Part shown: piece by piece, positions 1 to 64,000 of the stretch | Layout: every line of letters begins with the position of its first letter | How positions within the stretch are numbered: the first letter of the stretch is position 1 | Origin: Andalucia godoyi And28 | Lineage: Eukaryota > Protista > Jakobida | Assembly (NCBI GenBank): GCA_009859145.1 | Contig: VRVR01000052.1 | Span: 124,001 to 188,000 of the forward strand | DNA: 64,000 nt | Direction: 5' to 3' | The notes under the pieces: generated by a model | Databases searched by the model: none | What the model was told of the DNA's origin: nothing | What the model saw: only the letters and a program-made list of their open reading frames with translations | Position numbers and translations under genes: made by a program

Positions 1-2
1 AG

Positions 3-71
3 GAAATGAAGCGGCTGGACGGCCTGCACAATGATACGCGGTATTGCTGGGACCCGACGTCTGTTGCCTAA
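3..71 (+). CDS. 3' end of a gene truncated by the window edge, possibly an aldo-keto reductase
   Basis: Frame 3 reads EMKRLDGLHNDTRYCWDPTSVA-stop (TAA 69-71), resembling the AKR C-terminus (E.M..LD.L....R..WDP). Only 22 aa are visible. Confidence 0.4.
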   Translation, partial: EMKRLDGLHNDTRYCWDPTSVA

Positions 72-147
72 ATGGACAACAGTGGAAGCAGTGGTAGCCT
101 GTCAGTTGACTGCCTGTAGGTGTTTTCGCTGTTCCCCGATTTTGGGA

Positions 148-3100
148 TCACACACGCCCAACCATGATTTCCCGTTCAGAGTCAGTCGAAACTTTCACGG
201 TCAAAACTGTAAAGTTAGCATCCGCACTATTCTTGGATGGTTCTCCGAATTTTTCAGAGATGAAAAGCTTCATCGTATAGGGATCCGCAGCATTGTAGGT
301 ATCTTCCATGAGCACAAATACATCTGCCAGTCGAACAGGAACAGGCAGCGGAAAACGCGAAATATGCTTTCCAGACTTGACGGAAAAAACGTCCACTTCC
401 GAAGCAACGGCGGATGAAGTGGAAAAGAATATGCAGAACAAGATCAAGTCGCCTCCAGGAAGCATTCGAGAAACGACAAACTTGCACGTCGATTCTGCAG
501 TGCAATCGTACTGAAGGAAAATCGGAGAGGAAGACAGGGAGACGTCACCTCTGACAATGTCCAGGCTGAGGGTTGCAAATGTCATCTGAGGAAGCTTGGG
601 TGTCCGATAAGGATCATACAAAAGACAAACAAGGGAATCCTTCTCAGGATTCAGCGCCACCGACAGCAGCATAGACTTGAGTTTGTACGAGGACGCCGAG
701 CAAGATTCATGCAGCTGAATTCTGCACTCGTCGGGTCCTTGCGAAACACAGTGGATGCGATGCGCTTTCCTTCCGTCATGCGAAACGAACAACTTGGAAC
801 CGTCTGCACCACGCGCATACGGTTTGGACACATCAATATTGAACTCATTCAAGAGTTGTGATTTCGACCGAGAGGTCTTCTTCTTTTCCAGTACTGCAGC
901 ATCTCGCCGACGAGCAATGCCATTCGATGGTGACGGCTCTGAAGTATCCGAACCTACCGCGGTGAACACAGCCTGGCTGCTAATTTCATATTCGTCACGA
1001 TCCAGCAGCAAGCGGAAGCGCTTTTCCGTCTGGAACCACCCAAACGTACTCAATGAATCCCTGTCATACTGCCAGAGATTGATGTGGCCGCGCTGATCCA
1101 CCGAAACCATCCACGAAGAAAAGGAAACTGAATCCACAAGCAGGACTCCCGATCTGTGACCACGAAACCGCTCTAGTGACAACGACATCGGCGAATCAGT
1201 AACGGATGACCGTATGTTGGATGACGGCAGCGAAACAGGAAAAACGGCCTTCTCAGATGGCGGCTTTCCGCAAAGAATAAACCGCGACGGAAACCAATTC
1301 AGCTTCAGAAACGTTCCATTCGAGAGGCCGACAAGAAATGCCGCAGGAGTGAACAGCATTGTGAATGATGCATGAAATGCACCTAAAGTAAAATGAATCA
1401 ACGCATCTTCGGAATTCCTTTTCTTCTTGAGCGACTTTCGGGTTTGCGGATCCCTGTCTTCGAGATCCAGCGTTGAACGAAAATCCCGCTCTTCGCCATC
1501 GGAATCGACATCTCGGTAGCCAAAATATCCTTGGTACACCGGCTGCATTGTCAAGCACGGAGGCTCGGAGGCTTTCCTGCCCGCTTGGATCTCTGACGAT
1601 TCCGGGTCGTCTTCGCCCATCCGCGATTCGGACGACTTTGAGCTCGTATCCAGCAACAAGACCCGATGAATCATGTGAGCCGTATCAATAACAACAAGCG
1701 ATACTCCGTCAAAAGACCATACGATACTTCTCGGGACGGAACCTTTGGCAAGTTTGCAGGAAAACAAACGTGGAGCTCCAGGCAAAAACAGGTCCTGAAT
1801 GTGAAGAAAGCCGTCCAGAGTTCCCACGGCAAGAAAGCGTTGGCGGGAACTCTGTCCACAGCAGGGGGATAACGCGACCGCGCACGGGTCTCTGCACTCT
1901 GCAAACGTCAAGAGAGTCTTGGACGTCAGCACCACCGTCGAAGCATACGTTATTCTCGAAGCCGGCTCGGGCACTTGTGCTGTGTAGTTAATGAGTCTGG
2001 AATTGTTGTCATCCAGAAATGACAGGTCCTTCAGATCAACCAGCGGATCCCGCTTATCTCCCGCGGCGAAAGCGTCTTGCAGTTTTCGAACAAAAGGATG
2101 TCCAAAATATCTGAGCCCTTTGAGCTCCGAGTTTCCGCGATCTCTCATCTTTTGGAAATGATGCAGCACAGAAGGAAATAGCACGTCGAGGTCTCCACCT
2201 TCATAGGACTGCACTTTTAACTCCTGGAGCGACACAAAATCAACAGTCTCAGCGAACAGAACATTCGCTGCACACTTCTTGATGAACTTTTGTTGGTCGT
2301 GCTCAGCAGAAAGGACGCTGGCGACCAAAGACTTGAAGTAAACCTTGAACACCAGCATGTCGGTCAGATACGAGAAAACCCGGGTACGCAGCGTCGCTTC
2401 TGCTTTTTGTGTGATTTCCAGGTCCCGTTCATTCCAAAGAGCTTCATCGTGCTGATGAACAACATCAGAGGGAATGTAGTCCTGAGGAATGATGATTCCC
2501 ATATCGATGGAAATCGTCGACAGAGACTGCCCAGTTGCATATCGGGAAGTCAGGCAATGCCACTGCTCCGTTGTCAACTGACTGACAAACATCCTGTCCA
2601 GAACCGACGACACAAATTGCTGGCAGAAGTCGGAAACAGGAACGGGTAGTCGCGAAAGCGCATGATGAAGAGACGCAGACGCATCCTCCGTTGATCTGGA
2701 TGCCTCTAACACCGTGGGGAGGTTGCTGGGAAGCCGAGGAGGACTGCTTGCAGTCTCCCAGTCGTCCCCGAATTCTTGCCGAAGCAATGAGTCCGTCCCT
2801 TGCTGCAGGAGTTCTAGTTGTTTGGATTTTCTTCTGCGCAGATCCGCCTCGGTTTCAAAAAGCGCCCGGCGCTGGCTGTTCAGTTCCTTCATCTGCGAAG
2901 CAACTCTTCTCTGCTCCTCCTCCAGATCTTGCTTGATTTTCCTCATTCTGTCGTCCTGGATGGTATAGCGCACTCCATACTCAGAATCCTTGTCCACAGC
3001 GGAGCATTCGCTGGTGATGTAGCTCGCATCTTCCATGTGAGCAATCTTTTCCGCAGTCGCTAACAACTTATCCCGCTGCTTTCGTCGTTCATCATCAATC

Positions 3101-3498
3101 CCAAGAATAGCCTGGATTTGGCCTTCTCTTTGGTTGATCATCTTTTCCAGAGTCTTTCTGTTTTCCTTCATCTGCTTCAACATGATGCGCTGCATGACGA
3201 GCGTTTCCACCTCCAATTCTTGGTCCGTGGACTTCATCTGCTGCTCCACAGATCGGCTGTTGGACTCCAGACTTCTCAGCTCTTGTTTCATTTTGTATAC
3301 TTCATCAAACAACATACGACGGGAACGACGTTCTTCGTCAGCCTGTTTGCCCAGCTCGTCGAGACGAGCCACCAACGAGGAATGTTCTGCAGACATGCTC
3401 GTGCTTCTCAGCGAGCGGACTTTTTCCTTCTCTGCATCCAACTCCCGCTGCCTCCTCTCCACGGCTGCTTCGTACTCGGCAAGATTAGTGCTCTCCAT
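148..3498 (-). CDS. Large hypothetical protein, N-terminal coiled coil plus C-terminal WD40/beta-propeller-like region
   Basis: 1130-aa ORF, first ATG at 3498 (MESTNL). E/K/R/Q-rich heptads in the N-half; beta-repeat segments such as LAVGTLDGFLHIQDL, IVWSFDG, MVSVDQRGHINLWQY in the C-half. Confidence 0.75.
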   Translation of the reverse strand: MESTNLAEYEAAVERRQRELDAEKEKVRSLRSTSMSAEHSSLVARLDELGKQADEERRSRRMLFDEVYKMKQELRSLESNSRSVEQQMKSTDQELEVETLVMQRIMLKQMKENRKTLEKMINQREGQIQAILGIDDERRKQRDKLLATAEKIAHMEDASYITSECSAVDKDSEYGVRYTIQDDRMRKIKQDLEEEQRRVASQMKELNSQRRALFETEADLRRRKSKQLELLQQGTDSLLRQEFGDDWETASSPPRLPSNLPTVLEASRSTEDASASLHHALSRLPVPVSDFCQQFVSSVLDRMFVSQLTTEQWHCLTSRYATGQSLSTISIDMGIIIPQDYIPSDVVHQHDEALWNERDLEITQKAEATLRTRVFSYLTDMLVFKVYFKSLVASVLSAEHDQQKFIKKCAANVLFAETVDFVSLQELKVQSYEGGDLDVLFPSVLHHFQKMRDRGNSELKGLRYFGHPFVRKLQDAFAAGDKRDPLVDLKDLSFLDDNNSRLINYTAQVPEPASRITYASTVVLTSKTLLTFAECRDPCAVALSPCCGQSSRQRFLAVGTLDGFLHIQDLFLPGAPRLFSCKLAKGSVPRSIVWSFDGVSLVVIDTAHMIHRVLLLDTSSKSSESRMGEDDPESSEIQAGRKASEPPCLTMQPVYQGYFGYRDVDSDGEERDFRSTLDLEDRDPQTRKSLKKKRNSEDALIHFTLGAFHASFTMLFTPAAFLVGLSNGTFLKLNWFPSRFILCGKPPSEKAVFPVSLPSSNIRSSVTDSPMSLSLERFRGHRSGVLLVDSVSFSSWMVSVDQRGHINLWQYDRDSLSTFGWFQTEKRFRLLLDRDEYEISSQAVFTAVGSDTSEPSPSNGIARRRDAAVLEKKKTSRSKSQLLNEFNIDVSKPYARGADGSKLFVSHDGRKAHRIHCVSQGPDECRIQLHESCSASSYKLKSMLLSVALNPEKDSLVCLLYDPYRTPKLPQMTFATLSLDIVRGDVSLSSSPIFLQYDCTAESTCKFVVSRMLPGGDLILFCIFFSTSSAVASEVDVFSVKSGKHISRFPLPVPVRLADVFVLMEDTYNAADPYTMKLFISEKFGEPSKNSADANFTVLTVKVSTDSEREIMVGRV

Positions 3499-4036
3499 CG
3501 AAACAGATTTCCGTGCTACTGACAACCGGAAATCACACACGGGTGGCTACGGACAGCTGACTGAGCTGAGTTAGTTTTGTGTTTGTATTCTTTTGTTTTG
3601 TTTTTTTTGTTTTGTTTTTTTTTGTTGGTTTGGTTGTTTTCTTTTTGGTTTCACCCAAGCCCCGACACGTTCTCTCATTTCTCCTGCTTTCCTGCACTCT
3701 GCCGCCGTCCAGTGGTGTCGTTTGCGCTTTCAGCTTTTTCCCCAACAGCGGTGACTCGCGTGACTCAAACCCGCAAGATTATTATTTTGCCTTTTTTTTC
3801 ATTTGAAACAACAAAGGGAGCCTTTCCGCAACCGAAACTCGACTCTGCAGAGTCGAAGCTGCACTGCAGGACCAATCGCAATTCAGACCTGAAGAAACCA
3901 GGCAGAACCACTTTTTTTTTTTTTTGCGTGCCTGCGTGCAATCAACGAGCCAAGTGCAAACGGGCATACTCGCAAGCTCTAGGGAGTGACTCGTGAGTAA
4001 GCGCGCGTCGACGACCACCCAGAAAAACATCTCAGC

Positions 4037-5269
4037 ATGCCGGAATGCGTAGAAGAATCCGAAGCCCCGGGGCGGGTTACAACTCAACGGATCTCGGACC
4101 TTCTGTTTCGAGACGGACCAGTGCCCATGTTTGGAGCCGACTGCATTCCAATGGAGATTCGGCAATGGATTGCACGGGAGTCTGCGGACGTACGCAGCAG
4201 CGCGACTCTTGCAAATCTCCAGCACATCAAGCCGCCATACTCCAAGCAGATCTTGATTTCGTACAAAGACGATCTAGTTTCTCTTTCTTACCAAGTCAAC
4301 GTCAACCCTGATCACGAAATCTCGATCATTCTGATGGGCTGCCAACTGATTCGTGACAAAACCGGCGGATTTCCAGTGAACTGCTTCGGTATGCTACGTG
4401 CTGGCATGGATCGTACAGAGGTTGAATGCGCTTTGGGAATTTCTCGCGGAGACCTGGCCACAGTAAAGGTTGTTGGTGGCAAAGAATCATGGAACGCGGG
4501 GATTGAATTCGGAGGCCCCGTTGGGTTCTTCGCCATGGAAGTGGATCTTGAAAAGCTGGAGCACCCTGTTGCATCTTCAATGTCTGACAGACGGATGGTG
4601 CTCACTTGCAGGTTTGACAAACCCGAGCCAGCAGAGAAACTCGATGTGATCGTCCTTCATCGCAAAGCATCGACGTTTCTGCCCGATCCGTTTCCGTTTC
4701 CGCCTCTGTATGCCACAGCAATTCGACACACTTGGCCGGCAACCATGATACCATTTGTGGATATCCATGTTGTTTCCTATGGCGGAAACGACTGGATCAT
4801 GACCCACGGACTCTGCCGATATCCGCTTCCGGAAATCTCAGACATTCCGCAGTACACTCCTTTCGCGGAACTCGTGTTCTTCGTGAAGAATTTTGAGACA
4901 AAACAGCATCATCTGGATGTAGTTCGCGAGGCAGTACTGAATATTGTGTTTTCGAGACCTGTTATTGACGTTGGCGCAGTGATTCCGAATCCCTCCAAAA
5001 CACCTCTCGTACCCGGAACAGATCTCTGCCACCTGTTGTTTCTCGCTGCCCCAGTGTCCCCTCCGTGGACCGTCGCCTTGCAAGATCGTCCTGTCAAACT
5101 GTTGTGGGTGACCCCAATCACGACTCCCGAGCTGCTGTTGGTTTATTCTCCCGGTGGCTTCGATCAACTGATGGAATTGTTTGACAAGCACGAGCATAGC
5201 CCGCTGTTCGATGCCGCCAGACCGTTGAATAATGACACGTCATTGTCATGCATGCGGAAGTATACATAA
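4037..5269 (+). CDS. Suppressor-of-fused (SUFU)-domain protein, bacterial type, with an unknown N-terminal domain
   Basis: 410-aa ATG ORF. C-terminal motifs IMTHGL, FAELVFFV, VKLLWVTPITTPEL and QLMELF...PLFDAARP match the SUFU domain pattern as recalled. Confidence 0.7.
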   Translation: MPECVEESEAPGRVTTQRISDLLFRDGPVPMFGADCIPMEIRQWIARESADVRSSATLANLQHIKPPYSKQILISYKDDLVSLSYQVNVNPDHEISIILMGCQLIRDKTGGFPVNCFGMLRAGMDRTEVECALGISRGDLATVKVVGGKESWNAGIEFGGPVGFFAMEVDLEKLEHPVASSMSDRRMVLTCRFDKPEPAEKLDVIVLHRKASTFLPDPFPFPPLYATAIRHTWPATMIPFVDIHVVSYGGNDWIMTHGLCRYPLPEISDIPQYTPFAELVFFVKNFETKQHHLDVVREAVLNIVFSRPVIDVGAVIPNPSKTPLVPGTDLCHLLFLAAPVSPPWTVALQDRPVKLLWVTPITTPELLLVYSPGGFDQLMELFDKHEHSPLFDAARPLNNDTSLSCMRKYT

Positions 5270-5424
5270 ACAGACACGGTCAATACTGGCCGACACACTA
5301 GCACGTTTTGTTTCACAGGAATTCGTGCTTACGCACGCTCGGCCAAAATTCAGCCGGTGGCACAGGCCCTGCATTTTCGACACTCTTTAACGCAACATCC
5401 GTAGCCATCTATTCTATCATTCGT

Positions 5425-5670
5425 TGGTTTTCACTTTTTTGCAGCGTTTGTTCCATAAGGCGACCGAGTATCGCGAGCGGCGCAAGCAAAGTGTTTGCAT
5501 GTCCCGCGTGCAGCTCACCGATTGATCGAGATTGGGAACGGAGCGCGGAGCATTTATCTGAAGAACGCCGTGAGGCGTGTTGGGGGGCCTATCCCCTTCC
5601 CGGCAGCGGAATGCAAGACTGAATATGCATGTCTATTCGTAGTTATGCATGTTCACTGTATAATGTAGGC
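5425..5670 (+). mobile_element. Decayed 3' part of a Fanzor/TnpB element (relic A), including the right end
   Basis: Frameshifted fragments W..H-F, QRLFHKATEY (5442-5471), SKVFACPACSSPIDRDW, then after a 1-nt insertion NGARSIYLKN (5537-5566), i.e. zinc-finger second half plus RuvC-III. The terminal 38 nt match relic B (34/38 aligned identities plus a 2-nt indel). Confidence 0.85.
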
Positions 5671-5690
5671 ATTGTACGTTCCACACATTC
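5570..5690 (+). ncRNA. Predicted Fanzor omegaRNA scaffold 3' region plus about 20-nt flank-derived guide
   Basis: 15-bp hairpin 5621-5654 (12 WC, 2 GU, 1 mismatch) capped by UUCG; G-rich/C-rich stem at about 5582-5597; position between Fanzor C-terminus and element end. The 5' boundary and expression are unknown. Confidence 0.5.
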
Positions 5691-5963
5691 AAAAAACAGG
5701 TTTTAATTTTTTATAAAATGCCTACCGTGGAAGCCGCCGCTGTAGTCGTCTTGGTTGAGCCGCATGAGTCAAAGTTTTAAAGGCGTTCAAGTTTCGGAAG
5801 ACGCATTCAAGTGTTCCCCCAATTTTTTCCAAGCTTTTTCGTATTTTTATTATTATTTTTTCATCTTTTTTGTTTATTGACATTTTCCGTTTTTGTTTGT
5901 GTTTATTTTCGTTTTTCTTTCTTTCGCTCAATAATCCGTCCAGTGACGACAGTGCTGTATGCG

Positions 5964-7277
5964 ATGATCTCTGTTGTTGTGGCGTTGCCGACTGACGACA
6001 TTGTTTCAGTGGACGTCGATGAAGATGAGACTGTGGAAAATCTGAAGGCGCTCGTTGAGGTTCAAACCCAGATCCCGCTGGCGCACCAAAGGCTGTTCTA
6101 CTCGGGGAGAGAGCTTGCGAACACTGCGGTCCTTCGGTCCATCGGCATTGTTTCGCAAGATGTTTTGCAGTTGCTGGTTGCTGCTGCTGCTGCTGCTCCC
6201 GGTACCTCAGTCTCTTCCGCCACCAGTGCGTCAGCGCAGGGAGTTCCCAGCGCACAGCAGCTTGCGGAGCTAGCCATGTCAAATCCTGCGGAGCTGGAGA
6301 GGCTCATGGCAACAAATCCCGCAGTTTCTCAATTTGTACAGAATCTTATGGCGAATCGAGGTGCTCCAGACCCCTTTGAGGCAGAACTTGCGCGCCTTGA
6401 TCCGATGAGCGAAGCGTACCAAAGGAAACTGGAACAATCGATTTCTCAAAAGAACATTGAGGAAAATCTGGCATATGCAATGGAACATAATCCTGAGTCC
6501 TTTGCATCTGTCTTCATGCTGTACGTCGATTGCCATGTGAACGGGGTGAATCTCAAGGCGTTTGTCGACAGCGGTGCACAGACGACGATCATGAGTCTCC
6601 AGTGCGCAGAGAGGTGTAATATTTCGCGGCTCATTGATAGAAGATTCCGGGGTATCGCCATGGGGGTTGGGCAGACTGCAATCATTGGAAGGATCCATGC
6701 CGTCCCCGCGAAGTTTGGCAACACTTTCTACAGTCTAAGTGTCACCGTTCTTGACAGCGATAATATGGAATTCTTGCTCGGACTTGACATGTTGAGGAAA
6801 TTGCAGGCCACCATGCATCTTGGACCGGACAACTGTTTGCAACTGGGTCCAGATAATCGACTTCCATTCCTTAGCGAAGGGGAAGTTCCGAAAACACTCC
6901 GAACGGGAACTGCTGCTGGGGATGCTGCTTCTGTTTCGCCAACTGTTTCTGGGCCTTCCTCTCGACAAGGGCCTGCGAACGGCCCCGGGTCCCATCCAAC
7001 GCCTTTCAGCGGCCAGGGTCGAACACTTGGTTCTGGAAGTACACCAGCACATGCTCCATCTTCGTCTCCTGCCGCTGCCACTGTTGCTGCGACTCCGACT
7101 CCTGTCTCTGGTTCATCGCAGTGTCGACCGTCGCCGGCTGTTGCAGCTGCATTTCCCGAGGAGGCTGTGAGGACTCTGATGGACATGGGTTTTCAAAGAG
7201 AAGCCGTCATAAAGGCTTTGTCTCGGGCACGAGGCAATGTCGACGTCGCTGCGAATATCCTAGTTTTTGGAGAGTAG
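5964..7277 (+). CDS. DDI1: DNA damage-inducible protein 1 (UBL, retroviral-like aspartyl protease, UBA)
   Basis: N-terminal UBL (TVENLKALVE...QRLFYSGREL), protease motif AFVDSGAQTTIMS, C-terminal UBA (LMDMGF...AL...GNVDVAANIL). First ATG at 5964. Confidence 0.95.
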   Translation: MISVVVALPTDDIVSVDVDEDETVENLKALVEVQTQIPLAHQRLFYSGRELANTAVLRSIGIVSQDVLQLLVAAAAAAPGTSVSSATSASAQGVPSAQQLAELAMSNPAELERLMATNPAVSQFVQNLMANRGAPDPFEAELARLDPMSEAYQRKLEQSISQKNIEENLAYAMEHNPESFASVFMLYVDCHVNGVNLKAFVDSGAQTTIMSLQCAERCNISRLIDRRFRGIAMGVGQTAIIGRIHAVPAKFGNTFYSLSVTVLDSDNMEFLLGLDMLRKLQATMHLGPDNCLQLGPDNRLPFLSEGEVPKTLRTGTAAGDAASVSPTVSGPSSRQGPANGPGSHPTPFSGQGRTLGSGSTPAHAPSSSPAAATVAATPTPVSGSSQCRPSPAVAAAFPEEAVRTLMDMGFQREAVIKALSRARGNVDVAANILVFGE

Positions 7278-7327
7278 GATAGCGCTTGTTTTGTAAATTC
7301 CAAGATATCCCTTTTCTTCCCGATTTT

Positions 7328-7879
7328 TTACAATGATATGGCAGACGAAGAGATGTGATGAAACACATCAGAGTGCTCGGACACGGCGGCATCAAGATAT
7401 CGTGCGGTGGCGTTCCCTTCAACATCGTGCATATCCACGCGCACACTGGTTCTCTGGCTTGCAGCCGGTTCCTTTCCAATGTCCGTTTGCCAGTACGAGA
7501 AAGCTTCTACGCGAGACACCCCAGGCTTCAGCAACGACCGCCGACTCTCGGGCGGCACTGCTCCGATGCGATTCACGATGACTGCAATGTGCTCGGCCGT
7601 CAAGAACGTCTCCTTCCTTAGCGAGCTTGCAAGATCCTCCATGGAGGTGTCTCTTTCGAACAAGTAAAACGCAAAGCTGAGAAGCTCTTTGTAGGTCTGG
7701 TAAGACTGCACTTCTTGGTGTCTTCGTCGAAAACGCGAGAACGAGTCGACACACGGAGCACTGCGACTCACAACAGACGACACAGTCTTGAAGACATCGT
7801 CGACAGTCTCCACAGAGAGCATCGCCATCGCATCTGCACCCAGAACACCGGGAAAAGGATACCCCGTCGCAGAAGACAT
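7328..7879 (-). CDS. Hypothetical protein, possibly COMM-domain (COMMD)-like
   Basis: Part of a 280-aa ORF; from ATG 7879 it is 183 aa, typical COMMD size. Helical N-part (LLSFAFYLFE...EDLASSL) and VEAFSYWQTDIG, resembling the COMM L.D..W..D motif. Start codon uncertain. Confidence 0.4.
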   Translation of the reverse strand: MSSATGYPFPGVLGADAMAMLSVETVDDVFKTVSSVVSRSAPCVDSFSRFRRRHQEVQSYQTYKELLSFAFYLFERDTSMEDLASSLRKETFLTAEHIAVIVNRIGAVPPESRRSLLKPGVSRVEAFSYWQTDIGKEPAASQRTSVRVDMHDVEGNATARYLDAAVSEHSDVFHHISSSAISL

Positions 7880-8154
7880 GGTGTTGAACGCTTTTACTCG
7901 CAGGAAAATCGTTCTGTCCGCACGGCCCATGGGCATGGACTGAAGCAGGAGAAGAAGAAGACGATTGGAGAACATCGATTCGGTGACGCCTGTCTTTTTT
8001 TTCAAGAACCCCTCGCCTGTTGTCGCCATGCGTCGACTTCGCAGAGAAGCGTTCCTCGGGGTGCTTTTCGGGTAGTTCTGATGACTTGCTTGGCCTTGTT
8101 GTCGCCGACGGAAGAAAGAAGAACAGGAATCGGTAGCATCGGATACGTAATCGA

Positions 8155-8445
8155 ATGGCCAGCGACACACAGTATGAGGAATCCTTTCGACGGATTTGCC
8201 AGTCGTCTACTGAAGCGGCATCCGTGCTCTTCACGCCAACGATGTCCCACGTCCGCGAAGCTGAAAATCTCTGTGTATCAGACGACTTTCGGTTGCCGTC
8301 GGACGTTAGTCAGGTGGTCAAGGAGTACGTGTCAAATGGATGGCCGTTTCTGGAACAGGATCGACGAATAAGCACCTTGGAAATGAAGCTGAAAAGCCTG
8401 GCTTCTCGAATATGCGCTTTGAAAAAATCCGCAGGACACTCCTAA
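8155..8445 (+). CDS. Small hypothetical protein with C-terminal coiled coil
   Basis: 96-aa ATG ORF with protein-like composition (RISTLEMKLKSLASRI), divergent from the preceding gene. Confidence 0.35.
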   Translation: MASDTQYEESFRRICQSSTEAASVLFTPTMSHVREAENLCVSDDFRLPSDVSQVVKEYVSNGWPFLEQDRRISTLEMKLKSLASRICALKKSAGHS

Positions 8446-11400
8446 CTCCGTGCAGCCGAGATACGGTTTTTCTTTCTCCGTCAATGGATGTACCGTATGC
8501 AACTACGCGTATGGGAAGCGACATTAGTGTGCGATCCCAGCACTATGATGGGCATTCTCCGTTGCGCTCAATGATCTGGCCCCGTGCTGCCGTCAGCAGT
8601 TTTGTTCAGGCTTCATTGCTCGACAGCGGGATAGGTACCGTCACCATGGACGTTTGTGATGTGAGGAGTCCTTTCCAATCACACCCATTTTGCCCAGTTA
8701 GGTTGAAAGTACGTCGAGAACAGTGCGGTTGGTTGGGAGCTCCCCTGGGCCGGCTTCAAGAAGGTGAGCTGTCGCGATGTTCAACCAAAAAGATAATAAT
8801 TATGAAATGGTGTGGAAACAGCAGGTGTGGGGCCTTCTCAACCGGTCAGTCGATTCATCGACTATCCGCCAGCAGAACGTAAAAAGCAAACATTTCAAAA
8901 TAACGTAACAATCTAAGTGCCCCAGAAGAGTCGCAATATGTTGCGCATGCAAAATGCGGAATGCATCGAGCACAAACACAGAGAGAGAAAGAGAGAGGAC
9001 GGCGGGGAGGGGGAGAACACTGTGTAAACGACACGGTCTCGAATGGATGAAAAATAATGCACCAAATAACGATCCTCTGTCTGTCTCTTGCTGAGAAATG
9101 AAGAGAAACGTTTGACCGGCGACGCACAACATGACATCCAACCGCTCACTTGCGCGGTGTCACAATATTGTGACTCTCTCGAAAGCGAAAGGTACGCATC
9201 CCAGAAACAGAAGCAAACGGCGGAATAAAACGCATCTGTACAACAGAGACTCGTGTAAGTCTTCTGGCACGAACTACATAGAAAACAGAGCCATACCGTT
9301 TTATGAACAGCCATTTCAAATCATTTGCACAGACGGTGGCGAGCAATCCCGTGTGTTGTTTCAGATAAATGCGTCGCTCGGAAGCAGAAAATAAGGACTG
9401 TGCTTTTGACGTGCCAGCCGAGGATATTCTGCACGGGTCGTTGACTGCCGAGATTCGCCAGTTCCGTGTTTGCGCACTGTCGTTGATTGTGCAAATTATC
9501 AGATGCATTGCTCGTCGTTGATCGTGCATCCGAGGAAGACGCATCGTAATGCGCTCAAGAAAATAAGGGCTATTCCTCTCCATGTGGAAGCGGGTGTAGG
9601 GGGTCACTTGTGAGCGACAGTGCGTGGAGGCTTTGTCCCGGTCGGTGCAAGCAGTTTCTCGGGAAGACGAGTCCAGGAACGACTGCACGAAACAGGATAC
9701 GGAAGCGACATGATATGCAGCAAAGCGGTTGACAGCGCAGGTTCACGGTAATGTGCTGACTTCCGGAGGCCAGATCGATGCCTTTCATCGCAAATAAGTA
9801 TCTGCAACAAGAACTTGCAAGATTTGCAAGAAAGTCTGTCTCAGAACCAACATACCATCCGAAACGACAATTTGGTAGAATGCAGAAAAAGCCGGTGTGT
9901 CCAATGGCCACGGAGAAAAAAGCTGAATGAACACTTCGGCTCCTCATTTTGTTATATTCTCTTTTTTTTAATATTTGGGAAACGAACACGATCGTCGCAC
10001 ATTGATGAAACCTGGAGAACTGTTAAAAATGGAGGATGCACCAAAACATACTTTTGAATTTGTGCCGCTGACAACCATCAACGCTACTGGAGTAATTAAA
10101 TCGACTAAAATTTTGTAGGGGGAAGGTTATTCGTTCTGTGTTGTGACTCTGCCCACTCTCTGCAGAATTGCACATTGGGGATCGTCCTGGGCTACGGTGT
10201 GTGCTTGTTCTACCGGAGCATGTGATACTTGTTCGAAATACACTGTTGAGCGTTCTTTCACTTGCATGCAAACCAATACCCCAACGGTTTTTTCCCGCAA
10301 ATCAGCAATGCCGACAGCACAGTGTTGACGGTTCGGAATGCGCATGCGGCATCCTGCGCTCTTCTTACACTGGACGCAATTATTACTCAGAATTTTAATG
10401 CCAGAATTCATTTTGCTTCGATGCAAACAAGCGAATTTAGCATGCCACAGGCATCCTGTCGCCCTATCATTACTGTGGCCGAAGTAACAGGTACCCATCG
10501 TGATTGCTTGTCTCTATTATCTGAGTGGAGAAAGTCGCGACCGGAGTGTTGGAAATGCACGTTTCGCATTCCACGGGTAGCTAGCAAACCTGTTGGAACA
10601 GTTGGTATTACAATACGGAGTGCATCTGCCTAGGAAAATATGACTTGGGGAATCGAACGCTGTTGACACCGGTATGCGATTTCGTCGACCGAATAAGTGA
10701 CATAAGCAAACGTGCAGCAAAGCAAGAGCAGACGCTTACGTCTGTGAGAGGCGAATCCACCTGTTTGTAGCATAAACGGTGATTTTGGTATGCACTCATC
10801 ACTGCTTCATATCCTGATAAGCGTTCGTTTCCTTTTGGAATTCGACGATGCATTGCACGAAATGCAACAGAGTCGCCCGATTTGTCTTGTGTGCCGCTTC
10901 AACTTTCGGTGCTCTGTTAGATCGCTCTGTTATTGAGCTGACCATGCATTCTCCGTTTGTCATTCTGTTTTTCGCTGAGCGGTTGACTAGCTGATGATGA
11001 CCTCGTGATCGATTCCCAAGAAGCACATGCAAGGAGAGAGCCAGTGTGTGTTGAAGGTTGGCAGACCCGTGCACTTCTTCACATAGATTCCTTCCTGATT
11101 TTGCACGACATCTGCAACCGATGACGTCATCCGTGCTGAATTGTGCGTCCAGCATTCCGTCGAACATCCGAAGCCCAGAACCAAATTCTCCAGTGCAGAA
11201 ACGACGAGGCTCCGTTACTGCTGTGCTCAGAATTTTCGACGGATGGTTTAAGTTGTTTGGTCATCTGCTTTGTGTTTTGCAGTGTTTTAAATTTCCTCAA
11301 TTCAACAGTGTATCGAGTCTTAACTGCACGGTTCTTTTCAATAGTAAAACAAACAACGTCAGACAACATCGTATCGAATGCTGAACACTCGCTGGGACGC

Positions 11401-12002
11401 ACGTGCATCCGTTGTTCCGCTGTGCCATCTCCGCTCCGTCTTTCTCTTCTCTCAGGATGTGCGTCTTAACTGTAGTGCCCTCCCCCCTCCCCCCTTCTCA
11501 TGCAGAGACGCGCCTCACTATGCCACCGTATTCAGATCCACATCCCTCAAGCGGACATCACCGATCGCCGATTTCCATTCTCTTGTTCGTGGCGCGCATC
11601 GGGCAGTTGAGGTTTCAGCAAGGCGTCTTCACGGCTCCGCAGTGGCTCTCCGATTTTTTTCTTCTTCGTTGACCGAAATCTGGTTGATATGCGCGAGAAT
11701 CCTCTGTTTCGGACTTGCCCCAACACTCACTGTTGCTTGCGATCCACTGCTTTCACGCATATTGGGATATGCAATACTTCCCCCGATTTTTCCAACGTCT
11801 GTAAGAGCCCGATGTCCGGTCAGTAAAAGTCGTGTCTCGGCAGTCGGAGTTCGCGGGATTCCTTCCCCCGCTATTCATCTTCTTCTTTTGGGCCAAATGG
11901 TTGCTGTCAATCCGTCTTTTTAATTCTTACGTCCTCGCGTTCCTTCTGTCGCTTCATAGAGGCTTGGAATTTTCTGTCCTTTTTGCGACCGCATTGAAAA
12001 AA

Positions 12003-12362
12003 ATGAACAATAACGTGTTAGCAGAAGTCGCAAATTCCGAGTTGGAGTCCTTTGGAAAATACTGCAATCTCGAGCAGGACAATCTTCAGGCACATTTCCT
12101 CGGTGCAGTTTCAGAGGCTCTCAAAATAGAAAACGAGACCAAAGGCTTCATGTCTGCCGTCGCCGATGTTGTCCGCGACACGGAAGCTGCGCTACGGACG
12201 GCAGAAACAACAGCTGACGACAACGCAATTGGTTTCATGCAGTCGGCACAGATTGCCATCCAATTCATTGGTATGCGCTCTTCCAAATCTACACTGCTGA
12301 AATCAATGATCACTGACGTTTCCTCCCCCTCTCTTGTACAGCAGATGAAAATGCGGGCTTAA
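12003..12362 (+). CDS. Small alpha-helical hypothetical protein (119 aa)
   Basis: ATG at 12003 after an A-rich leader within the 176-aa ORF; amphipathic helical composition; converges on CTU2. Confidence 0.55.
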   Translation: MNNNVLAEVANSELESFGKYCNLEQDNLQAHFLGAVSEALKIENETKGFMSAVADVVRDTEAALRTAETTADDNAIGFMQSAQIAIQFIGMRSSKSTLLKSMITDVSSPSLVQQMKMRA

Positions 12363-12521
12363 CGGAGAAAATCCTTGACATCGCACGACTCATGGTGTAC
12401 CAAGCATAGCAAAGCGATGACAATGATAAAAAAAATAACAAAAAAATTATAAAAAAATAGCAACAAAAACAACAATAACAACCGGAAAACACCGGAAAGC
12501 AGTCGCGACATCTGAGCATCA

Positions 12522-13772
12522 TCACCAGTCCACGGCACCATACGCGGCAGGAAATGAATCCGCGTCCTCTATCAGGAAATCATCCAAATACGCCTTCATG
12601 TTTTCGCGCGTCATCAGCCGGCTCCGATGCCTGGCAGTCTGCACAAACTCTGGCTCCTGGGATGCAAGACCAGGCAATTCCTGCTCCATGCGTCGACAAG
12701 CATAGCACGTATCATGGCCCAGTTGCAGTTCCTTACCATCCATGAAATCACGACACAAGACACAAAAAACTGCTTGTTTTGCACCGGCTTCAGAAAGCTT
12801 CACGAATGACAGCTTCTCTGCAGCGCGCAGTACCGTGTGAATGGTGGTTGGAAAGCCTTCCTGCAGGTTCGTGACGAAATGATCAGTTGCGCGAAAGATT
12901 GTCGCAGTCGGATCCAAACATGACGAGAATGTAGGGAGCACTGCTGCGCAAATGCTGTTCGATCTCGCATAAAATGCAATTTCTCGTGGCAATGAGTCCC
13001 GCATTGGTCGCATGATGGTGCACCCAGGGAGCGAAACGACGTCCTTCTCCATAATGTGAAGCGGCATTGTCAGCCCGCTTCCTCGGCAGACATCGGACAG
13101 AGACTTCACAACCAGCGCCTTTGCTGAATCAGCAAACAACATGATTGAAGCACTCCATTTTGCTGCTTCATCAAGAAGAATCCGGTTTCTCAGCGCAACC
13201 AGCAATTCCTCCTTTGCAGAAGCCGTCCTTGCAGATTCAAACGCTGAAAGAAACGCCTCGCGAGACTCAAATCCTTTGTCGGCAGGAATAATTTGATAAG
13301 AGAATCCGTCACTCTCCTGGATTCCAATGCTCGCAATGGTGGTCTCAATCTCTGTCCGGACGTGTTCCGAAGGCGCCAGTTTCACAGGAGACACATCATC
13401 CACAAACACCACTTTCAAATCGAAGAACAGCTTTCGCTTTGCCGAATTCTTAGAGCGCAACAGCATAAACAACAAGACAGCAGAGGAAAATCCACCGGAA
13501 AACGCAAGAAATACACGGGATCCCGCTTTCAGATTGCTTGCTCCACCAAGATACTTTAGTACTCGCTTTGCAAACGAATACTGAAAGCACTCTGCACAAA
13601 CAACTTCTTCACGACAGAGAAAAGACGCTGGTTTACTGCATCGTCGGCACGAAGCATTGCGCCCAAGCATTGCTGGCTTCAACTGTTTCACAGGAGCATC
13701 GGCTTCATTGGTGCACGTAGGACGGTGGCTGCGGTCGTCTCCGGATAACGACGAGCAGTCTGAATTACTCAT
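12522..13772 (-). CDS. CTU2: Cytoplasmic tRNA 2-thiolation protein 2
   Basis: N-terminal CxxC...CxxCF zinc motif, degenerate PP-loop AFSGGFSS, IMRPMRD, C-terminal CVLC...CYAC. First ATG at 13772. Confidence 0.85.
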   Translation of the reverse strand: MSNSDCSSLSGDDRSHRPTCTNEADAPVKQLKPAMLGRNASCRRCSKPASFLCREEVVCAECFQYSFAKRVLKYLGGASNLKAGSRVFLAFSGGFSSAVLLFMLLRSKNSAKRKLFFDLKVVFVDDVSPVKLAPSEHVRTEIETTIASIGIQESDGFSYQIIPADKGFESREAFLSAFESARTASAKEELLVALRNRILLDEAAKWSASIMLFADSAKALVVKSLSDVCRGSGLTMPLHIMEKDVVSLPGCTIMRPMRDSLPREIAFYARSNSICAAVLPTFSSCLDPTATIFRATDHFVTNLQEGFPTTIHTVLRAAEKLSFVKLSEAGAKQAVFCVLCRDFMDGKELQLGHDTCYACRRMEQELPGLASQEPEFVQTARHRSRLMTRENMKAYLDDFLIEDADSFPAAYGAVDW

Positions 13773-14179
13773 TATTTCCAACTATACAGTGCCGAGCGAT
13801 GCCTGTTTTATGTGTGTGTGATGAGACGAGTGTGAGAGAGAGAGAAATAAACTGGGATCTCTTGGGGGTTGTTGACTTTTGGCGAGCGAACAGGGTTTCC
13901 GAATGCCACAATAACTTGAGGCAACGAGGTTGAGTACGCTGCGGGATGGAAGAACTTGGAGCTGCAGATTTCAACCTGTCGGCAAAACGCACCCCCCACC
14001 TTCCGCTGGCACACTGCTTTCATCCCTCTTCCCGCTTTCCAAGCTTCCAGGCGGGTCCCAATTCCTCAATTCAAAATGAAGTTCTTTGCGCGTTCATCTT
14101 CTTTCCTGTTTTTCCTGTCTTTCCTCCCCGCTCTTCTTCTCTTTTTGAATTTCCAGATAGCAAAAATCACTAACCCAAG

Positions 14180-14632
14180 ATGGCCCGCACCAAGCAAACT
14201 GCCCGCAAGTCCATGGGAGGCAAGGCCCCCCGCAAGCACCTTCTCGCCACCAAGGCCGCCCGCAAGTCGGCGCCCGCTGGTGGTGGAGTGAAGAAGCCCC
14301 ATCGTTTCCGCCCCGGTACGGTTGCGCTGCGTGAGATCCGCCGCTACCAGAAGTCGACCGAGCTGCTGATCCGCAAGGCGCCGTTCCAGCGCCTCGTCCG
14401 TGAGATTGCCCAGCAGGCAGGCTCCGGCTCGTTCGGCGGACAGGGCGGAGACCTCCGCTTCCAGTCGGCCGCAATCGGCGCACTCCAGGAGGCCGCCGAG
14501 GCGTACCTCGTTGCGCTCTTCGAAGACACCAACCTGTGTGCAATCCACGCCCGCCGTGTCACCGTCATGCCCAAGGACATGCAGCTTGCACGCCGCATCC
14601 GTGGCGAGCGCGCAACCGCCACTGCCCAGTAA
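14180..14632 (+). CDS. H3: Histone H3 variant (H3.3-like AAIG motif, loop-1 insertion), copy 1
   Basis: [10 protein letters not shown] tail, complete histone fold, 150 aa. Confidence 0.97.
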
Positions 14633-14849
14633 GCGTTGTTCTGCGCTGCAGACCGTTATTCTGTAACCTTATGTACATTTGATAGCAAAAAACACATTTG
14701 TATAAATATTATTATTCCCCAGCAGTTCTCATATAAATTCTCTTTCTGTCCTTCGCACGGGGAAGGCTAGAGCTGAAGGCCAGACATCCATGTTGCACAC
14801 TTAAAACCTCCAATTTTTTGTATACGTACACACAGACAAAAACGACACG

Positions 14850-16418
14850 CTACCACTCGTCGTCGTCTTCTTCCGAGTTTGCAGAACCATCAGACTCTTC
14901 CAGAATGACACTTGGAGTGTCTGTCACGGACTGTCTAAAGCTCGGGATTCTCCATTCGATCACATGAGTGCGTCTCCCCGTACAGGCATCTCGACAGCGG
15001 ACAAACAAGCAATATCCTTTGGATTCAAACTCGACGAGCAGCTCAGAAGACTTGTCAGTGAACTTTGGGAACTGCACAATGGGCGAACGCGACCTTTGGT
15101 ACGCCAAGTACTCTTCCGTGAAGTGCTGCATATCCTCTGGAGCGGTCCCTCGCGGAATGAGCGCCGTCTTCAGAAAATCATCAACTAAGCTGAAATGCGT
15201 CTTTTCTGCCGCTTTTTGCGCAGAAACACTTTCAATATTCTGCCGGACATCTTGCGCATCCTTCAAATGCCGGAGAGCAGTCACCATATTCAGAAAGACT
15301 TTGTGAATGACAACAACATCCGAGACGGCATAGTCAACAAGAGACTGCAACAGCGGGCGCATCTGCCAGATCTTCGCATTGCTGGAGTATCTCTGCTTGA
15401 CCAGCTGATTCTGCCTTGCTGCAAGCGGGATTGGCACTTTGTGAATAATTGCAGTGTGGTGCAGGGCTCTGCGAAACTGAGGCTGGTTGATCATCTCAGG
15501 CCTCTTCAGGAAGGCATCCGCCACCTGCACATCAAAAATACCACGAACACGAAGGCCGAACTGGTGGTACAGCGCTGCGATGTCACACCGTGCGTCATGG
15601 AACACCTTGACCTTTGAAGAATCAGCTAGTGCATCTGCCAATCCTGAACACACAAGCCAATCGTACGTCCGTGCGAAGCTGATGAAATCAAAAAGAAAGA
15701 TCGCAAGATCTGCAGAAGAACGTGGGATCCCTACCTGCAGCAAGCACAGTCGGCCGTCTCGACCGAGTTCGGAGCCTTCCGCGTCGAGAATGACAAACGG
15801 ATGCTGGAGGTCTTTCAGATTCTCGATGCATTGCTTCACCTCGATCGCAACAGCGTCGCTGTCCACAAAAACAAAAGACGGTGCGGACATAGATGACGGG
15901 GCCCCAGCTGCGGACCGAACACTGCTGTTCGAGTCTTCGGCATTGGATTGAAAAAAAACGGAGTCCACAAAGTCGAAGAACCCCTCAAAATCGTAGGTTC
16001 TGTGGTCGACAAAGGAAGCATTGCTCCATCTCCGAAAGGCGTGGTGGAACTCATTGGACACAAAGTACTCCGCGCAGAACAAGTCAAGCAACGAGGAATG
16101 CCCTACCGTATGGATCGAAGGTTTCTCCACAGGTTGCACTGCAGGTTTTGCGGAATCTGTGTTTGAAGCAGCAGATTGACGGACAGCCCTCGACTCCGAC
16201 ACCGGAAGCGCATTTCGTTTCGTCTGAAGATCGTTCCACAGAACATTCGATGGGAAAAACTGAGGAATTTGTTTTCCGGTTTCATTCACATACCACGAGT
16301 GCAGCAAGCGTTTCCATTCTCTTTTTGAAGAAGGATAGTTCGCGAGCGCCAGCACGTATTTACGGAACTCCAAAGATATCCATTGATAATGGGCTTGTTT
16401 GTCATCTGAACTCTGCAT
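14850..16418 (-). CDS. 3'-5' exonuclease, DEDDy family (EXD1/Egalitarian-like)
   Basis: ExoI LDAEG plus GRLCLLQV, ExoII HDARCD, ExoIII DYAVSD. First plausible ATG at 16418. Confidence 0.8.
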   Translation of the reverse strand: MQSSDDKQAHYQWISLEFRKYVLALANYPSSKREWKRLLHSWYVNETGKQIPQFFPSNVLWNDLQTKRNALPVSESRAVRQSAASNTDSAKPAVQPVEKPSIHTVGHSSLLDLFCAEYFVSNEFHHAFRRWSNASFVDHRTYDFEGFFDFVDSVFFQSNAEDSNSSVRSAAGAPSSMSAPSFVFVDSDAVAIEVKQCIENLKDLQHPFVILDAEGSELGRDGRLCLLQVGIPRSSADLAIFLFDFISFARTYDWLVCSGLADALADSSKVKVFHDARCDIAALYHQFGLRVRGIFDVQVADAFLKRPEMINQPQFRRALHHTAIIHKVPIPLAARQNQLVKQRYSSNAKIWQMRPLLQSLVDYAVSDVVVIHKVFLNMVTALRHLKDAQDVRQNIESVSAQKAAEKTHFSLVDDFLKTALIPRGTAPEDMQHFTEEYLAYQRSRSPIVQFPKFTDKSSELLVEFESKGYCLFVRCRDACTGRRTHVIEWRIPSFRQSVTDTPSVILEESDGSANSEEDDDEW

Positions 16419-16638
16419 TTCGTGGAGAGCTGCAGAATTCCTGCACAGCCGCGGAATCGAAAAATAGACCAGCTTCCCCCCCGAAAATAATGATAATAAA
16501 CCTGAATTGCAGAAGAAGTACACGGCTGGGGATAAGAAACAGAAGAAGAAGAAAAGGAACGAAAGCAGACCAAAACCCCCGAAAGCAGCGTCGAAATTCA
16601 AATGCCTTTTATTATTAAAAATTAACAAAGCAATTCTC

Positions 16639-17658
16639 TTACAAGAATAGGACGTTGGAGACGACTGGCTGGCCTTCGACATTGGACGAGATGGGTGTTT
16701 CTGAGATCATGCCCATGATTCCGCCGGTGACGACGACTCTCGGAGAGTTGTTCCCGATTCCAATAAGACCGTTTTCCCATTGGTGGTTCGAAATGGACGC
16801 AGACTGAACGTTTGGTCCCAGCCAGATGCCTGTTCCACTCACGAAGGTCCCGCTCCAACATTCCGACATCTGCAGCCCTTGTGCGGCTTCAAAATGCCAT
16901 GCATCATCCGCGACCGTGTCTGCATCGACGCTTGTGAACTGCAGCCACTGATTGGAAGTCCCGTCCACCAGTACGCCGATCATTCCGCCAAGGAAATCCG
17001 AGTCGGTGAACTTTGCGCCAGAGACGTCAGTCAAGTACAATCCATATCCCGCTTTCGACGGCGTGTTGTCTGCATGAATCTTTGAAAAGAAGGAGTCTCC
17101 GTTCACGTTCGTGATGCGAACAGCAACATGAACATGGTTCCTGATGTTCAGAGACTCCACATCCAGATTTCCCGTCGAGTCGGCGCTGAACGCCGTGCCC
17201 CATCCCGACAGGAAGTACAGATTTCGAACGGAAATGAGAAAATTTGAAGATAAAAACAATCCGGTTGAGGACGCCGACGGTACAGAGGGCTGCAGACCAA
17301 AGTTTGACAGCACAATTCCAGACGAATGTGAGATCAACAGAAGTGGACTGTTCTGGGATCCTGTCTGAATCAGGATCGAAGCGGTCGGCGAAACTCCTCT
17401 GATTTCGAGACCACTGGATCCGCTAACAGACAGAGTGGTGTTGCAGTGATACTGGCCCGCGGGAATCAGCACAGAAGCGCCCCGCATACTGGTAGCGCTT
17501 GCAATTGCGGTTTGGATTGCGGCAGACGAATCTTTGTTTCCAGAGGGGTCTGCGCCGAACGCAGTGATGTCAACAAAGAACTCTGCGCAAACCGCACGGC
17601 TCCAAATGAGAACCGCCGCAAACACGATGCACAGTCGTGCGAGCTGCCGTGCATGCAT
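16639..17658 (-). CDS. Secreted right-handed beta-helix protein (pectate lyase 3 / GH55-like / tailspike-like)
   Basis: Signal peptide from ATG 17658 (MHARQLARLCIVFAAVLIWSRAVCA); VDITAFGADPSGNKDSSAAIQTAI...VLIPAGQY N-terminal motif; parallel beta-helix repeats follow. Confidence 0.8.
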   Translation of the reverse strand: MHARQLARLCIVFAAVLIWSRAVCAEFFVDITAFGADPSGNKDSSAAIQTAIASATSMRGASVLIPAGQYHCNTTLSVSGSSGLEIRGVSPTASILIQTGSQNSPLLLISHSSGIVLSNFGLQPSVPSASSTGLFLSSNFLISVRNLYFLSGWGTAFSADSTGNLDVESLNIRNHVHVAVRITNVNGDSFFSKIHADNTPSKAGYGLYLTDVSGAKFTDSDFLGGMIGVLVDGTSNQWLQFTSVDADTVADDAWHFEAAQGLQMSECWSGTFVSGTGIWLGPNVQSASISNHQWENGLIGIGNNSPRVVVTGGIMGMISETPISSNVEGQPVVSNVLFL

Positions 17659-17958
17659 TTGGCAGATCTTGCATGTGCAGCAGCGGGACAGAAGATGAGT
17701 TGAGAGGCAGAACCGACAAGAGGCCGCTGACTGGGCACAGCAGCGAGTGAGAGAGGGAGCACACAAGCCAGGGCAAACAGCCACCCCTCGAGAAGCCTGC
17801 CGGTCGTAGCCTTTGAGACTAGGCTTTCCGTGAGAATTCCGCAAGAGAGCGGACGCTCTTCCCGTTAGCGCCTGGTTGAAACCCGGCTTGTCAGGAAGGA
17901 TGTCTTTCGATTCCAGAACGCCGATGGTTTCACGGGACGCCGCAGTTCTTCGCCCGAT

Positions 17959-19323
17959 ATGAAGACGCTCAGCTATTGGCAAGTGCTTCGTTCTTCTTGG
18001 AAGATTCAGATCGCGACATTTACATTTTTCTTTTGCGATGCTTTCGTGACCACCCTGCTGTCCCCGTTCTTGTCGGATCTATACAAACATGACGATGCAG
18101 CTGCAGTCAAGGCATCGGCAGTGGCCAATGCCGGATGCCGCATTTTTCAGTTCTTATTTCTGCCGCTTCTAGGAGTTTTATGCGACTCCATAGGACGTCG
18201 GTTTGTCATGCTTCTGTCGCTTGCAGGAGCATCCGTTGCGTACTGCATGATTGGATTTACGTTTTCTTCGAAAGTCGTGTTTTTGACTGTGATCGGAATG
18301 ATTATCTATGGCGCAACGTCAGGGTTTTCCACAGGAGTCAAGGCACACATTGCAGACACTTCTGACCCTCACGATCGACCGCGGTATTATGCGCTGAACG
18401 ACATCCTTGGACTGTTTCTTCCGTACGTGCTGGCACCTTTGTGCAGCGGTCTTGTCCTCTCGCTTTCTGACGTTGTCTATCAATTCCAGTTTCTCGGTGC
18501 CTCTGTTTTGTGCTTCTGCTGTTTTGTCTTTTTGCGGTTTTCATTCAAAGAGTCTCTTACTTCTGAAAGACGAGTTCCCTTCTCCTGGTCGCGATCGAAT
18601 CCGTTTGCATCGTTCGTCGTTCTCTGGACTGAAAACAAGTTCTTCAGATCGTTTGCTTTCGGTCTCTTTTTTGCTGGCTTGTCTTTTTCGATTCCGTTGA
18701 CAGTTGCCTTCTTTTTTCTTCGAGACCGCTTCGGTTGCTCAACTGTTGAGTATCTGTTCTCTGTAATCTTGTTTGCTTTCGCGTCCATCGTATCGTGTGC
18801 GGTGTCAGGCCCACTTGCTTCCCGATTTGAGGAGAGGAAAGTGTTTTTAGGAGGGCTATTCGTTGGGGTCATTGGGCTTGTAGGCTGCGGTTTATCACCG
18901 TCATTCGCAGTCTACTGTCTGTTCCACATATGCTTTGGCCTGTTTGGAGCAGTCTTCCCGATGTGCTCATCCTTGGTATCCAAAAACAGTTCTGTGCAAG
19001 CCCTTGGGAAAGTCAGCTCGGCGATGCTCGCAATATTGTTGCTGTCTACTGCTTCGGGCGGACTTGCGTTTGCGACTTTGTATTCCGATTTCTCTTCGCA
19101 CTCGAAAAGTGCGCTGTCTCTCGCAGCCGTATGGCTTATTGCAGGGGGCCTGATGGTTCTATCGTTTATTATAGAGTGGATGTGTTTTCGTTGTTTTCCA
19201 CGAAATGCGAATTCGGCTCCTACTGAACACGTGGTTCTGGGATCAGAGGACGAGACAAAAGCCGAGACGGAAACGGAAATTGAAGCCAGCCTCTCAGAGT
19301 CGCGGAAACTCCTCATTTCGTGA
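17959..19323 (+). CDS. MFS transporter, DHA1/TetA-like (MFSD14-like)
   Basis: About 12 hydrophobic segments, MFS motif A LGVLCDSIGRR, antiporter-like GMIIYGATSG. Confidence 0.9.
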   Translation: MKTLSYWQVLRSSWKIQIATFTFFFCDAFVTTLLSPFLSDLYKHDDAAAVKASAVANAGCRIFQFLFLPLLGVLCDSIGRRFVMLLSLAGASVAYCMIGFTFSSKVVFLTVIGMIIYGATSGFSTGVKAHIADTSDPHDRPRYYALNDILGLFLPYVLAPLCSGLVLSLSDVVYQFQFLGASVLCFCCFVFLRFSFKESLTSERRVPFSWSRSNPFASFVVLWTENKFFRSFAFGLFFAGLSFSIPLTVAFFFLRDRFGCSTVEYLFSVILFAFASIVSCAVSGPLASRFEERKVFLGGLFVGVIGLVGCGLSPSFAVYCLFHICFGLFGAVFPMCSSLVSKNSSVQALGKVSSAMLAILLLSTASGGLAFATLYSDFSSHSKSALSLAAVWLIAGGLMVLSFIIEWMCFRCFPRNANSAPTEHVVLGSEDETKAETETEIEASLSESRKLLIS

Positions 19324-19540
19324 GCATACCGTGTGCGTTCCAGCTGAGCTTCCTGGAAACAGGTGGCAGGAGCAGACCGCAGATGTGGTCGAGTCGTTCT
19401 TCTTCCCGTCTATGGTATTCCCTGGAAGTCATCAATTTATCGCTATCGTACAGTGCAGTTTGAATTAATTTAAAGAGAGAGTGAGAGAGAGAGAAAATAA
19501 TAATATAAAAAATAACGGAAATTCTGTGCATGAGCTAGGA

Positions 19541-20635
19541 TTAAAGTTGAATTCTCGAGCGGTCCTCCTTTGCCTTTGCGAGGCGTCTCAGTTCCGCAGC
19601 CGAGTCTTCATGCGCCACGGATCCTAAGAACTGAGAATCATGCGCCGAAATGGCTCGAGCGACATTGACCGCCCTTTCTCCCACGACTGGTCTGCATTCT
19701 GCAAGGCCAGTCAGAAGATCTGCCACAGATTGCAACTGCGCTCGGAGCTCACTGTAGCAAAACTTGGCTGAACCAGCAAGAAGGTCCACTTCCGATAAGT
19801 TCATCGTCGCAACAGCCGATTCATCGACTGCCAAATCCAGCAATGTAGGCATTCGACGTTCCAAGGCGGACGACGAGTACTCGTGGCGAACTCGTGTCCA
19901 TCCATCGATTTCTCGATCCAGTGCAGAAAGCTCTTCTTGCAAGCGTTTTGCTTCCGCTGTCTCTTCTCCAGATAGCTTTTCCGATTGCTTGATGACGCGA
20001 GGCAGCTCGAACGGCAGCTCTCGAGTCAGAGAATCAATGACCTTTCCTTTAACATTCTCAAATTCGCCCCGCAACAACGCATCGTCCACATGCTCAAACG
20101 CAGCATCGAGTGCCCGATCGTACAGTTGCAGTAGTCGGTCCTTTGTGGAATCGGACATCGAAATCAACTCGTGCAAATTCTCGTAAGGATCTCTTCGGTG
20201 GCTCGAACTGTCGCTCAAGGCAGATGCTGCCAAAGACGCGGAAGCGGATCCAGAAGATGACTGAGCTGAAATTGGCTTCTTTGACGGAGATGGAATAGGA
20301 TACGACGAGGATTTCTTGGATTGCGGAACATCCGAAGCGACAATATCCTTCTTTGCAGCTGTTTTGAAAGTAAAGCCGCCATCGACGACTGGTTGCTGCT
20401 TCGGCGTCGCCTTTCGAAACGCAAAGTCCGAGGACGCGGCGGTATGTGACGAAGGAGCAACGGGTGCAGCGGCCGGACGAAACTCCGGTAGAGGAGACCT
20501 TGCAATCTTGGAAGGCTTCGAAACTGGAATTTCATCTGCAGAATCGCTGTCATCCACAGGCCGATTTCTCTTCAGAATCGATGTTCGCCTCCGATCATCT
20601 TTCTTGTTCTTGACTCTGAAATCAAAACCGTCCAT
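19541..20635 (-). CDS. Hypothetical protein, possibly kinetochore Dsn1/Mis13-like
   Basis: 364-aa ATG ORF. Disordered N-half with repeated DGF.F motifs and RRTS, then LHELIS...DRLLQL...AL and a coiled coil. The ORF is well supported, the identity is tentative. Confidence 0.45.
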   Translation of the reverse strand: MDGFDFRVKNKKDDRRRTSILKRNRPVDDSDSADEIPVSKPSKIARSPLPEFRPAAAPVAPSSHTAASSDFAFRKATPKQQPVVDGGFTFKTAAKKDIVASDVPQSKKSSSYPIPSPSKKPISAQSSSGSASASLAASALSDSSSHRRDPYENLHELISMSDSTKDRLLQLYDRALDAAFEHVDDALLRGEFENVKGKVIDSLTRELPFELPRVIKQSEKLSGEETAEAKRLQEELSALDREIDGWTRVRHEYSSSALERRMPTLLDLAVDESAVATMNLSEVDLLAGSAKFCYSELRAQLQSVADLLTGLAECRPVVGERAVNVARAISAHDSQFLGSVAHEDSAAELRRLAKAKEDRSRIQL

Positions 20636-21147
20636 TTGGAAGTTCGACTGTTATGACACACAATTCACTGGTTCTTTTTTCTTTTTCCTTTTTTTTCCTT
20701 TTTTTGGTTGCTGGGTGACGGTGTATTCGAGTCTATCGAGGCAGAAACAGAATTCTGTGCTTTTCAGAACTTTCAAGAAAAATAATAATATGAAAATTGA
20801 TAATAATCAGCAGCAAAAGAGGCACAGCATTTTGGGGCTTTTTGGCCTGCCGAACGTAACGGACGACGCCAACAAGTATTTTCTGCTGCATTTGCTATCC
20901 TGCAACAGCTGCAGCATTGTACTTTTTGACTACAGCCCAGGCAACGAATGTCTTCCCCGTTGCTGAATGTCTTCGTTTCTTTTTTTGTTGTTTTATTTTA
21001 AATTTTAAACTTACAAATCTCGCACTTTTGGCTTATTCCGTCAATCAAAAGACAGGATAAGATAAAACATGGAGGGTCATCATTTTTTTTTTCTTCTTAC
21101 TTTTTCTTCTTATTCCTTTTCTTGTTCCTTCATTCGGCTTTTTTTGC

Positions 21148-22182
21148 TCATTCAGCGGGCTGTTCTTCCTGGTCATCTGCTGCCGTAGTCTCATCAGTCT
21201 CGACTTCTTCTGGCGGATCCGTCTCGTAGCCGTCCTCCAGAACATCCGCGGGTGCATCTTCTGTGGCTGGAAGCTCGATGTTGTCAGCGCCTGCAGCTCT
21301 CTTTTCTCTATTTTCAAGCACTTTTTCGCGTCTCAGAGCTACAAGGAACACGATTGCATCAAACAGCACCACTGCAAACAGGCCGAGGTCTGCCACGGCG
21401 GTTCTATCGACATCTCTCAAGACGCGACCGGCATTTCGGAATGCAAATGGCCGTGCAAGCTTGCCTGCAGCCGAAGATGCGACGGTGTTGAGAGCGGCCG
21501 GTAAATTTTCGATGCTTGTTCGAACCGAAACAGCCTTCGCGGCCGCATGATAGGTGCTGATTTCCTTCTTGGAAGCTCCCAGAAGATATGCCAGGCCTTG
21601 GAGAATCGGCAGTCCAGATTTGCGAAGGTCCTTTCTGCGGATCGCAACAAGCCTGCTCCAAGCACTGGGTTTGACAAAGTGTGCATATGCAACCTCCTTG
21701 ATCTGAACGGGATAGCTTTCACGCTCCTTTGCTCGCAGCGCTTCTTCCGACACGGCAGGCGGGCCTGCATCGGCACCACCATCGGCTCCGGCTGCCGGTG
21801 CTGCATTCTCCTGTTCTTGAGGCTCTGGGAAGGGCGGGTCCGTTCCAAACTCCTTCCGCGACTCATAGGCAGCAATCAACGATGCAGACTCCTGCCGTTC
21901 TGCTTGAATCAAATTCATTTGTGTCCGCCACGGCGTCTGGATCGACGACGCAGCCTTGTTCTGCTCTTCTTGCAGCTTGCGGGTGAACTCCGGCATCTCG
22001 TAATTCGTCACCATCGCATTGATATACGCTCGGGCATTCTCGGAATCTTGGATATCGGCAAAATGAAGAAGAAAACGACCAACAAAATCAACGGGGTCTG
22101 ATGGCCTGTCCACTGCAGCCGCAGACAATGCCGCGGTTAATGCCGGGGTTATCGAACTGTTCAAGTACGCAAGATGGGACAT
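21148..22182 (-). CDS. Dpy-30/RIIa-like dimerisation-domain protein, possibly flagellar
   Basis: N-terminal YLNSSITPALTAAL...RPSDPVDFVGRFLL matches the Dpy-30 motif; acidic C-terminal tail. Confidence 0.65.
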   Translation of the reverse strand: MSHLAYLNSSITPALTAALSAAAVDRPSDPVDFVGRFLLHFADIQDSENARAYINAMVTNYEMPEFTRKLQEEQNKAASSIQTPWRTQMNLIQAERQESASLIAAYESRKEFGTDPPFPEPQEQENAAPAAGADGGADAGPPAVSEEALRAKERESYPVQIKEVAYAHFVKPSAWSRLVAIRRKDLRKSGLPILQGLAYLLGASKKEISTYHAAAKAVSVRTSIENLPAALNTVASSAAGKLARPFAFRNAGRVLRDVDRTAVADLGLFAVVLFDAIVFLVALRREKVLENREKRAAGADNIELPATEDAPADVLEDGYETDPPEEVETDETTAADDQEEQPAE

Positions 22183-22621
22183 TCTCGCCTGTCTAACTCA
22201 CCAGAAAAATGGACGGAAAACGAGAAAATGCAATTTGAAAAAAATAAAAAATAACCTCCCCTCCCAGCAGATAAAAAAAAAAAAAGAAGGGTGGAGAGAG
22301 AGAATTTAGGAAAAGAGGAAAAAGACAAGAGCAGCGTGTGTTCTTCGTATTTCCCAAATTCCAGCAAACCCAACGACCGGAAAAAAGAGGTTTATTAAAA
22401 AAAAGAAAAAGAAAGGAGGCCCAAAACGGGACGGGAAGGGTTTTCTTCCGACGGCTAGGCTCAAGGCCGTTCTTGCTGTAGCATCAATTCCTTGCTTCTC
22501 TCCGTTCTCTGGATTCCCGCAATTGTATGTTTTCATTCTTTACTATTCTTATCAGGGCTTACGTTTTCTGTTGGGAGGGAGACAGGAGGACAGAGAGTAG
22601 AGCAAAGACCCAAGAAAAGGA

Positions 22622-23278
22622 ATGTCGAGGAATCTCGGTGTTCCTCAGAATCACGACGACTGTGACGACGACGATGGCGACGACGCGATCCCGGTGGCTC
22701 CGCGACTGGCACAGCGATCTGGTCAACTGTTGTCGCTTGCTCCGTTCCAGCTTACGGTCCAGTCGATACCTGTCGCAGATCACCACGGATTGATGATGTC
22801 GGATGGCAACGGACCGAACGAAAACGGGCAGCTTCTGATCTGGTTTTGCAAAGGGTGTGACAAGCCATGTCTGCCGATCAAGGAGGAAGCGCGATGCATG
22901 TGTGGCCACCGTCGAAAAGTGCACGGGCCGAACGGAGGCGTCATGAAATGCCAGGATGCAAAGTGCAAGTGCAGGTCCTTTTTCTACATTTTTGGACAAG
23001 GTGCATTTATCCTGCGGTGTCGCTGCAAACACAAGGCGATAGAGCATGATGCGTCGCACCCGGACCACCCGTGTGTAAAGGCCGGTTGCAAGTGCACCCA
23101 GTTTGAATCGCCATGGGTATGCAACTGCAACCACGCGTGGGCAAGCCATGAGCAGAGATTTGTGTCCAGATCAGCGTCCCTTGCAATGAAACACGTGCTC
23201 GCGGAGCTGGAGCACGACGCTCACATTTCTTCGAATTTCGAAGACGTGCAGCGCGGAGGAGACGACGACGACGCGTAA
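22622..23278 (+). CDS. FAM221: FAM221-family Cys/His-rich protein
   Basis: Repeated CxCxH...H...C...CxCxxF pattern and WVCNCNHAWASH, characteristic of FAM221A/B. Confidence 0.75.
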   Translation: MSRNLGVPQNHDDCDDDDGDDAIPVAPRLAQRSGQLLSLAPFQLTVQSIPVADHHGLMMSDGNGPNENGQLLIWFCKGCDKPCLPIKEEARCMCGHRRKVHGPNGGVMKCQDAKCKCRSFFYIFGQGAFILRCRCKHKAIEHDASHPDHPCVKAGCKCTQFESPWVCNCNHAWASHEQRFVSRSASLAMKHVLAELEHDAHISSNFEDVQRGGDDDDA

Positions 23279-23796
23279 GGGGGTGTTTTTTTTTTAATTT
23301 TTAATTTTAATATTATTAATTTTAATCATATATTTAATTTGGTGATGTGGCGTTTTCCTGCCGATGTCATGGCTTGTGCGACAGCAGCGCATACTGCATT
23401 CCACCGGCCAGAGGGCCCTGCTCTTGTCGTTGTTTCGACAGACATTCAGCGATCACGGAAGCGTCGAGAAGCGAGAAAGTGGGTCCTCTACCAGGCGCTG
23501 CCATGCGCGCTGCCCCCCCTGCCCAACTTTCAGTTCATGCTCCTGCTGTAGACGGCGGCCAATTGTTTTTGCAGCTGTGGAATGTGTGTGTCCAGTGCAA
23601 GTGATGATGTCACTGTGCTTGAGGCTTGCTGTGTAGAGACTAGGTTCATGACACGTGTCTTCCCCGTCGACATGAATCCACGTGTCCTTTTCTGCATGAA
23701 CAAGTCCTTGAGCGACGCCCACAGAAACAATTAGCCAAAAAGGCACACGAAAAAACAAAAACAAAACAATCAAATAGCGCATCACTTTTCACCCAT

Positions 23797-23835
23797 TTCT
23801 TCTTCTTCTTCTTCTTCTTCTTCTTCTTCTTCTTC
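23797..23835. repeat. (TTC)n microsatellite upstream of BiP
   Basis: Directly visible trinucleotide run. Confidence 0.9.
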
Positions 23836-23942
23836 CTCTTTTCCTCTTCTCTCTCTGTTTCGTCTTGTTATTATTTTCCCCAATCCACAGCTCTCTCATA
23901 ATTAAAGAAGAAGGAAAAAGAAAAAGAAAAAAGCCACTTGCC

Positions 23943-25937
23943 ATGTCTTTCTCTCAAGGTAAGGTGAGCACGATGGGGCTTGCCATCGGCTTGCTCGCCG
24001 TTCTCGTTGTCGTCTCTGTTTTTGCAGAGGACGATCGCCCCCAGGGCCCTGTTATCGGAATTGATCTGGGAACGACGTACTCGTGTGTTGGATATTTCCG
24101 CAATGGACAAGTCGAAATCATCCCGAACGACCAGGGCAACCGAATCACACCCTCTGTCGTAGCCTTTACGGACACCGAGCGGTTGATTGGAGATGCCGCC
24201 AAGAACCAGGCGACTATCAATCCCACAAACACTGTTTATGACGTGAAGCGTCTTGTCGGACGCCGCTTTACAGACAAGGAAGTGCAACGTGACGCCAAGC
24301 TTCTGCCTTATGATATCGTCGACAGGGACGGCAAGCCGTACATCCGGGTTGTTTTCAAAGGCGAGGAGAAGGTGTTCTCTCCCGAAGAAGTGTCAGCCAT
24401 GATTTTGGTGAAGATGAAGCAGATCGCGGAGGCGTACATTGGAAAGGAAGTGAACCATGCAGTCGTGACTGTTCCCGCGTACTTCAACGACGCTCAGCGT
24501 CAAGCAACCAAGGATGCCGGCGTCATTGCGGGTCTCCAGGTCCTTCGTATCCTCAACGAGCCGACTGCAGCTGCAATTGCATACGGTCTTGATAAGAAGG
24601 GCGAGCAGAACATTCTTGTTTTCGATCTTGGCGGCGGAACTTTTGACGTTTCACTGTTGACCATCGAGGACGGCGTTTTTGAAGTTGTTGCAACGAACGG
24701 AGACACCCATTTGGGAGGTGAGGATTTTGATCAGCGTACCATGGAGTACTTCATCAAGATTTTCCGCAAGAAGTACAACAAGGATATGTCCAAGGACAAG
24801 CGATCGCTCCAGAAGCTTCGTCGCGAGGTTGAGCGTGCCAAGCGTGCCCTCTCTACTCAACACGAAGTTCGTGTCGAGATCGAGTCGCTGTTTGACGGCA
24901 TTGATTTCTCCGAGAAGCTTACTCGTGCCAAGTTTGAGGAGCTCAATAACGATCTGTTCCGCAAGACGCTTGTCCCTGTAGAGGCTGTTCTGAAGGACGG
25001 AAAGCTGTCCAAGAAGCAGATTGACGAAGTCGTTCTCGTTGGAGGATCCACACGTATCCCCAAGGTCCAGAAGCTCATCAAGGAGTTCTTCGACGGAAAG
25101 GAGCCGAACCGCGGAATCAACCCGGATGAGGCTGTTGCTTTCGGTGCCGCCGTGCAGGCCGGTATTTTGTCTGGTGACCAGGATCTTCAGGAGAAAGACA
25201 TTGTGTTGCTGGATGTCACCCCGCTCTCTCTCGGAATTGAGACCGTCGGAGGAGTCATGACCAAGCTTATTGAACGCAACTCGGCCATTCCCACCAAGAA
25301 GTCGCAGTCCTTCACCACATACCAAGATAACCAGCCATCCGTGTCCATCCAAGTGTACGAAGGAGAGCGCCAGCTGACCAAGGACAACCATCTTCTCGGA
25401 AAGTTCGACCTTACTGGAATCCCCCCTGCACCTCGCGGAGTTCCTCAGATTGAGGTTTCATTCGAGCTCGATGCCAACGGCATTCTGCAGGTGAGCGCTG
25501 TTGATAAGGGTACTGGAAAGTCGGAGAAGATCGTCATTACCAACGACAAGGGCCGCCTTTCGAAAGAGGAGATCGAACGTATGGTCAATGAGGCCGAGGA
25601 GTTCGCCGAGGAGGATAAGAAGCTCCGGGACCGCATTGATGCACGCAATGGATTCGAATCGTACGCCTACAACCTCCGCAACCAGATCCAGGACGAAGAC
25701 AAGCTCGCCAACAAGATCTCTGAGGAGGACAAGGCGCTGTTAGAGAAGGAGGTCAAGGCTGCGTTGGAGTGGGTGGAGAAGAACCCGAGCGCAGAGACGG
25801 AGGAATTCAAGGAACGTCAGGAGGAGCTTGAAAAGGTTGCCCGCCCCATCATTTCCAAGATTTATGGTGGCATGCCGCCAAATGGTGATTTCGCTGGAGC
25901 TTCGGATGAAGACATCCCTGACCACGATGAACTATAA
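23943..25937 (+). CDS. HSPA5: ER Hsp70 chaperone BiP/GRP78
   Basis: Signal peptide, [29 protein letters not shown]-terminal HDEL. Confidence 0.98.
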
Positions 25938-27032
25938 TCGATTTGTTTGTTTTGAATGTAGAGATTTTCTGTCGTCCTCCAAGCTCAAGCTTATCCCGTC
26001 GGACATAAGTAAACAACTTAGAGAAGAGAAGATCACACGGCTTTCGCCGCATGTCGTCTGCTTCCCCCCCCTCCCCGCTTCCCCCCATCGGAGTCGTCCC
26101 GTCCGTGACAGTCAGTGAGAAAGCCTTCCTCGACTCTCGGCTGTTGGTCTGTGATGCGTTTTCCAGTCTTTGGAACACTGCCTTCATCAAATGTAGTGTC
26201 CAAATTGCACGCAGCATGCAGCAGCAGCACACGGCTTATTTAAATTAAAATAATAAAAGAAAGAAGAACACCGCAGACGAAATGCTGTCAAGGCAGACAC
26301 GGTTCTTCCGCTGACGTCTCGAGAAATTCTTGGGAGTTAACCCTGTGGTTTTTACTCTCCCAGGTCTGCGAATTTCTGTAGCTTCTTATGCATGTGCGTT
26401 CAAATTCATGTTCACACCGCAGACTCGTCATTCATCATTTCCTTTTGTTTTAGAAGAAATGTCGGCGAAAAAAAACCAAGGCTTCTTAATTCCATCCAGT
26501 TCAGCAGATGTCGTTTTGGAGCTTCTGGCGAATTCCTCCTGTTCAAAAACCTCTCTCCTCGTCCTCGCTCCGCCTGATCTCTCCTTGCGCATTTTTCTTA
26601 TGAGCTCTTTCCCGAGAACACTTTGCTCTTGCCTCTTGCATGAACTGGAGAGGTGGAGGAGACACGGAGTTCATGAAATTCCTGGAGCGCAAACTACGAT
26701 CGGGAAAAAAGAAAAGAGAGTCAGAAAAAATAATAAAAATACCCGATTCCCGCCAAAACACGCCCGTTCGTTCGATTAAAAATAATCGTTTCAAGCACCG
26801 CCGTGCAGCGATTTCATCGTGTTTCTTTTTTCTTTTATTTAATTTTTGGTTTTGCGGACAAGAGAGTCGAGCGGGTTTGGTTTCGTCTTCCGAAATCAAC
26901 GAGGACAACGAGAGGAGATTGTCAACGGTTTGCAGCTGTCGTATGAATCCAGAAAGGAGACGTCCGCGTGTGTGATTTCGGAAGATTCATCTGGGCTGAG
27001 GAATCGTTTTCCTTTCTTTCGCTTACCGTCCC

Positions 27033-30000
27033 ATGTTCATTGAAGCGCAATCGCTCGACGAATTTCTAGTTTCATTCTGTGCGTCGCACATCGAAGCTGT
27101 GGAGAGATACGCGCGGCTCGTTGCCTGCCATCGTACGGCGCTGTCTCGATATTTCATTATTGTTCCCAGATCCGTGACGCTCCCAGAGCCGAAAGTGACT
27201 TCCGACGCAAACATTCTCGAAGTGATTGATCATGTCATTACGGATCTGTTGACCGAGAATTCGACGAGCAACGTCTTGTCGTTTGGGTACAATCGCAAGA
27301 CGTCTGCTGGAATTTCAAATGTGTTGCCAAACGTCGAATTGTCATTCCCCAACTCAGCCACTGAGTGTGTGCGAACGCCAGTGATGGACGCCACATGCCA
27401 GATGATTGGACCAGATGTGATGTTCTTTCTGCTGCGGAACTGCATGTTGTTCTATCTTCGAGCTGCAGCAGTCTTGCAGCAGATTGCAGGACCTATGATT
27501 TCTTCATCGCTGTCCTCAAGGCAGTATTTCAAGATTACCCGCGTGTTGCCTGTTGGGTCCGCCTCCATGCCGCTTGAGCGACGGAGGAGGCCTTCGCGAT
27601 GCCGGAGACATGCAAAGGTTGCCGAAAGAGCATCGGCGGAAGCTGTCGGTTTTGGTGAGAATGAATGCGATTCCCTTCATGATGATGATGATGATGTTCA
27701 CTGTTCGTCTCCCATTGTCTGGGTTTCCCTTGTTGACCAAGGATGGTCTGCGGAGGATTCCAATCAAGCCTCTGTCGCTCCACCACCACCACCTCCTCCT
27801 CCTCCACCACCACCAGTCAGCAGAAAGACGACCAGACCTCCGGATAGCGACGACAGTTCCGTAATCGAGCCTTCTTCGAAGAGACTCCGAATCGGGAACG
27901 AGCGGCCAACGGAAGCAATTGAACGTAGCCAGCATGTCCTGCCTCTGGCCTCGGTGTCGAGAGCGGCGGCACCAGTCCGTTCGACAAACAAGAAAGCACC
28001 GAAGAAGAGGCGACCGCTGCGCGTTTCGGATTCCAACACTGCAATTCGAAGTCTGATGTTTTACTCAAATGAAGCGCCGACAGCCAAGGGGCTTCCAAAG
28101 ACACACGTCTTCCGAAGTATTTCGTCCCCGACAGCCTCGGAAGAACTGTCCCGCATCATCACGTTTTCATTGTTTCCGGAAAGCAAGGGCCAGAATGACC
28201 GAGTCAAGGAGTCATTTGAACCAATTCGCAAGTCACTCTGTCTGATTCATCGAAACTTTAGAAAATGCAACTTTGCCGAGCTACTCGAAACCCACTGCTC
28301 CATTCGCTCCAGGATTTCCGATTCCCAAACGAGAGGAGCTTTGAACGGAACTGCACCGTCTGGCAGTCCAAAACATGCGACGGATACGTCTTCACCATTG
28401 CATACGCAACAAATCCGTCCAGATTCTCTCAGCACTGTTGCTGGAGACTTGATGACTCAGCCCTCTGCGTTCCTTGCATTGACCGCCCCGACTGATGCGG
28501 ATATCTTCGGACAAGACGATGACATTGGTCTCTTGAATGTTTCTGTGGAACTGAAAGCCGATTACGAGACGCACATCCGAAAACATTCTTCTCCCACTTC
28601 TGTTGTTCGATTTTTGGTTGCGTGCACTCGGCATTTGATACCGATTCCTTTTTGGGGGAATTTGGAGAACCAGAAGGTCTTTGAGGATCGCATTTGGGAT
28701 TTTGTGACCACAGAGCGCTGGATTGCGATCACGGTGGGTCATCTGACGCAAGGACTTGCGGTTTCAAAGCTCGGATTTGTGCGACGGACGCATGGGATTG
28801 GCGTGGTCCCTGGGGAGCAACATCGTTTGTTAAAGGAGCGCACGAATGTTGTGATTGATTGGATTTTTCGCGTATTGGTGATTCCTCTAATTCGGGCGAA
28901 CTTCTATGTTACTGAGACCCAGCTTCATGGTCGAAACAAGGTGTTCTTTTTTCGAAAGGATGTATGGGCCGCCGTTTTGCGTATCGGACTGCGCATGATC
29001 AGCCGACAGCATGATCGGTATGCGCTGGTTTCATCCATTGCGTGGAAGGGATCAAATGGGCCCAAGTCCTATTCGCATGTGCGGTTTGTTCCCAAGAAGA
29101 GCTCTCTTCGTCCGATTGTTAATCTTGGGAAGAACAAGAGCCGAGACTACTCGGTTAACAAGAAACTGCGAGACTCTTACCTTGTGTTGAAAAATGAAGC
29201 GTTCAAAAATGAGCCAATAGACGAGACTCTGCATTCGAGACTTGGGGCCTCTGTCTTTTCGGTTCTGGACGTTTTCCGGAAATGGATGCCGTTTGTGAAT
29301 GCCCGTAACGCCTCCTTGTCGCCTTCGCCCTTGTACTTCGTGTCGGTCGACATCACTGCGGCTTTCGACTCCATTCCGCATGCAGAATTGCTGAATTTAA
29401 TTAAGGATCCGATGTTGCTGGAGCATCATGAGTATTTTCTGCAACGGGTCTCGCTGACGCGACCGCAGTGGGGTCGTCTTTCAACAAGTTATCCTCGGTT
29501 CGTGGCTGCAGATTATGACTTCCCATTCGTTCCTGACGTCGACGACGAAGCTGGCTTGGAAAAGGGTTTCTCGCACTCAGAGGTCTCTGCAGTCATGGTG
29601 GACTACGCTGCTGGTTCGAACGTTGGTCGTGCAGCGTTAATTCAGCAAATTCAGGATCACATCACGCAGCACTTTGTCAAGATTGACGGAGATGTCTTTC
29701 ACCAGCATGTGGGGATTCCACAAGGCTCGATCTTATCTCCCATGCTGTGCTCGTTGTTTTATGGCAAGTTTGAAAGACAAGTTCTGCTCCCATCGTGCGA
29801 CTTGTCTGCCTCGGATGCAGCCAATCCAATGATCTTGATGCGCATGATGGATGATTTTCTTTTTGTCACATCGGACTTCAGTCGTGTTTCCAAGTTTCTT
29901 GAGGTCATGGAACGTGGGTCAGCTTCCTTTGGAGTCACCATCAACACAGAGAAAACGCGAGCTAATTTCGATCCCTCTTCACTTTGTTCAACACCAATTC

Positions 30001-30788
30001 TTCCGACATCGAACTTGGTTGCGGATGCCGTACCGACGTCGTTGTGGTTTCCTTGGTGTGGGCTGTTGATTCACACCTCCACGTTGGAGGTTCGGTCTGA
30101 TTTTTCCCGGTATGAAGGCGATTCGTTTCTTGATACAAAGTCCTTTATCATCGACACAGACACTGCGCCAACATTGAGCTTGGTTCGAAAGCTCAAGCAG
30201 CTGCTCTCCCAGCGTCTGCATCCGCTGCTCTTCGACGCGCGTGTGAACAGCACGTGCATCCAGATTCTGAATTTGCATCAAGCCTGCCATTTGTGTGCTA
30301 TTCGATGGTTTTCGTGCATCCGGAGAACAGTGTTTCGTACAAATTCGGAGCGTGCCGCGATTATTCGGAATCGTGGAATGTGCGTAAGCCAGCGGGACTG
30401 CCAGGTGGTGATTGAAACCTGCGTCGTCTACGTTCGAGACCAGTTTTGCCATCGTCTGCTTCGGAGAATGCAAGAAACAGATCTCGGGGCTGTAGATCGT
30501 CGATGCTCGTTTCTGCAGCACAGTGCTCTAGCATCGTACGTCGTCGGTCACGCATTTTTGTGTGTGATACGGCGCAAGCAATCGCGGTTTCCTCAGTTGT
30601 TTCGGTGGATTGTGCGGTTCGTGCATCGTTCTTACGAAACCGTCAGGCGCCAGTATGCCACCGATGCACGCTTCGCCAACCAGCTGGATCCGGGCCGTTC
30701 ATTTCGCGAATGGTGGCGAGACGTGCAGGAAATTCTGGATGTCAAGAAGCATCCGCTGCAGGCGTCGTTTTGTAGGATTCGTTACTAG
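27033..30788 (+). CDS. TERT: Telomerase reverse transcriptase, intronless
   Basis: T motif FYVTETQ...FFFRKDVW, motifs 1/2 RFVPKK...LRPIV, A FVSVDITAAFDSI, B' GIPQGSILSPMLC, C RMMDDFL, E WCGLLI; TEN-like N-terminus. Confidence 0.96.
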   Translation: MFIEAQSLDEFLVSFCASHIEAVERYARLVACHRTALSRYFIIVPRSVTLPEPKVTSDANILEVIDHVITDLLTENSTSNVLSFGYNRKTSAGISNVLPNVELSFPNSATECVRTPVMDATCQMIGPDVMFFLLRNCMLFYLRAAAVLQQIAGPMISSSLSSRQYFKITRVLPVGSASMPLERRRRPSRCRRHAKVAERASAEAVGFGENECDSLHDDDDDVHCSSPIVWVSLVDQGWSAEDSNQASVAPPPPPPPPPPPPVSRKTTRPPDSDDSSVIEPSSKRLRIGNERPTEAIERSQHVLPLASVSRAAAPVRSTNKKAPKKRRPLRVSDSNTAIRSLMFYSNEAPTAKGLPKTHVFRSISSPTASEELSRIITFSLFPESKGQNDRVKESFEPIRKSLCLIHRNFRKCNFAELLETHCSIRSRISDSQTRGALNGTAPSGSPKHATDTSSPLHTQQIRPDSLSTVAGDLMTQPSAFLALTAPTDADIFGQDDDIGLLNVSVELKADYETHIRKHSSPTSVVRFLVACTRHLIPIPFWGNLENQKVFEDRIWDFVTTERWIAITVGHLTQGLAVSKLGFVRRTHGIGVVPGEQHRLLKERTNVVIDWIFRVLVIPLIRANFYVTETQLHGRNKVFFFRKDVWAAVLRIGLRMISRQHDRYALVSSIAWKGSNGPKSYSHVRFVPKKSSLRPIVNLGKNKSRDYSVNKKLRDSYLVLKNEAFKNEPIDETLHSRLGASVFSVLDVFRKWMPFVNARNASLSPSPLYFVSVDITAAFDSIPHAELLNLIKDPMLLEHHEYFLQRVSLTRPQWGRLSTSYPRFVAADYDFPFVPDVDDEAGLEKGFSHSEVSAVMVDYAAGSNVGRAALIQQIQDHITQHFVKIDGDVFHQHVGIPQGSILSPMLCSLFYGKFERQVLLPSCDLSASDAANPMILMRMMDDFLFVTSDFSRVSKFLEVMERGSASFGVTINTEKTRANFDPSSLCSTPILPTSNLVADAVPTSLWFPWCGLLIHTSTLEVRSDFSRYEGDSFLDTKSFIIDTDTAPTLSLVRKLKQLLSQRLHPLLFDARVNSTCIQILNLHQACHLCAIRWFSCIRRTVFRTNSERAAIIRNRGMCVSQRDCQVVIETCVVYVRDQFCHRLLRRMQETDLGAVDRRCSFLQHSALASYVVGHAFLCVIRRKQSRFPQLFRWIVRFVHRSYETVRRQYATDARFANQLDPGRSFREWWRDVQEILDVKKHPLQASFCRIRY

Positions 30789-31053
30789 GCAAATGAACCA
30801 CGAGTCACAACGCGTTGCTGCTACCTTCACTTTATCGAAGAATCACTGCACCAGTCCATCGCCGTGTTGCCATGCCATTTTTTTAATTTTATTTTATCAC
30901 TGTCCTGTATGCCATCAAGCGGGCGCATGAATGCAGCATTCCGCTCAACCAAAACAAAAAGCGAAGACCAGAAGGGAGCACACGCGCACACACACCCAAT
31001 TTCATCCGTCACAAACAAACAAGCCAACCCACGTGCTGCAGCAGACAATTCAT

Positions 31054-31989
31054 TTATCCACCGCCAGATCCGTAGGTCTTTCCGAAAACGAGCATCTGAA
31101 GCTGGTCATATCCGGAAAGAACACCGGCACCGGCAATGGCACGGAGGATGTTTGCACCCGCACCCTTGAAGAGCGACTTGTAGCCCTCCTTCTTGACGAC
31201 TTCGGAGAAGCAGTGCATGGAAGAACGGTACTTCTCGGCCTGTCCAGAGGTCATCATCATGCGGCGGCGGATGGTGTCAATGGGGTAGGATGCCAAACCG
31301 GCTCCGATGGTGATACCCCATCCGAGCAAGAATGACGCCAAGAACGAGTTCTTGAGGTCTCCGCGGAGAACAATAGGCTTGAGCGAATCGTACATTCCAA
31401 AGTACAAACCACGATAGACAACGATACCAACGGCGGAGATATTGAATCCACGGTAGAGTCCGGCAATTCCGTCAGTGGCAAGCGTCTTGCGGTAGACATC
31501 GACGAGTCCGTTGAATTCACGAGAACCTCCCTTCTTGGCACTCTTGTTGTCGTTGGCCAGGCGGGTACGCGCATAGTCCAACGAGTACACGAAGAACAGC
31601 GAGGCGGCTCCGGCAGCTCCACCAGATGCAATGTTCGACGAGAACTGCTTCCAGTACGGGTCAGTCTTCTTGACCGCGAACATTCTCTTGAACTGGTCCT
31701 TGAACGCAAAGTTCAAGGCCTGCGTCGGGAAGTAACGCACAACGTTGGCGACGTTTCCACGCCACAACGAGCCAATTCCTTCCTCGGCAACAGTGCGCTT
31801 GAAGCACTCGCCAATTCCAGAATACGGGGTTGCAAGACGGCCCTGCTTGATCATCTCGTCCTGGTTCTGGATGAGGAGCTTCACACGCTCGATCGGGGCA
31901 GCTGCAGTCTTGGAAACAGCGGCTGAGACACCTCCCATCGCGAAATCGATGAGGAAGGACATCGTGTCATTCTTCTTTTCAAGAGCCAT
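31054..31989 (-). CDS. ANT: Mitochondrial ADP/ATP carrier
   Basis: [33 protein letters not shown] signature. ATG at 31989. Confidence 0.97.
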
Positions 31990-32719
31990 CTTGCTGGATA
32001 ATACTGGCAGTGATTCAAGAATAAGGTCAAGAAAAACGGGGCAGGATTCCAAGAGGAGAAGAGAGAGAGAGAGAAAGAGAGAAAAGCAAAAAGCAAGAAG
32101 AAGAAAAAAAGAAAAGGAATCGACAGCTGGAAGGGCGGAAGGCCAATAGACCTGGGTTGTGGGGACCTCGTGCCAAACTTGAGAACACACAGCCCTTCCC
32201 AACCGGTCAGACAAAGCGCTTGTGCGAATTTCATGTGTACCCACTAGTTGGACGGTGCGAAGTGGAATGACACTTGCTTTCCTTTGGTGGCCAATGACAT
32301 GACACGCCAATCCCTCCCTGGCGTGCACCATCCATTTTCCCACTCTCTTGCCGGAAAAAAAACTGCTATGGGTTTGGGTTTTCTCCCCAGCGTTTTCATT
32401 AGTCTAACAAACGCCGGACCTTGTCAGGTTTTATTTTTCCGTTTCTTTCTTTATGATTACTATTTTTTTTTAATTACGTGCGCTGAGGGATCGTCTCCTG
32501 CGACACTGAGGTGTGCTTCGATTCAAAGCTTTCTCTCGCGAAACGGGAACAGGAAATTCTTTGTTCTGTTTGATTCTCTCTTCCTATCGGCTGAATCGCA
32601 GGGGCTTTGCCTCTCGCAGCGGCTTCCCGCTTCGAATCGTGCAACGTCTGTAAATGCTTTTTCGTCGGCTACGACAGTCGGATTACTTTCCCCCACCAAT
32701 AAAAAGTCGCCACACATAC

Positions 32720-33361
32720 GCCTACATTATATACCCTGAGCATGCATATCTACGAATAGACATGCAAACACTTTGCTTCCGCCTCGACGTGCATGGATCT
32801 CGCCGCAGCGCCCGCACGTTTTGGACGTGTACTCCGCACCGAGCCACCTTCTCAGCGTGACGCGTTGTTCCTGAGAAGGGTGCATTTTGATTCTGACGGC
32901 CCTAGCAGCAGGCGCTTTCGTGTCCTCAGTTGCAGCGATTGATGCACCTGGAGATACGAGAGGAAGCAATGTAACTTTCGATCGGAAGCAGCCCGCCGAC
33001 ATTGTCGCACCCGCTTTGAACCCAGCGTCCTTACTGGCATCTGGACCCAGTGGTTTCCTGGAACCGTCAAGGCCTCCGAGCGCCTCACATTTTTGCGGTT
33101 CTTCCTGGACATGGCTCCGCGGCACTCGTTTCTGAACATGGCATTGACCAGCGTTATGTCCCTCTTGCATACCGTCAGCCCTCCATTCGCCTGCTCCACC
33201 GAGGGGCTTCCTAACCTGTCGTCCACTCTCTGGCGCGTGATGCACAGTTCACGATGGAAAATGGAAACTGCCTGTTCGGCGACCAGACTGGAACCTTCGT
33301 CGACGCAGTTCCATTCCCATTCGCTCGCGGTATCAGGAACTGATCGGGCAGTTGATCGCAC
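32720..33361 (-). mobile_element. Internally deleted Fanzor/TnpB element (relic B); left end not defined
   Basis: Minus-strand ORF joins the TnpB/Fanzor N-terminal HTH (RAVRIKMHPSQEQRVTLRRWLG) directly to the zinc-finger start (EYTSKTCGRCG...GGSKVFAC). It ends in the same hairpin and TAATGTAGGC terminus as relic A. Confidence 0.85.
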
Positions 33362-33861
33362 AGTGTTAAATTTAAAGAAATTCTAGCTCGTTCACAGGAC
33401 CAAGCACTGCAACGAATGCACCACCTCCTCTCGTCTGCATATTCTGTGCGCTACAGAGCGCCTGCTGTAAGCAGTCTGCAGTTGAGTCACAAAGACTTCA
33501 CTTGATCCACACTTGAATCGCATACAACCCATTCTCCTTTGAATTCACACGTCACATATTCAGCTCTCAACTTTCTCGGCTTTCTTTTTCTTCTTTTCTT
33601 TTCTTCTTTCGGTCTCCCTTTTCGCTCGCTCTTTATTACAGTTTTCATTCTGCCGCGTATTTCCATTCTTGTGCTTGTGTGATATTCACCTCGGCCATTA
33701 CCACGCGACGGCCACCGCTGCTGCATTGATTAGATCAGCCCCTACGGTTTTTCTTTTCTTTTTTTTTTTTAGAAGAGAGAAAGGCGCAACAACAACAACA
33801 ACAAGAAGAAGAAGAAGAAAAAAAAAAAAAGAAAAAGAAAAAGAAAAGAGTTCAAGAAGAT

Positions 33862-35079
33862 ATGGACATGTTTAATGGATTGCTGAACTCCCTGTTCCGC
33901 GGGCCGGGCGAAGGCGGCCAAGGGATGCCACAAGGCCGGCGACCACGGTCCGGCAATGAAAACGATATTGATGTGTTTCAGTCGTCGTACACGGCAATGT
34001 ACCCTGCTTTTCTGGACCGAGATGTGAGCCACCTGGACCAAGGCGGGAAAATACTGCTTCCCGAGTCTGCGTTAATCAAGCTTTCCCACTTGAATGTGCA
34101 GTATCCACTGATGTTTGAGCTTCGAACGGATCGAGGGACGCACACGCATGCCGGTGTTTTGGAGTTTTCGGCACCTGAAGGCTACTGCATCATTCCGCTG
34201 TGGATGTTCCGCCTACTGCGGCTGCGTGATCTCAACGACATTGTGCACATCCGCACAGTAACGTTGCCAAAAGGAACGCTGATTAAGCTCCGACCGCAGA
34301 CGTCAAACTTCCTGCAGCTGTCGGATCCTCGAGCAATTCTGGAAATGCGACTCCGGAACTTCTCTGCTCTCACTCTCGGAGACACAATTCTGATCAAGCA
34401 CGCAAATACGGAATATGCATTGGATGTCGTCAAGGTCGAGCCGGATGCCATGCGTGCGGTCGATATTGTCGAGACAGACGTCGTTGTCGAGTTTGAGGAG
34501 CCCACCGATCGACCATTGCCCACTGCAAGGGAGCAAAAACTGGCAGAGGAAAAGCTCAAGCAGGAGAAGTTGCTCAAAGAGGCAGAGCTCAAAGCAACAG
34601 CAACAGCCGCCGCCGCCGCTGCTGCTGCTGCTACCTCCTCCTCCTTCTTAGCGACAGGAACAGGAGCAGGGACTGGAGCCTCCGGTCCTTCATCTTCGTC
34701 TTCGTCTTCGTCTTCGTCTTCGTCTTCGTCTTCGTCAGCTCCGGCTCCCGGTGGCGCATCAGTGAACACCCCATCTGTTTTCCAAGGATCTGCAAGGCGG
34801 CTGGATGGAAAGCCCGCTGCTGATAGCGGCCAGACTTCGTCCATGTCCGAGATGCAAAAGGCCCGGCTGGCTGCGCTGGAACGGAAATCGGTGTTGCCAG
34901 CGGTCAGCGCAGCAGACGAGCCGCCGCCACCCTCTGGCATTGTGTTTGGAAGAGCAGCAAAGCCACCAGAGCCTGTGGCGGATAAGAAGGAGGGGAAGAA
35001 GGACACGCCAGCAGAACCGCCGAAGGAGGAGAAGCCGCCATTTGTTGCATTCCAAGGTAAGCCGAGGACGCTCTCCTGA
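33862..35079 (+). CDS. UFD1: Ubiquitin fusion degradation protein 1
   Basis: GGKILLPESAL, YPLMFEL, THAGVLEFSAPEG, LRNFSALTLGD, and SHP-box-like FQGSARRL / FQGKPRTL. Confidence 0.95.
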   Translation: MDMFNGLLNSLFRGPGEGGQGMPQGRRPRSGNENDIDVFQSSYTAMYPAFLDRDVSHLDQGGKILLPESALIKLSHLNVQYPLMFELRTDRGTHTHAGVLEFSAPEGYCIIPLWMFRLLRLRDLNDIVHIRTVTLPKGTLIKLRPQTSNFLQLSDPRAILEMRLRNFSALTLGDTILIKHANTEYALDVVKVEPDAMRAVDIVETDVVVEFEEPTDRPLPTAREQKLAEEKLKQEKLLKEAELKATATAAAAAAAAATSSSFLATGTGAGTGASGPSSSSSSSSSSSSSSSSAPAPGGASVNTPSVFQGSARRLDGKPAADSGQTSSMSEMQKARLAALERKSVLPAVSAADEPPPPSGIVFGRAAKPPEPVADKKEGKKDTPAEPPKEEKPPFVAFQGKPRTLS

Positions 35080-35948
35080 AACCCGTATCACCAATTATTA
35101 TCATCTTTCTCATCAGCACTGTCCTAGGGTTTTCTTCTTCTTTTTTCTTTTTAATTCAATGTAATTTTTTAATTTTTTAATTTTTTTGAATTCGCGCGCA
35201 CGTGCGTGTATATACCGGCAAGTAATTTGTATGTAAAGGCGCAAGAACTTGTGACGTGTTTCTTCTACCACGAAGATGTATCCGTGTTTGTTTTTAATTA
35301 TATTTAATTAATTAATTTATTAATATTTTTCTTTTGGAGAAAATATGTGGAGCATTCTGAGCGTTTTCCTTCTTCAGGCATCCTCATTCCTCAGGAGACC
35401 CTCCGGGTTTTTTCGGTGTCGTTGTCCTTTGAACACGAATCCATTGTTGTGCACTGTCAGAAAAGGACGACGTTCTTCTTTTGGATGGACGGGTAAACTT
35501 TGCGGGTTGGCGGAACTTGACTGTTGAGCTCCGCCGCCCAAGTGGCCTGTCTTCTGGTGCGTCATCGGCTACCGTTGTTGCCCGTGCATCCCATCTGAAT
35601 GCCTGATGTGCTGGGACGGAAGAGGGCAGGTTGCGAAAAGATTTCCCGCCCTTGCCCTCATCGCTGGTTTGGTCTACACCACGATCTGCTCATGCATGTA
35701 CAATTCCTGTGGCAGGGCGGGCTGTGTGTCCGTATTGTCCTCAGTGCACGAGCACTGTCTGCACGGCGCACGAGCACGAGAACACTGCCATTTATAAAAA
35801 TGTTCCACCAAACCCGGGCGTCCCCACCGTTTTCTTTTTTGCCTCTTCCGACTCGTTCTGATGTCTTCTCTCCCCTCCTTTTCATCTGTCTTCCCTTCTT
35901 CACACCTTCTGTTAGAACTCCAGTAGTATAACTAGTGTCTGTGGAACC

Positions 35949-38396
35949 ATGTGTGCGAAAGTTGCTCAAGATCCAGAGCCGTTCCCGTCTGCCGCAGAGT
36001 CCGGGTACGGCGCAGCGGGCTACGCTGCAGATGGTGCAGGCCATCCGAACGCTGCTGCAGACGGGCCTGTCTCCTCCGAGTCGCTGTTAGTGCCCTCGAG
36101 CGTCCTTCCGGAGCCGCATTCGCCAATTACGTACAAGAAGCGGCCTTCGATTTTTGAAAACCGAGATGCTGCTCTGCGAAACAAACAGCCGTTGAGAGTC
36201 CGTGCTGCAAATCTCGCGCGGGATTGGAGCCGGGAGATTGTTCGCCCACAGCACTTGCTTCTTGCGCTGTTCGCCACAGCCATCTGCGTCATCGCAGGAG
36301 TGCTTCTCTACGTCAGCATGACGAATTCCAATGAATCGCAGATCACAACGGATTTTGGAGACACCTCCAGCGATCTTGTTCGGTACACCGAGAGTTTCTT
36401 TCGTCGGACTCTCAGCGAGGATTTGAATTCCATCCGGTCTGCCATGTGCTTTGCTCCATCGATTCAGAATGTCACGTATGCTCAGTTCACTTCTCTGGTA
36501 ACGTCCAACGGGGGCGTTGCGAAGGGTGTGCAGGCAGTGCAGTGGGCTCCGCTGGTTCCTCAGTCGCTTCGGTCCTATTATGAGGCAAAGGCGCGCGTTG
36601 AGCAGAACGTGTCGACGTTCACGTTTGTCGATCGCGGTCCTGGCGGGACTTTCGTATTGGCTGCCACGCGCGCGGAATACTATCCCGTTTACTTTATTCA
36701 GCCAATTGCGGGAAACACTGCGGTTCGCGGACTCGATGATCTTGCCAACGACGTCACTCGCCGAAATGCGATTTATCTAGCACGGGATTCTGGTCTCACA
36801 ATCTGCACAAAGCCATTTGCTCTTGCGCAGACGGGGAAGCTAGGGCTTGTCTGCTATCGCGCAGCATATTCGACAATTGAGGTTCCTTCGGACCCATTGC
36901 TGCGGCCGAACGCAACGTTGGGGGCAGTAACCGGAGTGTTTCAAATTGGTACGATTTTTGATCTTATCTTGTCGGACACTTCATCTGCCCGAGAGCGGCT
37001 GGAAATTGCAGCATATGATAGCGAGGCGGGCAAGCTGTATTCCAGCCAGGAGGGTGCCTCGGCGGTCGTTGTCGGTGGATCGCCGTCGGATGTGCGTGCT
37101 GTTGCTTGGGGTCTTCGAATCACCCGAACGATTCAAGTTGGAGACCGCACGTGGACGATCGTTTGCACGCCACGACAGTCGTGGTTGGAGTCGGAAAAGT
37201 CCATTCTCCCCATCACGGTGCTCTGCATTTTCCTCGGAGTTCTTCTTATGGTACTGGGTTTTGTTCTGCTGAGAAGTTATGGTGACATGAAGGCGCGTAA
37301 GCATGCCGCTGAAAAGCAACATCTCGTCGATCGTCTGCTTCCTATCCCGGTCGGACGTGTGCTGGTGAACACATCTGCAGCTTTTGGCGGATCCAGTTCC
37401 AGTTCGTCGTCATACGCGGCGAACGGGGCCACTCACTCCAGCGACGACGATGGAATTCGTGCCATGCAGAACGTGCCGCCTCCTCTGCTGCTTGAAATTC
37501 CATTTTCTTGCGTGGTTTTCCTTGACCTCTGTGGTTTCACGCATTTCAGTGAGCAGCACGATGCCCACGAAGTAGTGGATCTGCTCTACGACTTGTTCAC
37601 CTCACTTGACGAACTTGCCGAGCGCCACGGGGTGTGCAAAGTGAAGACCATTGGAGACAACTGGATGGGCGCCACAGGACTCTTCCCAGGACAACACTCC
37701 ATCGAGCGAGAGCTCGCAATTGACGGCGCCACAACGCCCGGTTCGATCTCCCCTGCAAATGGGGCTCTGTTTTCTCGGAAAGGCAGTCAGCCGAATCCGC
37801 AGGGAGGTGCCAGATCGAACCGCAACAATTCTGTCGACCTTCTCTCGTATCATGGAAATCAGTCCACTACGCCTCATGGGAGCGAGAAGAAACTGAAGAT
37901 CACGCGCCAGATGAGCATGAAGGACGTTGTCGATGAGAATCTGTTGGTGCGCGACTCCCCACTGTGGCGAAGAGCTGTGCTGCGGTCTGCTCTTGCTTTT
38001 TCGTTGGATGCTCATGACCGTGCGTTGTTGATCTTCCAGTCTCGTGGGTTTGGAGATTCCCTCAACATTCGCGTGGGAATTCACTGTGGCCCTGTGATTG
38101 GAGCTGTGATTGGTCTGCAGCGTCCCGTGTTCGACGTGTGGTCTCCGACTGTGAACATCGCCAGTCGCCTCGAGTCCTCGTCTATCCCTGGTCGTATTCA
38201 TGTCTCCAGTTTAGTCTACGAGGAGTGGATGCGCTGCATTCATCCTGCTGGAGGAAACAACGGTGTATCACCGGACGAGTCCACATTCTTGTTTGAAAAG
38301 CGGCCGCAAGCGGTCACTCTGAAAGGCGTCGGAGCTGTCGACACTTACTGGTTGAACTCCCCGGTCGTTTCCATCACTGGTTCTCAATATGTATAG
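35949..38396 (+). CDS. Membrane receptor adenylyl cyclase: TM, CHASE, TM, class III cyclase
   Basis: CHASE motifs (VQWAPLV, RAEYYPV, VRGLD, ARDSG, PFALAQ, GDRTWTI) between two TMs; cyclase FLDLCGF, KVKTIGD, FDVW, VNIASRLES. Confidence 0.88.
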   Translation: MCAKVAQDPEPFPSAAESGYGAAGYAADGAGHPNAAADGPVSSESLLVPSSVLPEPHSPITYKKRPSIFENRDAALRNKQPLRVRAANLARDWSREIVRPQHLLLALFATAICVIAGVLLYVSMTNSNESQITTDFGDTSSDLVRYTESFFRRTLSEDLNSIRSAMCFAPSIQNVTYAQFTSLVTSNGGVAKGVQAVQWAPLVPQSLRSYYEAKARVEQNVSTFTFVDRGPGGTFVLAATRAEYYPVYFIQPIAGNTAVRGLDDLANDVTRRNAIYLARDSGLTICTKPFALAQTGKLGLVCYRAAYSTIEVPSDPLLRPNATLGAVTGVFQIGTIFDLILSDTSSARERLEIAAYDSEAGKLYSSQEGASAVVVGGSPSDVRAVAWGLRITRTIQVGDRTWTIVCTPRQSWLESEKSILPITVLCIFLGVLLMVLGFVLLRSYGDMKARKHAAEKQHLVDRLLPIPVGRVLVNTSAAFGGSSSSSSSYAANGATHSSDDDGIRAMQNVPPPLLLEIPFSCVVFLDLCGFTHFSEQHDAHEVVDLLYDLFTSLDELAERHGVCKVKTIGDNWMGATGLFPGQHSIERELAIDGATTPGSISPANGALFSRKGSQPNPQGGARSNRNNSVDLLSYHGNQSTTPHGSEKKLKITRQMSMKDVVDENLLVRDSPLWRRAVLRSALAFSLDAHDRALLIFQSRGFGDSLNIRVGIHCGPVIGAVIGLQRPVFDVWSPTVNIASRLESSSIPGRIHVSSLVYEEWMRCIHPAGGNNGVSPDESTFLFEKRPQAVTLKGVGAVDTYWLNSPVVSITGSQYV

Positions 38397-38588
38397 CTAA
38401 CAACGAGACGAAAAAAAAAAGATAACGAAAAAAGACGTTCGAGAGCCGCAATCAGAATGCAGTGTGGTCCCAGTTTCGATCTCAGTCCTCCAGCACCAAG
38501 AGAGAAGATCAAGGGGGGAGACAAAAAATAAAATAAAATGGTAAGAAAGAAAGACGAACGGCAGAATTGTTGCTTTACAAGGGTGCGC

Positions 38589-39716
38589 TTACTGCAAGGA
38601 GAAGGAGGAGGGTGCCCGTGCAGCAAGGTCAGAAATCAGAGTCAGTACGGAACGTGGCCAAAGCCATTCGGGACGCCGTGGCTGAGAAGACAGAACAGCT
38701 TCCGCCCAGGCATCCGGGATCCCAGAAAGCCCAACTCGAGCACCGCACAAGCCAGCCACGATGGCTCCGTTCGTGTCCACATCGCCTCCAAGAAGCAGTG
38801 TGTCCGCAAGTGCTTTTTCAAAAGGCTGCTGCTTTGCAAGTTCCCGAATCGCAAGCGAAAAGGCAATCTTTACCCAGCCGATGTTCACCGTTGTCATTGG
38901 CATCGCATCTCTCGACGGATTCGACACATCGGATGCCGCATCAAACCACGCACAGACCTCCTTCGCTGCGTCCTCGGCATGCTGGAGGAGAGATGTCTTC
39001 GTTGAGGACAGCAGCAGCAGCGAACTAGCAGCAAGATAGGCAGATGAGAACCGCGTCGCCAACCAAGCTCGCGCAGCTTCAAATGCGTCCTTGACATCAT
39101 TGCCACGGATCAAACGCGCAGCAATAATGACGTACATCCCCTCGCAAGCACATGCTCTGGGATTTGGGTGTGTCAGCAAAGAGTCGAGCACGCCAACAAG
39201 GGCCACATCGTCATCGGCAAGTCGGTGTCCCCAAACCGCGATGGGTGTGGATCGCATGAGAGACCCGTTCCCTTGCGAGTCCATTGATGCGTTCTTATGC
39301 ATGGTTCGTGGATTTCCTGCAGATCCGGAAAGCGCCTGTCTGGTCGTATTTCCAATGTCAAACGGCGGAGATCGGAACCATTCATGGTACCAGTGCGCAA
39401 TGGATTCCACATATCGTACAGCACCGATGGCGTCGGCATCACCTTGGGGCACTCTGGGATGCAGCAAGAGTCCTCGCGCGAGAGAAATCGCAAGCTCCGA
39501 GTCATCGGTGATCTGGCCACGACCTACGTGGAGCGCTCCCCCACCAGGAAACGTAAGGGCATGCAAAACGTCCTTTTCTGTAATTCGTTTTCCAAAGAAC
39601 TCCAATGGTGCTCCAGCAGCATCTCCAACACACGCAGCAAGAAAGCATCCTGCAGCGCGGTCCAACACCGGATCTGACCTTAGCGACTCTTTGAAACTTG
39701 AAAAGGACCTCTGCAT
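38589..39716 (-). CDS. ADP-ribosylglycohydrolase (ARH/DraG family)
   Basis: VGDAAGAPLEF, ITDDSE, GNGSLMR, GGDVDTNGAIVAGLCGA. First ATG at 39716. Confidence 0.9.
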   Translation of the reverse strand: MQRSFSSFKESLRSDPVLDRAAGCFLAACVGDAAGAPLEFFGKRITEKDVLHALTFPGGGALHVGRGQITDDSELAISLARGLLLHPRVPQGDADAIGAVRYVESIAHWYHEWFRSPPFDIGNTTRQALSGSAGNPRTMHKNASMDSQGNGSLMRSTPIAVWGHRLADDDVALVGVLDSLLTHPNPRACACEGMYVIIAARLIRGNDVKDAFEAARAWLATRFSSAYLAASSLLLLSSTKTSLLQHAEDAAKEVCAWFDAASDVSNPSRDAMPMTTVNIGWVKIAFSLAIRELAKQQPFEKALADTLLLGGDVDTNGAIVAGLCGARVGLSGIPDAWAEAVLSSQPRRPEWLWPRSVLTLISDLAARAPSSFSLQ

Positions 39717-40065
39717 CACTGTCGCCGATACCGCATCCCTTTTCCAATTCAATAAATCATACGAAGCAAAGGAAAGAATTGGAAAAAAAAAAGAATTGGG
39801 AAAAAAAATAAATTGAAGAAGGAAAAAGGAGAAATCGATACAGAGGAACAGAGAAGATGCTTGCAGACGGCCCTGTCAATGGTGATCCGTGAATGACAAG
39901 CGCTTCGTCCTACCCGCGGTGGACAACGGGACAAAAAGCTGGGCTGTGTGGTTTGCAGACATACCGATTATTGGGCACACAGGTAGACTGAGTGAGGAAG
40001 TGCCAGCAAGTAAGAAGGTACTTTACAAACGGAGGTGGAGGGAGGGGAGGAAATGAGGACGAAGG

Positions 40066-42543
40066 CTATAGAGCGAGCCGTGAGAACTCTTCTGGGCGAA
40101 GCAGAAAACAAGAGGTGAGGTTGGTGGCACAGCTGGCGCCAAGCGAGTCAGCGATTCTTGAGAAGAGCTGGACATCCGTGTTGGACGCCAAGTCTCCGCG
40201 CAAGTAGATCACAGCCGAGCACCTGCCTTCCGCGACCTCGCGCAGGATCTGGAAAATGCCACCTTTTGGACCTTCGCCGCACTGGACCACAATTTTTCCG
40301 TACTCGCACTGCAGAAAATCGGCGACAAATCCGTACGTGCCCTTCGTGGACAGCACGCACTGAACGGACCGCATCCATTCTGCATTTTCTGCGTCTCTCA
40401 GAAAATCAAGCAGTTCGTTTTTCCGGGTTCCAATGGCGATAAGCGCGAGCGACCGGTCAGCAGGCACGCCCAGCGGGACTCGTGACGCTCGATCCCCCAC
40501 CATTCGATGTTGGAACTTCCGTCGTTTGTCCTCCAACAGCTGAGAAATCTCCGGCTTGGAAAGCATGCTTGCTGCATGGGAGCTGCCGCTTGCAAAGTGC
40601 GCAGCTGCAATGATAACGTCGGCAGGTGGCGCGCCGAATTGGATGCAGAATCGTCGAGCCATGGCGATGGAAGTTGCAAACGCGGTGTGGCAAAGATCGG
40701 TGTATTTTCGCAGAGCATCCTGCGTAAGTTGGGATACTGTAGAGTTTGCATCGTTCAGATGGAGAACAAAGCACAATTTGTGGTCCACAAGATCCGATAA
40801 AATCTGTGCAATGCCTCCGAGATGTGGCAGGAGCTGCACGCACGATTGCGGGACCAGCGAAGCAACCGCTGGTGGAAGATGTCGAAGCACAAAGGCACAT
40901 GTCGATCTCGGCATCATAATGCGATAGTGAGGAAGAAGAAGAGGCAAGTATCTTTCAAGAAACAAAAGGAGCTCCGAGTCCACAGCTGCCTTATCACTGC
41001 CGCTGCTGCTTGCCATCGAGTTCGACGCGGAGGCTGTTGGAGACTCGTATCCGAAGTACGGACTGCTCCCGACATTCGCATACTCGGAAGCAGTCTCTAT
41101 TGCTGAAAACAACAACGCTATCTGCGGTCGCTTGTCCATCACGGGCAACTGGTACTCTCTTGCACAGTATCTGGTAGTTTCCTGGGGTTGCTCGTACATC
41201 TCTTGTTGTTGTTGTTGTTGTTGTTGCTGTTGTTGTTGCTGTTGTTGTTGTTGTTGCTGCTGCTGCTGTTGGTGGATGTGGTGTGATTGGGTTTGGGGTT
41301 GGGGTTGTGGTTGTGGTGACTGGGTCTGATACTGCGATTGGACGGGATGCGGTGCATACTCAAGGGTAGAAGGGGACGCCCTTGAATCCAAGATGGTCAT
41401 GTCGTCTGGCACGGAAAGCAAAGGTGACAAAGTCTGCTGTGGCTGGGTCGATTTTTCATCCAATGTCGTCGCATAGCGGGAAAGATCAAATACATCTTCG
41501 TACGTACTCGGCTGCTGCTGTTGTTGTGGACGATGCTGCTGTTGATGCCATTGATCGAATATTGCACCGTGACCCACCGATCCTTGCAGAGGCGACGAAG
41601 ACGGTGCCACGGGCGCCGCCGACGGACGTGCCTGGGTCATTTGCTGTTCTCGGAGCATTTGCAGCTGTGTCTGAATCGAGGAGGGGTCCATTGCCGAGGC
41701 CACGGGTGCATCAAAGTACAATGGCGCAGCAAGCGGAGGTATGGCTGCAGGATTCCACTGCGCAGTCATCGCCATGAGCCTTACAACATCTGCTGCGGCC
41801 GCCGCGGACGACCCGGAACTCGCTGCCATATTCACGAGAGACACCGTGCGGTTCCACTCAAGGGGAAATCGCGGAATGGGAATCGGAGCATCGTCTTTCT
41901 GCCTTGATTTCCCCGACCGCTGCGTCTGAATGTTCAGCAAGGTCCGAGAAGGAACGGGAACAATGCACCGAGCCGCTGCAGCAAAGTGCCGAGAAGGAAC
42001 AGCCATCATATTCACATATCGCGTCGGAGGTTTTGCAGGTTCTGTTTCCCGGACTCGGATCGAGCCAATCCACACACATCCGCGACCGTACGCATCCGTG
42101 CGCCCAAGCGAAAGCGGCCGCTCACACACAAGCTCAAACTCTGGAACCACCACCGCAGCTCGGCTACCCGCACCAGCACCAGCACCAGCACCAGCACCAG
42201 CACCAGCACCGGTATTCGCCCTGTCAGCGTTATCCGTGCCGAGCGCAACGGTCGTAGATGAACCTCGGGGATCGACCGCGGCGAGGGAAAAATCGAGGCT
42301 CGAGTAAATCAGGTCTTGCGGGAGATGGGAAAGCAGTGCTCCGCGTTCATCGCGAAGAGACACGCGAACAGGAAGCGCTGTAAACGACTCATAAAGAACA
42401 CGCCCGCCTTTCCGCTCCACCCATTCCGTGGTGAATTCAACATCGAGCGCGGTTTCCGTGTGCAGATAATACAGACGAGAGGGCTGGTTGACGGAGCTCG
42501 AAGACGAAGATGCACTGATCAGCGGCACATATGGATCATTCAT
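40066..42543 (-). CDS. PolyQ protein with an N-terminal beta-rich domain and two degenerate methylglyoxal-synthase-like (MGS) domains
   Basis: 825-aa ATG ORF with a Q run. C-terminal LALIAIG...VLSTKGT...GPKGGIFQI...AEGRCSAVIYLR...CATN and an upstream copy IALLFS...LGGIAQI...KLCFVLHL...AFATS follow the MGS fold pattern. Confidence 0.65.
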   Translation of the reverse strand: MNDPYVPLISASSSSSSVNQPSRLYYLHTETALDVEFTTEWVERKGGRVLYESFTALPVRVSLRDERGALLSHLPQDLIYSSLDFSLAAVDPRGSSTTVALGTDNADRANTGAGAGAGAGAGAGAGSRAAVVVPEFELVCERPLSLGRTDAYGRGCVWIGSIRVRETEPAKPPTRYVNMMAVPSRHFAAAARCIVPVPSRTLLNIQTQRSGKSRQKDDAPIPIPRFPLEWNRTVSLVNMAASSGSSAAAAADVVRLMAMTAQWNPAAIPPLAAPLYFDAPVASAMDPSSIQTQLQMLREQQMTQARPSAAPVAPSSSPLQGSVGHGAIFDQWHQQQHRPQQQQQPSTYEDVFDLSRYATTLDEKSTQPQQTLSPLLSVPDDMTILDSRASPSTLEYAPHPVQSQYQTQSPQPQPQPQTQSHHIHQQQQQQQQQQQQQQQQQQQQQQQEMYEQPQETTRYCAREYQLPVMDKRPQIALLFSAIETASEYANVGSSPYFGYESPTASASNSMASSSGSDKAAVDSELLLFLERYLPLLLPHYRIMMPRSTCAFVLRHLPPAVASLVPQSCVQLLPHLGGIAQILSDLVDHKLCFVLHLNDANSTVSQLTQDALRKYTDLCHTAFATSIAMARRFCIQFGAPPADVIIAAAHFASGSSHAASMLSKPEISQLLEDKRRKFQHRMVGDRASRVPLGVPADRSLALIAIGTRKNELLDFLRDAENAEWMRSVQCVLSTKGTYGFVADFLQCEYGKIVVQCGEGPKGGIFQILREVAEGRCSAVIYLRGDLASNTDVQLFSRIADSLGASCATNLTSCFLLRPEEFSRLAL

Positions 42544-43065
42544 GAATCATGACACTTTCATAATGAACAAACACCAAACAAACAAACGAACAAAACAACA
42601 GGGAAGCCGTGAAACGAGTACATCGAGTCGCCAGGACATAGAACAATTGCAAAAAATATACTGGTGACGTGTCGCGGCGTTTTTGCCAAATCGAGCAGGA
42701 TTGAGAGTGTTTGATGTGGAGTAGAGACGTAGCAGATATGCTCATGAACAGAACGTGCCGATTGAAACGTTGGGATCGATGTCTAATGGCCTACCCCCTC
42801 TTGTTGACTGGCAGCACACCCCCTCCCGTTTGAAGAACTGCGGGAAAACATCACTCTTCCCCCGCCAGGTTCAATTCTGGCGGGTGCGAAAGAACACTGA
42901 CATTCCGTTGTTTCCTTCCGGCCGTTCAATTGTGAGTTCACAGATCCAGAGGTCGTGTCTCCGCTCTTCGTTTTTCGTTTTTTTCGTTTTTTCTTTTTTT
43001 CTTTTTCGTTCCTTCTCTTCTCCTTCTTTTTTATCCAAGGAAAGTTTCCAAATCACTAACCCAAG

Positions 43066-43518
43066 ATGGCCCGCACCAAGCAAACTGCCCGCAAGTCCAT
43101 GGGAGGCAAGGCCCCCCGCAAGCACCTTCTCGCCACCAAGGCCGCCCGCAAGTCGGCGCCCGCTGGTGGTGGAGTGAAGAAGCCCCATCGTTTCCGCCCC
43201 GGTACGGTTGCGCTGCGTGAGATCCGCCGCTACCAGAAGTCGACCGAGCTGCTGATCCGCAAGGCGCCGTTCCAGCGCCTCGTCCGTGAGATTGCCCAGC
43301 AGGCAGGCTCCGGCTCGTTCGGCGGACAGGGCGGAGACCTCCGCTTCCAGTCGGCCGCAATCGGCGCACTCCAGGAGGCCGCCGAGGCGTACCTCGTTGC
43401 GCTCTTCGAAGACACCAACCTGTGTGCAATCCACGCCCGCCGTGTCACCGTCATGCCCAAGGACATGCAGCTTGCACGCCGCATCCGTGGCGAGCGCGCA
43501 ACCGCCACTGCCCAGTAA
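43066..43518 (+). CDS. H3: Histone H3 variant, copy 2 (identical to copy 1)
   Basis: Nucleotide sequence read by eye as identical to 14180-14632. Confidence 0.97.
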
Positions 43519-43820
43519 ATCGTCTTCTTCCTCCTTCCTGGCAGGAAGCAAGGCGACGAACTGGAATGCTGACGACGTTCGGCTCTCTTCCAGTTGGGTC
43601 TCGATTTTTTTAATTTTATTTTAACCAAAAATAATAGAAACACTCACATTTGGTGTCTATAGACACCACCACCACCACCACCACCTCCCATCCACTAACA
43701 TGTTCCTCTTCCTTCTCCCTCCTTGCATACATTCCCACCACTGTCTTATTGTTTTTGCTCTCTGTTTCAGCATCGCAGCGACAAACGGGAAAAAGTATGG
43801 GCCAATCGCATTTTTAAAAA

Positions 43821-46515
43821 TTATTCAGCAAGCAGTCGTTGAATGACGGGATGAACCGAGCTGGCCGCCTTGAGGCGCGGAATCAAAACGCTGGCGATCG
43901 ATCGTCGAAACAAGGTGACGTTGTCGAGCAGCAACGGAAGTGCCAATGCAACAGTGATTGTATCCTCGGCTGCGAGATGCAGAGACTCGAGATCCGACAG
44001 GATCGATGCGGCGAACGAAAACGAATGGTGGATAGCGTAGACCAGGGTGATGGACGATGCAATCTCAGAGATGCAAGGGTCGATGCGCGGTGAGTTCCGT
44101 GCATAGTCTCCGAGCAGCCATACGACCTTTTGCCACAAGTTGCGAGCATTTGAATGCCGCAGAACAAGCAGGCAACTCAGAATCCAGATTGAAATGCATG
44201 GACGCTCCGTAATCGCCTTCCACAAGTGAGAACTGGAAGGATGCGAACGAATGATTTGCTCGGAGCAAAGCATCTGTCTGTTCTCCTGGTTCACACCAAT
44301 ACGCTGCAGCAGCGCATCAAAAACATACTGCGCATGATCAGCATTGTTGTGCATCCGCGAGTACACCAGCAAGCAAAGGCGACGAGAGAACGCTCGAGCA
44401 GAAACTCCGGGATCGCGTGGAATTTGAAAGAGCGGCCTTAGATTTCCAGCCATTCGGAAGACCGTGGTCACATCGGTCGGGAAGAAACCAAGCGAGCATC
44501 CCAGCGAGCAAAACGGAAACCACACATCATCGGACTGAGGGTTCATCGGCCATAAGACGGAATCACCGACTGCAAGCCCCGAAAGGACAAACGTCAAGCC
44601 TGCCGGCGGCGACACAAGCACGATGCTCCCGATGGATGAAAACACGAAGTCCGCAAGAGAACTGATGGCCATTTCAAAAGGCACCGCACCAGACAAGAGA
44701 ATCTCCAAATTGTCCGTGCAAAAGCTCGAGGATGAAGACAAGAATGTGTTCGTCCCATTGAACCAATCCTCGAGAACCTGACATGCACATGCGCAGAGCA
44801 CCGCCTGCAGAACCCGTGAGAGATGGCTGACGCTGTTCACACGAGCAATCCATGCCTCGGAACCTGCAAGTGTCGCTGCGCGGAACACAAGAGATCCAAG
44901 GAGTGGAGACACCATGGCGAGTCTGCCTGCCCATGGATGAATACATAATCCTCGCAGGAATGCTTCCGCAGTCGTCACGCGGATACACGAGCTGCGCAAC
45001 GCCCGGTCAAACGGAGCGATCAGGACGTTGATGGGATACGAAAGGACCAACTCCATCAGAGCAAGAAACGCAGGAGAAGTGGGCAATGGATGGGTCACGG
45101 TATAGAGCTCGCAGAGGCGCCACGCCAAGCTTGCAAGCTCAAACAAGTCTGGTTTTTCAGACAGCCGCACGCCCTCCACGATGAGATGCATCTGAATGTC
45201 ATGAAGCCGTTCGGACGGATTGGTGGAGTCCACGGTCACAAAGGATTCCTGGGAAAAGCAGGTTCGAATGATGGGCTCGCGGAATGTGGGCGAAAACAGC
45301 ATTTCAAATCCTGGTTGCGACGCAGTTCGCGGAACGCGCAGACAGAGGCGCACAAGGTCCTTCCAAGACTCGGTATTCAACAACTGGTTCTTCCGAAAAT
45401 AGAAGGAGACCATGTCCAATGACAGCATCGATCCAGCATTTGGAGATTCCAAGCACAATTCTCGAAAGCCCCTGTCAAATGGGAAGAAGAAGCGAACCAC
45501 AATCCGCACGTCCGCGGCTGCATCGCTCGAGGATACGAGTAGCAACGCGAATACGGAGCGCCGGTCTGCAGGTACCGGCAACCTGCCAACAGTGGCCCGA
45601 AAGACAATTTCTGCGTCCGTGTCCGCATTGAGGTTCTGCAGCAGGTCTGCAACACGCCTTACGAGAAACGCGATGAACGACTCGGGGGCCTTTGCCAGCC
45701 AGTTCGACTTTCTCAAGGAGCCCAAGAACACAGAAACGACGGTCGCATACGTCTCTGGTAGCCTTCGTTTGCCTTTGATGCTTGCCGAAGAAAAGATGGT
45801 CAGCAGCAGGTTCTGCATCTCCTCCATCCCAGCCCGATAGTCATGCAGCACAGCCGCAAACAAGCAGCCAAGCTGCGCCTCAAAGTCCAGTGGATCCGAC
45901 GCAAGCCGGACGCCGACGTCCTGGGAGACATCTTGGTATGTCTGCTTCGTGAGCCTCACGAACCGCAGAATTGTAAAGCATATTCGCTGCTCGAGCGCAC
46001 GCACGACATTCGAGCTTCGTGCGGACGCCGCCGCCGGCCTTTTCTTTGCAATTGTAAAGTACAAGTGTACGATCCAAGGAAGGAAAATATCGACTTGGAT
46101 CCCGTAGACGCGCAGGAGACCCGGACAGCACGCACACTGAACAAGATCCAAGCTTGCAAGATACTTGTCCCTCACAAAACGACAAGTGCAGTCGCTTTCC
46201 CAGTTCGACGCATCAATCGCATTCCTACGCACAGCACCCCGCCAACCAAAACCAAATCCAAATCACAGACGTGCACACTTAGCATCGGGAAAAAAAAACC
46301 GTTAACGAAAAAAGACAGACCAAAGAAAAACAAAAAACAAAAAACCAACCAACAAACCAGCAACAACAACAACAACAACAACGTACGTACAATTCTTCTT
46401 CGATATCGCTTCGTTTTGCGCGCTCGACAATGCAGGACTCGAGCTTCTTGAGAACGCTTTTCAACGTTTGCTCGTCAAACGGGTCTGAACCAAGCAACGG
46501 AAGCAGAAAATCCAT
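43821..46515 (-). CDS. Large helical-repeat hypothetical protein, two exons (46515-46391, 46224-43821)
   Basis: The 803-aa ORF lacks an ATG. Upstream exon MDFLLPLLG...DIEEEL joins in frame (TT|G) through intron GTACGT...GTAG. Confidence 0.7.
46225..46390 (-). other. Spliceosomal intron (166 nt)
   Basis: GTACGT donor, CTAAG branch-like site, TAG acceptor, low-complexity TTG/T-rich interior; removal restores the frame. Confidence 0.75.
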
Positions 46516-46859
46516 CCAGCAGCCCAAACAGCAAAAACAACAAGTCGCAATAATGATTGTTATTTCACATCATTACCAACAGAGCAAAACAAAAAGATGT
46601 CGGAAAACAGTGAAAGCATTGAGAATGGAAACTGCTTGCCGCGACTGTAGTCGTTGGTGCGGGTAGCAGTGAAACGGACTGGAGGCCCGAACCCAAGGTC
46701 GTGTCTCCGTTCCCTGCATGCTGCTTTTCATTTTTCATTTTTCATTGGGCTGTTTTGTCATTTGGCATGCCTTTTGTCATTTGTATTGTACTGTATTTGT
46801 ATTTGTATTTTTTGTGTAATTGTTTTTTCCATCTTTAATTATTTTGAGAAAAGAGTACC

Positions 46860-49800
46860 ATGGAGCTTGAGAAGCTGGCGGTGAAGGCGCAGTCTTTGGG
46901 GCTGCCGGATGTGCGATCAGAGCCGTGCTTGTCCATCGCAGTGTCGTATCTTCCTGTTGTTTCTCCTGCAAATCCTGCACATTCTGCAGTTTCGATCGTA
47001 GAAACGAGTCTTACTTCTGCGACCGTCTCGGTATCGGGCTCGCCGTTTCACGTGTCCAAGGCGTTCGTGAGCAGAAGCCTTGATTTTTTGGATTCGCTGT
47101 TCAACTCAACCATACAGCCTATCGTCGGTGATGTCGAAAGCGGGTATTCGGCAAACATTGTGACGTTTGGCCAGCGGTTTTCAGGAAAGTCGACGCTGCT
47201 ATTCCACCCGACATCGGGGCTGCTGAAGCGCATTGCCTCCGTTTTTGAAGCGCATGGAACGAAATACGCGGTTTCGATATTTGAGTTTGATGATCGAAAC
47301 GAAGTCCGGGACTTGTTGGATGCCGACGGCGGAAATTCGGCTGGAAAGAAGCTGGTTGATTTTTCTGCGATCCGGGTCTGCAAAACAGAGAATTCGCAGG
47401 CGCTGTTTTCACTTGTGCAGTGCGCAATGGCATATCGAGCGCATCTAGCAGGCTGCGCGTCTTCCGGTGGAGACAGTCTCCCGCTCTCGAAGCCGTTGCT
47501 GGATGTCGTTTGTTCCAAAGAGCTGTTCTCGCATGTTGTGATCCGACTTGCGGTGCTCAGACCGCAAGGGAATTCATACCTGCACATTGTTGATTTGTGC
47601 GGAAACGCTCGTCAGTCGTCGCACCTCAGTGCAAAGACTGAAGAAGTGGCACGACAATCGAGTGTGAATCGCCAGCTGTTTTCAGTATCAAGAGTCTTGA
47701 ATGACCTCGCGCACAAGAAGAGCGTCATTCCCGCTCGGCGAGAAAGCAGAATTGCCTCGTTCTTGTGTGATGTTCTAAACTCGGACGATCAAGCCCAGCC
47801 GGATTCGCCACTTGCGCCTTCGCTGTTTCCTCGAAACTGCTTCTTATTTTGCTTGTTGAATGACGAGGAAAGCGTACAGGAAAGCATGTCAACTATGAGC
47901 TCAGCCCAGGCCTTGAAGTATTGGAAGACGGTGTTTGTCAAGGCGGAAAAAACGGCAGAGCTGTTCAAGACGCACCATCTTACACTTACGGGATGGGCAG
48001 ACGCGCAGAATGTTGTTTCGTCGTTTGAGGATTCTGTGATGAGCCGAAGGTCAGAGAGACAGAAGCTCAGCAAACAGAGCCAGAAGTTTGAACTGAAGCA
48101 CAGGGAAGAAATCGAGGCTGCGAAGCGGACGCGATCTTCGAAGGTCCAGAGCAGCAGCACAGCGTCTTCTGAGAAGGACAATGACGCGTCGGAGAGCATT
48201 CATGCAGCATCGGAGCAGACAAATGGCACATCAGCGTCTCGGGTAGCGCGGCATGGAAAGAGCCATCAAGCGCAACAGGAACGACAGACGCGGGAATTTG
48301 GCGATCAATACGAGGCCATTTCGAGAAACGAATATGAACACTTACTTCACAACGTGGATGCAAATGGCAAACAGGAGGATTTTGATAACTTGGCGGACAA
48401 GCTAATGGAGCCCGTATCGAGCAAAAAAGTCGCATCCAAAATTCGTCCTTCTTCTTCTTCTTCTTCTTCTTCTTCTTCTTCTTCTTCTTCTTCTACTGAT
48501 TCCGATAATGATTCTCCAGATCATGGAGCCTCCTCCAAAGGCGCCGAGGTGAAAAAGCGGAGCGACCATGTACAGTTTGAGGTGGAGCCCGCGGAGAGTG
48601 CGCAGCTCACGGTCGCAGATCGAAGGGAAATCCAGAGTTTGCGATATTCTGAACGAAATAATCTTCCACGGGGTCACCACAGCAGTTCCATTCCGTTGAC
48701 GTCTGCAGAAGTGTATTATCGATTGTCGGACCCCAGCATTTCCGAGCACCAGAAAGTGCTGGAAAAGGAAGTGGCACAGTATTCGCTGGAATTCTTGGAG
48801 AAGAACTACCAGACAATTGCGTCGTTGTATGAAGCGGAGAGAAAGAGACGCGAAGAGACAGAGGACGACATGAAAAGAATGAAGCGGGACGTGGAGGAAA
48901 TGCGTGCGAGTGCAGAGTACGAGATTGAGAAGGAGCGTGCGGAAGCACTCCGATGGAAGCATCGCGTTAAACAATTGCAAACAGAGACACGGTTTGCAGA
49001 AGTGTTTGAGGAATACGAACGGGAGATTGAAAGGCTGCAAAAGAAAGGCAGCCAAGTGGATCATTGCACCGAAGAGGAGTTGGAGGCAGAGCTCTTTGGA
49101 AACAAAAAGAGAGGAAGTACGAATGCTGCCTCGCGCGGGACCGGCGGAGGAGACAAGAGTCCTTCGAAATCCAAGAGTGAAGCGCCAAAGGATCCAAAAG
49201 GCGGATCCCACGTTCCGTCTCTTCTTGCGCAGATCGAGCGGTTGGAAGAGGAGAATGTACAGCTTCGAAAGAAGGACCGTCAGGTTGTTTTGCTTCGGAA
49301 ATACCTGGATGACTCAACTCAGAAAATTCATACGCTCATGCGAGAGTTGGAGAAGGCGCATGCTGCCTTGATTTGCAAGAATACCGAGCTGGTGAAGAAT
49401 GATTCGAAGAGCAGCCAGATCGAGGAGGAATACAAAGCAATCGAGCGCGAGAATGCCATTTTGCGCAGCGAAAACGATTTGCTGAGGGGCGACGTCGAGG
49501 AACTCAGAGTATTTTCCAAGAAACTGCGATCCGTTCGAAAGATGGAGGAGATGGTCGGAGTTCCGGAGCCGTCCAGCTTTCACAATCGATCTCACCAAAA
49601 GACCGGCGGGGTCGTGCCGAACAAGAGACCCGCATCCGCCGCTCCAGGGTCTTTCAACTCTGCGGCAAGCACGCATGCTTCGTCGATTCGGGACATTCAG
49701 CAAAAGGCTGCAGGACTTAGAAAACGTCTCTTCGACGGTGTACAGAAATTATCTCTCTTGTTCCCGCAGTCTGCAGATCGTGCAAAGCTTGTCTGGAATG

Positions 49801-50009
49801 AGCTGCAAGGCGCAGTTGAAGATGTTGAAACGGAGCTCTTTGAGTTTGCAGCTCGAGCGAAGGACGCCGTAGAGGTCGTGTTGACGCTCAAGCGGGAGCA
49901 CATGCTGGAAGATTCCGTCCGTGTGCCCTCCGACCGAGTCTTGGGAGTATCGAGACCGAAGAAGGACCAATCCCCTCCTCGTTCTTCATTGAAGTCACTT
50001 AACAAGTGA
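46860..50009 (+). CDS. Highly divergent kinesin-like protein with C-terminal coiled coil
   Basis: IVTFGQRFSGKS (P-loop), LHIVDLCGN (switch II), VNRQLFSVSRVL and IPARRESRI (microtubule binding); long coiled coil. Confidence 0.75.
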   Translation: MELEKLAVKAQSLGLPDVRSEPCLSIAVSYLPVVSPANPAHSAVSIVETSLTSATVSVSGSPFHVSKAFVSRSLDFLDSLFNSTIQPIVGDVESGYSANIVTFGQRFSGKSTLLFHPTSGLLKRIASVFEAHGTKYAVSIFEFDDRNEVRDLLDADGGNSAGKKLVDFSAIRVCKTENSQALFSLVQCAMAYRAHLAGCASSGGDSLPLSKPLLDVVCSKELFSHVVIRLAVLRPQGNSYLHIVDLCGNARQSSHLSAKTEEVARQSSVNRQLFSVSRVLNDLAHKKSVIPARRESRIASFLCDVLNSDDQAQPDSPLAPSLFPRNCFLFCLLNDEESVQESMSTMSSAQALKYWKTVFVKAEKTAELFKTHHLTLTGWADAQNVVSSFEDSVMSRRSERQKLSKQSQKFELKHREEIEAAKRTRSSKVQSSSTASSEKDNDASESIHAASEQTNGTSASRVARHGKSHQAQQERQTREFGDQYEAISRNEYEHLLHNVDANGKQEDFDNLADKLMEPVSSKKVASKIRPSSSSSSSSSSSSSSSTDSDNDSPDHGASSKGAEVKKRSDHVQFEVEPAESAQLTVADRREIQSLRYSERNNLPRGHHSSSIPLTSAEVYYRLSDPSISEHQKVLEKEVAQYSLEFLEKNYQTIASLYEAERKRREETEDDMKRMKRDVEEMRASAEYEIEKERAEALRWKHRVKQLQTETRFAEVFEEYEREIERLQKKGSQVDHCTEEELEAELFGNKKRGSTNAASRGTGGGDKSPSKSKSEAPKDPKGGSHVPSLLAQIERLEEENVQLRKKDRQVVLLRKYLDDSTQKIHTLMRELEKAHAALICKNTELVKNDSKSSQIEEEYKAIERENAILRSENDLLRGDVEELRVFSKKLRSVRKMEEMVGVPEPSSFHNRSHQKTGGVVPNKRPASAAPGSFNSAASTHASSIRDIQQKAAGLRKRLFDGVQKLSLLFPQSADRAKLVWNELQGAVEDVETELFEFAARAKDAVEVVLTLKREHMLEDSVRVPSDRVLGVSRPKKDQSPPRSSLKSLNK

Positions 50010-50041
50010 ATCCGGTTTATTGCGATTTTCTTCCTCCTCCT

Positions 50042-52699
50042 CTACACTTTCAGTCGTGCAATCGCGACGGACTGCACCGGGTCCCTGTTGTCGCCAAGAG
50101 ACACGTCATCCACTGCAGCACATTCCATAAGCAACTGCACGACGCGGAGCCATTTCCCAAACGGAATTCTGAGCGACGTCTCTAGCGAATGTCTGTCTTT
50201 GGCTCTCGAATAGTAGTACTCTTGCCAGAAGCCAAGAAGCTCGGCATACTGTTTTCGTGTTTCCAGCGGAACCGAGTACCACAGGCGGCGGACAAGGTCG
50301 ACATTGTCCAGCGGGACAAAGAATAAAAGGCAAGTATTCATGCAACAGAGATTGGATTGACAAACATTCACTGGCGTGACGCGAGACATCATATCCGCGA
50401 GAAACACCTCGCGGTTCCGGAGCAGATACGCCGCGAAGTTCTCCGAGGCCGGACCGTCAACTAACAAACCAGAGCTGTGGTCTCTGCATACAGGCTTGGA
50501 TCTTGAGCCCGTCAAGAACTCGTGGGACAGCAGCACCCCGCGCAAAAAGACGTTTGAATCGATCAAATGTTGCTTTGTGATCTGCATCAACTTGGAAATC
50601 GAGCCGTAGTTCTCCAGACACAAGTGGTAGAAGACGTCGGTGGTGGACGGGTTGAACTTTAGACACTCCGACAGCAGGTCAAAAATGGGCTGGAGCGAAT
50701 CCGCGGTCTTGAACGATTCGCTGCATACTTGCTGCAGACAATATTCGATGACACCACACTCGAGGCCAACAAAGTGCTGTAGAGACGCATCCTGACACCG
50801 AAGATAGGCTTCAAGACAGATTGCACAGGATGAACGGTACCGGGTTTCGTCCGGTAAGCTCTTGAGTGTCTTCGCAATGATGCGCACCAGTCTCTGGCAA
50901 GACGGAGTCCGTTTCACTTCCATATTGGAATCATCACGGTCGTTGAAAATAGCAAGGATGAGGCGGAGCAGCTGCATTTTGACGGAGAAATCCGCAGAGC
51001 ACTGGCAGTCTGGTCCGTGCGACAAGTGCTGAACAAAGGGCGCTTCATGACGAGGGTCCCAGTCAATGGACTCCATCAGCATGCACAAACGGTCGAAAAT
51101 GCCCAAGTCGGTCAGCTTCCGAACTGCATCGTACCTTCGACGGCCCTGGCACAAAGAACCGAGGAGGAACAACAGTTCAAACTGGTTCGATGTTGCCCAC
51201 CACGCCGCAGACATGAAGTCCTTAGGAACCAAATCAAATCGAAACGCCATCATATCCTCATTGTTTGGTCGATAGGGCAGCATGCAGCGCTCCTTGGTCC
51301 ATTCGCTCTCTCTTGACATGGGAATTGGGAAGAACACAACGGTGCTCCACAGCGGATGCTCGTGGTTACGAGCCATCATAAAATGCATTGTGCGAGAGCA
51401 CTGCGTCGCGAGAATTGAAACGTAGAACAGGACTCTCTTCAGAAGGCCGTCATGAGCCAGAACAAGCGATTGGTTACGGGTTGCAGGATCGCACGCCCGC
51501 ATTCTCGAGCTATTGAAAATCGACAATAGCTTTGCCGTTCCCGTGATGGAATACTGCTGGTCCTTCAGATTGTCCATATGGTCAAAGACAGACACCGCAA
51601 GCAAGCGGCACCCAATCGAAAAGTCTTCTGCACACCCGCCGGCGATCCGTTTCAACACCCCGTTCTCTGGATCAATGGCAACCGCCCCGCCTCGGACGCT
51701 CAGCAGCTCCTCAATCGTCGTGCATGCCGCTGCAAACAAGCTCTGATGCGACTCCACAATACTGTACAGCACAGAGATCAGCTCGGGCGACGCAGAAGGA
51801 TCGTCAGGCCCAAGGATGTAATTTGAAAACATGAGACTCTTCTTCATCAGCGCCAGCAACTCCCCCATCATAATCGTGAATTCCTGTTCCCGATACATTG
51901 ATTTCAATTGCTGGTAGTTCATCACTAGTCGAGAAGCAACGTGGAATCCACCGCACGAAAGAAACGACGAAACAAACTCTCGTTGTGCCCCGTTTCCATC
52001 ATCATGAGCATCCGCACCCGCACCCGCACCCGCCCCAACGTCGCTGCCGTCTGCGATCGGTGGAAATCTCATACTCACAGCCTGGATCGCCCGGATCGCC
52101 TCAAACCCATGCCCGCTCTTCAGCGACAACATCATCAGCAGCAACAATTCTGGGGCATTTCCCATCATCAACGACACTTTGGAGAACAGCTTTCGATTCA
52201 ACGCGTATATCCCAGTCATCTGTCGTCCGTGCGTCCGGCTGTTTCGCGCCACCTGCAAGGCATTCCATTGCGGTGCATGCAAAGATAGAACACCCGCTGT
52301 TCGCGGAAGGAATTCAAACACCCGCGACTTGTCTGCAGGGTCGCAAAACGACTTGTTATTTACCGCCACGCTTCCCTTTCCCTTTCCCTTTCTCTCCTCG
52401 TCCTTTCTCTTCTGTTCCGAATCGCCCTCTAACCCGCGCAAAAAATACTCATGTTCGTGCTCGTGCTCGTGCTCGTCATCGAGGTTGTTGTGGTTGTAAT
52501 GATGACCGTGCTGTTCCAAATGGGCCGTTTCTTCTGCAATTTCACTCTCCAATGCCTGCAGTTCGTCGCCGCCAGGAAAGTCCAAGTCGGACTGCTCAAT
52601 GCTCCGAAACAGCTCTTGAAGTGACGCATGGTCCGTCAATATCGCCCGAATCTGCTCTTCCGTATAAAACGGCCGAAGCAACCTGCTAATCTCATCCAT
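50042..52699 (-). CDS. TRPC4AP: TRPC4AP/TRUSS-like protein
   Basis: CSADFSVKMQLLRLI, FDLLSECLKFN, LIDSNVFLR, NLCCMNTCL and WQEYY...KDRHSLE..RIPF..W correspond to conserved TRPC4AP blocks. Confidence 0.75.
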   Translation of the reverse strand: MDEISRLLRPFYTEEQIRAILTDHASLQELFRSIEQSDLDFPGGDELQALESEIAEETAHLEQHGHHYNHNNLDDEHEHEHEHEYFLRGLEGDSEQKRKDEERKGKGKGSVAVNNKSFCDPADKSRVFEFLPRTAGVLSLHAPQWNALQVARNSRTHGRQMTGIYALNRKLFSKVSLMMGNAPELLLLMMLSLKSGHGFEAIRAIQAVSMRFPPIADGSDVGAGAGAGADAHDDGNGAQREFVSSFLSCGGFHVASRLVMNYQQLKSMYREQEFTIMMGELLALMKKSLMFSNYILGPDDPSASPELISVLYSIVESHQSLFAAACTTIEELLSVRGGAVAIDPENGVLKRIAGGCAEDFSIGCRLLAVSVFDHMDNLKDQQYSITGTAKLLSIFNSSRMRACDPATRNQSLVLAHDGLLKRVLFYVSILATQCSRTMHFMMARNHEHPLWSTVVFFPIPMSRESEWTKERCMLPYRPNNEDMMAFRFDLVPKDFMSAAWWATSNQFELLFLLGSLCQGRRRYDAVRKLTDLGIFDRLCMLMESIDWDPRHEAPFVQHLSHGPDCQCSADFSVKMQLLRLILAIFNDRDDSNMEVKRTPSCQRLVRIIAKTLKSLPDETRYRSSCAICLEAYLRCQDASLQHFVGLECGVIEYCLQQVCSESFKTADSLQPIFDLLSECLKFNPSTTDVFYHLCLENYGSISKLMQITKQHLIDSNVFLRGVLLSHEFLTGSRSKPVCRDHSSGLLVDGPASENFAAYLLRNREVFLADMMSRVTPVNVCQSNLCCMNTCLLFFVPLDNVDLVRRLWYSVPLETRKQYAELLGFWQEYYYSRAKDRHSLETSLRIPFGKWLRVVQLLMECAAVDDVSLGDNRDPVQSVAIARLKV

Positions 52700-53058
52700 T
52701 CCAAACGTTCAAACTTTTAGCTCTTTCCAATGCGAACCTCCCACACTCACGCACTCACAAACAAGAAACAGAAATGCAACAGGGAGAAAAAATACAATCA
52801 GGAAAACGTTTGTGAAAATCCCTCAAAAAATTACATATATATATATATAAAGTAAAGAGAATAAGTAAATCATATGAAATTCACTGTTTGAGTAAATCAG
52901 AGAAGTTAAAACTTTTCGCACCCTTCCGATCCGCCTGCCGTAGTCCAGCTCGTCACCTGAGCTGCTGTACTCCGCCACGCCTGCCTTTTCGCCTTCACGT
53001 GTGTCTGGGGTCCTCTTTCCATTGCCTCTTTGATTTCCTTTTATTTTTCCAGCTTTGG

Positions 53059-53068
53059 ATTATTATTA

Positions 53069-53115
<47 letters not shown>

Positions 53116-53150
53116 ATTGATAATTGATAATAATAATAATTATTATTTGC
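53059..53150. repeat. (ATT)n microsatellite, followed by about 4 copies of TTTTGTGA near 53200-53230
   Basis: Directly visible in the divergent intergenic region between TRPC4AP and CNOT11. Confidence 0.9.
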
Positions 53151-53313
53151 TGTATTTTTCTTTTCTGTTCTTTTCTTTTCTTTCTTTCTTTCTTTTGATT
53201 TGTGATTTTGTGATTTTGTGATTTTGTGATTTTGTTCTGCCCCAGTTGTTTCTGTGCTGGTTTTTTAATTCGGTTCTGTGCATTTCAGACGCTTTTTGGG
53301 GAGGGCGGGAGAA

Positions 53314-55425
53314 ATGGATGTATACGCGGTTCTCGATCGGCATTCTGTGCTGTCGCTAAGTGACATGCAGGCTGCTCTTCGGTCCTATTTGGCAAGCGTC
53401 CTTCCAGCATCACCGGTGCCACTGTTGTCGTCTGCGAGCTCCGTGTCTGACATTCTGGTGTGCATCTCGCTGCTTTTGCAAGACAGGTTTTTGGATACGC
53501 CGCAGCTGCGAATTGCGGCGCATGTGCTGCTGTACTTGCTGTGTGAGTGCGGAGGAAAGGCTGGTGCGGGTGCGCATTATGTGCTGTACTCTGCACTGCA
53601 GCAGGCCGACCGACTTGGATCTGCACTCGCGCTCTCCGCATCATCAACGACATCGAATGCGGCTTCGAATGCGGCGGCTTCCAGTGCATCATCAAGTTCG
53701 GCGAGTTCCGCAAATGCAGAGTCGTCGGTTTCGGACTCGTCTGCGAGTTTGAACGCGTCGGTTGGTGCCAAGGGTTCGTCGAGCTCGCTTTCTGCGCTTA
53801 TGGAGCAGGTTCATTTCTCCGGCTCGGTGAGTGGCGCGTCCGGTTTGCTCAAGCAAAACAGCGTTCCGAACAGCCCAACGGCTGGATCCAGTAGTAATCT
53901 TCTGGCGGCAGCCGGTCCCGGTTCCGGAGGGGTTCCTTCGTCGCCGACGTCTTCGACCAGTGCAGGGACATCAAGCAGGTGGCTCTGCAAACCGATGGCG
54001 ATCCGGCTGCATGAAACGCTTGCCGAGGAGTACTTTTTGTTGCTTGTAATGATGGGAAAGCTAAAGACACCCGGATTTTCCATTGGCGGAACCTATTCGC
54101 TTCAGGATGCGACCATCGATGGTCTGCTGCGTGCGTTTTCAAGACCTTTGCTGGACGGAATGCTGGCTTCTCTGGACACGGATGCGACATTCGTCAAGTT
54201 TGTGCAAACGGCTGAGTCGGAAAAGGCGCACTCGTTGCTCGGATTCGAAGCTTCCGCAGTGTCGCCGTTTCTGGTTCTTGCAAAGTCCCCGTCGATTCAC
54301 AGATCGCACCTGTCGAAACGGCAGCTGAGGAACGTGTTTGCCGACAAGCCGTCTGGTGGGGTTGTTAGCTCAGGCAGCGGCAGCGGCAGCACCGCCACCA
54401 CCACCACCACCACCAGCGCCGCCGCCGCCGCCGGCACATCTTTAACAAGCGCCGGCAGCGCAATGCTGGAAACATACCCAACTAGCGCCGCAGGGACCAC
54501 AGCTGCCACGCTGTCGACATCTTTGTTTTACCCCGTTGTTACGACGCCTGAAGAGTCGTTTTTGCCTCAATTTGAATCTGTTGCGAGCCATTTCACCCTC
54601 GACGAAGTGTTGCAGTCGAACACGAACCCGAATGCTGGAAGCACGAGTCCAAAGGACAATGCAGCCGCGTCTGCGTCCGGGACTGCAAACACGATGTTTT
54701 CGCAGCGCTTCCGACCGTCTTGGGTAACGCTTATGCCGCCAGTCATGGATCCGCTTCCAACGGAGATGCAGTGGTCGCTGCCGACGATATTTCCGCACAA
54801 TGCAGTGTGGGACGACAACATTCCTGCCGAGATGCGCGAGACTCGCTTGCCTACGATGGATCTTCTGAAGAAGGCGTTCAAGTCCACACTTGTTCCATCA
54901 CAAACCCAGCAAGTCGTCGAGGACATCGACGCTGCCTTTTTGAAGAAGCAGGTAGCGGTTGTTCAAGAAAAGATGCCGGAGCTGGTTGAGCACAATCCAA
55001 ACATTGCGGCACATGTCTTGGAGGTGCTTGGAACTGTGGATGCAAAACTTTCCGAGTCCATGCTTGAGGGCGTCATTAAGATGCCGATGAGCTTGCATGT
55101 CATTGAAGTCGTGAATCGGCTCATCACCAACGCAACCGCAAATGCAGCTGCAGGCAACAGGGTGTTCGTATTCCCTCGATCTTTGCTCTTCCAGTTTCTG
55201 TCCAACTGCGTTGCGTCCTGTGAACGAACTCCTGATCCATACATGCAGACCCGGCTCGTGCGGCTTCTCTGCGTCTTTGCCCAGTCGCTGCTTCGCAACA
55301 AGATTGTCCTGGCGCAGCAAGTCGCCCCGGAGCTGATGCCGTTCTGTGTCCAGTTTTCACGAGTTGCAGACGCTCAGAAACTCTACGAAAGCCTCGCGTC
55401 TCTTCAACGACCTGACACGGTCTAG
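53314..55425 (+). CDS. CNOT11: CCR4-NOT complex subunit 11
   Basis: C-terminal PELVEHNPNIA...LHVIEVVNRL...FLSNCVASCE...RLVRLLCVF..SLLRNKI...FCVQFSRV is the CNOT11 conserved domain. Confidence 0.9.
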   Translation: MDVYAVLDRHSVLSLSDMQAALRSYLASVLPASPVPLLSSASSVSDILVCISLLLQDRFLDTPQLRIAAHVLLYLLCECGGKAGAGAHYVLYSALQQADRLGSALALSASSTTSNAASNAAASSASSSSASSANAESSVSDSSASLNASVGAKGSSSSLSALMEQVHFSGSVSGASGLLKQNSVPNSPTAGSSSNLLAAAGPGSGGVPSSPTSSTSAGTSSRWLCKPMAIRLHETLAEEYFLLLVMMGKLKTPGFSIGGTYSLQDATIDGLLRAFSRPLLDGMLASLDTDATFVKFVQTAESEKAHSLLGFEASAVSPFLVLAKSPSIHRSHLSKRQLRNVFADKPSGGVVSSGSGSGSTATTTTTTSAAAAAGTSLTSAGSAMLETYPTSAAGTTAATLSTSLFYPVVTTPEESFLPQFESVASHFTLDEVLQSNTNPNAGSTSPKDNAAASASGTANTMFSQRFRPSWVTLMPPVMDPLPTEMQWSLPTIFPHNAVWDDNIPAEMRETRLPTMDLLKKAFKSTLVPSQTQQVVEDIDAAFLKKQVAVVQEKMPELVEHNPNIAAHVLEVLGTVDAKLSESMLEGVIKMPMSLHVIEVVNRLITNATANAAAGNRVFVFPRSLLFQFLSNCVASCERTPDPYMQTRLVRLLCVFAQSLLRNKIVLAQQVAPELMPFCVQFSRVADAQKLYESLASLQRPDTV

Positions 55426-55433
55426 CTGCTCCC

Positions 55434-55435
55434 TC

Positions 55436-55500
<65 letters not shown>
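55434..55500. repeat. Compound (CT)n(CA)n microsatellite
   Basis: Directly visible just after the CNOT11 stop. Confidence 0.92.
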
Positions 55501-55502
<2 letters not shown>

Positions 55503-55660
55503 CTATACTTACTTACTCCTACCTACCTTACCTTATTTCTTTCTTTTCTTTTCTTTTTCTTTTCTTTTTTCTTTTTTTTTTTTTCCTTTTCCGCTCCTTC
55601 TTTTTTGGCTCTCTCTGCAATAAACATGCGGGAAGACCCGCTGAGAACAGCTGTACCGTT

Positions 55661-55750
55661 GTATGATCTGTACGCCTAGTATGAGCTGTACGCCTAGTAT
55701 GATCTGTACGCCAAGTATGAGCTGTACGCCAAGTATGAGCTGCACGCCTT
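55661..55750 (+). repeat. Minisatellite, 5 x 18 bp, GTATGA(T/G)CTG(T/C)ACGCC(T/A)(A/T)
   Basis: Units begin at 55661, 55679, 55697, 55715 and 55733. Confidence 0.92.
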
Positions 55751-55965
55751 GCACCATTCTTTTTCGTTTTGTTTGTCAGTCCTTGCGCCTCCCTCTCTCC
55801 GAGGGGAAACGTCAGTGCGGCAGACCGTACTGTCTGCATGATCTTCACGCACCCATCTCGTATAAACTGGGAGAAAAAAAGAGAAGAGGAAGAAGAAGAA
55901 GAAGTCGGAAACAGAAAAAAACAGCAAACAAAAAACGAACTGATATAATCAAAACAGAAGAAGGG

Positions 55966-58900
55966 ATGAAAGGTAGAAATCGCATGGGAATGCCGGGCAG
56001 TGTCACGAACTCGTCTGCAGTGGACCATATGGCGAGGGCGCCGATGATGTTGACGTGGATGGCGAGGATGGTGGTGCTTGGGTGGTGGTTGTGCGGTGCG
56101 GCAGCTGTTTCGGCATCGAATGTCACGTTTGGGCAGTTTAATTTCAATCCAATGCAGTCTCTGACGTTGAACCAGCCTCCCGTCTCACAGTATGGATCGT
56201 GTGCAGCGGTCGATGACAATCTGATGATGATCACTGCGCCTCAGTGGAACATTGTGTTCATCTATGTTTTTACGGACGGCTGGGTGTACAACACACAGTT
56301 TTCGTTGGTACACTATGATATTCGGTCGGTGGGGTTCGGGGTTGCGTGTGGACTGCTTCGGGTTGCACCAGGTAAGTTCAACTTTGCGGTCTCGTCGTCG
56401 GACAGCAGTACTCTGATCTATGGTACGCTTATGCTTCCGGATCCCAACGCAGAGGTAGTGCTGTCCGCAAACGTGCTCAACGTGACGGCGTTCCAGCCAA
56501 GCCAGACGTTCGGACATGGTTTGGACGTGGGCGCAACATCACTTATTGTGACAGACCCTGACTTGGATCTTGCACTGTTTGTCAATCTCGTGAACAACGT
56601 CCAGTCGACCATCCCGTTGTCCAGCTCGCCATCGGAGTATTGCCAAGGCGGAAAGTCCATTTCGGGTGTCGAAGCTGTGAACTCTACGCTTCCGAGCGCG
56701 CGTTACGTTGCGCTTTCAGCACCTCTCTGTGGGAAAGCAGTCGTGATTGTGGCATTCAACTCCTCGACGGGCCTTGGCTGGACTCGGCTTCCCGACATCA
56801 ACCTCGTTCACACTTCGGACCTACTGAGTCCTCTGTGTGTGTCTCGAGAGCTGAGTGTGGTGGTAATATCTCCAACCTTTCGGCTCGTCGATGTATACTC
56901 GTTTGATGCCGCTGCAAACGCGTTCCGTTTCGTCATCACGCGTGAGCAGGGAGCCACGGGATGCGCTGTGGCCGAAAATGCAGTGTACATCGTGAACAGC
57001 GGAATCGGACTTTCGGTATACTTTTCGAACGACTACGCCAATACTTCGATCTCGCAAGCTGCTCTGCTGCCGATCAGCATCTCAATCGGAAGCAAGTTTG
57101 GAAAGTCGGTTTCTGTCTCGAACCGGCCGTCGTTCATTAATGTCGTTTCAGGTGTTCCCGAGCAGGACCTCGCACTTGTGATTTCTGCCACGCATATTTT
57201 AGGAGGGCTGTTTTCGTCGTCGCAGATCGAACTTACCCCAACGCCGTTCGCATTCGGTGTTGGCCTCGCCACGACTTACGACGGCAAAACCACGCAACTT
57301 GCTGTTTCAGAAGGGACAACAGGACATGTGTATCTCTATTCTTCCATTCTCGGATCACACTTGTTTTCCGGCTCCCCTGTATGCGAATTCTCCAATGTGG
57401 AGGTTCGTAGCTTTCGAAAGCAAATGGTGTTTGCGCACGGAGGAAGGCTTTTAGTCTTCGGAAGCCAAAAGAGTGTGGTGCTTGGCATCCCGCAGTTTGA
57501 AGTCATAGTCTTTGACCTCGGCGCCACGGCATCCGACTGTTCAAATGTCATTTTCCGACAGTCGTACCCTTCCTCCTTCTTCTACGGAAGCGCCGTTGAC
57601 GCAAATGGACCACGGCTCATCGCTGCCGCATATGACCAGGCTGCCGTGCTTCTCTACAAGATCGATGACGCTAGCGGAACGCCTTCCGTGCGGCAGATCT
57701 GCAACATTTCCAACACCGACCGCTGCATTATCAGCTCCAGTATGTCGCTCGGGGTGGTCGCCATTTCCAGTTCAGGTTACGCATTTCTTGCTTGCGACGG
57801 CAAGAGCATCAAAGTCGTCGATGTGCTTGGCGGTGGTGGTGGTGGTGGCGGCAACGGCAACGACGACGGCAGTTGGTGCAGTGCAACGCCGACGACGACG
57901 ACGACAACAACAACGACGACGACGTTCCGACATTCGTATTCCGAGTTTTATCCCATTAATTTTGTGTTGACTTCGTCGTCGTTTGTTGTGGCAGAGATTT
58001 CGATTTCGCGCATCGTTGCGTACCACAAGCATTTCAATGGCAGTGCATTTACATGGTCGCAGGAGCCACAGGTTTTGCTGAGCAACGCCAACGACGCCCT
58101 CATCCCGCAGAATGTCGGTTCCTGGATGCAGATCACCGATTTTGTGTTGACCATTGGTTCGTATGATGCTTCACGGGCCTATGTGTACTTTTTAGAACAG
58201 TTCATCGACCCCGAGACGGGCTACGTCTCGACCACATGGGTCCTTTCCTCGTATTCCCAACAGCAAATCGAAGGATGGGGTCGCGGATTGGCGCTGGTGA
58301 ATGGAGGAATTGTTGTCAGTGCTCCGTCGCAGAATGTGGTGTACATCAGCGGCCTTGTTTGTCCTCCAGGCTTTGAGTCCAGCAGCATGTTTTGCACAAA
58401 ATGCGCGCCTGGATTTGTGAACCCGTCTTACTCGGCTGCTCCCTGCGCGCAGTGCCTTGCTGGGTACTTTTCCTTCAACGGAACGACGTGCAATCCTTGT
58501 CCAACCGGCTACTTCTCGCACACCGGGTCAGAGTCATGCACAGCGTGTCCCCCAGGGACGTTTTCGAGCGGGCTTGCAGCGCCGGCGTGTTCCGTATGCT
58601 CGTCTGGATCATACTCATCAAACTCGGGTTCGATTTCATGCAACGCATGCCCCCAGGGCTACAAGAACCGACAGCCTGGTCTCACAAGCCAAGAATCCTG
58701 TCGATCACCGGACATGGCGTTCATCTCCAAGGCCCAGACAATCGTCAGCGTCGGCTCGGTTCTGCTGTTGCTTTTTCTTCTGTTGTTTGCAGTTTCCATC
58801 GGTCCGTTCATCGCCCTGACGCTCATGCACAGGTCCGCTCGCAAGAATGTGAAGATCGCCGAGGAATGCATTGAAGAGGCATTCCAGTTTGTCAATCCGA

Positions 58901-59385
58901 CTGCCGATCCATCACCAAGTGCCGAGATGTCTGCGTTTGGGCGCGATCCACTGCGTCCACTGCTGGCCGATGGGACGGATCCGGTGAGCGAGTCTGTAGA
59001 CGACGCATCGCTCGGATCCCTGCTGACACGCGCTATCATCCCGGGTGTCGACGCCTCCAGCTTCGGCGCAGGCTCCGAGTACTTTGAGTCTGCATGCGCC
59101 CAGTTTCTGACCGACGACATGAAGCATTCTCTGCGTCGGGTGCTGACGACGATGCAGCGCGCCGACACGAAGAACTCTCCCCAAGTCGAAAAGGCACTCG
59201 ACATCATCCGCACGTCAGTTCGTGAAGGAGTCATTGCCCGAGCGAAGCTGGACCTTCGGTTTCGCATCATGGGCAAACACCGCATCCGATACATTCTCTT
59301 GTATCTCACGCTCCTTGCTTGTGTCGGCACCTGCATTCTTCTCATCGCGTACTACCAAACCGCAATCGATCGCGAACTGAACTAG
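55966..59385 (+). CDS. Cell-surface membrane protein: FG-GAP-like beta-propeller repeats, Cys-rich (TNFR/ephrin-receptor-like) repeats, TM segments
   Basis: Signal-like segment after ATG 55966/56029; repeats QYGSCAAV, TFGHGLDV, KFGKSVSV, AFGVGLA, FYGSAVD, GWGRGLAL; CxxCxxG repeats; TM near the end of the ectodomain and at the C-terminus. Start uncertain. Confidence 0.8.
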   Translation: MKGRNRMGMPGSVTNSSAVDHMARAPMMLTWMARMVVLGWWLCGAAAVSASNVTFGQFNFNPMQSLTLNQPPVSQYGSCAAVDDNLMMITAPQWNIVFIYVFTDGWVYNTQFSLVHYDIRSVGFGVACGLLRVAPGKFNFAVSSSDSSTLIYGTLMLPDPNAEVVLSANVLNVTAFQPSQTFGHGLDVGATSLIVTDPDLDLALFVNLVNNVQSTIPLSSSPSEYCQGGKSISGVEAVNSTLPSARYVALSAPLCGKAVVIVAFNSSTGLGWTRLPDINLVHTSDLLSPLCVSRELSVVVISPTFRLVDVYSFDAAANAFRFVITREQGATGCAVAENAVYIVNSGIGLSVYFSNDYANTSISQAALLPISISIGSKFGKSVSVSNRPSFINVVSGVPEQDLALVISATHILGGLFSSSQIELTPTPFAFGVGLATTYDGKTTQLAVSEGTTGHVYLYSSILGSHLFSGSPVCEFSNVEVRSFRKQMVFAHGGRLLVFGSQKSVVLGIPQFEVIVFDLGATASDCSNVIFRQSYPSSFFYGSAVDANGPRLIAAAYDQAAVLLYKIDDASGTPSVRQICNISNTDRCIISSSMSLGVVAISSSGYAFLACDGKSIKVVDVLGGGGGGGGNGNDDGSWCSATPTTTTTTTTTTTFRHSYSEFYPINFVLTSSSFVVAEISISRIVAYHKHFNGSAFTWSQEPQVLLSNANDALIPQNVGSWMQITDFVLTIGSYDASRAYVYFLEQFIDPETGYVSTTWVLSSYSQQQIEGWGRGLALVNGGIVVSAPSQNVVYISGLVCPPGFESSSMFCTKCAPGFVNPSYSAAPCAQCLAGYFSFNGTTCNPCPTGYFSHTGSESCTACPPGTFSSGLAAPACSVCSSGSYSSNSGSISCNACPQGYKNRQPGLTSQESCRSPDMAFISKAQTIVSVGSVLLLLFLLLFAVSIGPFIALTLMHRSARKNVKIAEECIEEAFQFVNPTADPSPSAEMSAFGRDPLRPLLADGTDPVSESVDDASLGSLLTRAIIPGVDASSFGAGSEYFESACAQFLTDDMKHSLRRVLTTMQRADTKNSPQVEKALDIIRTSVREGVIARAKLDLRFRIMGKHRIRYILLYLTLLACVGTCILLIAYYQTAIDRELN

Positions 59386-59543
59386 CAGTACTCACTGGTC
59401 ACATCCATCCATTCACGATCGAACAAGGTGGCTTACTTTTTTATTACTCAGTATGCGTGCTTGCTTCCTGCAGGCTTGTCGACTCTAGGGTCTAGAGTGC
59501 AGAGTGCAGATCATGTCTCACCACCTCGGTTCCTCTTGCCGCC

Positions 59544-60164
59544 CTAGTTGTTCACGCGGAAGATGGCGGGTGCACAGCCAAAGTACGAGGAGAAGTCCGC
59601 GTAGGAAGCAGACCAGCAGAAGCATCTCTGCGACGAGGAGTTCGAGTCGATCGTTCCGCAGCCGTCCGAAGCGCAGATTCCAATGTGTGCTTCATTGCAC
59701 GCGACCGCAAGGTCTCCTGCAACTGCATTACGCGGGTCGATCGCAGATCCTCGGCCGCCCTTCAGTGCATCCACAACAGACGGCACATAGTCCGGGTTCG
59801 AGCCGAGCTTGCGGATTCCAGCATTCGTCAAAATGTTATTCACTGTCCCAAACCGAAAACCCACAGCCATTAGCATCTCGTTCATTCATTCATCATGAAA
59901 CCCTTGAACATTCCATTAAACTTTAAAAAGAAGAAGTAAACCACAAAAGAGAAGAGGAGAGAAGAGGAGAGAAGAGAAAAGAGAGAGAAAGAGAGAGAAC
60001 GTCATACCTGCCCATGCACAGGCCTCCACACCACCATCAGGACCATCTGCAGTCGAGTGTCCCCAGTACGCATGCATGGCCGAGTCAATGGCCGACGGAA
60101 TCGACGCCTGGACGCCAGACACCACAATCAGCGCAACAACCAACGCACACAAAACCACGCGCAT
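59544..60164 (-). CDS. Secreted NlpC/P60/CHAP-like (papain-fold) putative peptidoglycan hydrolase, two exons (60164-60008, 59842-59544), 151 aa
   Basis: Splicing gives signal peptide plus GGVEACAWAVNNILTNAGI...AVAGDLAV...AHIGIC...SNSSS, a Cys...GD...HIGI catalytic layout. Confidence 0.75.
59843..60007 (-). other. Spliceosomal intron (165 nt), phase 1
   Basis: GTATGA donor, GCTAAT branch site about 30 nt upstream of the CAG acceptor; removal restores ACAWA-VNNIL in frame. Confidence 0.85.
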
Positions 60165-60711
60165 TTCTTCTTTTCCTTCTCTCTGCAAGTAGTACCTTTT
60201 TTATGTTAAAATACAACAAACCAAAACAAAACAAAATAAAGAAGACAGAAAAGAGAAAAATCAGAACCAAGAAGCTTTCGGGATTGTGGATGTTTTACGT
60301 TCACAAGCCAATTGTGCGGAGATGCGGAGGACGTTTCTGTTCGGGGGTTTTGTTCACGATGCCCATTATTCCAATGCACGTCGGACGTTTACTGAGGTTT
60401 TCATGCAGATTTTATTATTGCGGTCGGGAACTCCGAAAGGAAGGCTTTTCTTTTTTTGGAAGATTTGACGGTGGGTTGATGGGTCATGCGGTGAAAAAGG
60501 CAGGCAGCAAAAGTCCGACGAACCCCAGATCATACCGGTAATAAAAACAGCCTGCTGTAGAAGGACTACAGCAGTTCTCCGGGTCGTCGTGTCCCGATAA
60601 CTGTGATCCTCAACTGTGGTGCGCGAGTCCTTTCGCCAAATGGTTTCGTATGATAAGCGCATGGTGCAGAGCAATCTATTGTTGCTATGACAGCACATCG
60701 GCCACGGGTGT

Positions 60712-60786
60712 CTGTGTGTGTGTGTGTGTTTGTTTGTGTGTGTGTGTGTGATAGACAGATAGACAGATAGATAGAGAGATAGATAG
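60712..60786. repeat. (TG)n followed by (ATAG/ACAG)n microsatellite
   Basis: Directly visible. Confidence 0.85.
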
Positions 60787-60875
60787 GTCTCCAGTTTCAA
60801 TCGTTCATTCGATTTTTCTTATAGACCAGGTTTTCTTTTGGGAGAAGCGCGTACGGCAGGTGAGAAAGAGAGAGA

Positions 60876-62672
60876 ATGCAGAGCGCGCAACGGCTGGCTC
60901 GCGGATTGTTTACGAGCTTGCGACGATTTGGGAATTATTCAGATATGGAAGCTCGGATTTCAAAGGCTGTGGCGGACGCAAAAAGCATCGGGGTGCTTCC
61001 TTCTCAGCAGCCAAAGCTGCCTGCATTGCGGCTGGAATGGGCAACGCTTGCTGCCGAGATTGAGAAGCAGGTCGCCGCTTCCTCTTCCTCCTCCTCCTCC
61101 TCCTCCTCCTCCTCCTCCTCCTCTTTGGCGACGGCAGCTACGAGTGCGGGTGGGATCGATGGGAAGATGAGGTCCAGGATGCACTTGGCGGTTGTGTATC
61201 GGCATGGGCTGGGGGTTGAGCAGTCGTATGAGAACGCCGAGCGCACACTGCTGCAGCTTCTTTCGTCGGAGCAGGGTGTCGCGGAAAGCACTACTTCCTC
61301 TGCTGCAGAGTCCTTTGCAGAGGTGTATTTCTCGCTGGGATCGCTGTATCTTGCCATGTCGTCGCAAATTCGCAACGACTGGGAGGCGTTTGTGCAGCAG
61401 TCGGTGTTGGCCACCATCGATGCATACCGAAGGAACCGTCAGCACAGGGGCGCACAGGATAGCCGACTGCCTCCGCAGATAGAAGAAGAGGAAGAAGAGG
61501 GAGCAAAGGGAAGGGGAGACGCCGAAAGTTCCGGCAAGGAGGGGTATGTGAGCGTACCTTCTGCGAGTGAGCCGGCGTTCTCGGCAATGGAGAGCACAGA
61601 ATGGGGCGAGCTTTTCAGAAAACGAGATCTCGTGTCTGCAGAAGTTCAGGCGATCTTGCGAGAAAACAGGCAGCAAAAGAAGCGGAATTCAGCCGACAGA
61701 GTCTCTGCGTTGAAGTCGGCAGAATCTAGCTTTTCCAGCGAGTTTAGCGAGCGGTATTCGAAAGCAAAGAGGCAGGCAGCGTTCATGCTCTTGGAGGCCG
61801 TGAACCGCGGTTCGGCGGCCGCGTGCATTTTACTCACAGAGCTCTTTCCGTCGCAGCGCTACCGATTCTTGGACATGGCTGCCTCTGCGGAATACGGATA
61901 CTATCCACCCGCGGTCTATGAACTGCTGAGCCCGCTCATGACGGACGAAGCCGCTTCGGTGGCCGATTCCGAAAAGTCGCTGCTGCTCCAAGCCATTTCG
62001 CATCATCCGTCCAATGGCGATCTGCTTTTCCTGCTTTCGTTTGTCTGTCTTTCGTCCAAGACAACTCTATCCATTCATGAAATGCAGTCCATCTCGCCGA
62101 CCATTGCAAAGGACTGCGCAGCGCACAGCAGCAGCGACGCCGACGCCGTTGTTCGAGAGTTTGGTTTTGCAGTGCTGAAACACTGCGCCTCCGTTCTTGG
62201 GCACGGCCAAGCACAGTGGCTGTTATCGCGGTATCTGTTCGCAGGAAACCTGTGTACCGCCGATGAAAAGGAGTCGTGGACGTATCTTTTACGCGCTGCG
62301 GACCAAGGATACCCCGATGCGCTGTTGGAGGCCGCGCAAGCATTGTATCACGGAACCGGCGGTGGCGGTGTCGTCCGTCGTGATGTTGATGCTGCGTACG
62401 AGTACTTTGAAAAGGCTGCATACGTGTGCGGGATTGGCGAAGCGTTCTGCGCGCTCGCCGTGATCCACTACAAGGCGGAAAGCCTGCGGTATGCGCCAAG
62501 CCCCGATTTTCGCAAGGCGTTTCATCTCTACGAACGAGCATCGGAACTCGATTGCCCGCTTGCGTGGACCGCACTTGCAGACATGTATGCACAAGGCCGA
62601 GGCGTCGCGCAGGATCAAAAACTAGCAGCCTACTTTGCAAAACTCGCCCACGACCATTCCATGTACGCCTGA
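60876..62672 (+). CDS. Sel1-like repeat protein, probably mitochondrial
   Basis: Arg-rich, acid-free presequence MQSAQRLARGLFTSLRRF; Sel1 repeats such as LAVVYRHGLGVEQS, LADMYAQGRGVAQD, AFHLYERAS. Confidence 0.85.
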   Translation: MQSAQRLARGLFTSLRRFGNYSDMEARISKAVADAKSIGVLPSQQPKLPALRLEWATLAAEIEKQVAASSSSSSSSSSSSSSSLATAATSAGGIDGKMRSRMHLAVVYRHGLGVEQSYENAERTLLQLLSSEQGVAESTTSSAAESFAEVYFSLGSLYLAMSSQIRNDWEAFVQQSVLATIDAYRRNRQHRGAQDSRLPPQIEEEEEEGAKGRGDAESSGKEGYVSVPSASEPAFSAMESTEWGELFRKRDLVSAEVQAILRENRQQKKRNSADRVSALKSAESSFSSEFSERYSKAKRQAAFMLLEAVNRGSAAACILLTELFPSQRYRFLDMAASAEYGYYPPAVYELLSPLMTDEAASVADSEKSLLLQAISHHPSNGDLLFLLSFVCLSSKTTLSIHEMQSISPTIAKDCAAHSSSDADAVVREFGFAVLKHCASVLGHGQAQWLLSRYLFAGNLCTADEKESWTYLLRAADQGYPDALLEAAQALYHGTGGGGVVRRDVDAAYEYFEKAAYVCGIGEAFCALAVIHYKAESLRYAPSPDFRKAFHLYERASELDCPLAWTALADMYAQGRGVAQDQKLAAYFAKLAHDHSMYA

Positions 62673-62701
62673 ACCCTGAACCCTGAACCCTGAACCCTGA
62701 A
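62668..62701 (-). repeat. Interstitial telomere-like tract (TTCAGGG)n, about 5 copies
   Basis: Plus strand CCTGAA(CCCTGAA)4, overlapping the Sel1 gene stop codon. Confidence 0.85.
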
Positions 62702-63019
62702 ACCTCATCTGCCACCTCCCACACCCCCTCCAGGATAAAGCGCTTGTAAGAATGATTGTTGTCGTACCCACTGCTCTTGTCGGTTATTGCACTCACTCTC
62801 CGCTGTTCAATCTTCTCTACTTTTTTTTTGTCACTTCTGCTGCTTCACCTGCCGTAAAGGGCACCGATACTGTAGTCCGCACAGGGTTGTTTTGTCGTGT
62901 TTTCCAGATGCTTCGTGTTGTATAGATTTATTTTGCTATTAGGCTTATGAACTGCAAAGCCCAGCAGACGTTCGCGGAGACCATACACCAAGCCTAGCTC
63001 ATTGCCATCCAAGGAAATA

Positions 63020-63473
63020 ATGTCTCTCAAGTATGTTTCTTTTGCTCTTTTCCCCCTCCTTCTTCTTCATCGCTCGGCCAACGTTAATAATGCTGATTCT
63101 AATTTGTTATGGTTTCCGTTTTGTTCCTGCTTGGTTTGTCACTTGTCTTCTGTATAGACGTGGTCGACCCGAGTCTCCCGAGCCGAGCAGTACGGCCGCC
63201 TCCGCAGAGCACGAAGGACCGCTTTCGGTGCTGGTGGAGAGCGTCAAGAGCCAGGCCCCGGTTCTCGTGTCGTGTCGCAACAACAAGAAGCTGCTGGGGC
63301 GACTACGAGCGTTTGACCGACATTTCAACATGGTTTTGGAAGACGTGCGAGAGATTTGGACTGAGCCGCCAAAGAAGAAGGGCGCAAAGGGGGTCCATCG
63401 AGACCGGTTTCTCGCCAAGCTTTTCCTCCGAGGCGACTCGGTGATCCTCGTCCTCCCGAATCCTGCCGGTTGA
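63020..63473 (+). CDS. SNRPD2: Small nuclear ribonucleoprotein Sm D2, two exons (63020-63030, 63158-63473)
   Basis: GPLSVL...[13 protein letters not shown]...[11 protein letters not shown]...[12 protein letters not shown]; intron GTATGT...TAG (63031-63157) joins ATG TCT CTC AA|A in frame. Confidence 0.93.
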
Positions 63474-63675
63474 TTTGCAGGTATCATGGGGTATTGGCAT
63501 GGTTGGTGTTTTTTGTTTTGTCGCCCAACCTTTGCACTGTAAAGAAGAGCAAAAAACGGACGACAAGGCATGGATGTTTTTTCCCTTTTTACTCACTCAC
63601 CGGGTACTTTTATCTATGACAGGATTGCTTCCCAGAGGCAGGGGGAACAGTTTGTGGTTTACTTTCTTCCATTCA

Positions 63676-64000
63676 TTATTTGAGCGGCTTGATGAGCTCG
63701 ACCTTGAGACCGGGGGGAAGGGCCTGGCGGATCTTCTCGACCTTCTTCTTATCGGGGCATGCAAACGTGTAGAGGTAGTCAGCGGCGCGGACCTTCAGCT
63801 TGAAGATCCCAGTCGACTTGTTCTTCTTGATCTTGATCACTACAAACATAGCACCACAAACAAAAACACACACACACACACACACACACACCAAAAAGGA
63901 TAATATGCGCACATATACAAGGTTAGAAATGGTCATGGACTGGAAAAAAGAAGCAGAACATTGGGGACTAAACATACGCTTCGAAGAAGACTTGCGGGCG
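63676..64000 (-). CDS. RPL38: 60S ribosomal protein L38, 5'-truncated by the window; exons 64000-63978 and 63839-63676
   Basis: ARKSSSK|LIKIKKNK...KLKVR...YLYT...KKVEKIRQALPPGL; intron GTATGT...GTAG (63840-63977) contains a (TG)n run. Confidence 0.92.
   Translation of the reverse strand, partial: ARKSSSKRMFSPQCSASFFQSMTISNLVYVRILSFLVCVCVCVCVFVCGAMFVVIKIKKNKSTGIFKLKVRAADYLYTFACPDKKKVEKIRQALPPGLKVELIKPLK

Follow-up and report, generated by a model that had tools for sequence, protein, structure and literature searches.

Probable decayed copies of a Fanzor2-type, IS607-like transposon at two loci of the jakobid Andalucia godoyi

Two short stretches on opposite strands of one contig of the jakobid Andalucia godoyi And28 raise the question of whether this protist carries, or once carried, a transposon encoding an RNA-guided nuclease of the TnpB/Fanzor type. 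The window analysed here is a 64,000-nt stretch of contig VRVR01000052.1 (positions 124,001 to 188,000, forward strand), the gene array of which is compact, intron-poor and eukaryotic, in agreement with what has been published on the A. godoyi genome; both stretches, termed relic A and relic B, lie in intergenic regions of this array. An earlier note, made from the sequence alone, described them as remnants of an IS607-like Fanzor family with a readable omegaRNA end and two different guides. We put at about 85% the probability that both loci go back to a single Fanzor2-type, IS607-like transposon, as decayed, non-autonomous derivatives of a gutted master that had kept its right end.

Extent and coding remnants of the two relics

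The relics match each other in mutual nhmmer searches (E = 2e-6 to 6e-6) and have in common a 24-nt block and a terminus of ~45 nt, their flanks parting immediately after TAGGC. Within the window, GCATGTCTATTCGTAGWTATGCATG with up to three mismatches is found only at 5627-5651 (+) and 32765-32741 (-) (0.00 occurrences expected) and TATAATGTAGGC only at 5659-5670 and 32731-32720 (0.04 expected), while AAGCAAAGTGTTTGCATGT lies at 5484-5502 and 32778-32760. The strings that had been reported as shared before an abrupt divergence are therefore present and non-random, but the relation is not one of simple sharing: relic B is missing 130 nt of relic A (5503-5632), between two TGCATGT repeats, and because of this deletion its terminus directly abuts its zinc-ribbon piece. 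A search of the window with nhmmer detected no third copy, leaving two.

Relic A is a 5'-truncated right-end fragment of 193 nt (5479-5671, + strand), as delimited by the blocks shared with relic B. It had been started at 5425, but similarity begins only at 5479, and the preceding 60 nt, including a supposed CSVC motif at ~5440, have no counterpart in relic B. Translations, tblastn and nhmmer identify its coding remnant (5479-5566) as the second half of a zinc ribbon (FACPAC) followed by RuvC-III (DRD-W / NGARSIYLKN); a tblastn search with the TnpB of locus L004 reaches it with E = 7e-4, and a DNA profile built from the right ends of cyanobacterial elements matches 5487-5561 (nhmmer, E = 6.8e-7). 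RuvC-III is interrupted by one extra G at ~5536, visible as an inserted base in the nhmmer alignment, and the resulting +1 frameshift parts GASKVFACPACSSPIDRDW from NGARSIYLKN.

Relic B (32719-32945, - strand) is internally deleted and consists of an N-terminal piece, the first half of the zinc ribbon and the terminus, as seen in translations and tblastn. Its start had been placed at 33361, whereas an origin in the element is demonstrable only from 32945 (TnpB residue ~2); no homologue, Pfam domain or second copy was found for 33361-32946. The N-terminal piece ASIAATEDTKAPAARAVRIKMHPSQEQRVTLRRWLGA (32835-32945) covers residues ~2-38, the 'HTH_OrfB' region; a Limnospira TnpB used as tblastn query reached it (E = 0.011 over the whole window, 2.6e-4 locally), it is 57-60% identical to L135 and L091, two environmental Fanzor2 loci, and it matches Pfam HTH_OrfB_IS605 weakly (E = 0.066). 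Fused directly to it is the first half of the zinc ribbon, EYTSKTCGRCGEIHARRGGSKVFAC (32760-32834; tblastn E = 6e-8), and at the deletion junction (32835/32834) some 276 codons, spanning WED, REC, RuvC-I and RuvC-II, are gone.

That these fragments derive from TnpB/Fanzor is borne out by Pfam zinc-ribbon, tblastn and PDB matches. The composite of A and B contains the C-terminal zinc ribbon (CxxC...CxxC, Cas12f1-like_TNB/OrfB_Zn_ribbon) and scores 34.8 bits against Pfam Cas12f1-like_TNB (cut-off 26.3, E = 1.9e-8); taken singly, the fragments stay under the cut-off, at E = 8.8e-4 for the relic B piece and 3.1e-3 for the other. PDB matches are to Cas12f/TnpB and the mimivirus Fanzor2 L79 (~1e-6), similarity to the solved mimivirus protein being low (29 bits). 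Pro-Fanzors are defined by DPG at RuvC-I and ExxxxxxCxxC (Yoon et al. 2023, PMC10711439), a definition that the cyanobacterial relatives fit. In the relics, the DPG region, present in relatives, is deleted in all copies seen. The stretch before the first zinc-ribbon Cys reads A-E-Y-T-S-K-T-C, the Glu of which has five intervening residues where the definition of the relocated Glu has six; the expected Glu position is occupied by an Ala that the N-terminal piece contributes to the junction. The CxxCx(4,8)D pattern after the second zinc knuckle (PMC10711439) is found in relic A as CPAC-SSPI-D.

A shared defective ancestor

Outside the window, a third copy was found in A. godoyi, ANDGO_01483, which is modelled as an mRNA and is 83% identical to relic A over 36 aa. 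This copy has both the deletion junction of relic B (WLGAEYTSKTC, with TnpB residues ~39-314 missing) and the frame change of relic A. Sharing of the junction with B and of the frameshift with A argues that all three come from one master that was already defective, and on this comparison relics A and B and ANDGO_01483 are read as descendants of one gutted, frameshifted master. The HTH, zinc-finger and RuvC-III motifs that A and B had been said to supply together are indeed there, EYTSKTCGRCGEIHARRGGSKVFAC in B and GASKVFACPACSSPIDRDW followed by NGARSIYLKN in A, but the two do not form a complementary pair, since both go back to a single gutted master. The copies differ by ~10% at the terminus and by 17-22% at the protein level, each with private deletions.

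None of the three copies can encode a nuclease. Neither RuvC-I nor RuvC-II survives in relics A and B, RuvC-III (DRD) is kept only in A, where it is frameshifted from NGAR, and no ORF holds a complete RuvC triad; only ~90 codons are left of roughly 450, a frameshift among them. The relics are pseudogene remnants and not a nuclease gene.

Assignment of the family as IS607-like held up, as the nearest relatives adjoin serine recombinase genes. The nearest bacterial relatives are cyanobacterial IS607 "pro-Fanzor" TnpBs, and the Limnospira relative has a MerR+Resolvase gene upstream of TnpB; a closer match than these is given by environmental Fanzor2 that have a serine recombinase gene, and L096 and the copies on TARA scaffolds carry Resolvase genes. 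No resolvase or recombinase remnant was detected near either relic, an absence that is expected for a non-autonomous derivative.

Right end and putative scaffold remnants

The terminus of relic A, TATAATGTAGGC plus A (5659-5671), ends in a base for which relic B and the relatives have G, and A and B diverge after TGTAGGC(A/G). The proposal that the transposon has its genuine right end here is supported by independent environmental Fanzor2 copies, for which TGTAGGC(G) is likewise the point of divergence: similarity stops immediately past TGTAGGCG among three TARA copies and in the L092/L093 pair, and L096, L111 and L113 end in TAATGTAGGCG, as do the relics. The terminus is thus conserved across the clade, and GTAGGCG, 22-fold enriched there, lies 113-265 nt downstream of RuvC-III (358 nt at one locus) in 15 of 96 loci. 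When short profiles of cyanobacterial or TARA termini were searched without bias, the relic ends did not come first, and the match at the end therefore consists of the terminal 7-11 nt at an equal position and not of a long alignment. The boundary, which the earlier note thought could fall 1 nt earlier, probably lies one base later than placed there, behind GGCG, because relatives conserve TGTAGGCG. Its argument that TAGG supplies the GG of an IS607 crossover was not borne out, because the conserved end runs on through CG; neither CG nor GG was found at the left junctions of L092 and L093.

Upstream of the terminus, relic A appears to keep the 3' scaffold signature of its relatives, a variable hairpin followed by GGGGCCUAYCCCC. 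Hairpin P1 (ACGCC-GUGA-GGCGU, 5565-5578), identified by folding and by its placement and 'GTT' linker, which match those of L115 and L150, appears equivalent to the variable hairpin of environmental Fanzor2 3' regions, which covaries among relatives. Hairpin P2 (GGGGGGCCUAUCCCC, 5582-5596) carries the conserved GGGGCCUACCCCC motif of the Fanzor2 subfamily; this motif, derived from the relatives and present in 19 of 96 related loci, has its single window match in relic A (0.02 expected). P1 and P2 fold identically in relic A and L115. The top match of covariance model R2 is relic A 5527-5606 (14.7 bits, E ~0.009; next match 6.5 bits), with P2 aligned and P1 skipped, while R1, a model of the cyanobacterial 3'-end structure, matched neither relic, relic A satisfying 12 of its 23 base pairs. 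A subterminal hairpin with a UUCG loop (5625-5650; fold z-score -2.66) stands ~20 nt before the end, and L096 and the TARA copies have comparable hairpins ahead of their terminus. Relic B retains the subterminal hairpin and right-end terminus (32719-32766, ending ..TATAATGTAGGCG), as judged by folding and by the blocks shared with A, but P1 and P2 are missing.

Of the omegaRNA end reported as readable, putative scaffold hairpins are recognisable in A, but B has lost the scaffold core, so nothing can be read there. We infer that the 3' region was formerly an omegaRNA, with the flank serving as guide; the two 'guides' are today merely flanks of dead elements.

History, alternatives and known systems

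In the history that we favour, an ancestral element in this nuclear genome would have carried a serine recombinase gene followed by a gene for a TnpB-like RNA-guided nuclease. A master copy would have been shortened by ~830 bp within its nuclease gene (residues ~39-314) and have acquired the +1 frameshift in RuvC-III, while keeping the right end, which in this Fanzor2 family would encode the 3' part of the omegaRNA scaffold and end in ...TAATGTAGGCG. Copies would then have reached unrelated sites, presumably with the recombinase of an intact element acting on them in trans. Later decay would have removed from relic A all sequence to the left of 5479, and slippage between the TGCATGT repeats would have cost relic B 130 nt. 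The relics are most likely inert today.

Of the alternatives, the best, though still unlikely, is that the family is alive. An intact tnpA(Ser)-Fanzor2 element of an uncharacterised, widespread clade, with a GGGGCCUACCCCC scaffold ending UGUAGGCG, might reside elsewhere, for instance in the subtelomeric transposon/viral-like scaffolds that, according to the A. godoyi genome paper, were omitted from the assembly; the relics would then be satellites mobilised in trans that could yield loadable RNAs of scaffold plus guide. Presence of the deletion derivative at two or three unrelated sites at least, retention of P1, P2, subterminal hairpin and terminus in relic A, and modelling of ANDGO_01483 as an mRNA fit such a family. 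However, two protein searches returned no intact A. godoyi homologue, the divergence between copies and their private deletions point to old decay, and relic B lacks the scaffold core.

Capture of a TnpB gene by an element that depends on hairpins, be it of the IS200/IS605 type with its Y1 transposase or a Helitron, is very improbable. The relics do show a 10-12 bp hairpin ~20 nt before the end, and their 3' ends are conserved despite 5' truncation or internal deletion, but they end in no CTRR and the window has no second matching hairpin. Serine recombinase genes accompany this terminus in the relatives, and according to Yoon et al. (2023; PMC10711439) eukaryotes give no evidence of IS200/IS605 transposons. 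Least probable of all is that the relics are independent pieces of cyanobacterial IS607 DNA, brought in by horizontal transfer or assembly contamination, since the 62-68% identity and DNA-level match of the C-terminal piece to cyanobacterial pro-Fanzor TnpBs, and a culture fed on bacteria, are set against eukaryotic intergenic surroundings on one contig, a deletion junction or a frameshift common to three copies, a TGTAGGCG terminus, and an N-terminal piece and terminus that match environmental Fanzor2 and not cyanobacteria (right end ..TAAATGTATCAG).

If decayed Fanzor2-type copies are indeed what the two loci hold, Jakobida would join the hosts of Fanzor2-type RNA-guided nuclease transposons, and the spread of a gutted derivative would be documented within a very compact protist genome. 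The family had been called possibly undescribed, and neither Andalucia nor Jakobida is mentioned in the Fanzor papers searched, but Fanzor2 has been characterised in Naegleria lovaniensis (NlovFz2), also a member of Discoba. The relics are most likely dead, and little functional consequence is to be expected of them. A more useful by-product may be the sharp right end TGTAGGCG and the two-hairpin scaffold signature of the environmental Fanzor2 set, which could help to delimit omegaRNAs and guides in an untested Fanzor2 subfamily near the cyanobacterial pro-Fanzors.

Among known systems, characterised Fanzor2 (NlovFz2; mimivirus L79/ApmFz2) resemble the relics in eukaryotic residence, a TnpB-type zinc ribbon, RuvC-III and a structured 3'-terminal region that runs to the right end, where characterised members have their omegaRNA scaffold, and both they and the relatives of the relics are paired with a serine recombinase; the relics differ in lacking recombinase, RuvC-I and RuvC-II and in their jakobid host. 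MITE-like deletion derivatives are likewise internally deleted and non-coding, with ends retained at several unrelated sites, although no left end was found for relic B and the window holds only two copies. Cyanobacterial pro-Fanzor TnpBs (PMC10711439), with their tnpA(Ser)-tnpB architecture, are 62-68% identical over zinc ribbon and RuvC-III, with similarity at the DNA level and collinear spacing between NGA and the end (131 vs 134 nt); by contrast, they show only ~30% identity to the N-terminal piece of relic B, their right end is ..GCGTAAATGTATCAG, 9 nt past the stop, and their covariation-supported 3' structure is not retained in the relics. The environmental Fanzor2 clade from soil, freshwater and TARA Oceans contigs (L090, L092, L093, L096, L111, L113, L115, L150 and others) has full-length elements of ~2 kb with a Resolvase gene upstream and proteins of 440-490 aa, many with a long N-terminal extension (PFWN...LWLPT) that was undetectable in relic B; its members are 57-67% identical to the N-terminal and C-terminal pieces, seem to share with relic A the P1 plus GGGGCCUACCCCC scaffold signature, and share with both relics the right-end terminus (T)AATGTAGGCG.

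Identity and structure of relics A and B

Relic A (5479-5671, plus strand, 193 nt) and relic B (32945-32719, minus strand), two decayed Fanzor2/IS607-like copies, derive from TnpB/Fanzor as judged by sequence comparison, which bears out the identity proposed in the earlier note. A composite of the two relics scored 34.8 bits against the Pfam Cas12f1-like TNB zinc ribbon, for which the threshold is 26.3, while either fragment alone fell below it; a full-length relative retrieved relic B (6e-8), relic A (7e-4) and nothing else from the window by tblastn, and solved structures of Cas12f/TnpB proteins and of the mimivirus Fanzor2 protein L79 were matched at about 1e-6. A DNA profile of cyanobacterial elements also matched relic A (6.8e-7), with the inserted frameshift base visible. 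The strings that had been reported as common to the two relics are real, and each is found at those two places only within the window; the relics retrieve each other in nhmmer searches (E about 1e-6), nhmmer with each relic identified no third copy in the window, and the family is known at the DNA level from these two copies.

Relic B, on the minus strand, has ASIAATEDTKAPAARAVRIKMHPSQEQRVTLRRWLGA fused directly to EYTSKTCGRCGEIHARRGGSKVFAC, followed by the terminus. Its N-terminal piece aligns with TnpB residues 2-38 and its next piece from residue ~315 on; therefore ~276 codons are missing, spanning most of WED, REC, RuvC-I and RuvC-II. Relic A reads GASKVFACPACSSPIDRDW, one extra G and then NGARSIYLKNAVRRVGG, after which ~100 nt of non-coding sequence lead up to the terminus common with relic B; 130 nt of relic A (5503-5632), between two TGCATGT repeats, are not present in relic B. 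No similarity to relic B was found upstream of 5479 in relic A, and the "CSVC" previously read there as a first zinc knuckle was rejected, as DNA-level support is absent. Upstream of 32945, relic B gave no match in tblastn, Pfam and nhmmer searches. No recombinase remnant emerged near relic B when TnpA proteins, both cyanobacterial and environmental, served as tblastn queries, nor upstream of it in Pfam scans covering the three frames; a large protein search with the upstream ORFs was empty, a result that is uninformative since ANDGO_01483, a hypothetical protein of the jakobid A. godoyi, was itself also missed. Rfam has no family at either relic.

A third copy and the genomic setting

ANDGO_01483, which is encoded outside the window and was retrieved when the relic motifs were used as protein queries, represents a third copy of the family; it reads MHPSQEQRATPRKWLGAEYTSKTCGRCGEIHARRG... 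and finishes ...NGAWGIYLKHAVRRVGAYPLRGNGMQD. It carries both the deletion junction of relic B (WLGA|EYTSKTC) and the frame change of relic A before NGA. These defects are common to three dispersed copies and are therefore older than the dispersal; what is observed of the family is thus a gutted and non-autonomous derivative, whose spread to unrelated sites would have occurred through mobilization in trans or through duplication. In an exhaustive search, the best non-self match of ANDGO_01483 was P0123, a 3359-aa eukprot protein of Cyanophora paradoxa (E = 7e-8), in which five stretches align to residues 47-75, a segment lying in part outside the TnpB frame. A repeat or composition effect may be behind the match.

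Eukaryotic genes with almost no introns form a compact array across the window (~50% G+C); among them are those for telomerase reverse transcriptase, SUFU, a CHASE-domain cyclase, a kinesin, UFD1, a mitochondrial carrier and histone H3. This layout fits the A. godoyi genome as published (about 20 Mb, tightly packed, with mostly intronless genes), and together with ANDGO_01483 it makes A. godoyi or a close relative the very likely host. The telomerase reverse transcriptase gene (27033-30788; intronless, 1251 aa, Telomerase_RBD and RVT_1) lies between relics A and B. Two histone H3 genes lie in 469-nt stretches (14164-14632 and 43050-43518) that are 100% identical; the identity sets in 16 nt 5' of the ATG and ends precisely with the stop codon, and the flanks are unrelated, which points to gene conversion or a very recent duplication. 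The ORF at 55663-59385 (1240 aa) encodes ephrin-receptor-like/TNFR-like cysteine repeats, and at its very start an 18-nt unit (GTATGAKCTGTACGCCWA) is repeated about five times in tandem (55661-55750); on either side of this ORF, ~5.2 kb apart, a (TC)n(AC)n microsatellite and a (GT)n/(GA)n-rich tract (55436-55500 and 60708-60787) form a long imperfect inverted pair, which is probably just simple repeats.

Right end and candidate scaffold-coding region

Both relics terminate with ...TATAATGTAGGC; the next base is G in relic B and A in relic A. Among relatives, the cyanobacterial right end (63 distinct sequences, L005-L089) lies exactly 9 nt past the tnpB stop codon and reads ...GCGTAAATGTATCAG, unlike the relic terminus, although the spacing between NGA codons and end is collinear (131 against 134 nt). 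By contrast, right ends of environmental Fanzor2 elements match the relic terminus directly, in their 7-11 terminal bases and equal position rather than over a long alignment. Three copies on TARA Oceans scaffolds are identical up to ...AAAGTGTAGGCG and diverge after it, as does the environmental pair L092/L093, and three further loci (L096, L111 and L113) have the terminus ...TAATGTAGGCG. GTAGGCG occurs 113-265 nt (in one locus 358 nt) 3' of RuvC-III in 15 of the 96 loci, at a density of 0.47 per kb there versus 0.021 per kb elsewhere. Further family copies in A. godoyi would be expected to end at TGTAGGCG, and the scaffold of the environmental clade is predicted to end at UGUAGGCG.

The boundary placed after TAGGC in the earlier note is therefore a genuine right end; going by the terminus conserved among relatives, the element or a fixed flanking base probably reaches one nucleotide further. 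Short nhmmer profiles built from cyanobacterial or from TARA termini ranked other sites above the relic ends, so no significance is attached to a likeness between relic and cyanobacterial end (ATGTTCA...AATGTA). The proposed GG crossover is not supported. At the left junctions of the L092/L093 pair no repeated dinucleotide was seen, and these junctions gave no support to a CG crossover either, an idea prompted by the CCG TAM of the Fanzor2 nuclease NlovFz2.

Cyanobacterial 3' ends have a covariation-backed structure: of its 23 pairs, 16 show compensatory changes. The last 140 nt of these elements (L005-L089) are almost all coding and form three hairpins; with the end only 9 nt past the stop, RNA and transposon end therefore probably put a constraint on the C-terminus of TnpB (..CSA/CVA). 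A covariance model of 53 such ends (R1) matched neither relic, and relic A, threaded onto this structure, fits 12 of the 23 pairs only. In 19 of the 96 environmental loci, a variable covarying hairpin (P1) and a short linker precede GGGGCCUACCCCC (P2). The P2 motif, taken from relatives alone, has a single window match, at 5584-5596 in relic A (0.02 expected), and a covariance model of 13 P1+P2 loci (R2) likewise had its best window match in relic A (5527-5606; 14.7 bits, E 0.009, a rough value given the quick calibration), with P2 aligned and P1 skipped; the second-best match scored 6.5 bits. Relic A is predicted to fold in the P1+P2 pattern, as environmental locus L115 does, and has a subterminal hairpin (z = -2.66) like those of L096 and the TARA copies. 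Relic A is therefore predicted to retain a worn but recognizable scaffold-coding region; relic B has neither P1 nor P2. At 19842 the window also matches AATGTAGGCA; the ORF around this site shows no further similarity, and the match was attributed to chance. In an IS607 TnpB studied by Yoon et al. (PMC10711439), a fixed right-flanking nucleotide belongs to the scaffold; by analogy, former guides, if any, would start TTGTACG... in relic A and TATGTGT... in relic B.

Relatives and comparison with known Fanzors

A word-indexed search led to a metagenomic TnpB and, via that protein, to about a thousand cyanobacterial TnpBs; in Limnospira, an overlapping MerR+Resolvase gene lies directly upstream of the TnpB gene, which is the IS607 arrangement. 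The cyanobacterial proteins have DPG and ExxxxxxCxxC and thus match the "pro-Fanzors" proposed as ancestors of Fanzors by Yoon et al. 2023 (PMC10711439). Four metagenome contigs from different samples (L001-L004; for instance at L004:707-1915) have a TnpB gene of cyanobacterial type that is interrupted by one in-frame TAA (KSVR*MLTW), conserved in all four, at a position occupied by Q, N or S in relatives; its neighbors include HNH, DDE_3 and protein kinase genes, and either a pseudogene or recoding would account for it.

An exhaustive search with ANDGO_01483 identified Fanzor2-like proteins (440-490 aa) that carry N-terminal extensions. The gene for one of them sits on a 71-kb scaffold from TARA Oceans, immediately 3' of a Resolvase gene; L096 also has a Resolvase gene upstream. 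Many environmental Fanzor2 loci (L090, L092, L093, L102, L105, L111, L116, L123, L130, L133 and L164) encode, 5' of the nuclease core, the conserved motif STG...(R/L)PFWN..T....S.KLWLPT.TD, which seems to be part of a long Ser/Thr/Pro-rich N-terminal extension and in L090 lies inside the span called as the Resolvase gene. A supposed likeness of "LLPIESY" to this extension motif was rejected by an HMM test.

Fanzor2 nucleases, their association with IS607 and their 3'-encoded omegaRNAs are already established, and NlovFz2 of Naegleria lovaniensis, which like Andalucia belongs to Discoba, is a characterized Fanzor2; no mention of Andalucia or jakobids was found in the Fanzor papers searched or their supplements. 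An intact copy, if found in the subtelomeric scaffolds that were set aside by the authors of the A. godoyi genome, would raise the significance of the family. While cyanobacterial pro-Fanzors and environmental Fanzor2 are about equally near to the C-terminal piece of the relics (62-68%), the N-terminal piece is much nearer to environmental Fanzor2 (57-60% versus about 30% for cyanobacterial proteins); the relics are a new host record and a dead member of the Fanzor2 kind.

Follow-up and report, generated by a model that had tools for sequence, protein, structure and literature searches.

The question raised by this locus was whether two short open reading frames within the window (the whole 64-kb stretch of Andalucia godoyi DNA that was analyzed, 64,000 nucleotides) are pieces of one split gene and, if so, what its product does in a eukaryote. 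The open reading frame list gave only two fragments here, at 59916 to 60188 (90 aa) and 59544 to 59885 (113 aa), which the first-pass annotation had joined by removing a 165-nt intron into a hidden gene for a secreted, bacterial-type Cys-His cell wall amidase. Splicing of the pair yielded a 456-nt coding sequence on the minus strand, beginning at the first in-frame ATG of exon 1 (60164) and encoding 151 aa, with every motif named in that annotation.

60008 to 60164, minus strand: exon 1 (157 nt), comprising the signal peptide and the start of the domain through ACAWA and base 1 of the Val53 codon.
60105 to 60164, minus strand: signal-peptide coding part, residues 1 to 20 (MRVVLCALVVALIVVSGVQA), with predicted cleavage after VQA.
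59843 to 60007, minus strand: intron (165 nt; GTATGA...GCTAAT...CAG) of the spliceosomal type, phase 1, within codon Val53.
59869 to 59874, minus strand: GCTAAT, candidate branch point, read from the sequence.
59544 to 59842, minus strand: exon 2 (299 nt including the TAG stop), encoding the remainder of the catalytic domain.

The 151-aa spliced product was 100% identical over its full length to the deposited protein ANDGO_01209.mRNA.1, and the splice rebuilt ACAW|AVNN without a gap, exactly as this motif appears in full-length homologs encoded by a single, intronless reading frame; the junction is therefore more than a chance GT..AG pair. According to the A. godoyi genome paper, the annotation made use of RNA-seq and PASA, and every intron in the genome is GT..AG, the average length being 151 bp, with which the size of the present intron is in line. 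The intron is CT rich, has a GC content of 39% compared with 58% in the exons, and lies four codons past the Cys49 codon. The first base of GCTAAT is 32 nt upstream of the last intron base, with 26 nt between the motif and the 3' splice site, and this motif would serve as the branch point. Two in-frame stops are present in the intron, so an unspliced transcript would give a truncated protein without His105. The two-exon model with its 165-nt intron was thus correct, and the sequence evidence identifies ANDGO_01209 as a real two-exon nuclear gene of the bacteria-eating A. godoyi. It is hidden only in the sense that an open reading frame scan does not see it; in the public annotation it is already present as a "hypothetical protein."

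An artifactual origin of the locus, whether by bacterial contamination, as a pseudogene, or as a chance pair of splice signals, has the lack of an uninterrupted open reading frame on its side and nothing else. Besides the agreement with the deposited model, the gene is flanked within the same 64-kb window by genes for a kinesin, a DUF3689 protein, CNOT11, an Ephrin_rec_like membrane protein, and a Sel1 protein, and these neighbors include eukaryote-specific genes. Its codon usage is host-like, with a GC3 of 0.645 versus 0.56 to 0.63 in the neighbors and an RSCU correlation with the neighbors of 0.71, which exceeds that of same-sized pieces of the neighbors themselves. The eukaryotic neighbors, kinesin and CNOT11 among them, and the host-like codon usage exclude contamination, against which the first-pass annotation had already cited the intron. 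In addition, the catalytic residues are conserved, and the clade of Andalucia-type sequences is under purifying selection (dN/dS, ~0.16). Within the reach of sequence analysis, contamination and pseudogene status are thereby refuted, and we consider an artifact of any kind next to impossible. The gene is physically linked to eukaryotic genes and has a spliceosomal-type intron, host-like codon usage, and a signal peptide, the combination expected of a horizontally acquired gene that has become resident in its host.

The N terminus of the protein consists of MR, 13 hydrophobic residues, and VQA followed by S, which, as read from the sequence, is a signal peptide of the classical type that would be cleaved after VQA. 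Residues 1 to 20 form a lone helix of low confidence in the AlphaFold2 model (pLDDT, 56 to 59). The same type of N terminus is common to the Andalucia-type homologs, in line with the secretion that had been proposed for the Andalucia protein. The protein is uncharacterized, and the A. godoyi mitochondrial genome is described in the genome paper as the most bacteria-like known, which leaves a little room for an endogenous role, e.g., remodeling of some constituent of the flagellate's own wall or cyst, or action in the bacteria-like mitochondrion, rather than a role directed at foreign bacteria. However, the N terminus is a hydrophobic signal peptide with no amphipathic presequence, neither the ANDGO_01209 nor the ANDGO_03334 identifier (the latter being its paralog) is found in the mitochondrial-proteome supplements, and peptidoglycan is not mentioned in the text of the genome paper. 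We rejected a mitochondrial role on the first two of these grounds, and an endogenous role in general appears very improbable.

The AlphaFold2 model of the protein (pLDDT, 91.9; pTM, 0.83) has a predicted papain-like alpha+beta fold of the NlpC/P60-CHAP type (Pfam clan Peptidase_CA). The top Foldseek matches in the PDB were CwlO (E, 3e-4), MepS, RipA, Acd, and others, all with a probability of 1.0 and TM scores of 0.5 to 0.6, at modest E values of 1e-4 to 1e-2, and nearly all of the 50 PDB matches listed were of the NlpC/P60, Tae, or CHAP type. In BFVD, the top match was a lysin-domain protein of Synechococcus phage S-CAM7 (E, 1.4e-6; TM, 0.67), followed by CHAP and NlpC/P60 phage lysins. The putative catalytic residues and the conserved Asp of the GDL motif map to the following codons.

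60018 to 60020, minus strand: Cys49 (TGT), the predicted nucleophile, 98% conserved among 164 representatives.
59712 to 59714, minus strand: Asp96 of the GDL motif, 98% conserved and aligned with the GDL of CwlO and MepS.
59685 to 59687, minus strand: His105 of the HIG motif, the predicted base, 99% conserved, at the start of strand 106 to 109.
59640 to 59642, minus strand: Asn120 of SNSSS, the predicted third triad residue, 99% conserved, in strand 116 to 121.

Cys49 is the first residue of helix 49 to 59 (DSSP on the model), and the matches of relatives to Pfam NLPC_P60 and CHAP begin at the residue that corresponds to it. His105 was aligned with the His of HVGIY in CwlO and MepS, and the profile alignment paired Asn120 with a CwlO Asn, so that the GD motif is followed in order by a His on a strand and a polar third residue on the subsequent strand. 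The Cys and His that had been named from the sequence are the conserved pair, with Asn120 the likely third residue.

The 151-aa query itself had no match in Pfam, NCBIfam, or the PDB sequences even at an E value of ≤10, and the family assignment therefore rests on profiles, relatives, and predicted structure. A profile of the family matched CwlO across GD..H..N with an E value of 2.9e-5, and relatives 42 to 50% identical to the query passed the Pfam gathering thresholds, scoring 24.8 to 29.2 bits with NLPC_P60 (PF00877; threshold, 23) and 27.9 bits with CHAP (PF05257; threshold, 26). The matches in PHROGs were all weak (phrog_34252, an endolysin, with an E value of 3e-4, and phrog_37890). Together with the structural matches, these scores uphold the reading of the C...GD...H layout as an NlpC/P60/CHAP papain fold, and the domain is likely to have this fold, with a predicted Cys49-His105-Asn120 triad.

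The subfamily to which the domain belongs comprises 771 cluster representatives, most of them multidomain proteins, and its loci in prokaryote genomes lie in Cyanobacteria, Patescibacteria, Myxococcota, and others. In ten multidomain bacterial members, neither Pfam nor NCBIfam placed a model over the domain; the subfamily has so far been without a curated library model and deserves one of its own. Scans of metagenome DNA with the query found two distant loci only, and the viral scan found three weak ones. The same gene order was found in the Leptolyngbya boryana plasmid pLBX, Leptolyngbya PCC 7375, and a metagenome contig: TrbI/VirB10, a small open reading frame, a 742- to 771-aa protein with the domain at its C terminus, and a coupling protein (VirD4/TraG). 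The pLBX protein (WP_172410512.1) is annotated as a "glycoside hydrolase family 19 protein." To judge from VirB1 and from the bifunctional hydrolases of the TraG/PrgK type on conjugative plasmids, these conjugation-associated proteins presumably breach the wall of the cell that makes them so that the secretion apparatus can pass. Elsewhere in the subfamily, the domain is fused to PG_binding_1 or to a type IV secretion system (T4SS) pilin/TrbC domain, and in cyanophage ACG-2014e it is carried by a 968-aa "endolysin/GPD" protein (YP_009134510.1) encoded in the baseplate module.

The best explanation of the locus, and one that we regard as probable, is that ANDGO_01209 is a domesticated bacterial or phage NlpC/P60-CHAP gene whose secreted product cuts the peptidoglycan of prey or of other bacteria close by. 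The genome paper describes A. godoyi cultures as growing on bacteria. The 151-aa preprotein would consist of the signal peptide plus one catalytic domain, rich in cysteine and ~130 aa long, and the enzyme would pass through the secretory pathway into either the food vacuole or the surrounding medium. At that site, Cys49, with His105 activating and Asn120 orienting it, would cut an amide bond in the stem peptide or cross-link of peptidoglycan, and the cut would weaken or digest the wall of a prey cell or of a bacterium in the vicinity. The substrate, bond specificity, and biological role are those that we infer for the Andalucia enzyme from its relatives. The term "amidase," in the sense of a MurNAc-L-Ala amidase, is not favored, since the closest solved structures are those of stem-peptide endopeptidases.

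The NlpC/P60 superfamily also includes acyltransferases, phospholipases, and other amidases, and peptidoglycan is therefore not the sole possible substrate. The same fold and origin could instead serve an acyltransferase or phospholipase (LRAT/HRASLS-like) or an amidase or protease acting on another molecule that the flagellate or its prey secretes or carries on its surface, and two further observations are compatible with this: the query remains below every curated model, and some bacterial members have non-wall architectures, with the domain joined to an nSTAND1 NTPase (P0100) or to DUF4231/SLATT (P0026). However, the best structural and profile matches were all peptidoglycan endopeptidases or lysins, and no LRAT-type match was seen. 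The fusions to PG_binding_1, the GH19-annotated protein, and the phage baseplate proteins, as well as the conserved place of the domain in T4SS operons, likewise point to peptidoglycan, and we consider a different substrate improbable. Peptidoglycan cleavage remains the preferred reading.

The distribution of the domain, in which bacterial and phage clusters number in the hundreds and eukaryotes are a patchily scattered handful, fits the proposed acquisition of the gene from bacteria. The direction of transfer was read from this distribution, since the neighbor-joining (NJ) tree (136 columns) is unrooted. The best bacterial identities to the query were only ~50% and were spread over Cyanobacteria, Patescibacteria, and Myxococcota. 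After passing from a bacterium or phage into a eukaryote, the gene would have adopted the codon usage of its host, gained an intron, a signal peptide of the eukaryotic type, and four additional cysteines, and undergone the duplication that gave ANDGO_03334. Added cysteines had been proposed in the first-pass annotation and proved specific to the eukaryotic, Andalucia-type group: Cys101, Cys126, Cys128, and Cys142 are present in 71 to 100% of this group versus 0 to 2% of the bacterial members, and they probably form two disulfides. From cysteines that are lost together in P0007/P0036 and in P0013/P0015, the pairs to be expected would be 101-142 and 109-114. The Andalucia-type clade has 13 members (NJ bootstrap, 82 to 83%). 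One of them is carried by a virus-like contig (L004), which is AT rich and compact, encodes C2H2 and RING fingers, and has a DnaE-like polymerase that shares 31% identity with a polymerase from an uncultured phage of 484 kb.

Homologs were also found in Carpediemonas membranifera and Paratrimastix pyriformis, both of which surfaced only in an exhaustive search of unnamed cluster representatives. For Carpediemonas, a two-intron model failed to reproduce the deposited protein, which could be accounted for by a hand-derived 5-nt microexon. The P. pyriformis protein starts with a signal peptide and combines the domain with saposin B. Proteins of the saposin type act on membranes in lysosomal or antimicrobial roles, so the fusion fits bacterial killing or digestion and suggests a joint attack on membrane and wall.

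The gain of the intron after transfer, as had been proposed, is likely, but its history may be less simple, since the introns of the three eukaryotic lineages cluster within 5 nt (after coding nucleotide 157 in Andalucia, 155 in Carpediemonas, and 152 in Paratrimastix; P of ~0.008 under random placement in a post hoc test). Such clustering would follow from one ancient acquisition that founded a eukaryotic family with the intron already beside the catalytic Cys, before the split of Discoba and Metamonada or with later, possibly viral, spread between eukaryotes, in which case the Andalucia intron would be a slid descendant and not a new gain. The occurrence of C-x-C-W in all three lineages versus 1 to 2% of bacterial members and the clade member on a virus-like contig agree with this. 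On the other hand, no two of the three intron sites are identical, most of the Andalucia-type genes are intronless, and the introns of one further member (L003) lie at other sites. The NJ tree places Paratrimastix among bacterial sequences, away from the Andalucia clade, and Carpediemonas as sister to that clade with 30% bootstrap only. In word-index searches, no proteins other than the two ANDGO ones had a EukProt source label. We consider a single ancient acquisition unlikely, although with better prospects than a different substrate. The same low expectation applies to the wider proposal of an unrecognized secreted peptidoglycan-hydrolase family of free-living bacterivorous "excavates" (Jakobida, Fornicata, and Preaxostyla), derived from one old acquisition or moved between eukaryotes, perhaps by viruses like that of L004, with an intron beside the catalytic Cys codon that shifted by 2 to 5 nt. 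If true, this would provide a rare marker uniting Metamonada with Discoba or else document intron sliding; in any case, the near-coincident introns are a modest but unusual observation in the study of how introns evolve.

With acquisition from bacteria and use against bacterial walls as the preferred reading, the Andalucia gene is one more case of a known pattern. A jakobid, as well as Carpediemonas and Paratrimastix, thereby joins the few eukaryotes with domesticated bacterial wall-cutting cysteine hydrolases, so far made up of ticks and other animals (Dae) and Trichomonas (NlpC/P60). The gene is also a concrete candidate for how a free-living bacterivore breaks the walls of its prey. The source subfamily is linked to type IV secretion in Cyanobacteria and Patescibacteria as well as to the baseplates of cyanophages.

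The NlpC/P60 proteins of Trichomonas vaginalis were acquired laterally and have demonstrated activity on bacterial peptidoglycan (PMC6299479, PMC10461829). Like them, the Andalucia protein is a bacterial-type cysteine hydrolase acquired laterally, as it appears, by a protist. However, it probably belongs to a different, uncurated subfamily, has no PF00877 match of its own, and has nothing beyond the catalytic domain except a signal peptide and additional cysteines, and its host is a free-living jakobid. Dae proteins are domesticated Tae effectors of type VI secretion systems (T6SS), e.g., tick Dae2 (10.1101/2020.04.10.036376), and share with the Andalucia protein the small, secreted, papain-like type, the bacterial origin, and domestication in a eukaryote; Dae proteins cleave peptidoglycan, whereas this activity is predicted for the Andalucia protein. 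The first-pass annotation had placed the gene beside these cases, and the pattern stands, but derivation from Tae does not: the bacterial relatives that were found occur in T4SS operons, in pilin and PG_binding fusions, and in phage baseplates, not in T6SS loci, and Tse1/Tae1 and Tae3 were only distant structural matches (E of about 0.02 to 0.06), well below the housekeeping NlpC/P60 enzymes. The protein is therefore not a Dae.

The T4SS-associated hydrolases of the pLBX type carry the same catalytic domain (~42% identity) and have the same Cys, Asp, His, and Asn, but they are large, multidomain proteins encoded between VirB10 and VirD4 genes and lack Cys101, Cys126, Cys128, and Cys142. The cyanophage lysins (YP_009134510.1 of ACG-2014e, the S-CAM7 lysin-domain protein, and phrog_37890) carry a homologous domain with 29 to 32% identity to one clade member (P0012), and that of S-CAM7 is the best structural match among viral models; in these proteins, however, the domain lies inside baseplate or tail proteins of 632 to 968 aa and serves phage entry. 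CwlO, MepS/Spr, and RipA (PDB 8wt3, 7v6s, 2k1g, and 3s0q), which are DL- or DD-endopeptidases, have the same fold and the same order of Cys...GD...H...polar residue, with identities of 15 to 22% and sequence alignment in the C-terminal half only, and the third triad residue is His in MepS and, as predicted, Asn in the Andalucia protein.

We reconstructed ANDGO_01209 on the minus strand of the window, where it reads from 60164 to 59544. The ORF list of the window shows only two fragments at this locus (59916..60188 and 59544..59885), which the first-pass annotation had joined into a hidden two-exon gene with a 165-nt intron and a 151-aa product.

Features of ANDGO_01209 and its nearest neighbors in the window
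60164, minus strand: ATG start codon, the first in-frame ATG downstream of a stop
from 60164, minus strand: exon 1, 157 nt coding, read from the sequence
between the 157-nt and 299-nt coding parts, minus strand: intron, 165 nt, 5' GTATGA, 3' CAG
starting 32 nt before the intron 3' end, minus strand: GCTAAT, read from the sequence
ending at 59544, minus strand: exon 2, 299 nt coding, with a TAG stop at its end, read from the sequence
55663-59385, plus strand: convergent neighbor, predicted 1240-aa membrane protein with Ephrin_rec_like/TNFR-like Cys repeats
60876..62672: Sel1-repeat gene, divergent from ANDGO_01209 across a 711-bp spacer

The spliced coding sequence of 456 nt encodes 151 aa and includes every motif quoted in the first-pass annotation. 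Its product was 100% identical over the full length to EukProt ANDGO_01209.mRNA.1 ("hypothetical protein"), which makes the window nuclear DNA of the jakobid Andalucia godoyi, and the exon junction restored ACAW followed by AVNN without a gap, matching homologues with single uninterrupted ORFs; these two independent results rule out a fortuitous GT..AG pairing. Since the gene is already in the public annotation, without an assigned function, it was hidden from the ORF scan only. The intron lies directly after the catalytic-Cys motif, as had been proposed, in phase 1 within codon 53 and four codons past Cys49. It has a GC content of 39%, versus 58% in the exons, and holds two in-frame stops, so that an unspliced reading would truncate the protein ahead of the His. 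Its first third (59947-60000, minus strand) is a CT-rich, microsatellite-like tract of TCTCTC/TCTTCTC units. The A. godoyi genome is compact (~20 Mb), with introns in few genes, all of them GT..AG with a mean length of 151 bp, and its annotation was guided by RNA-seq, the culture being nonaxenic (PMC7050145). The terms peptidoglycan and NlpC do not occur in the text of that paper, nor do the ids ANDGO_01209 and ANDGO_03334 in its supplements (PMC7050145).

ANDGO_01209 is part of a eukaryotic genome. It is surrounded by ORFs for a kinesin motor, a DUF3689 protein, CNOT11, the 1240-aa membrane protein, and the Sel1-repeat protein, and its codon usage was host-like: GC3 was 0.645, compared with 0.56 to 0.63 in the neighbors, and the RSCU correlation with the neighbors was 0.71, compared with 0.45 to 0.56 for same-sized pieces of the neighbors themselves. 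These observations exclude contamination, against which the intron had already been argued to speak. The gene is single copy within the window, and a paralogue with 75% identity, ANDGO_03334, is located elsewhere. The 1240-aa neighbor, whose stop lies 158 bp from that of ANDGO_01209, carries poly-Thr and poly-Gly runs, and the first ~100 residues of its listed ORF look like read-through of upstream sequence. A (GT)n run followed by GATA/GACA repeats occupies 60716-60790 in the spacer before the Sel1-repeat gene.

The 151-aa sequence alone had no match in Pfam, NCBIfam, or PDB sequences. An AlphaFold2 model built with 16 homologues as input reached a pLDDT of 91.9 and a pTM of 0.83, with low values in the first 20 residues only, and nearly all of its Foldseek matches in the PDB were NlpC/P60 peptidoglycan endopeptidases, including CwlO (8wt3; E 3.3e-4), MepS/Spr, the Clostridioides difficile Acd enzymes, and RipA/RipB. 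The type VI secretion (T6SS) effectors Tse1/Tae1 and Tae3 and CHAP endolysins ranked lower. The best match among viral predicted structures came from Synechococcus phage S-CAM7 (a protein with a lysin domain; E 1.4e-6; TM 0.67), and next were phage lysins of the CHAP and NlpC/P60 types and tail lysins. When 1.84 billion cluster representatives were searched exhaustively with a profile, 771 relatives emerged, of which 499 scored below E 1e-10. In the 164 representatives retrieved, the domain is nearly always at the extreme C terminus of proteins of 99 to 1464 aa.

Conservation of residues among the 164 representatives
Cys49: 98%
Asp96: 98%
His105: 99%
Asn120: 99%
Gly45, Gly95, and Gly107: 100%

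In the model, Cys49 starts helix 49-59, His105 just precedes strand 106-109, and Asn120 lies within strand 116-121, a predicted papain-like arrangement. A profile built from 45 sequences of the domain gave E-values of 2.9e-5 for CwlO and about 0.008 for MepS, with GD..H..N falling on GDL..HVGIY..N. Bacterial members 42 to 50% identical to ANDGO_01209 exceed the Pfam thresholds for NLPC_P60 or CHAP, some of them carry the NCBI or JGI name "NlpC/P60 family protein", and in one (P0167) the Pfam matches begin at the catalytic-position Cys. The structural matches, the conserved residues, the CwlO profile match, and these relatives together assign the protein to the NlpC/P60-CHAP superfamily, as part of a subfamily without a curated model, and bear out the C...GD...H layout read by eye.

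Thirteen sequences formed one clade in neighbor-joining trees of 135 to 208 sequences (bootstrap, 82 to 83%): the two Andalucia paralogues and 11 metagenome or read-assembly proteins 60 to 75% identical to ANDGO_01209. The visible neighbors of their loci are eukaryotic: cytochrome b561 and GT61 (L001), EBP sterol isomerase beside a tandem pair of the homologue (L058), and a histidine phosphatase (L003). Every complete member starts with a signal peptide, in agreement with the proposed secretion. The dN/dS ratio was 0.16 for the tandem pair and also 0.16 for ANDGO_01209 versus its L001 homologue, where dS was saturated. The L003 homologue (about 9000-10140), a three-exon gene on a GC-rich eukaryotic contig, has a long Thr/Gly/Ser-rich C-terminal tail not found in other members, and another homologue is preceded by a poly-Asn/Gln tract. 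One member, P0012, which has a signal peptide followed by an additional Cys-rich N-terminal stretch, lies on an AT-rich, compact, virus-like read-assembly contig (SRR32784131_193; L004 1-8292). The same contig encodes C2H2 and RING finger proteins, a DUF6165 protein, and a polymerase of the DnaE-like type with 31% identity to one in a 484-kb uncultured phage, and it could have helped the gene to spread.

Two further eukaryotes carry the domain. Carpediemonas membranifera (JAHDYR010000003.1; L059 8001-8624) encodes a 172-aa homologue, P0036, among tubulin, TTL, and ubiquitin genes, and Paratrimastix pyriformis (JAPMOS010000034.1; L060 8001-8794) encodes the 230-aa P0031, in which a signal peptide and saposin B (SapB_1 and SapB_2, each above threshold) precede the domain and which, from its domain content, seems to join a membrane-active part to a wall-cutting one. 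Carpediemonas, Paratrimastix, and Andalucia are free-living bacterivorous flagellates. Extra cysteines, as claimed earlier, mark the 13-member clade plus the Carpediemonas protein: Cys101, Cys126, Cys128, and Cys142 occur in 71 to 100% of this group versus 0 to 2% of bacterial members, while Cys109 and Cys114 are also present in 72 to 75% of the latter. P0007 and P0036 both lack Cys101 and Cys142, and P0013 and P0015 both lack Cys109 and Cys114; this joint loss of each pair suggests disulfides 101-142 and 109-114.

Intron positions, expressed as Andalucia codon:phase
A. godoyi: 53:1
Carpediemonas: 52:2 (42 nt); at codons 41-42, a 5-nt micro-exon lies between two further short introns
Paratrimastix: 51:2 (47 nt); second intron near codon 131
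L003: 35:1 and after codon 129, GTGAGT, after AYWG and after CFCW
most Andalucia-type genes: no intron

The 42-nt Carpediemonas intron sits 2 nt upstream of the Andalucia position, and the deposited model requires the micro-exon GCCCC to restore a conserved Pro. In Paratrimastix, one intron splits the Trp codon of ACAW, and the ends of the second are not GT..AG in the deposited model. Positions 53:1, 52:2, and 51:2 thus put introns of three lineages within a 5-nt span just past the catalytic Cys codon, with no identical sites (P about 0.008 under uniform random placement, in a post hoc test). This near-coincidence may reflect either a hot spot for intron insertion after repeated transfers or intron sliding after a single origin. 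In the neighbor-joining tree, Paratrimastix fell near bacterial sequences, and Carpediemonas was sister to the Andalucia clade with just 30% support; C-x-C-W is common to all three lineages and rare among bacteria.

In species-representative prokaryote genomes, Cyanobacteria supplied the bulk of the loci (Leptolyngbya, Nodosilinea, Stenomitos, Phormidium, Adonisia, and Chroococcidiopsis), and others were from Patescibacteria, Myxococcota, and Eremiobacterota; the best identity overall was about 52%. These bacterial homologues are embedded in wall-breaching machines. In type IV secretion (T4SS) operons of cyanobacteria, on plasmids as well as chromosomes, a 742- to 771-aa protein carries the domain at its C terminus. 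On Leptolyngbya boryana pLBX, this protein is labeled glycoside hydrolase family 19 by NCBI and lies between TrbI/VirB10 and the VirD4/TraG coupling protein; this order is repeated in Leptolyngbya PCC 7375 and one metagenome contig. At a metagenomic T4SS locus (L002 7846-10106), the hydrolase occupies two overlapping ORFs (7846..9612 and 9528..10106), versus one 742- to 771-aa ORF in Leptolyngbya (L023 and L054); a frameshift or misassembly may account for the split. In other members, the domain is fused to PG_binding_1 or T4SS pilin/TrbC, the 1464-aa P0143 combines it with an endolysin-like N terminus, three trypsin-like domains, and a match to the phage tail protein phrog_52, and in the T4-like cyanophage ACG-2014e it belongs to a 968-aa "endolysin/GPD" protein adjoining baseplate-hub genes. 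As judged from gene context, these arrangements point to local opening of peptidoglycan. Two proteins fit poorly: P0100 (1240 aa), with an nSTAND1 NTPase, and P0026 (491 aa), with a DUF4231/SLATT two-TM effector module, each ahead of the C-terminal domain. Together with P0143, they may be conflict-system or tail-associated effectors.

ANDGO_01209 is a nuclear gene, spliced, conserved, and under selection, whose product has a signal peptide and an NlpC/P60-type domain in which the Cys, His, and Asn are all intact. Its product would be secreted or routed to food vacuoles, where, or outside the cell, the additional disulfides would stabilize it, and Cys49, His105, and Asn120 would cut an amide bond in the stem peptide or cross-link of peptidoglycan from prey or competing bacteria. 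Because the nearest solved enzymes are DL- and DD-endopeptidases, not MurNAc-L-Ala amidases, we tentatively favor endopeptidase chemistry. The Paratrimastix fusion fits an antibacterial or digestive role, as saposin-like proteins act on membranes and are lysosomal and antimicrobial. Sequence and model comparisons support the first-pass interpretation in every computationally testable point; activity and biological role are predicted.

Full-text literature searches returned no paper connecting jakobids with an NlpC/P60-type wall hydrolase. The two closest known cases are the NlpC/P60 hydrolases that Trichomonas vaginalis gained laterally (PMC6299479, PMC10461829) and the Dae proteins, which derive from T6SS Tae effectors. 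With relatives among T4SS and phage modules, ANDGO_01209 does not qualify as a Dae, and it stems from an NlpC/P60 subfamily covered by no curated model.
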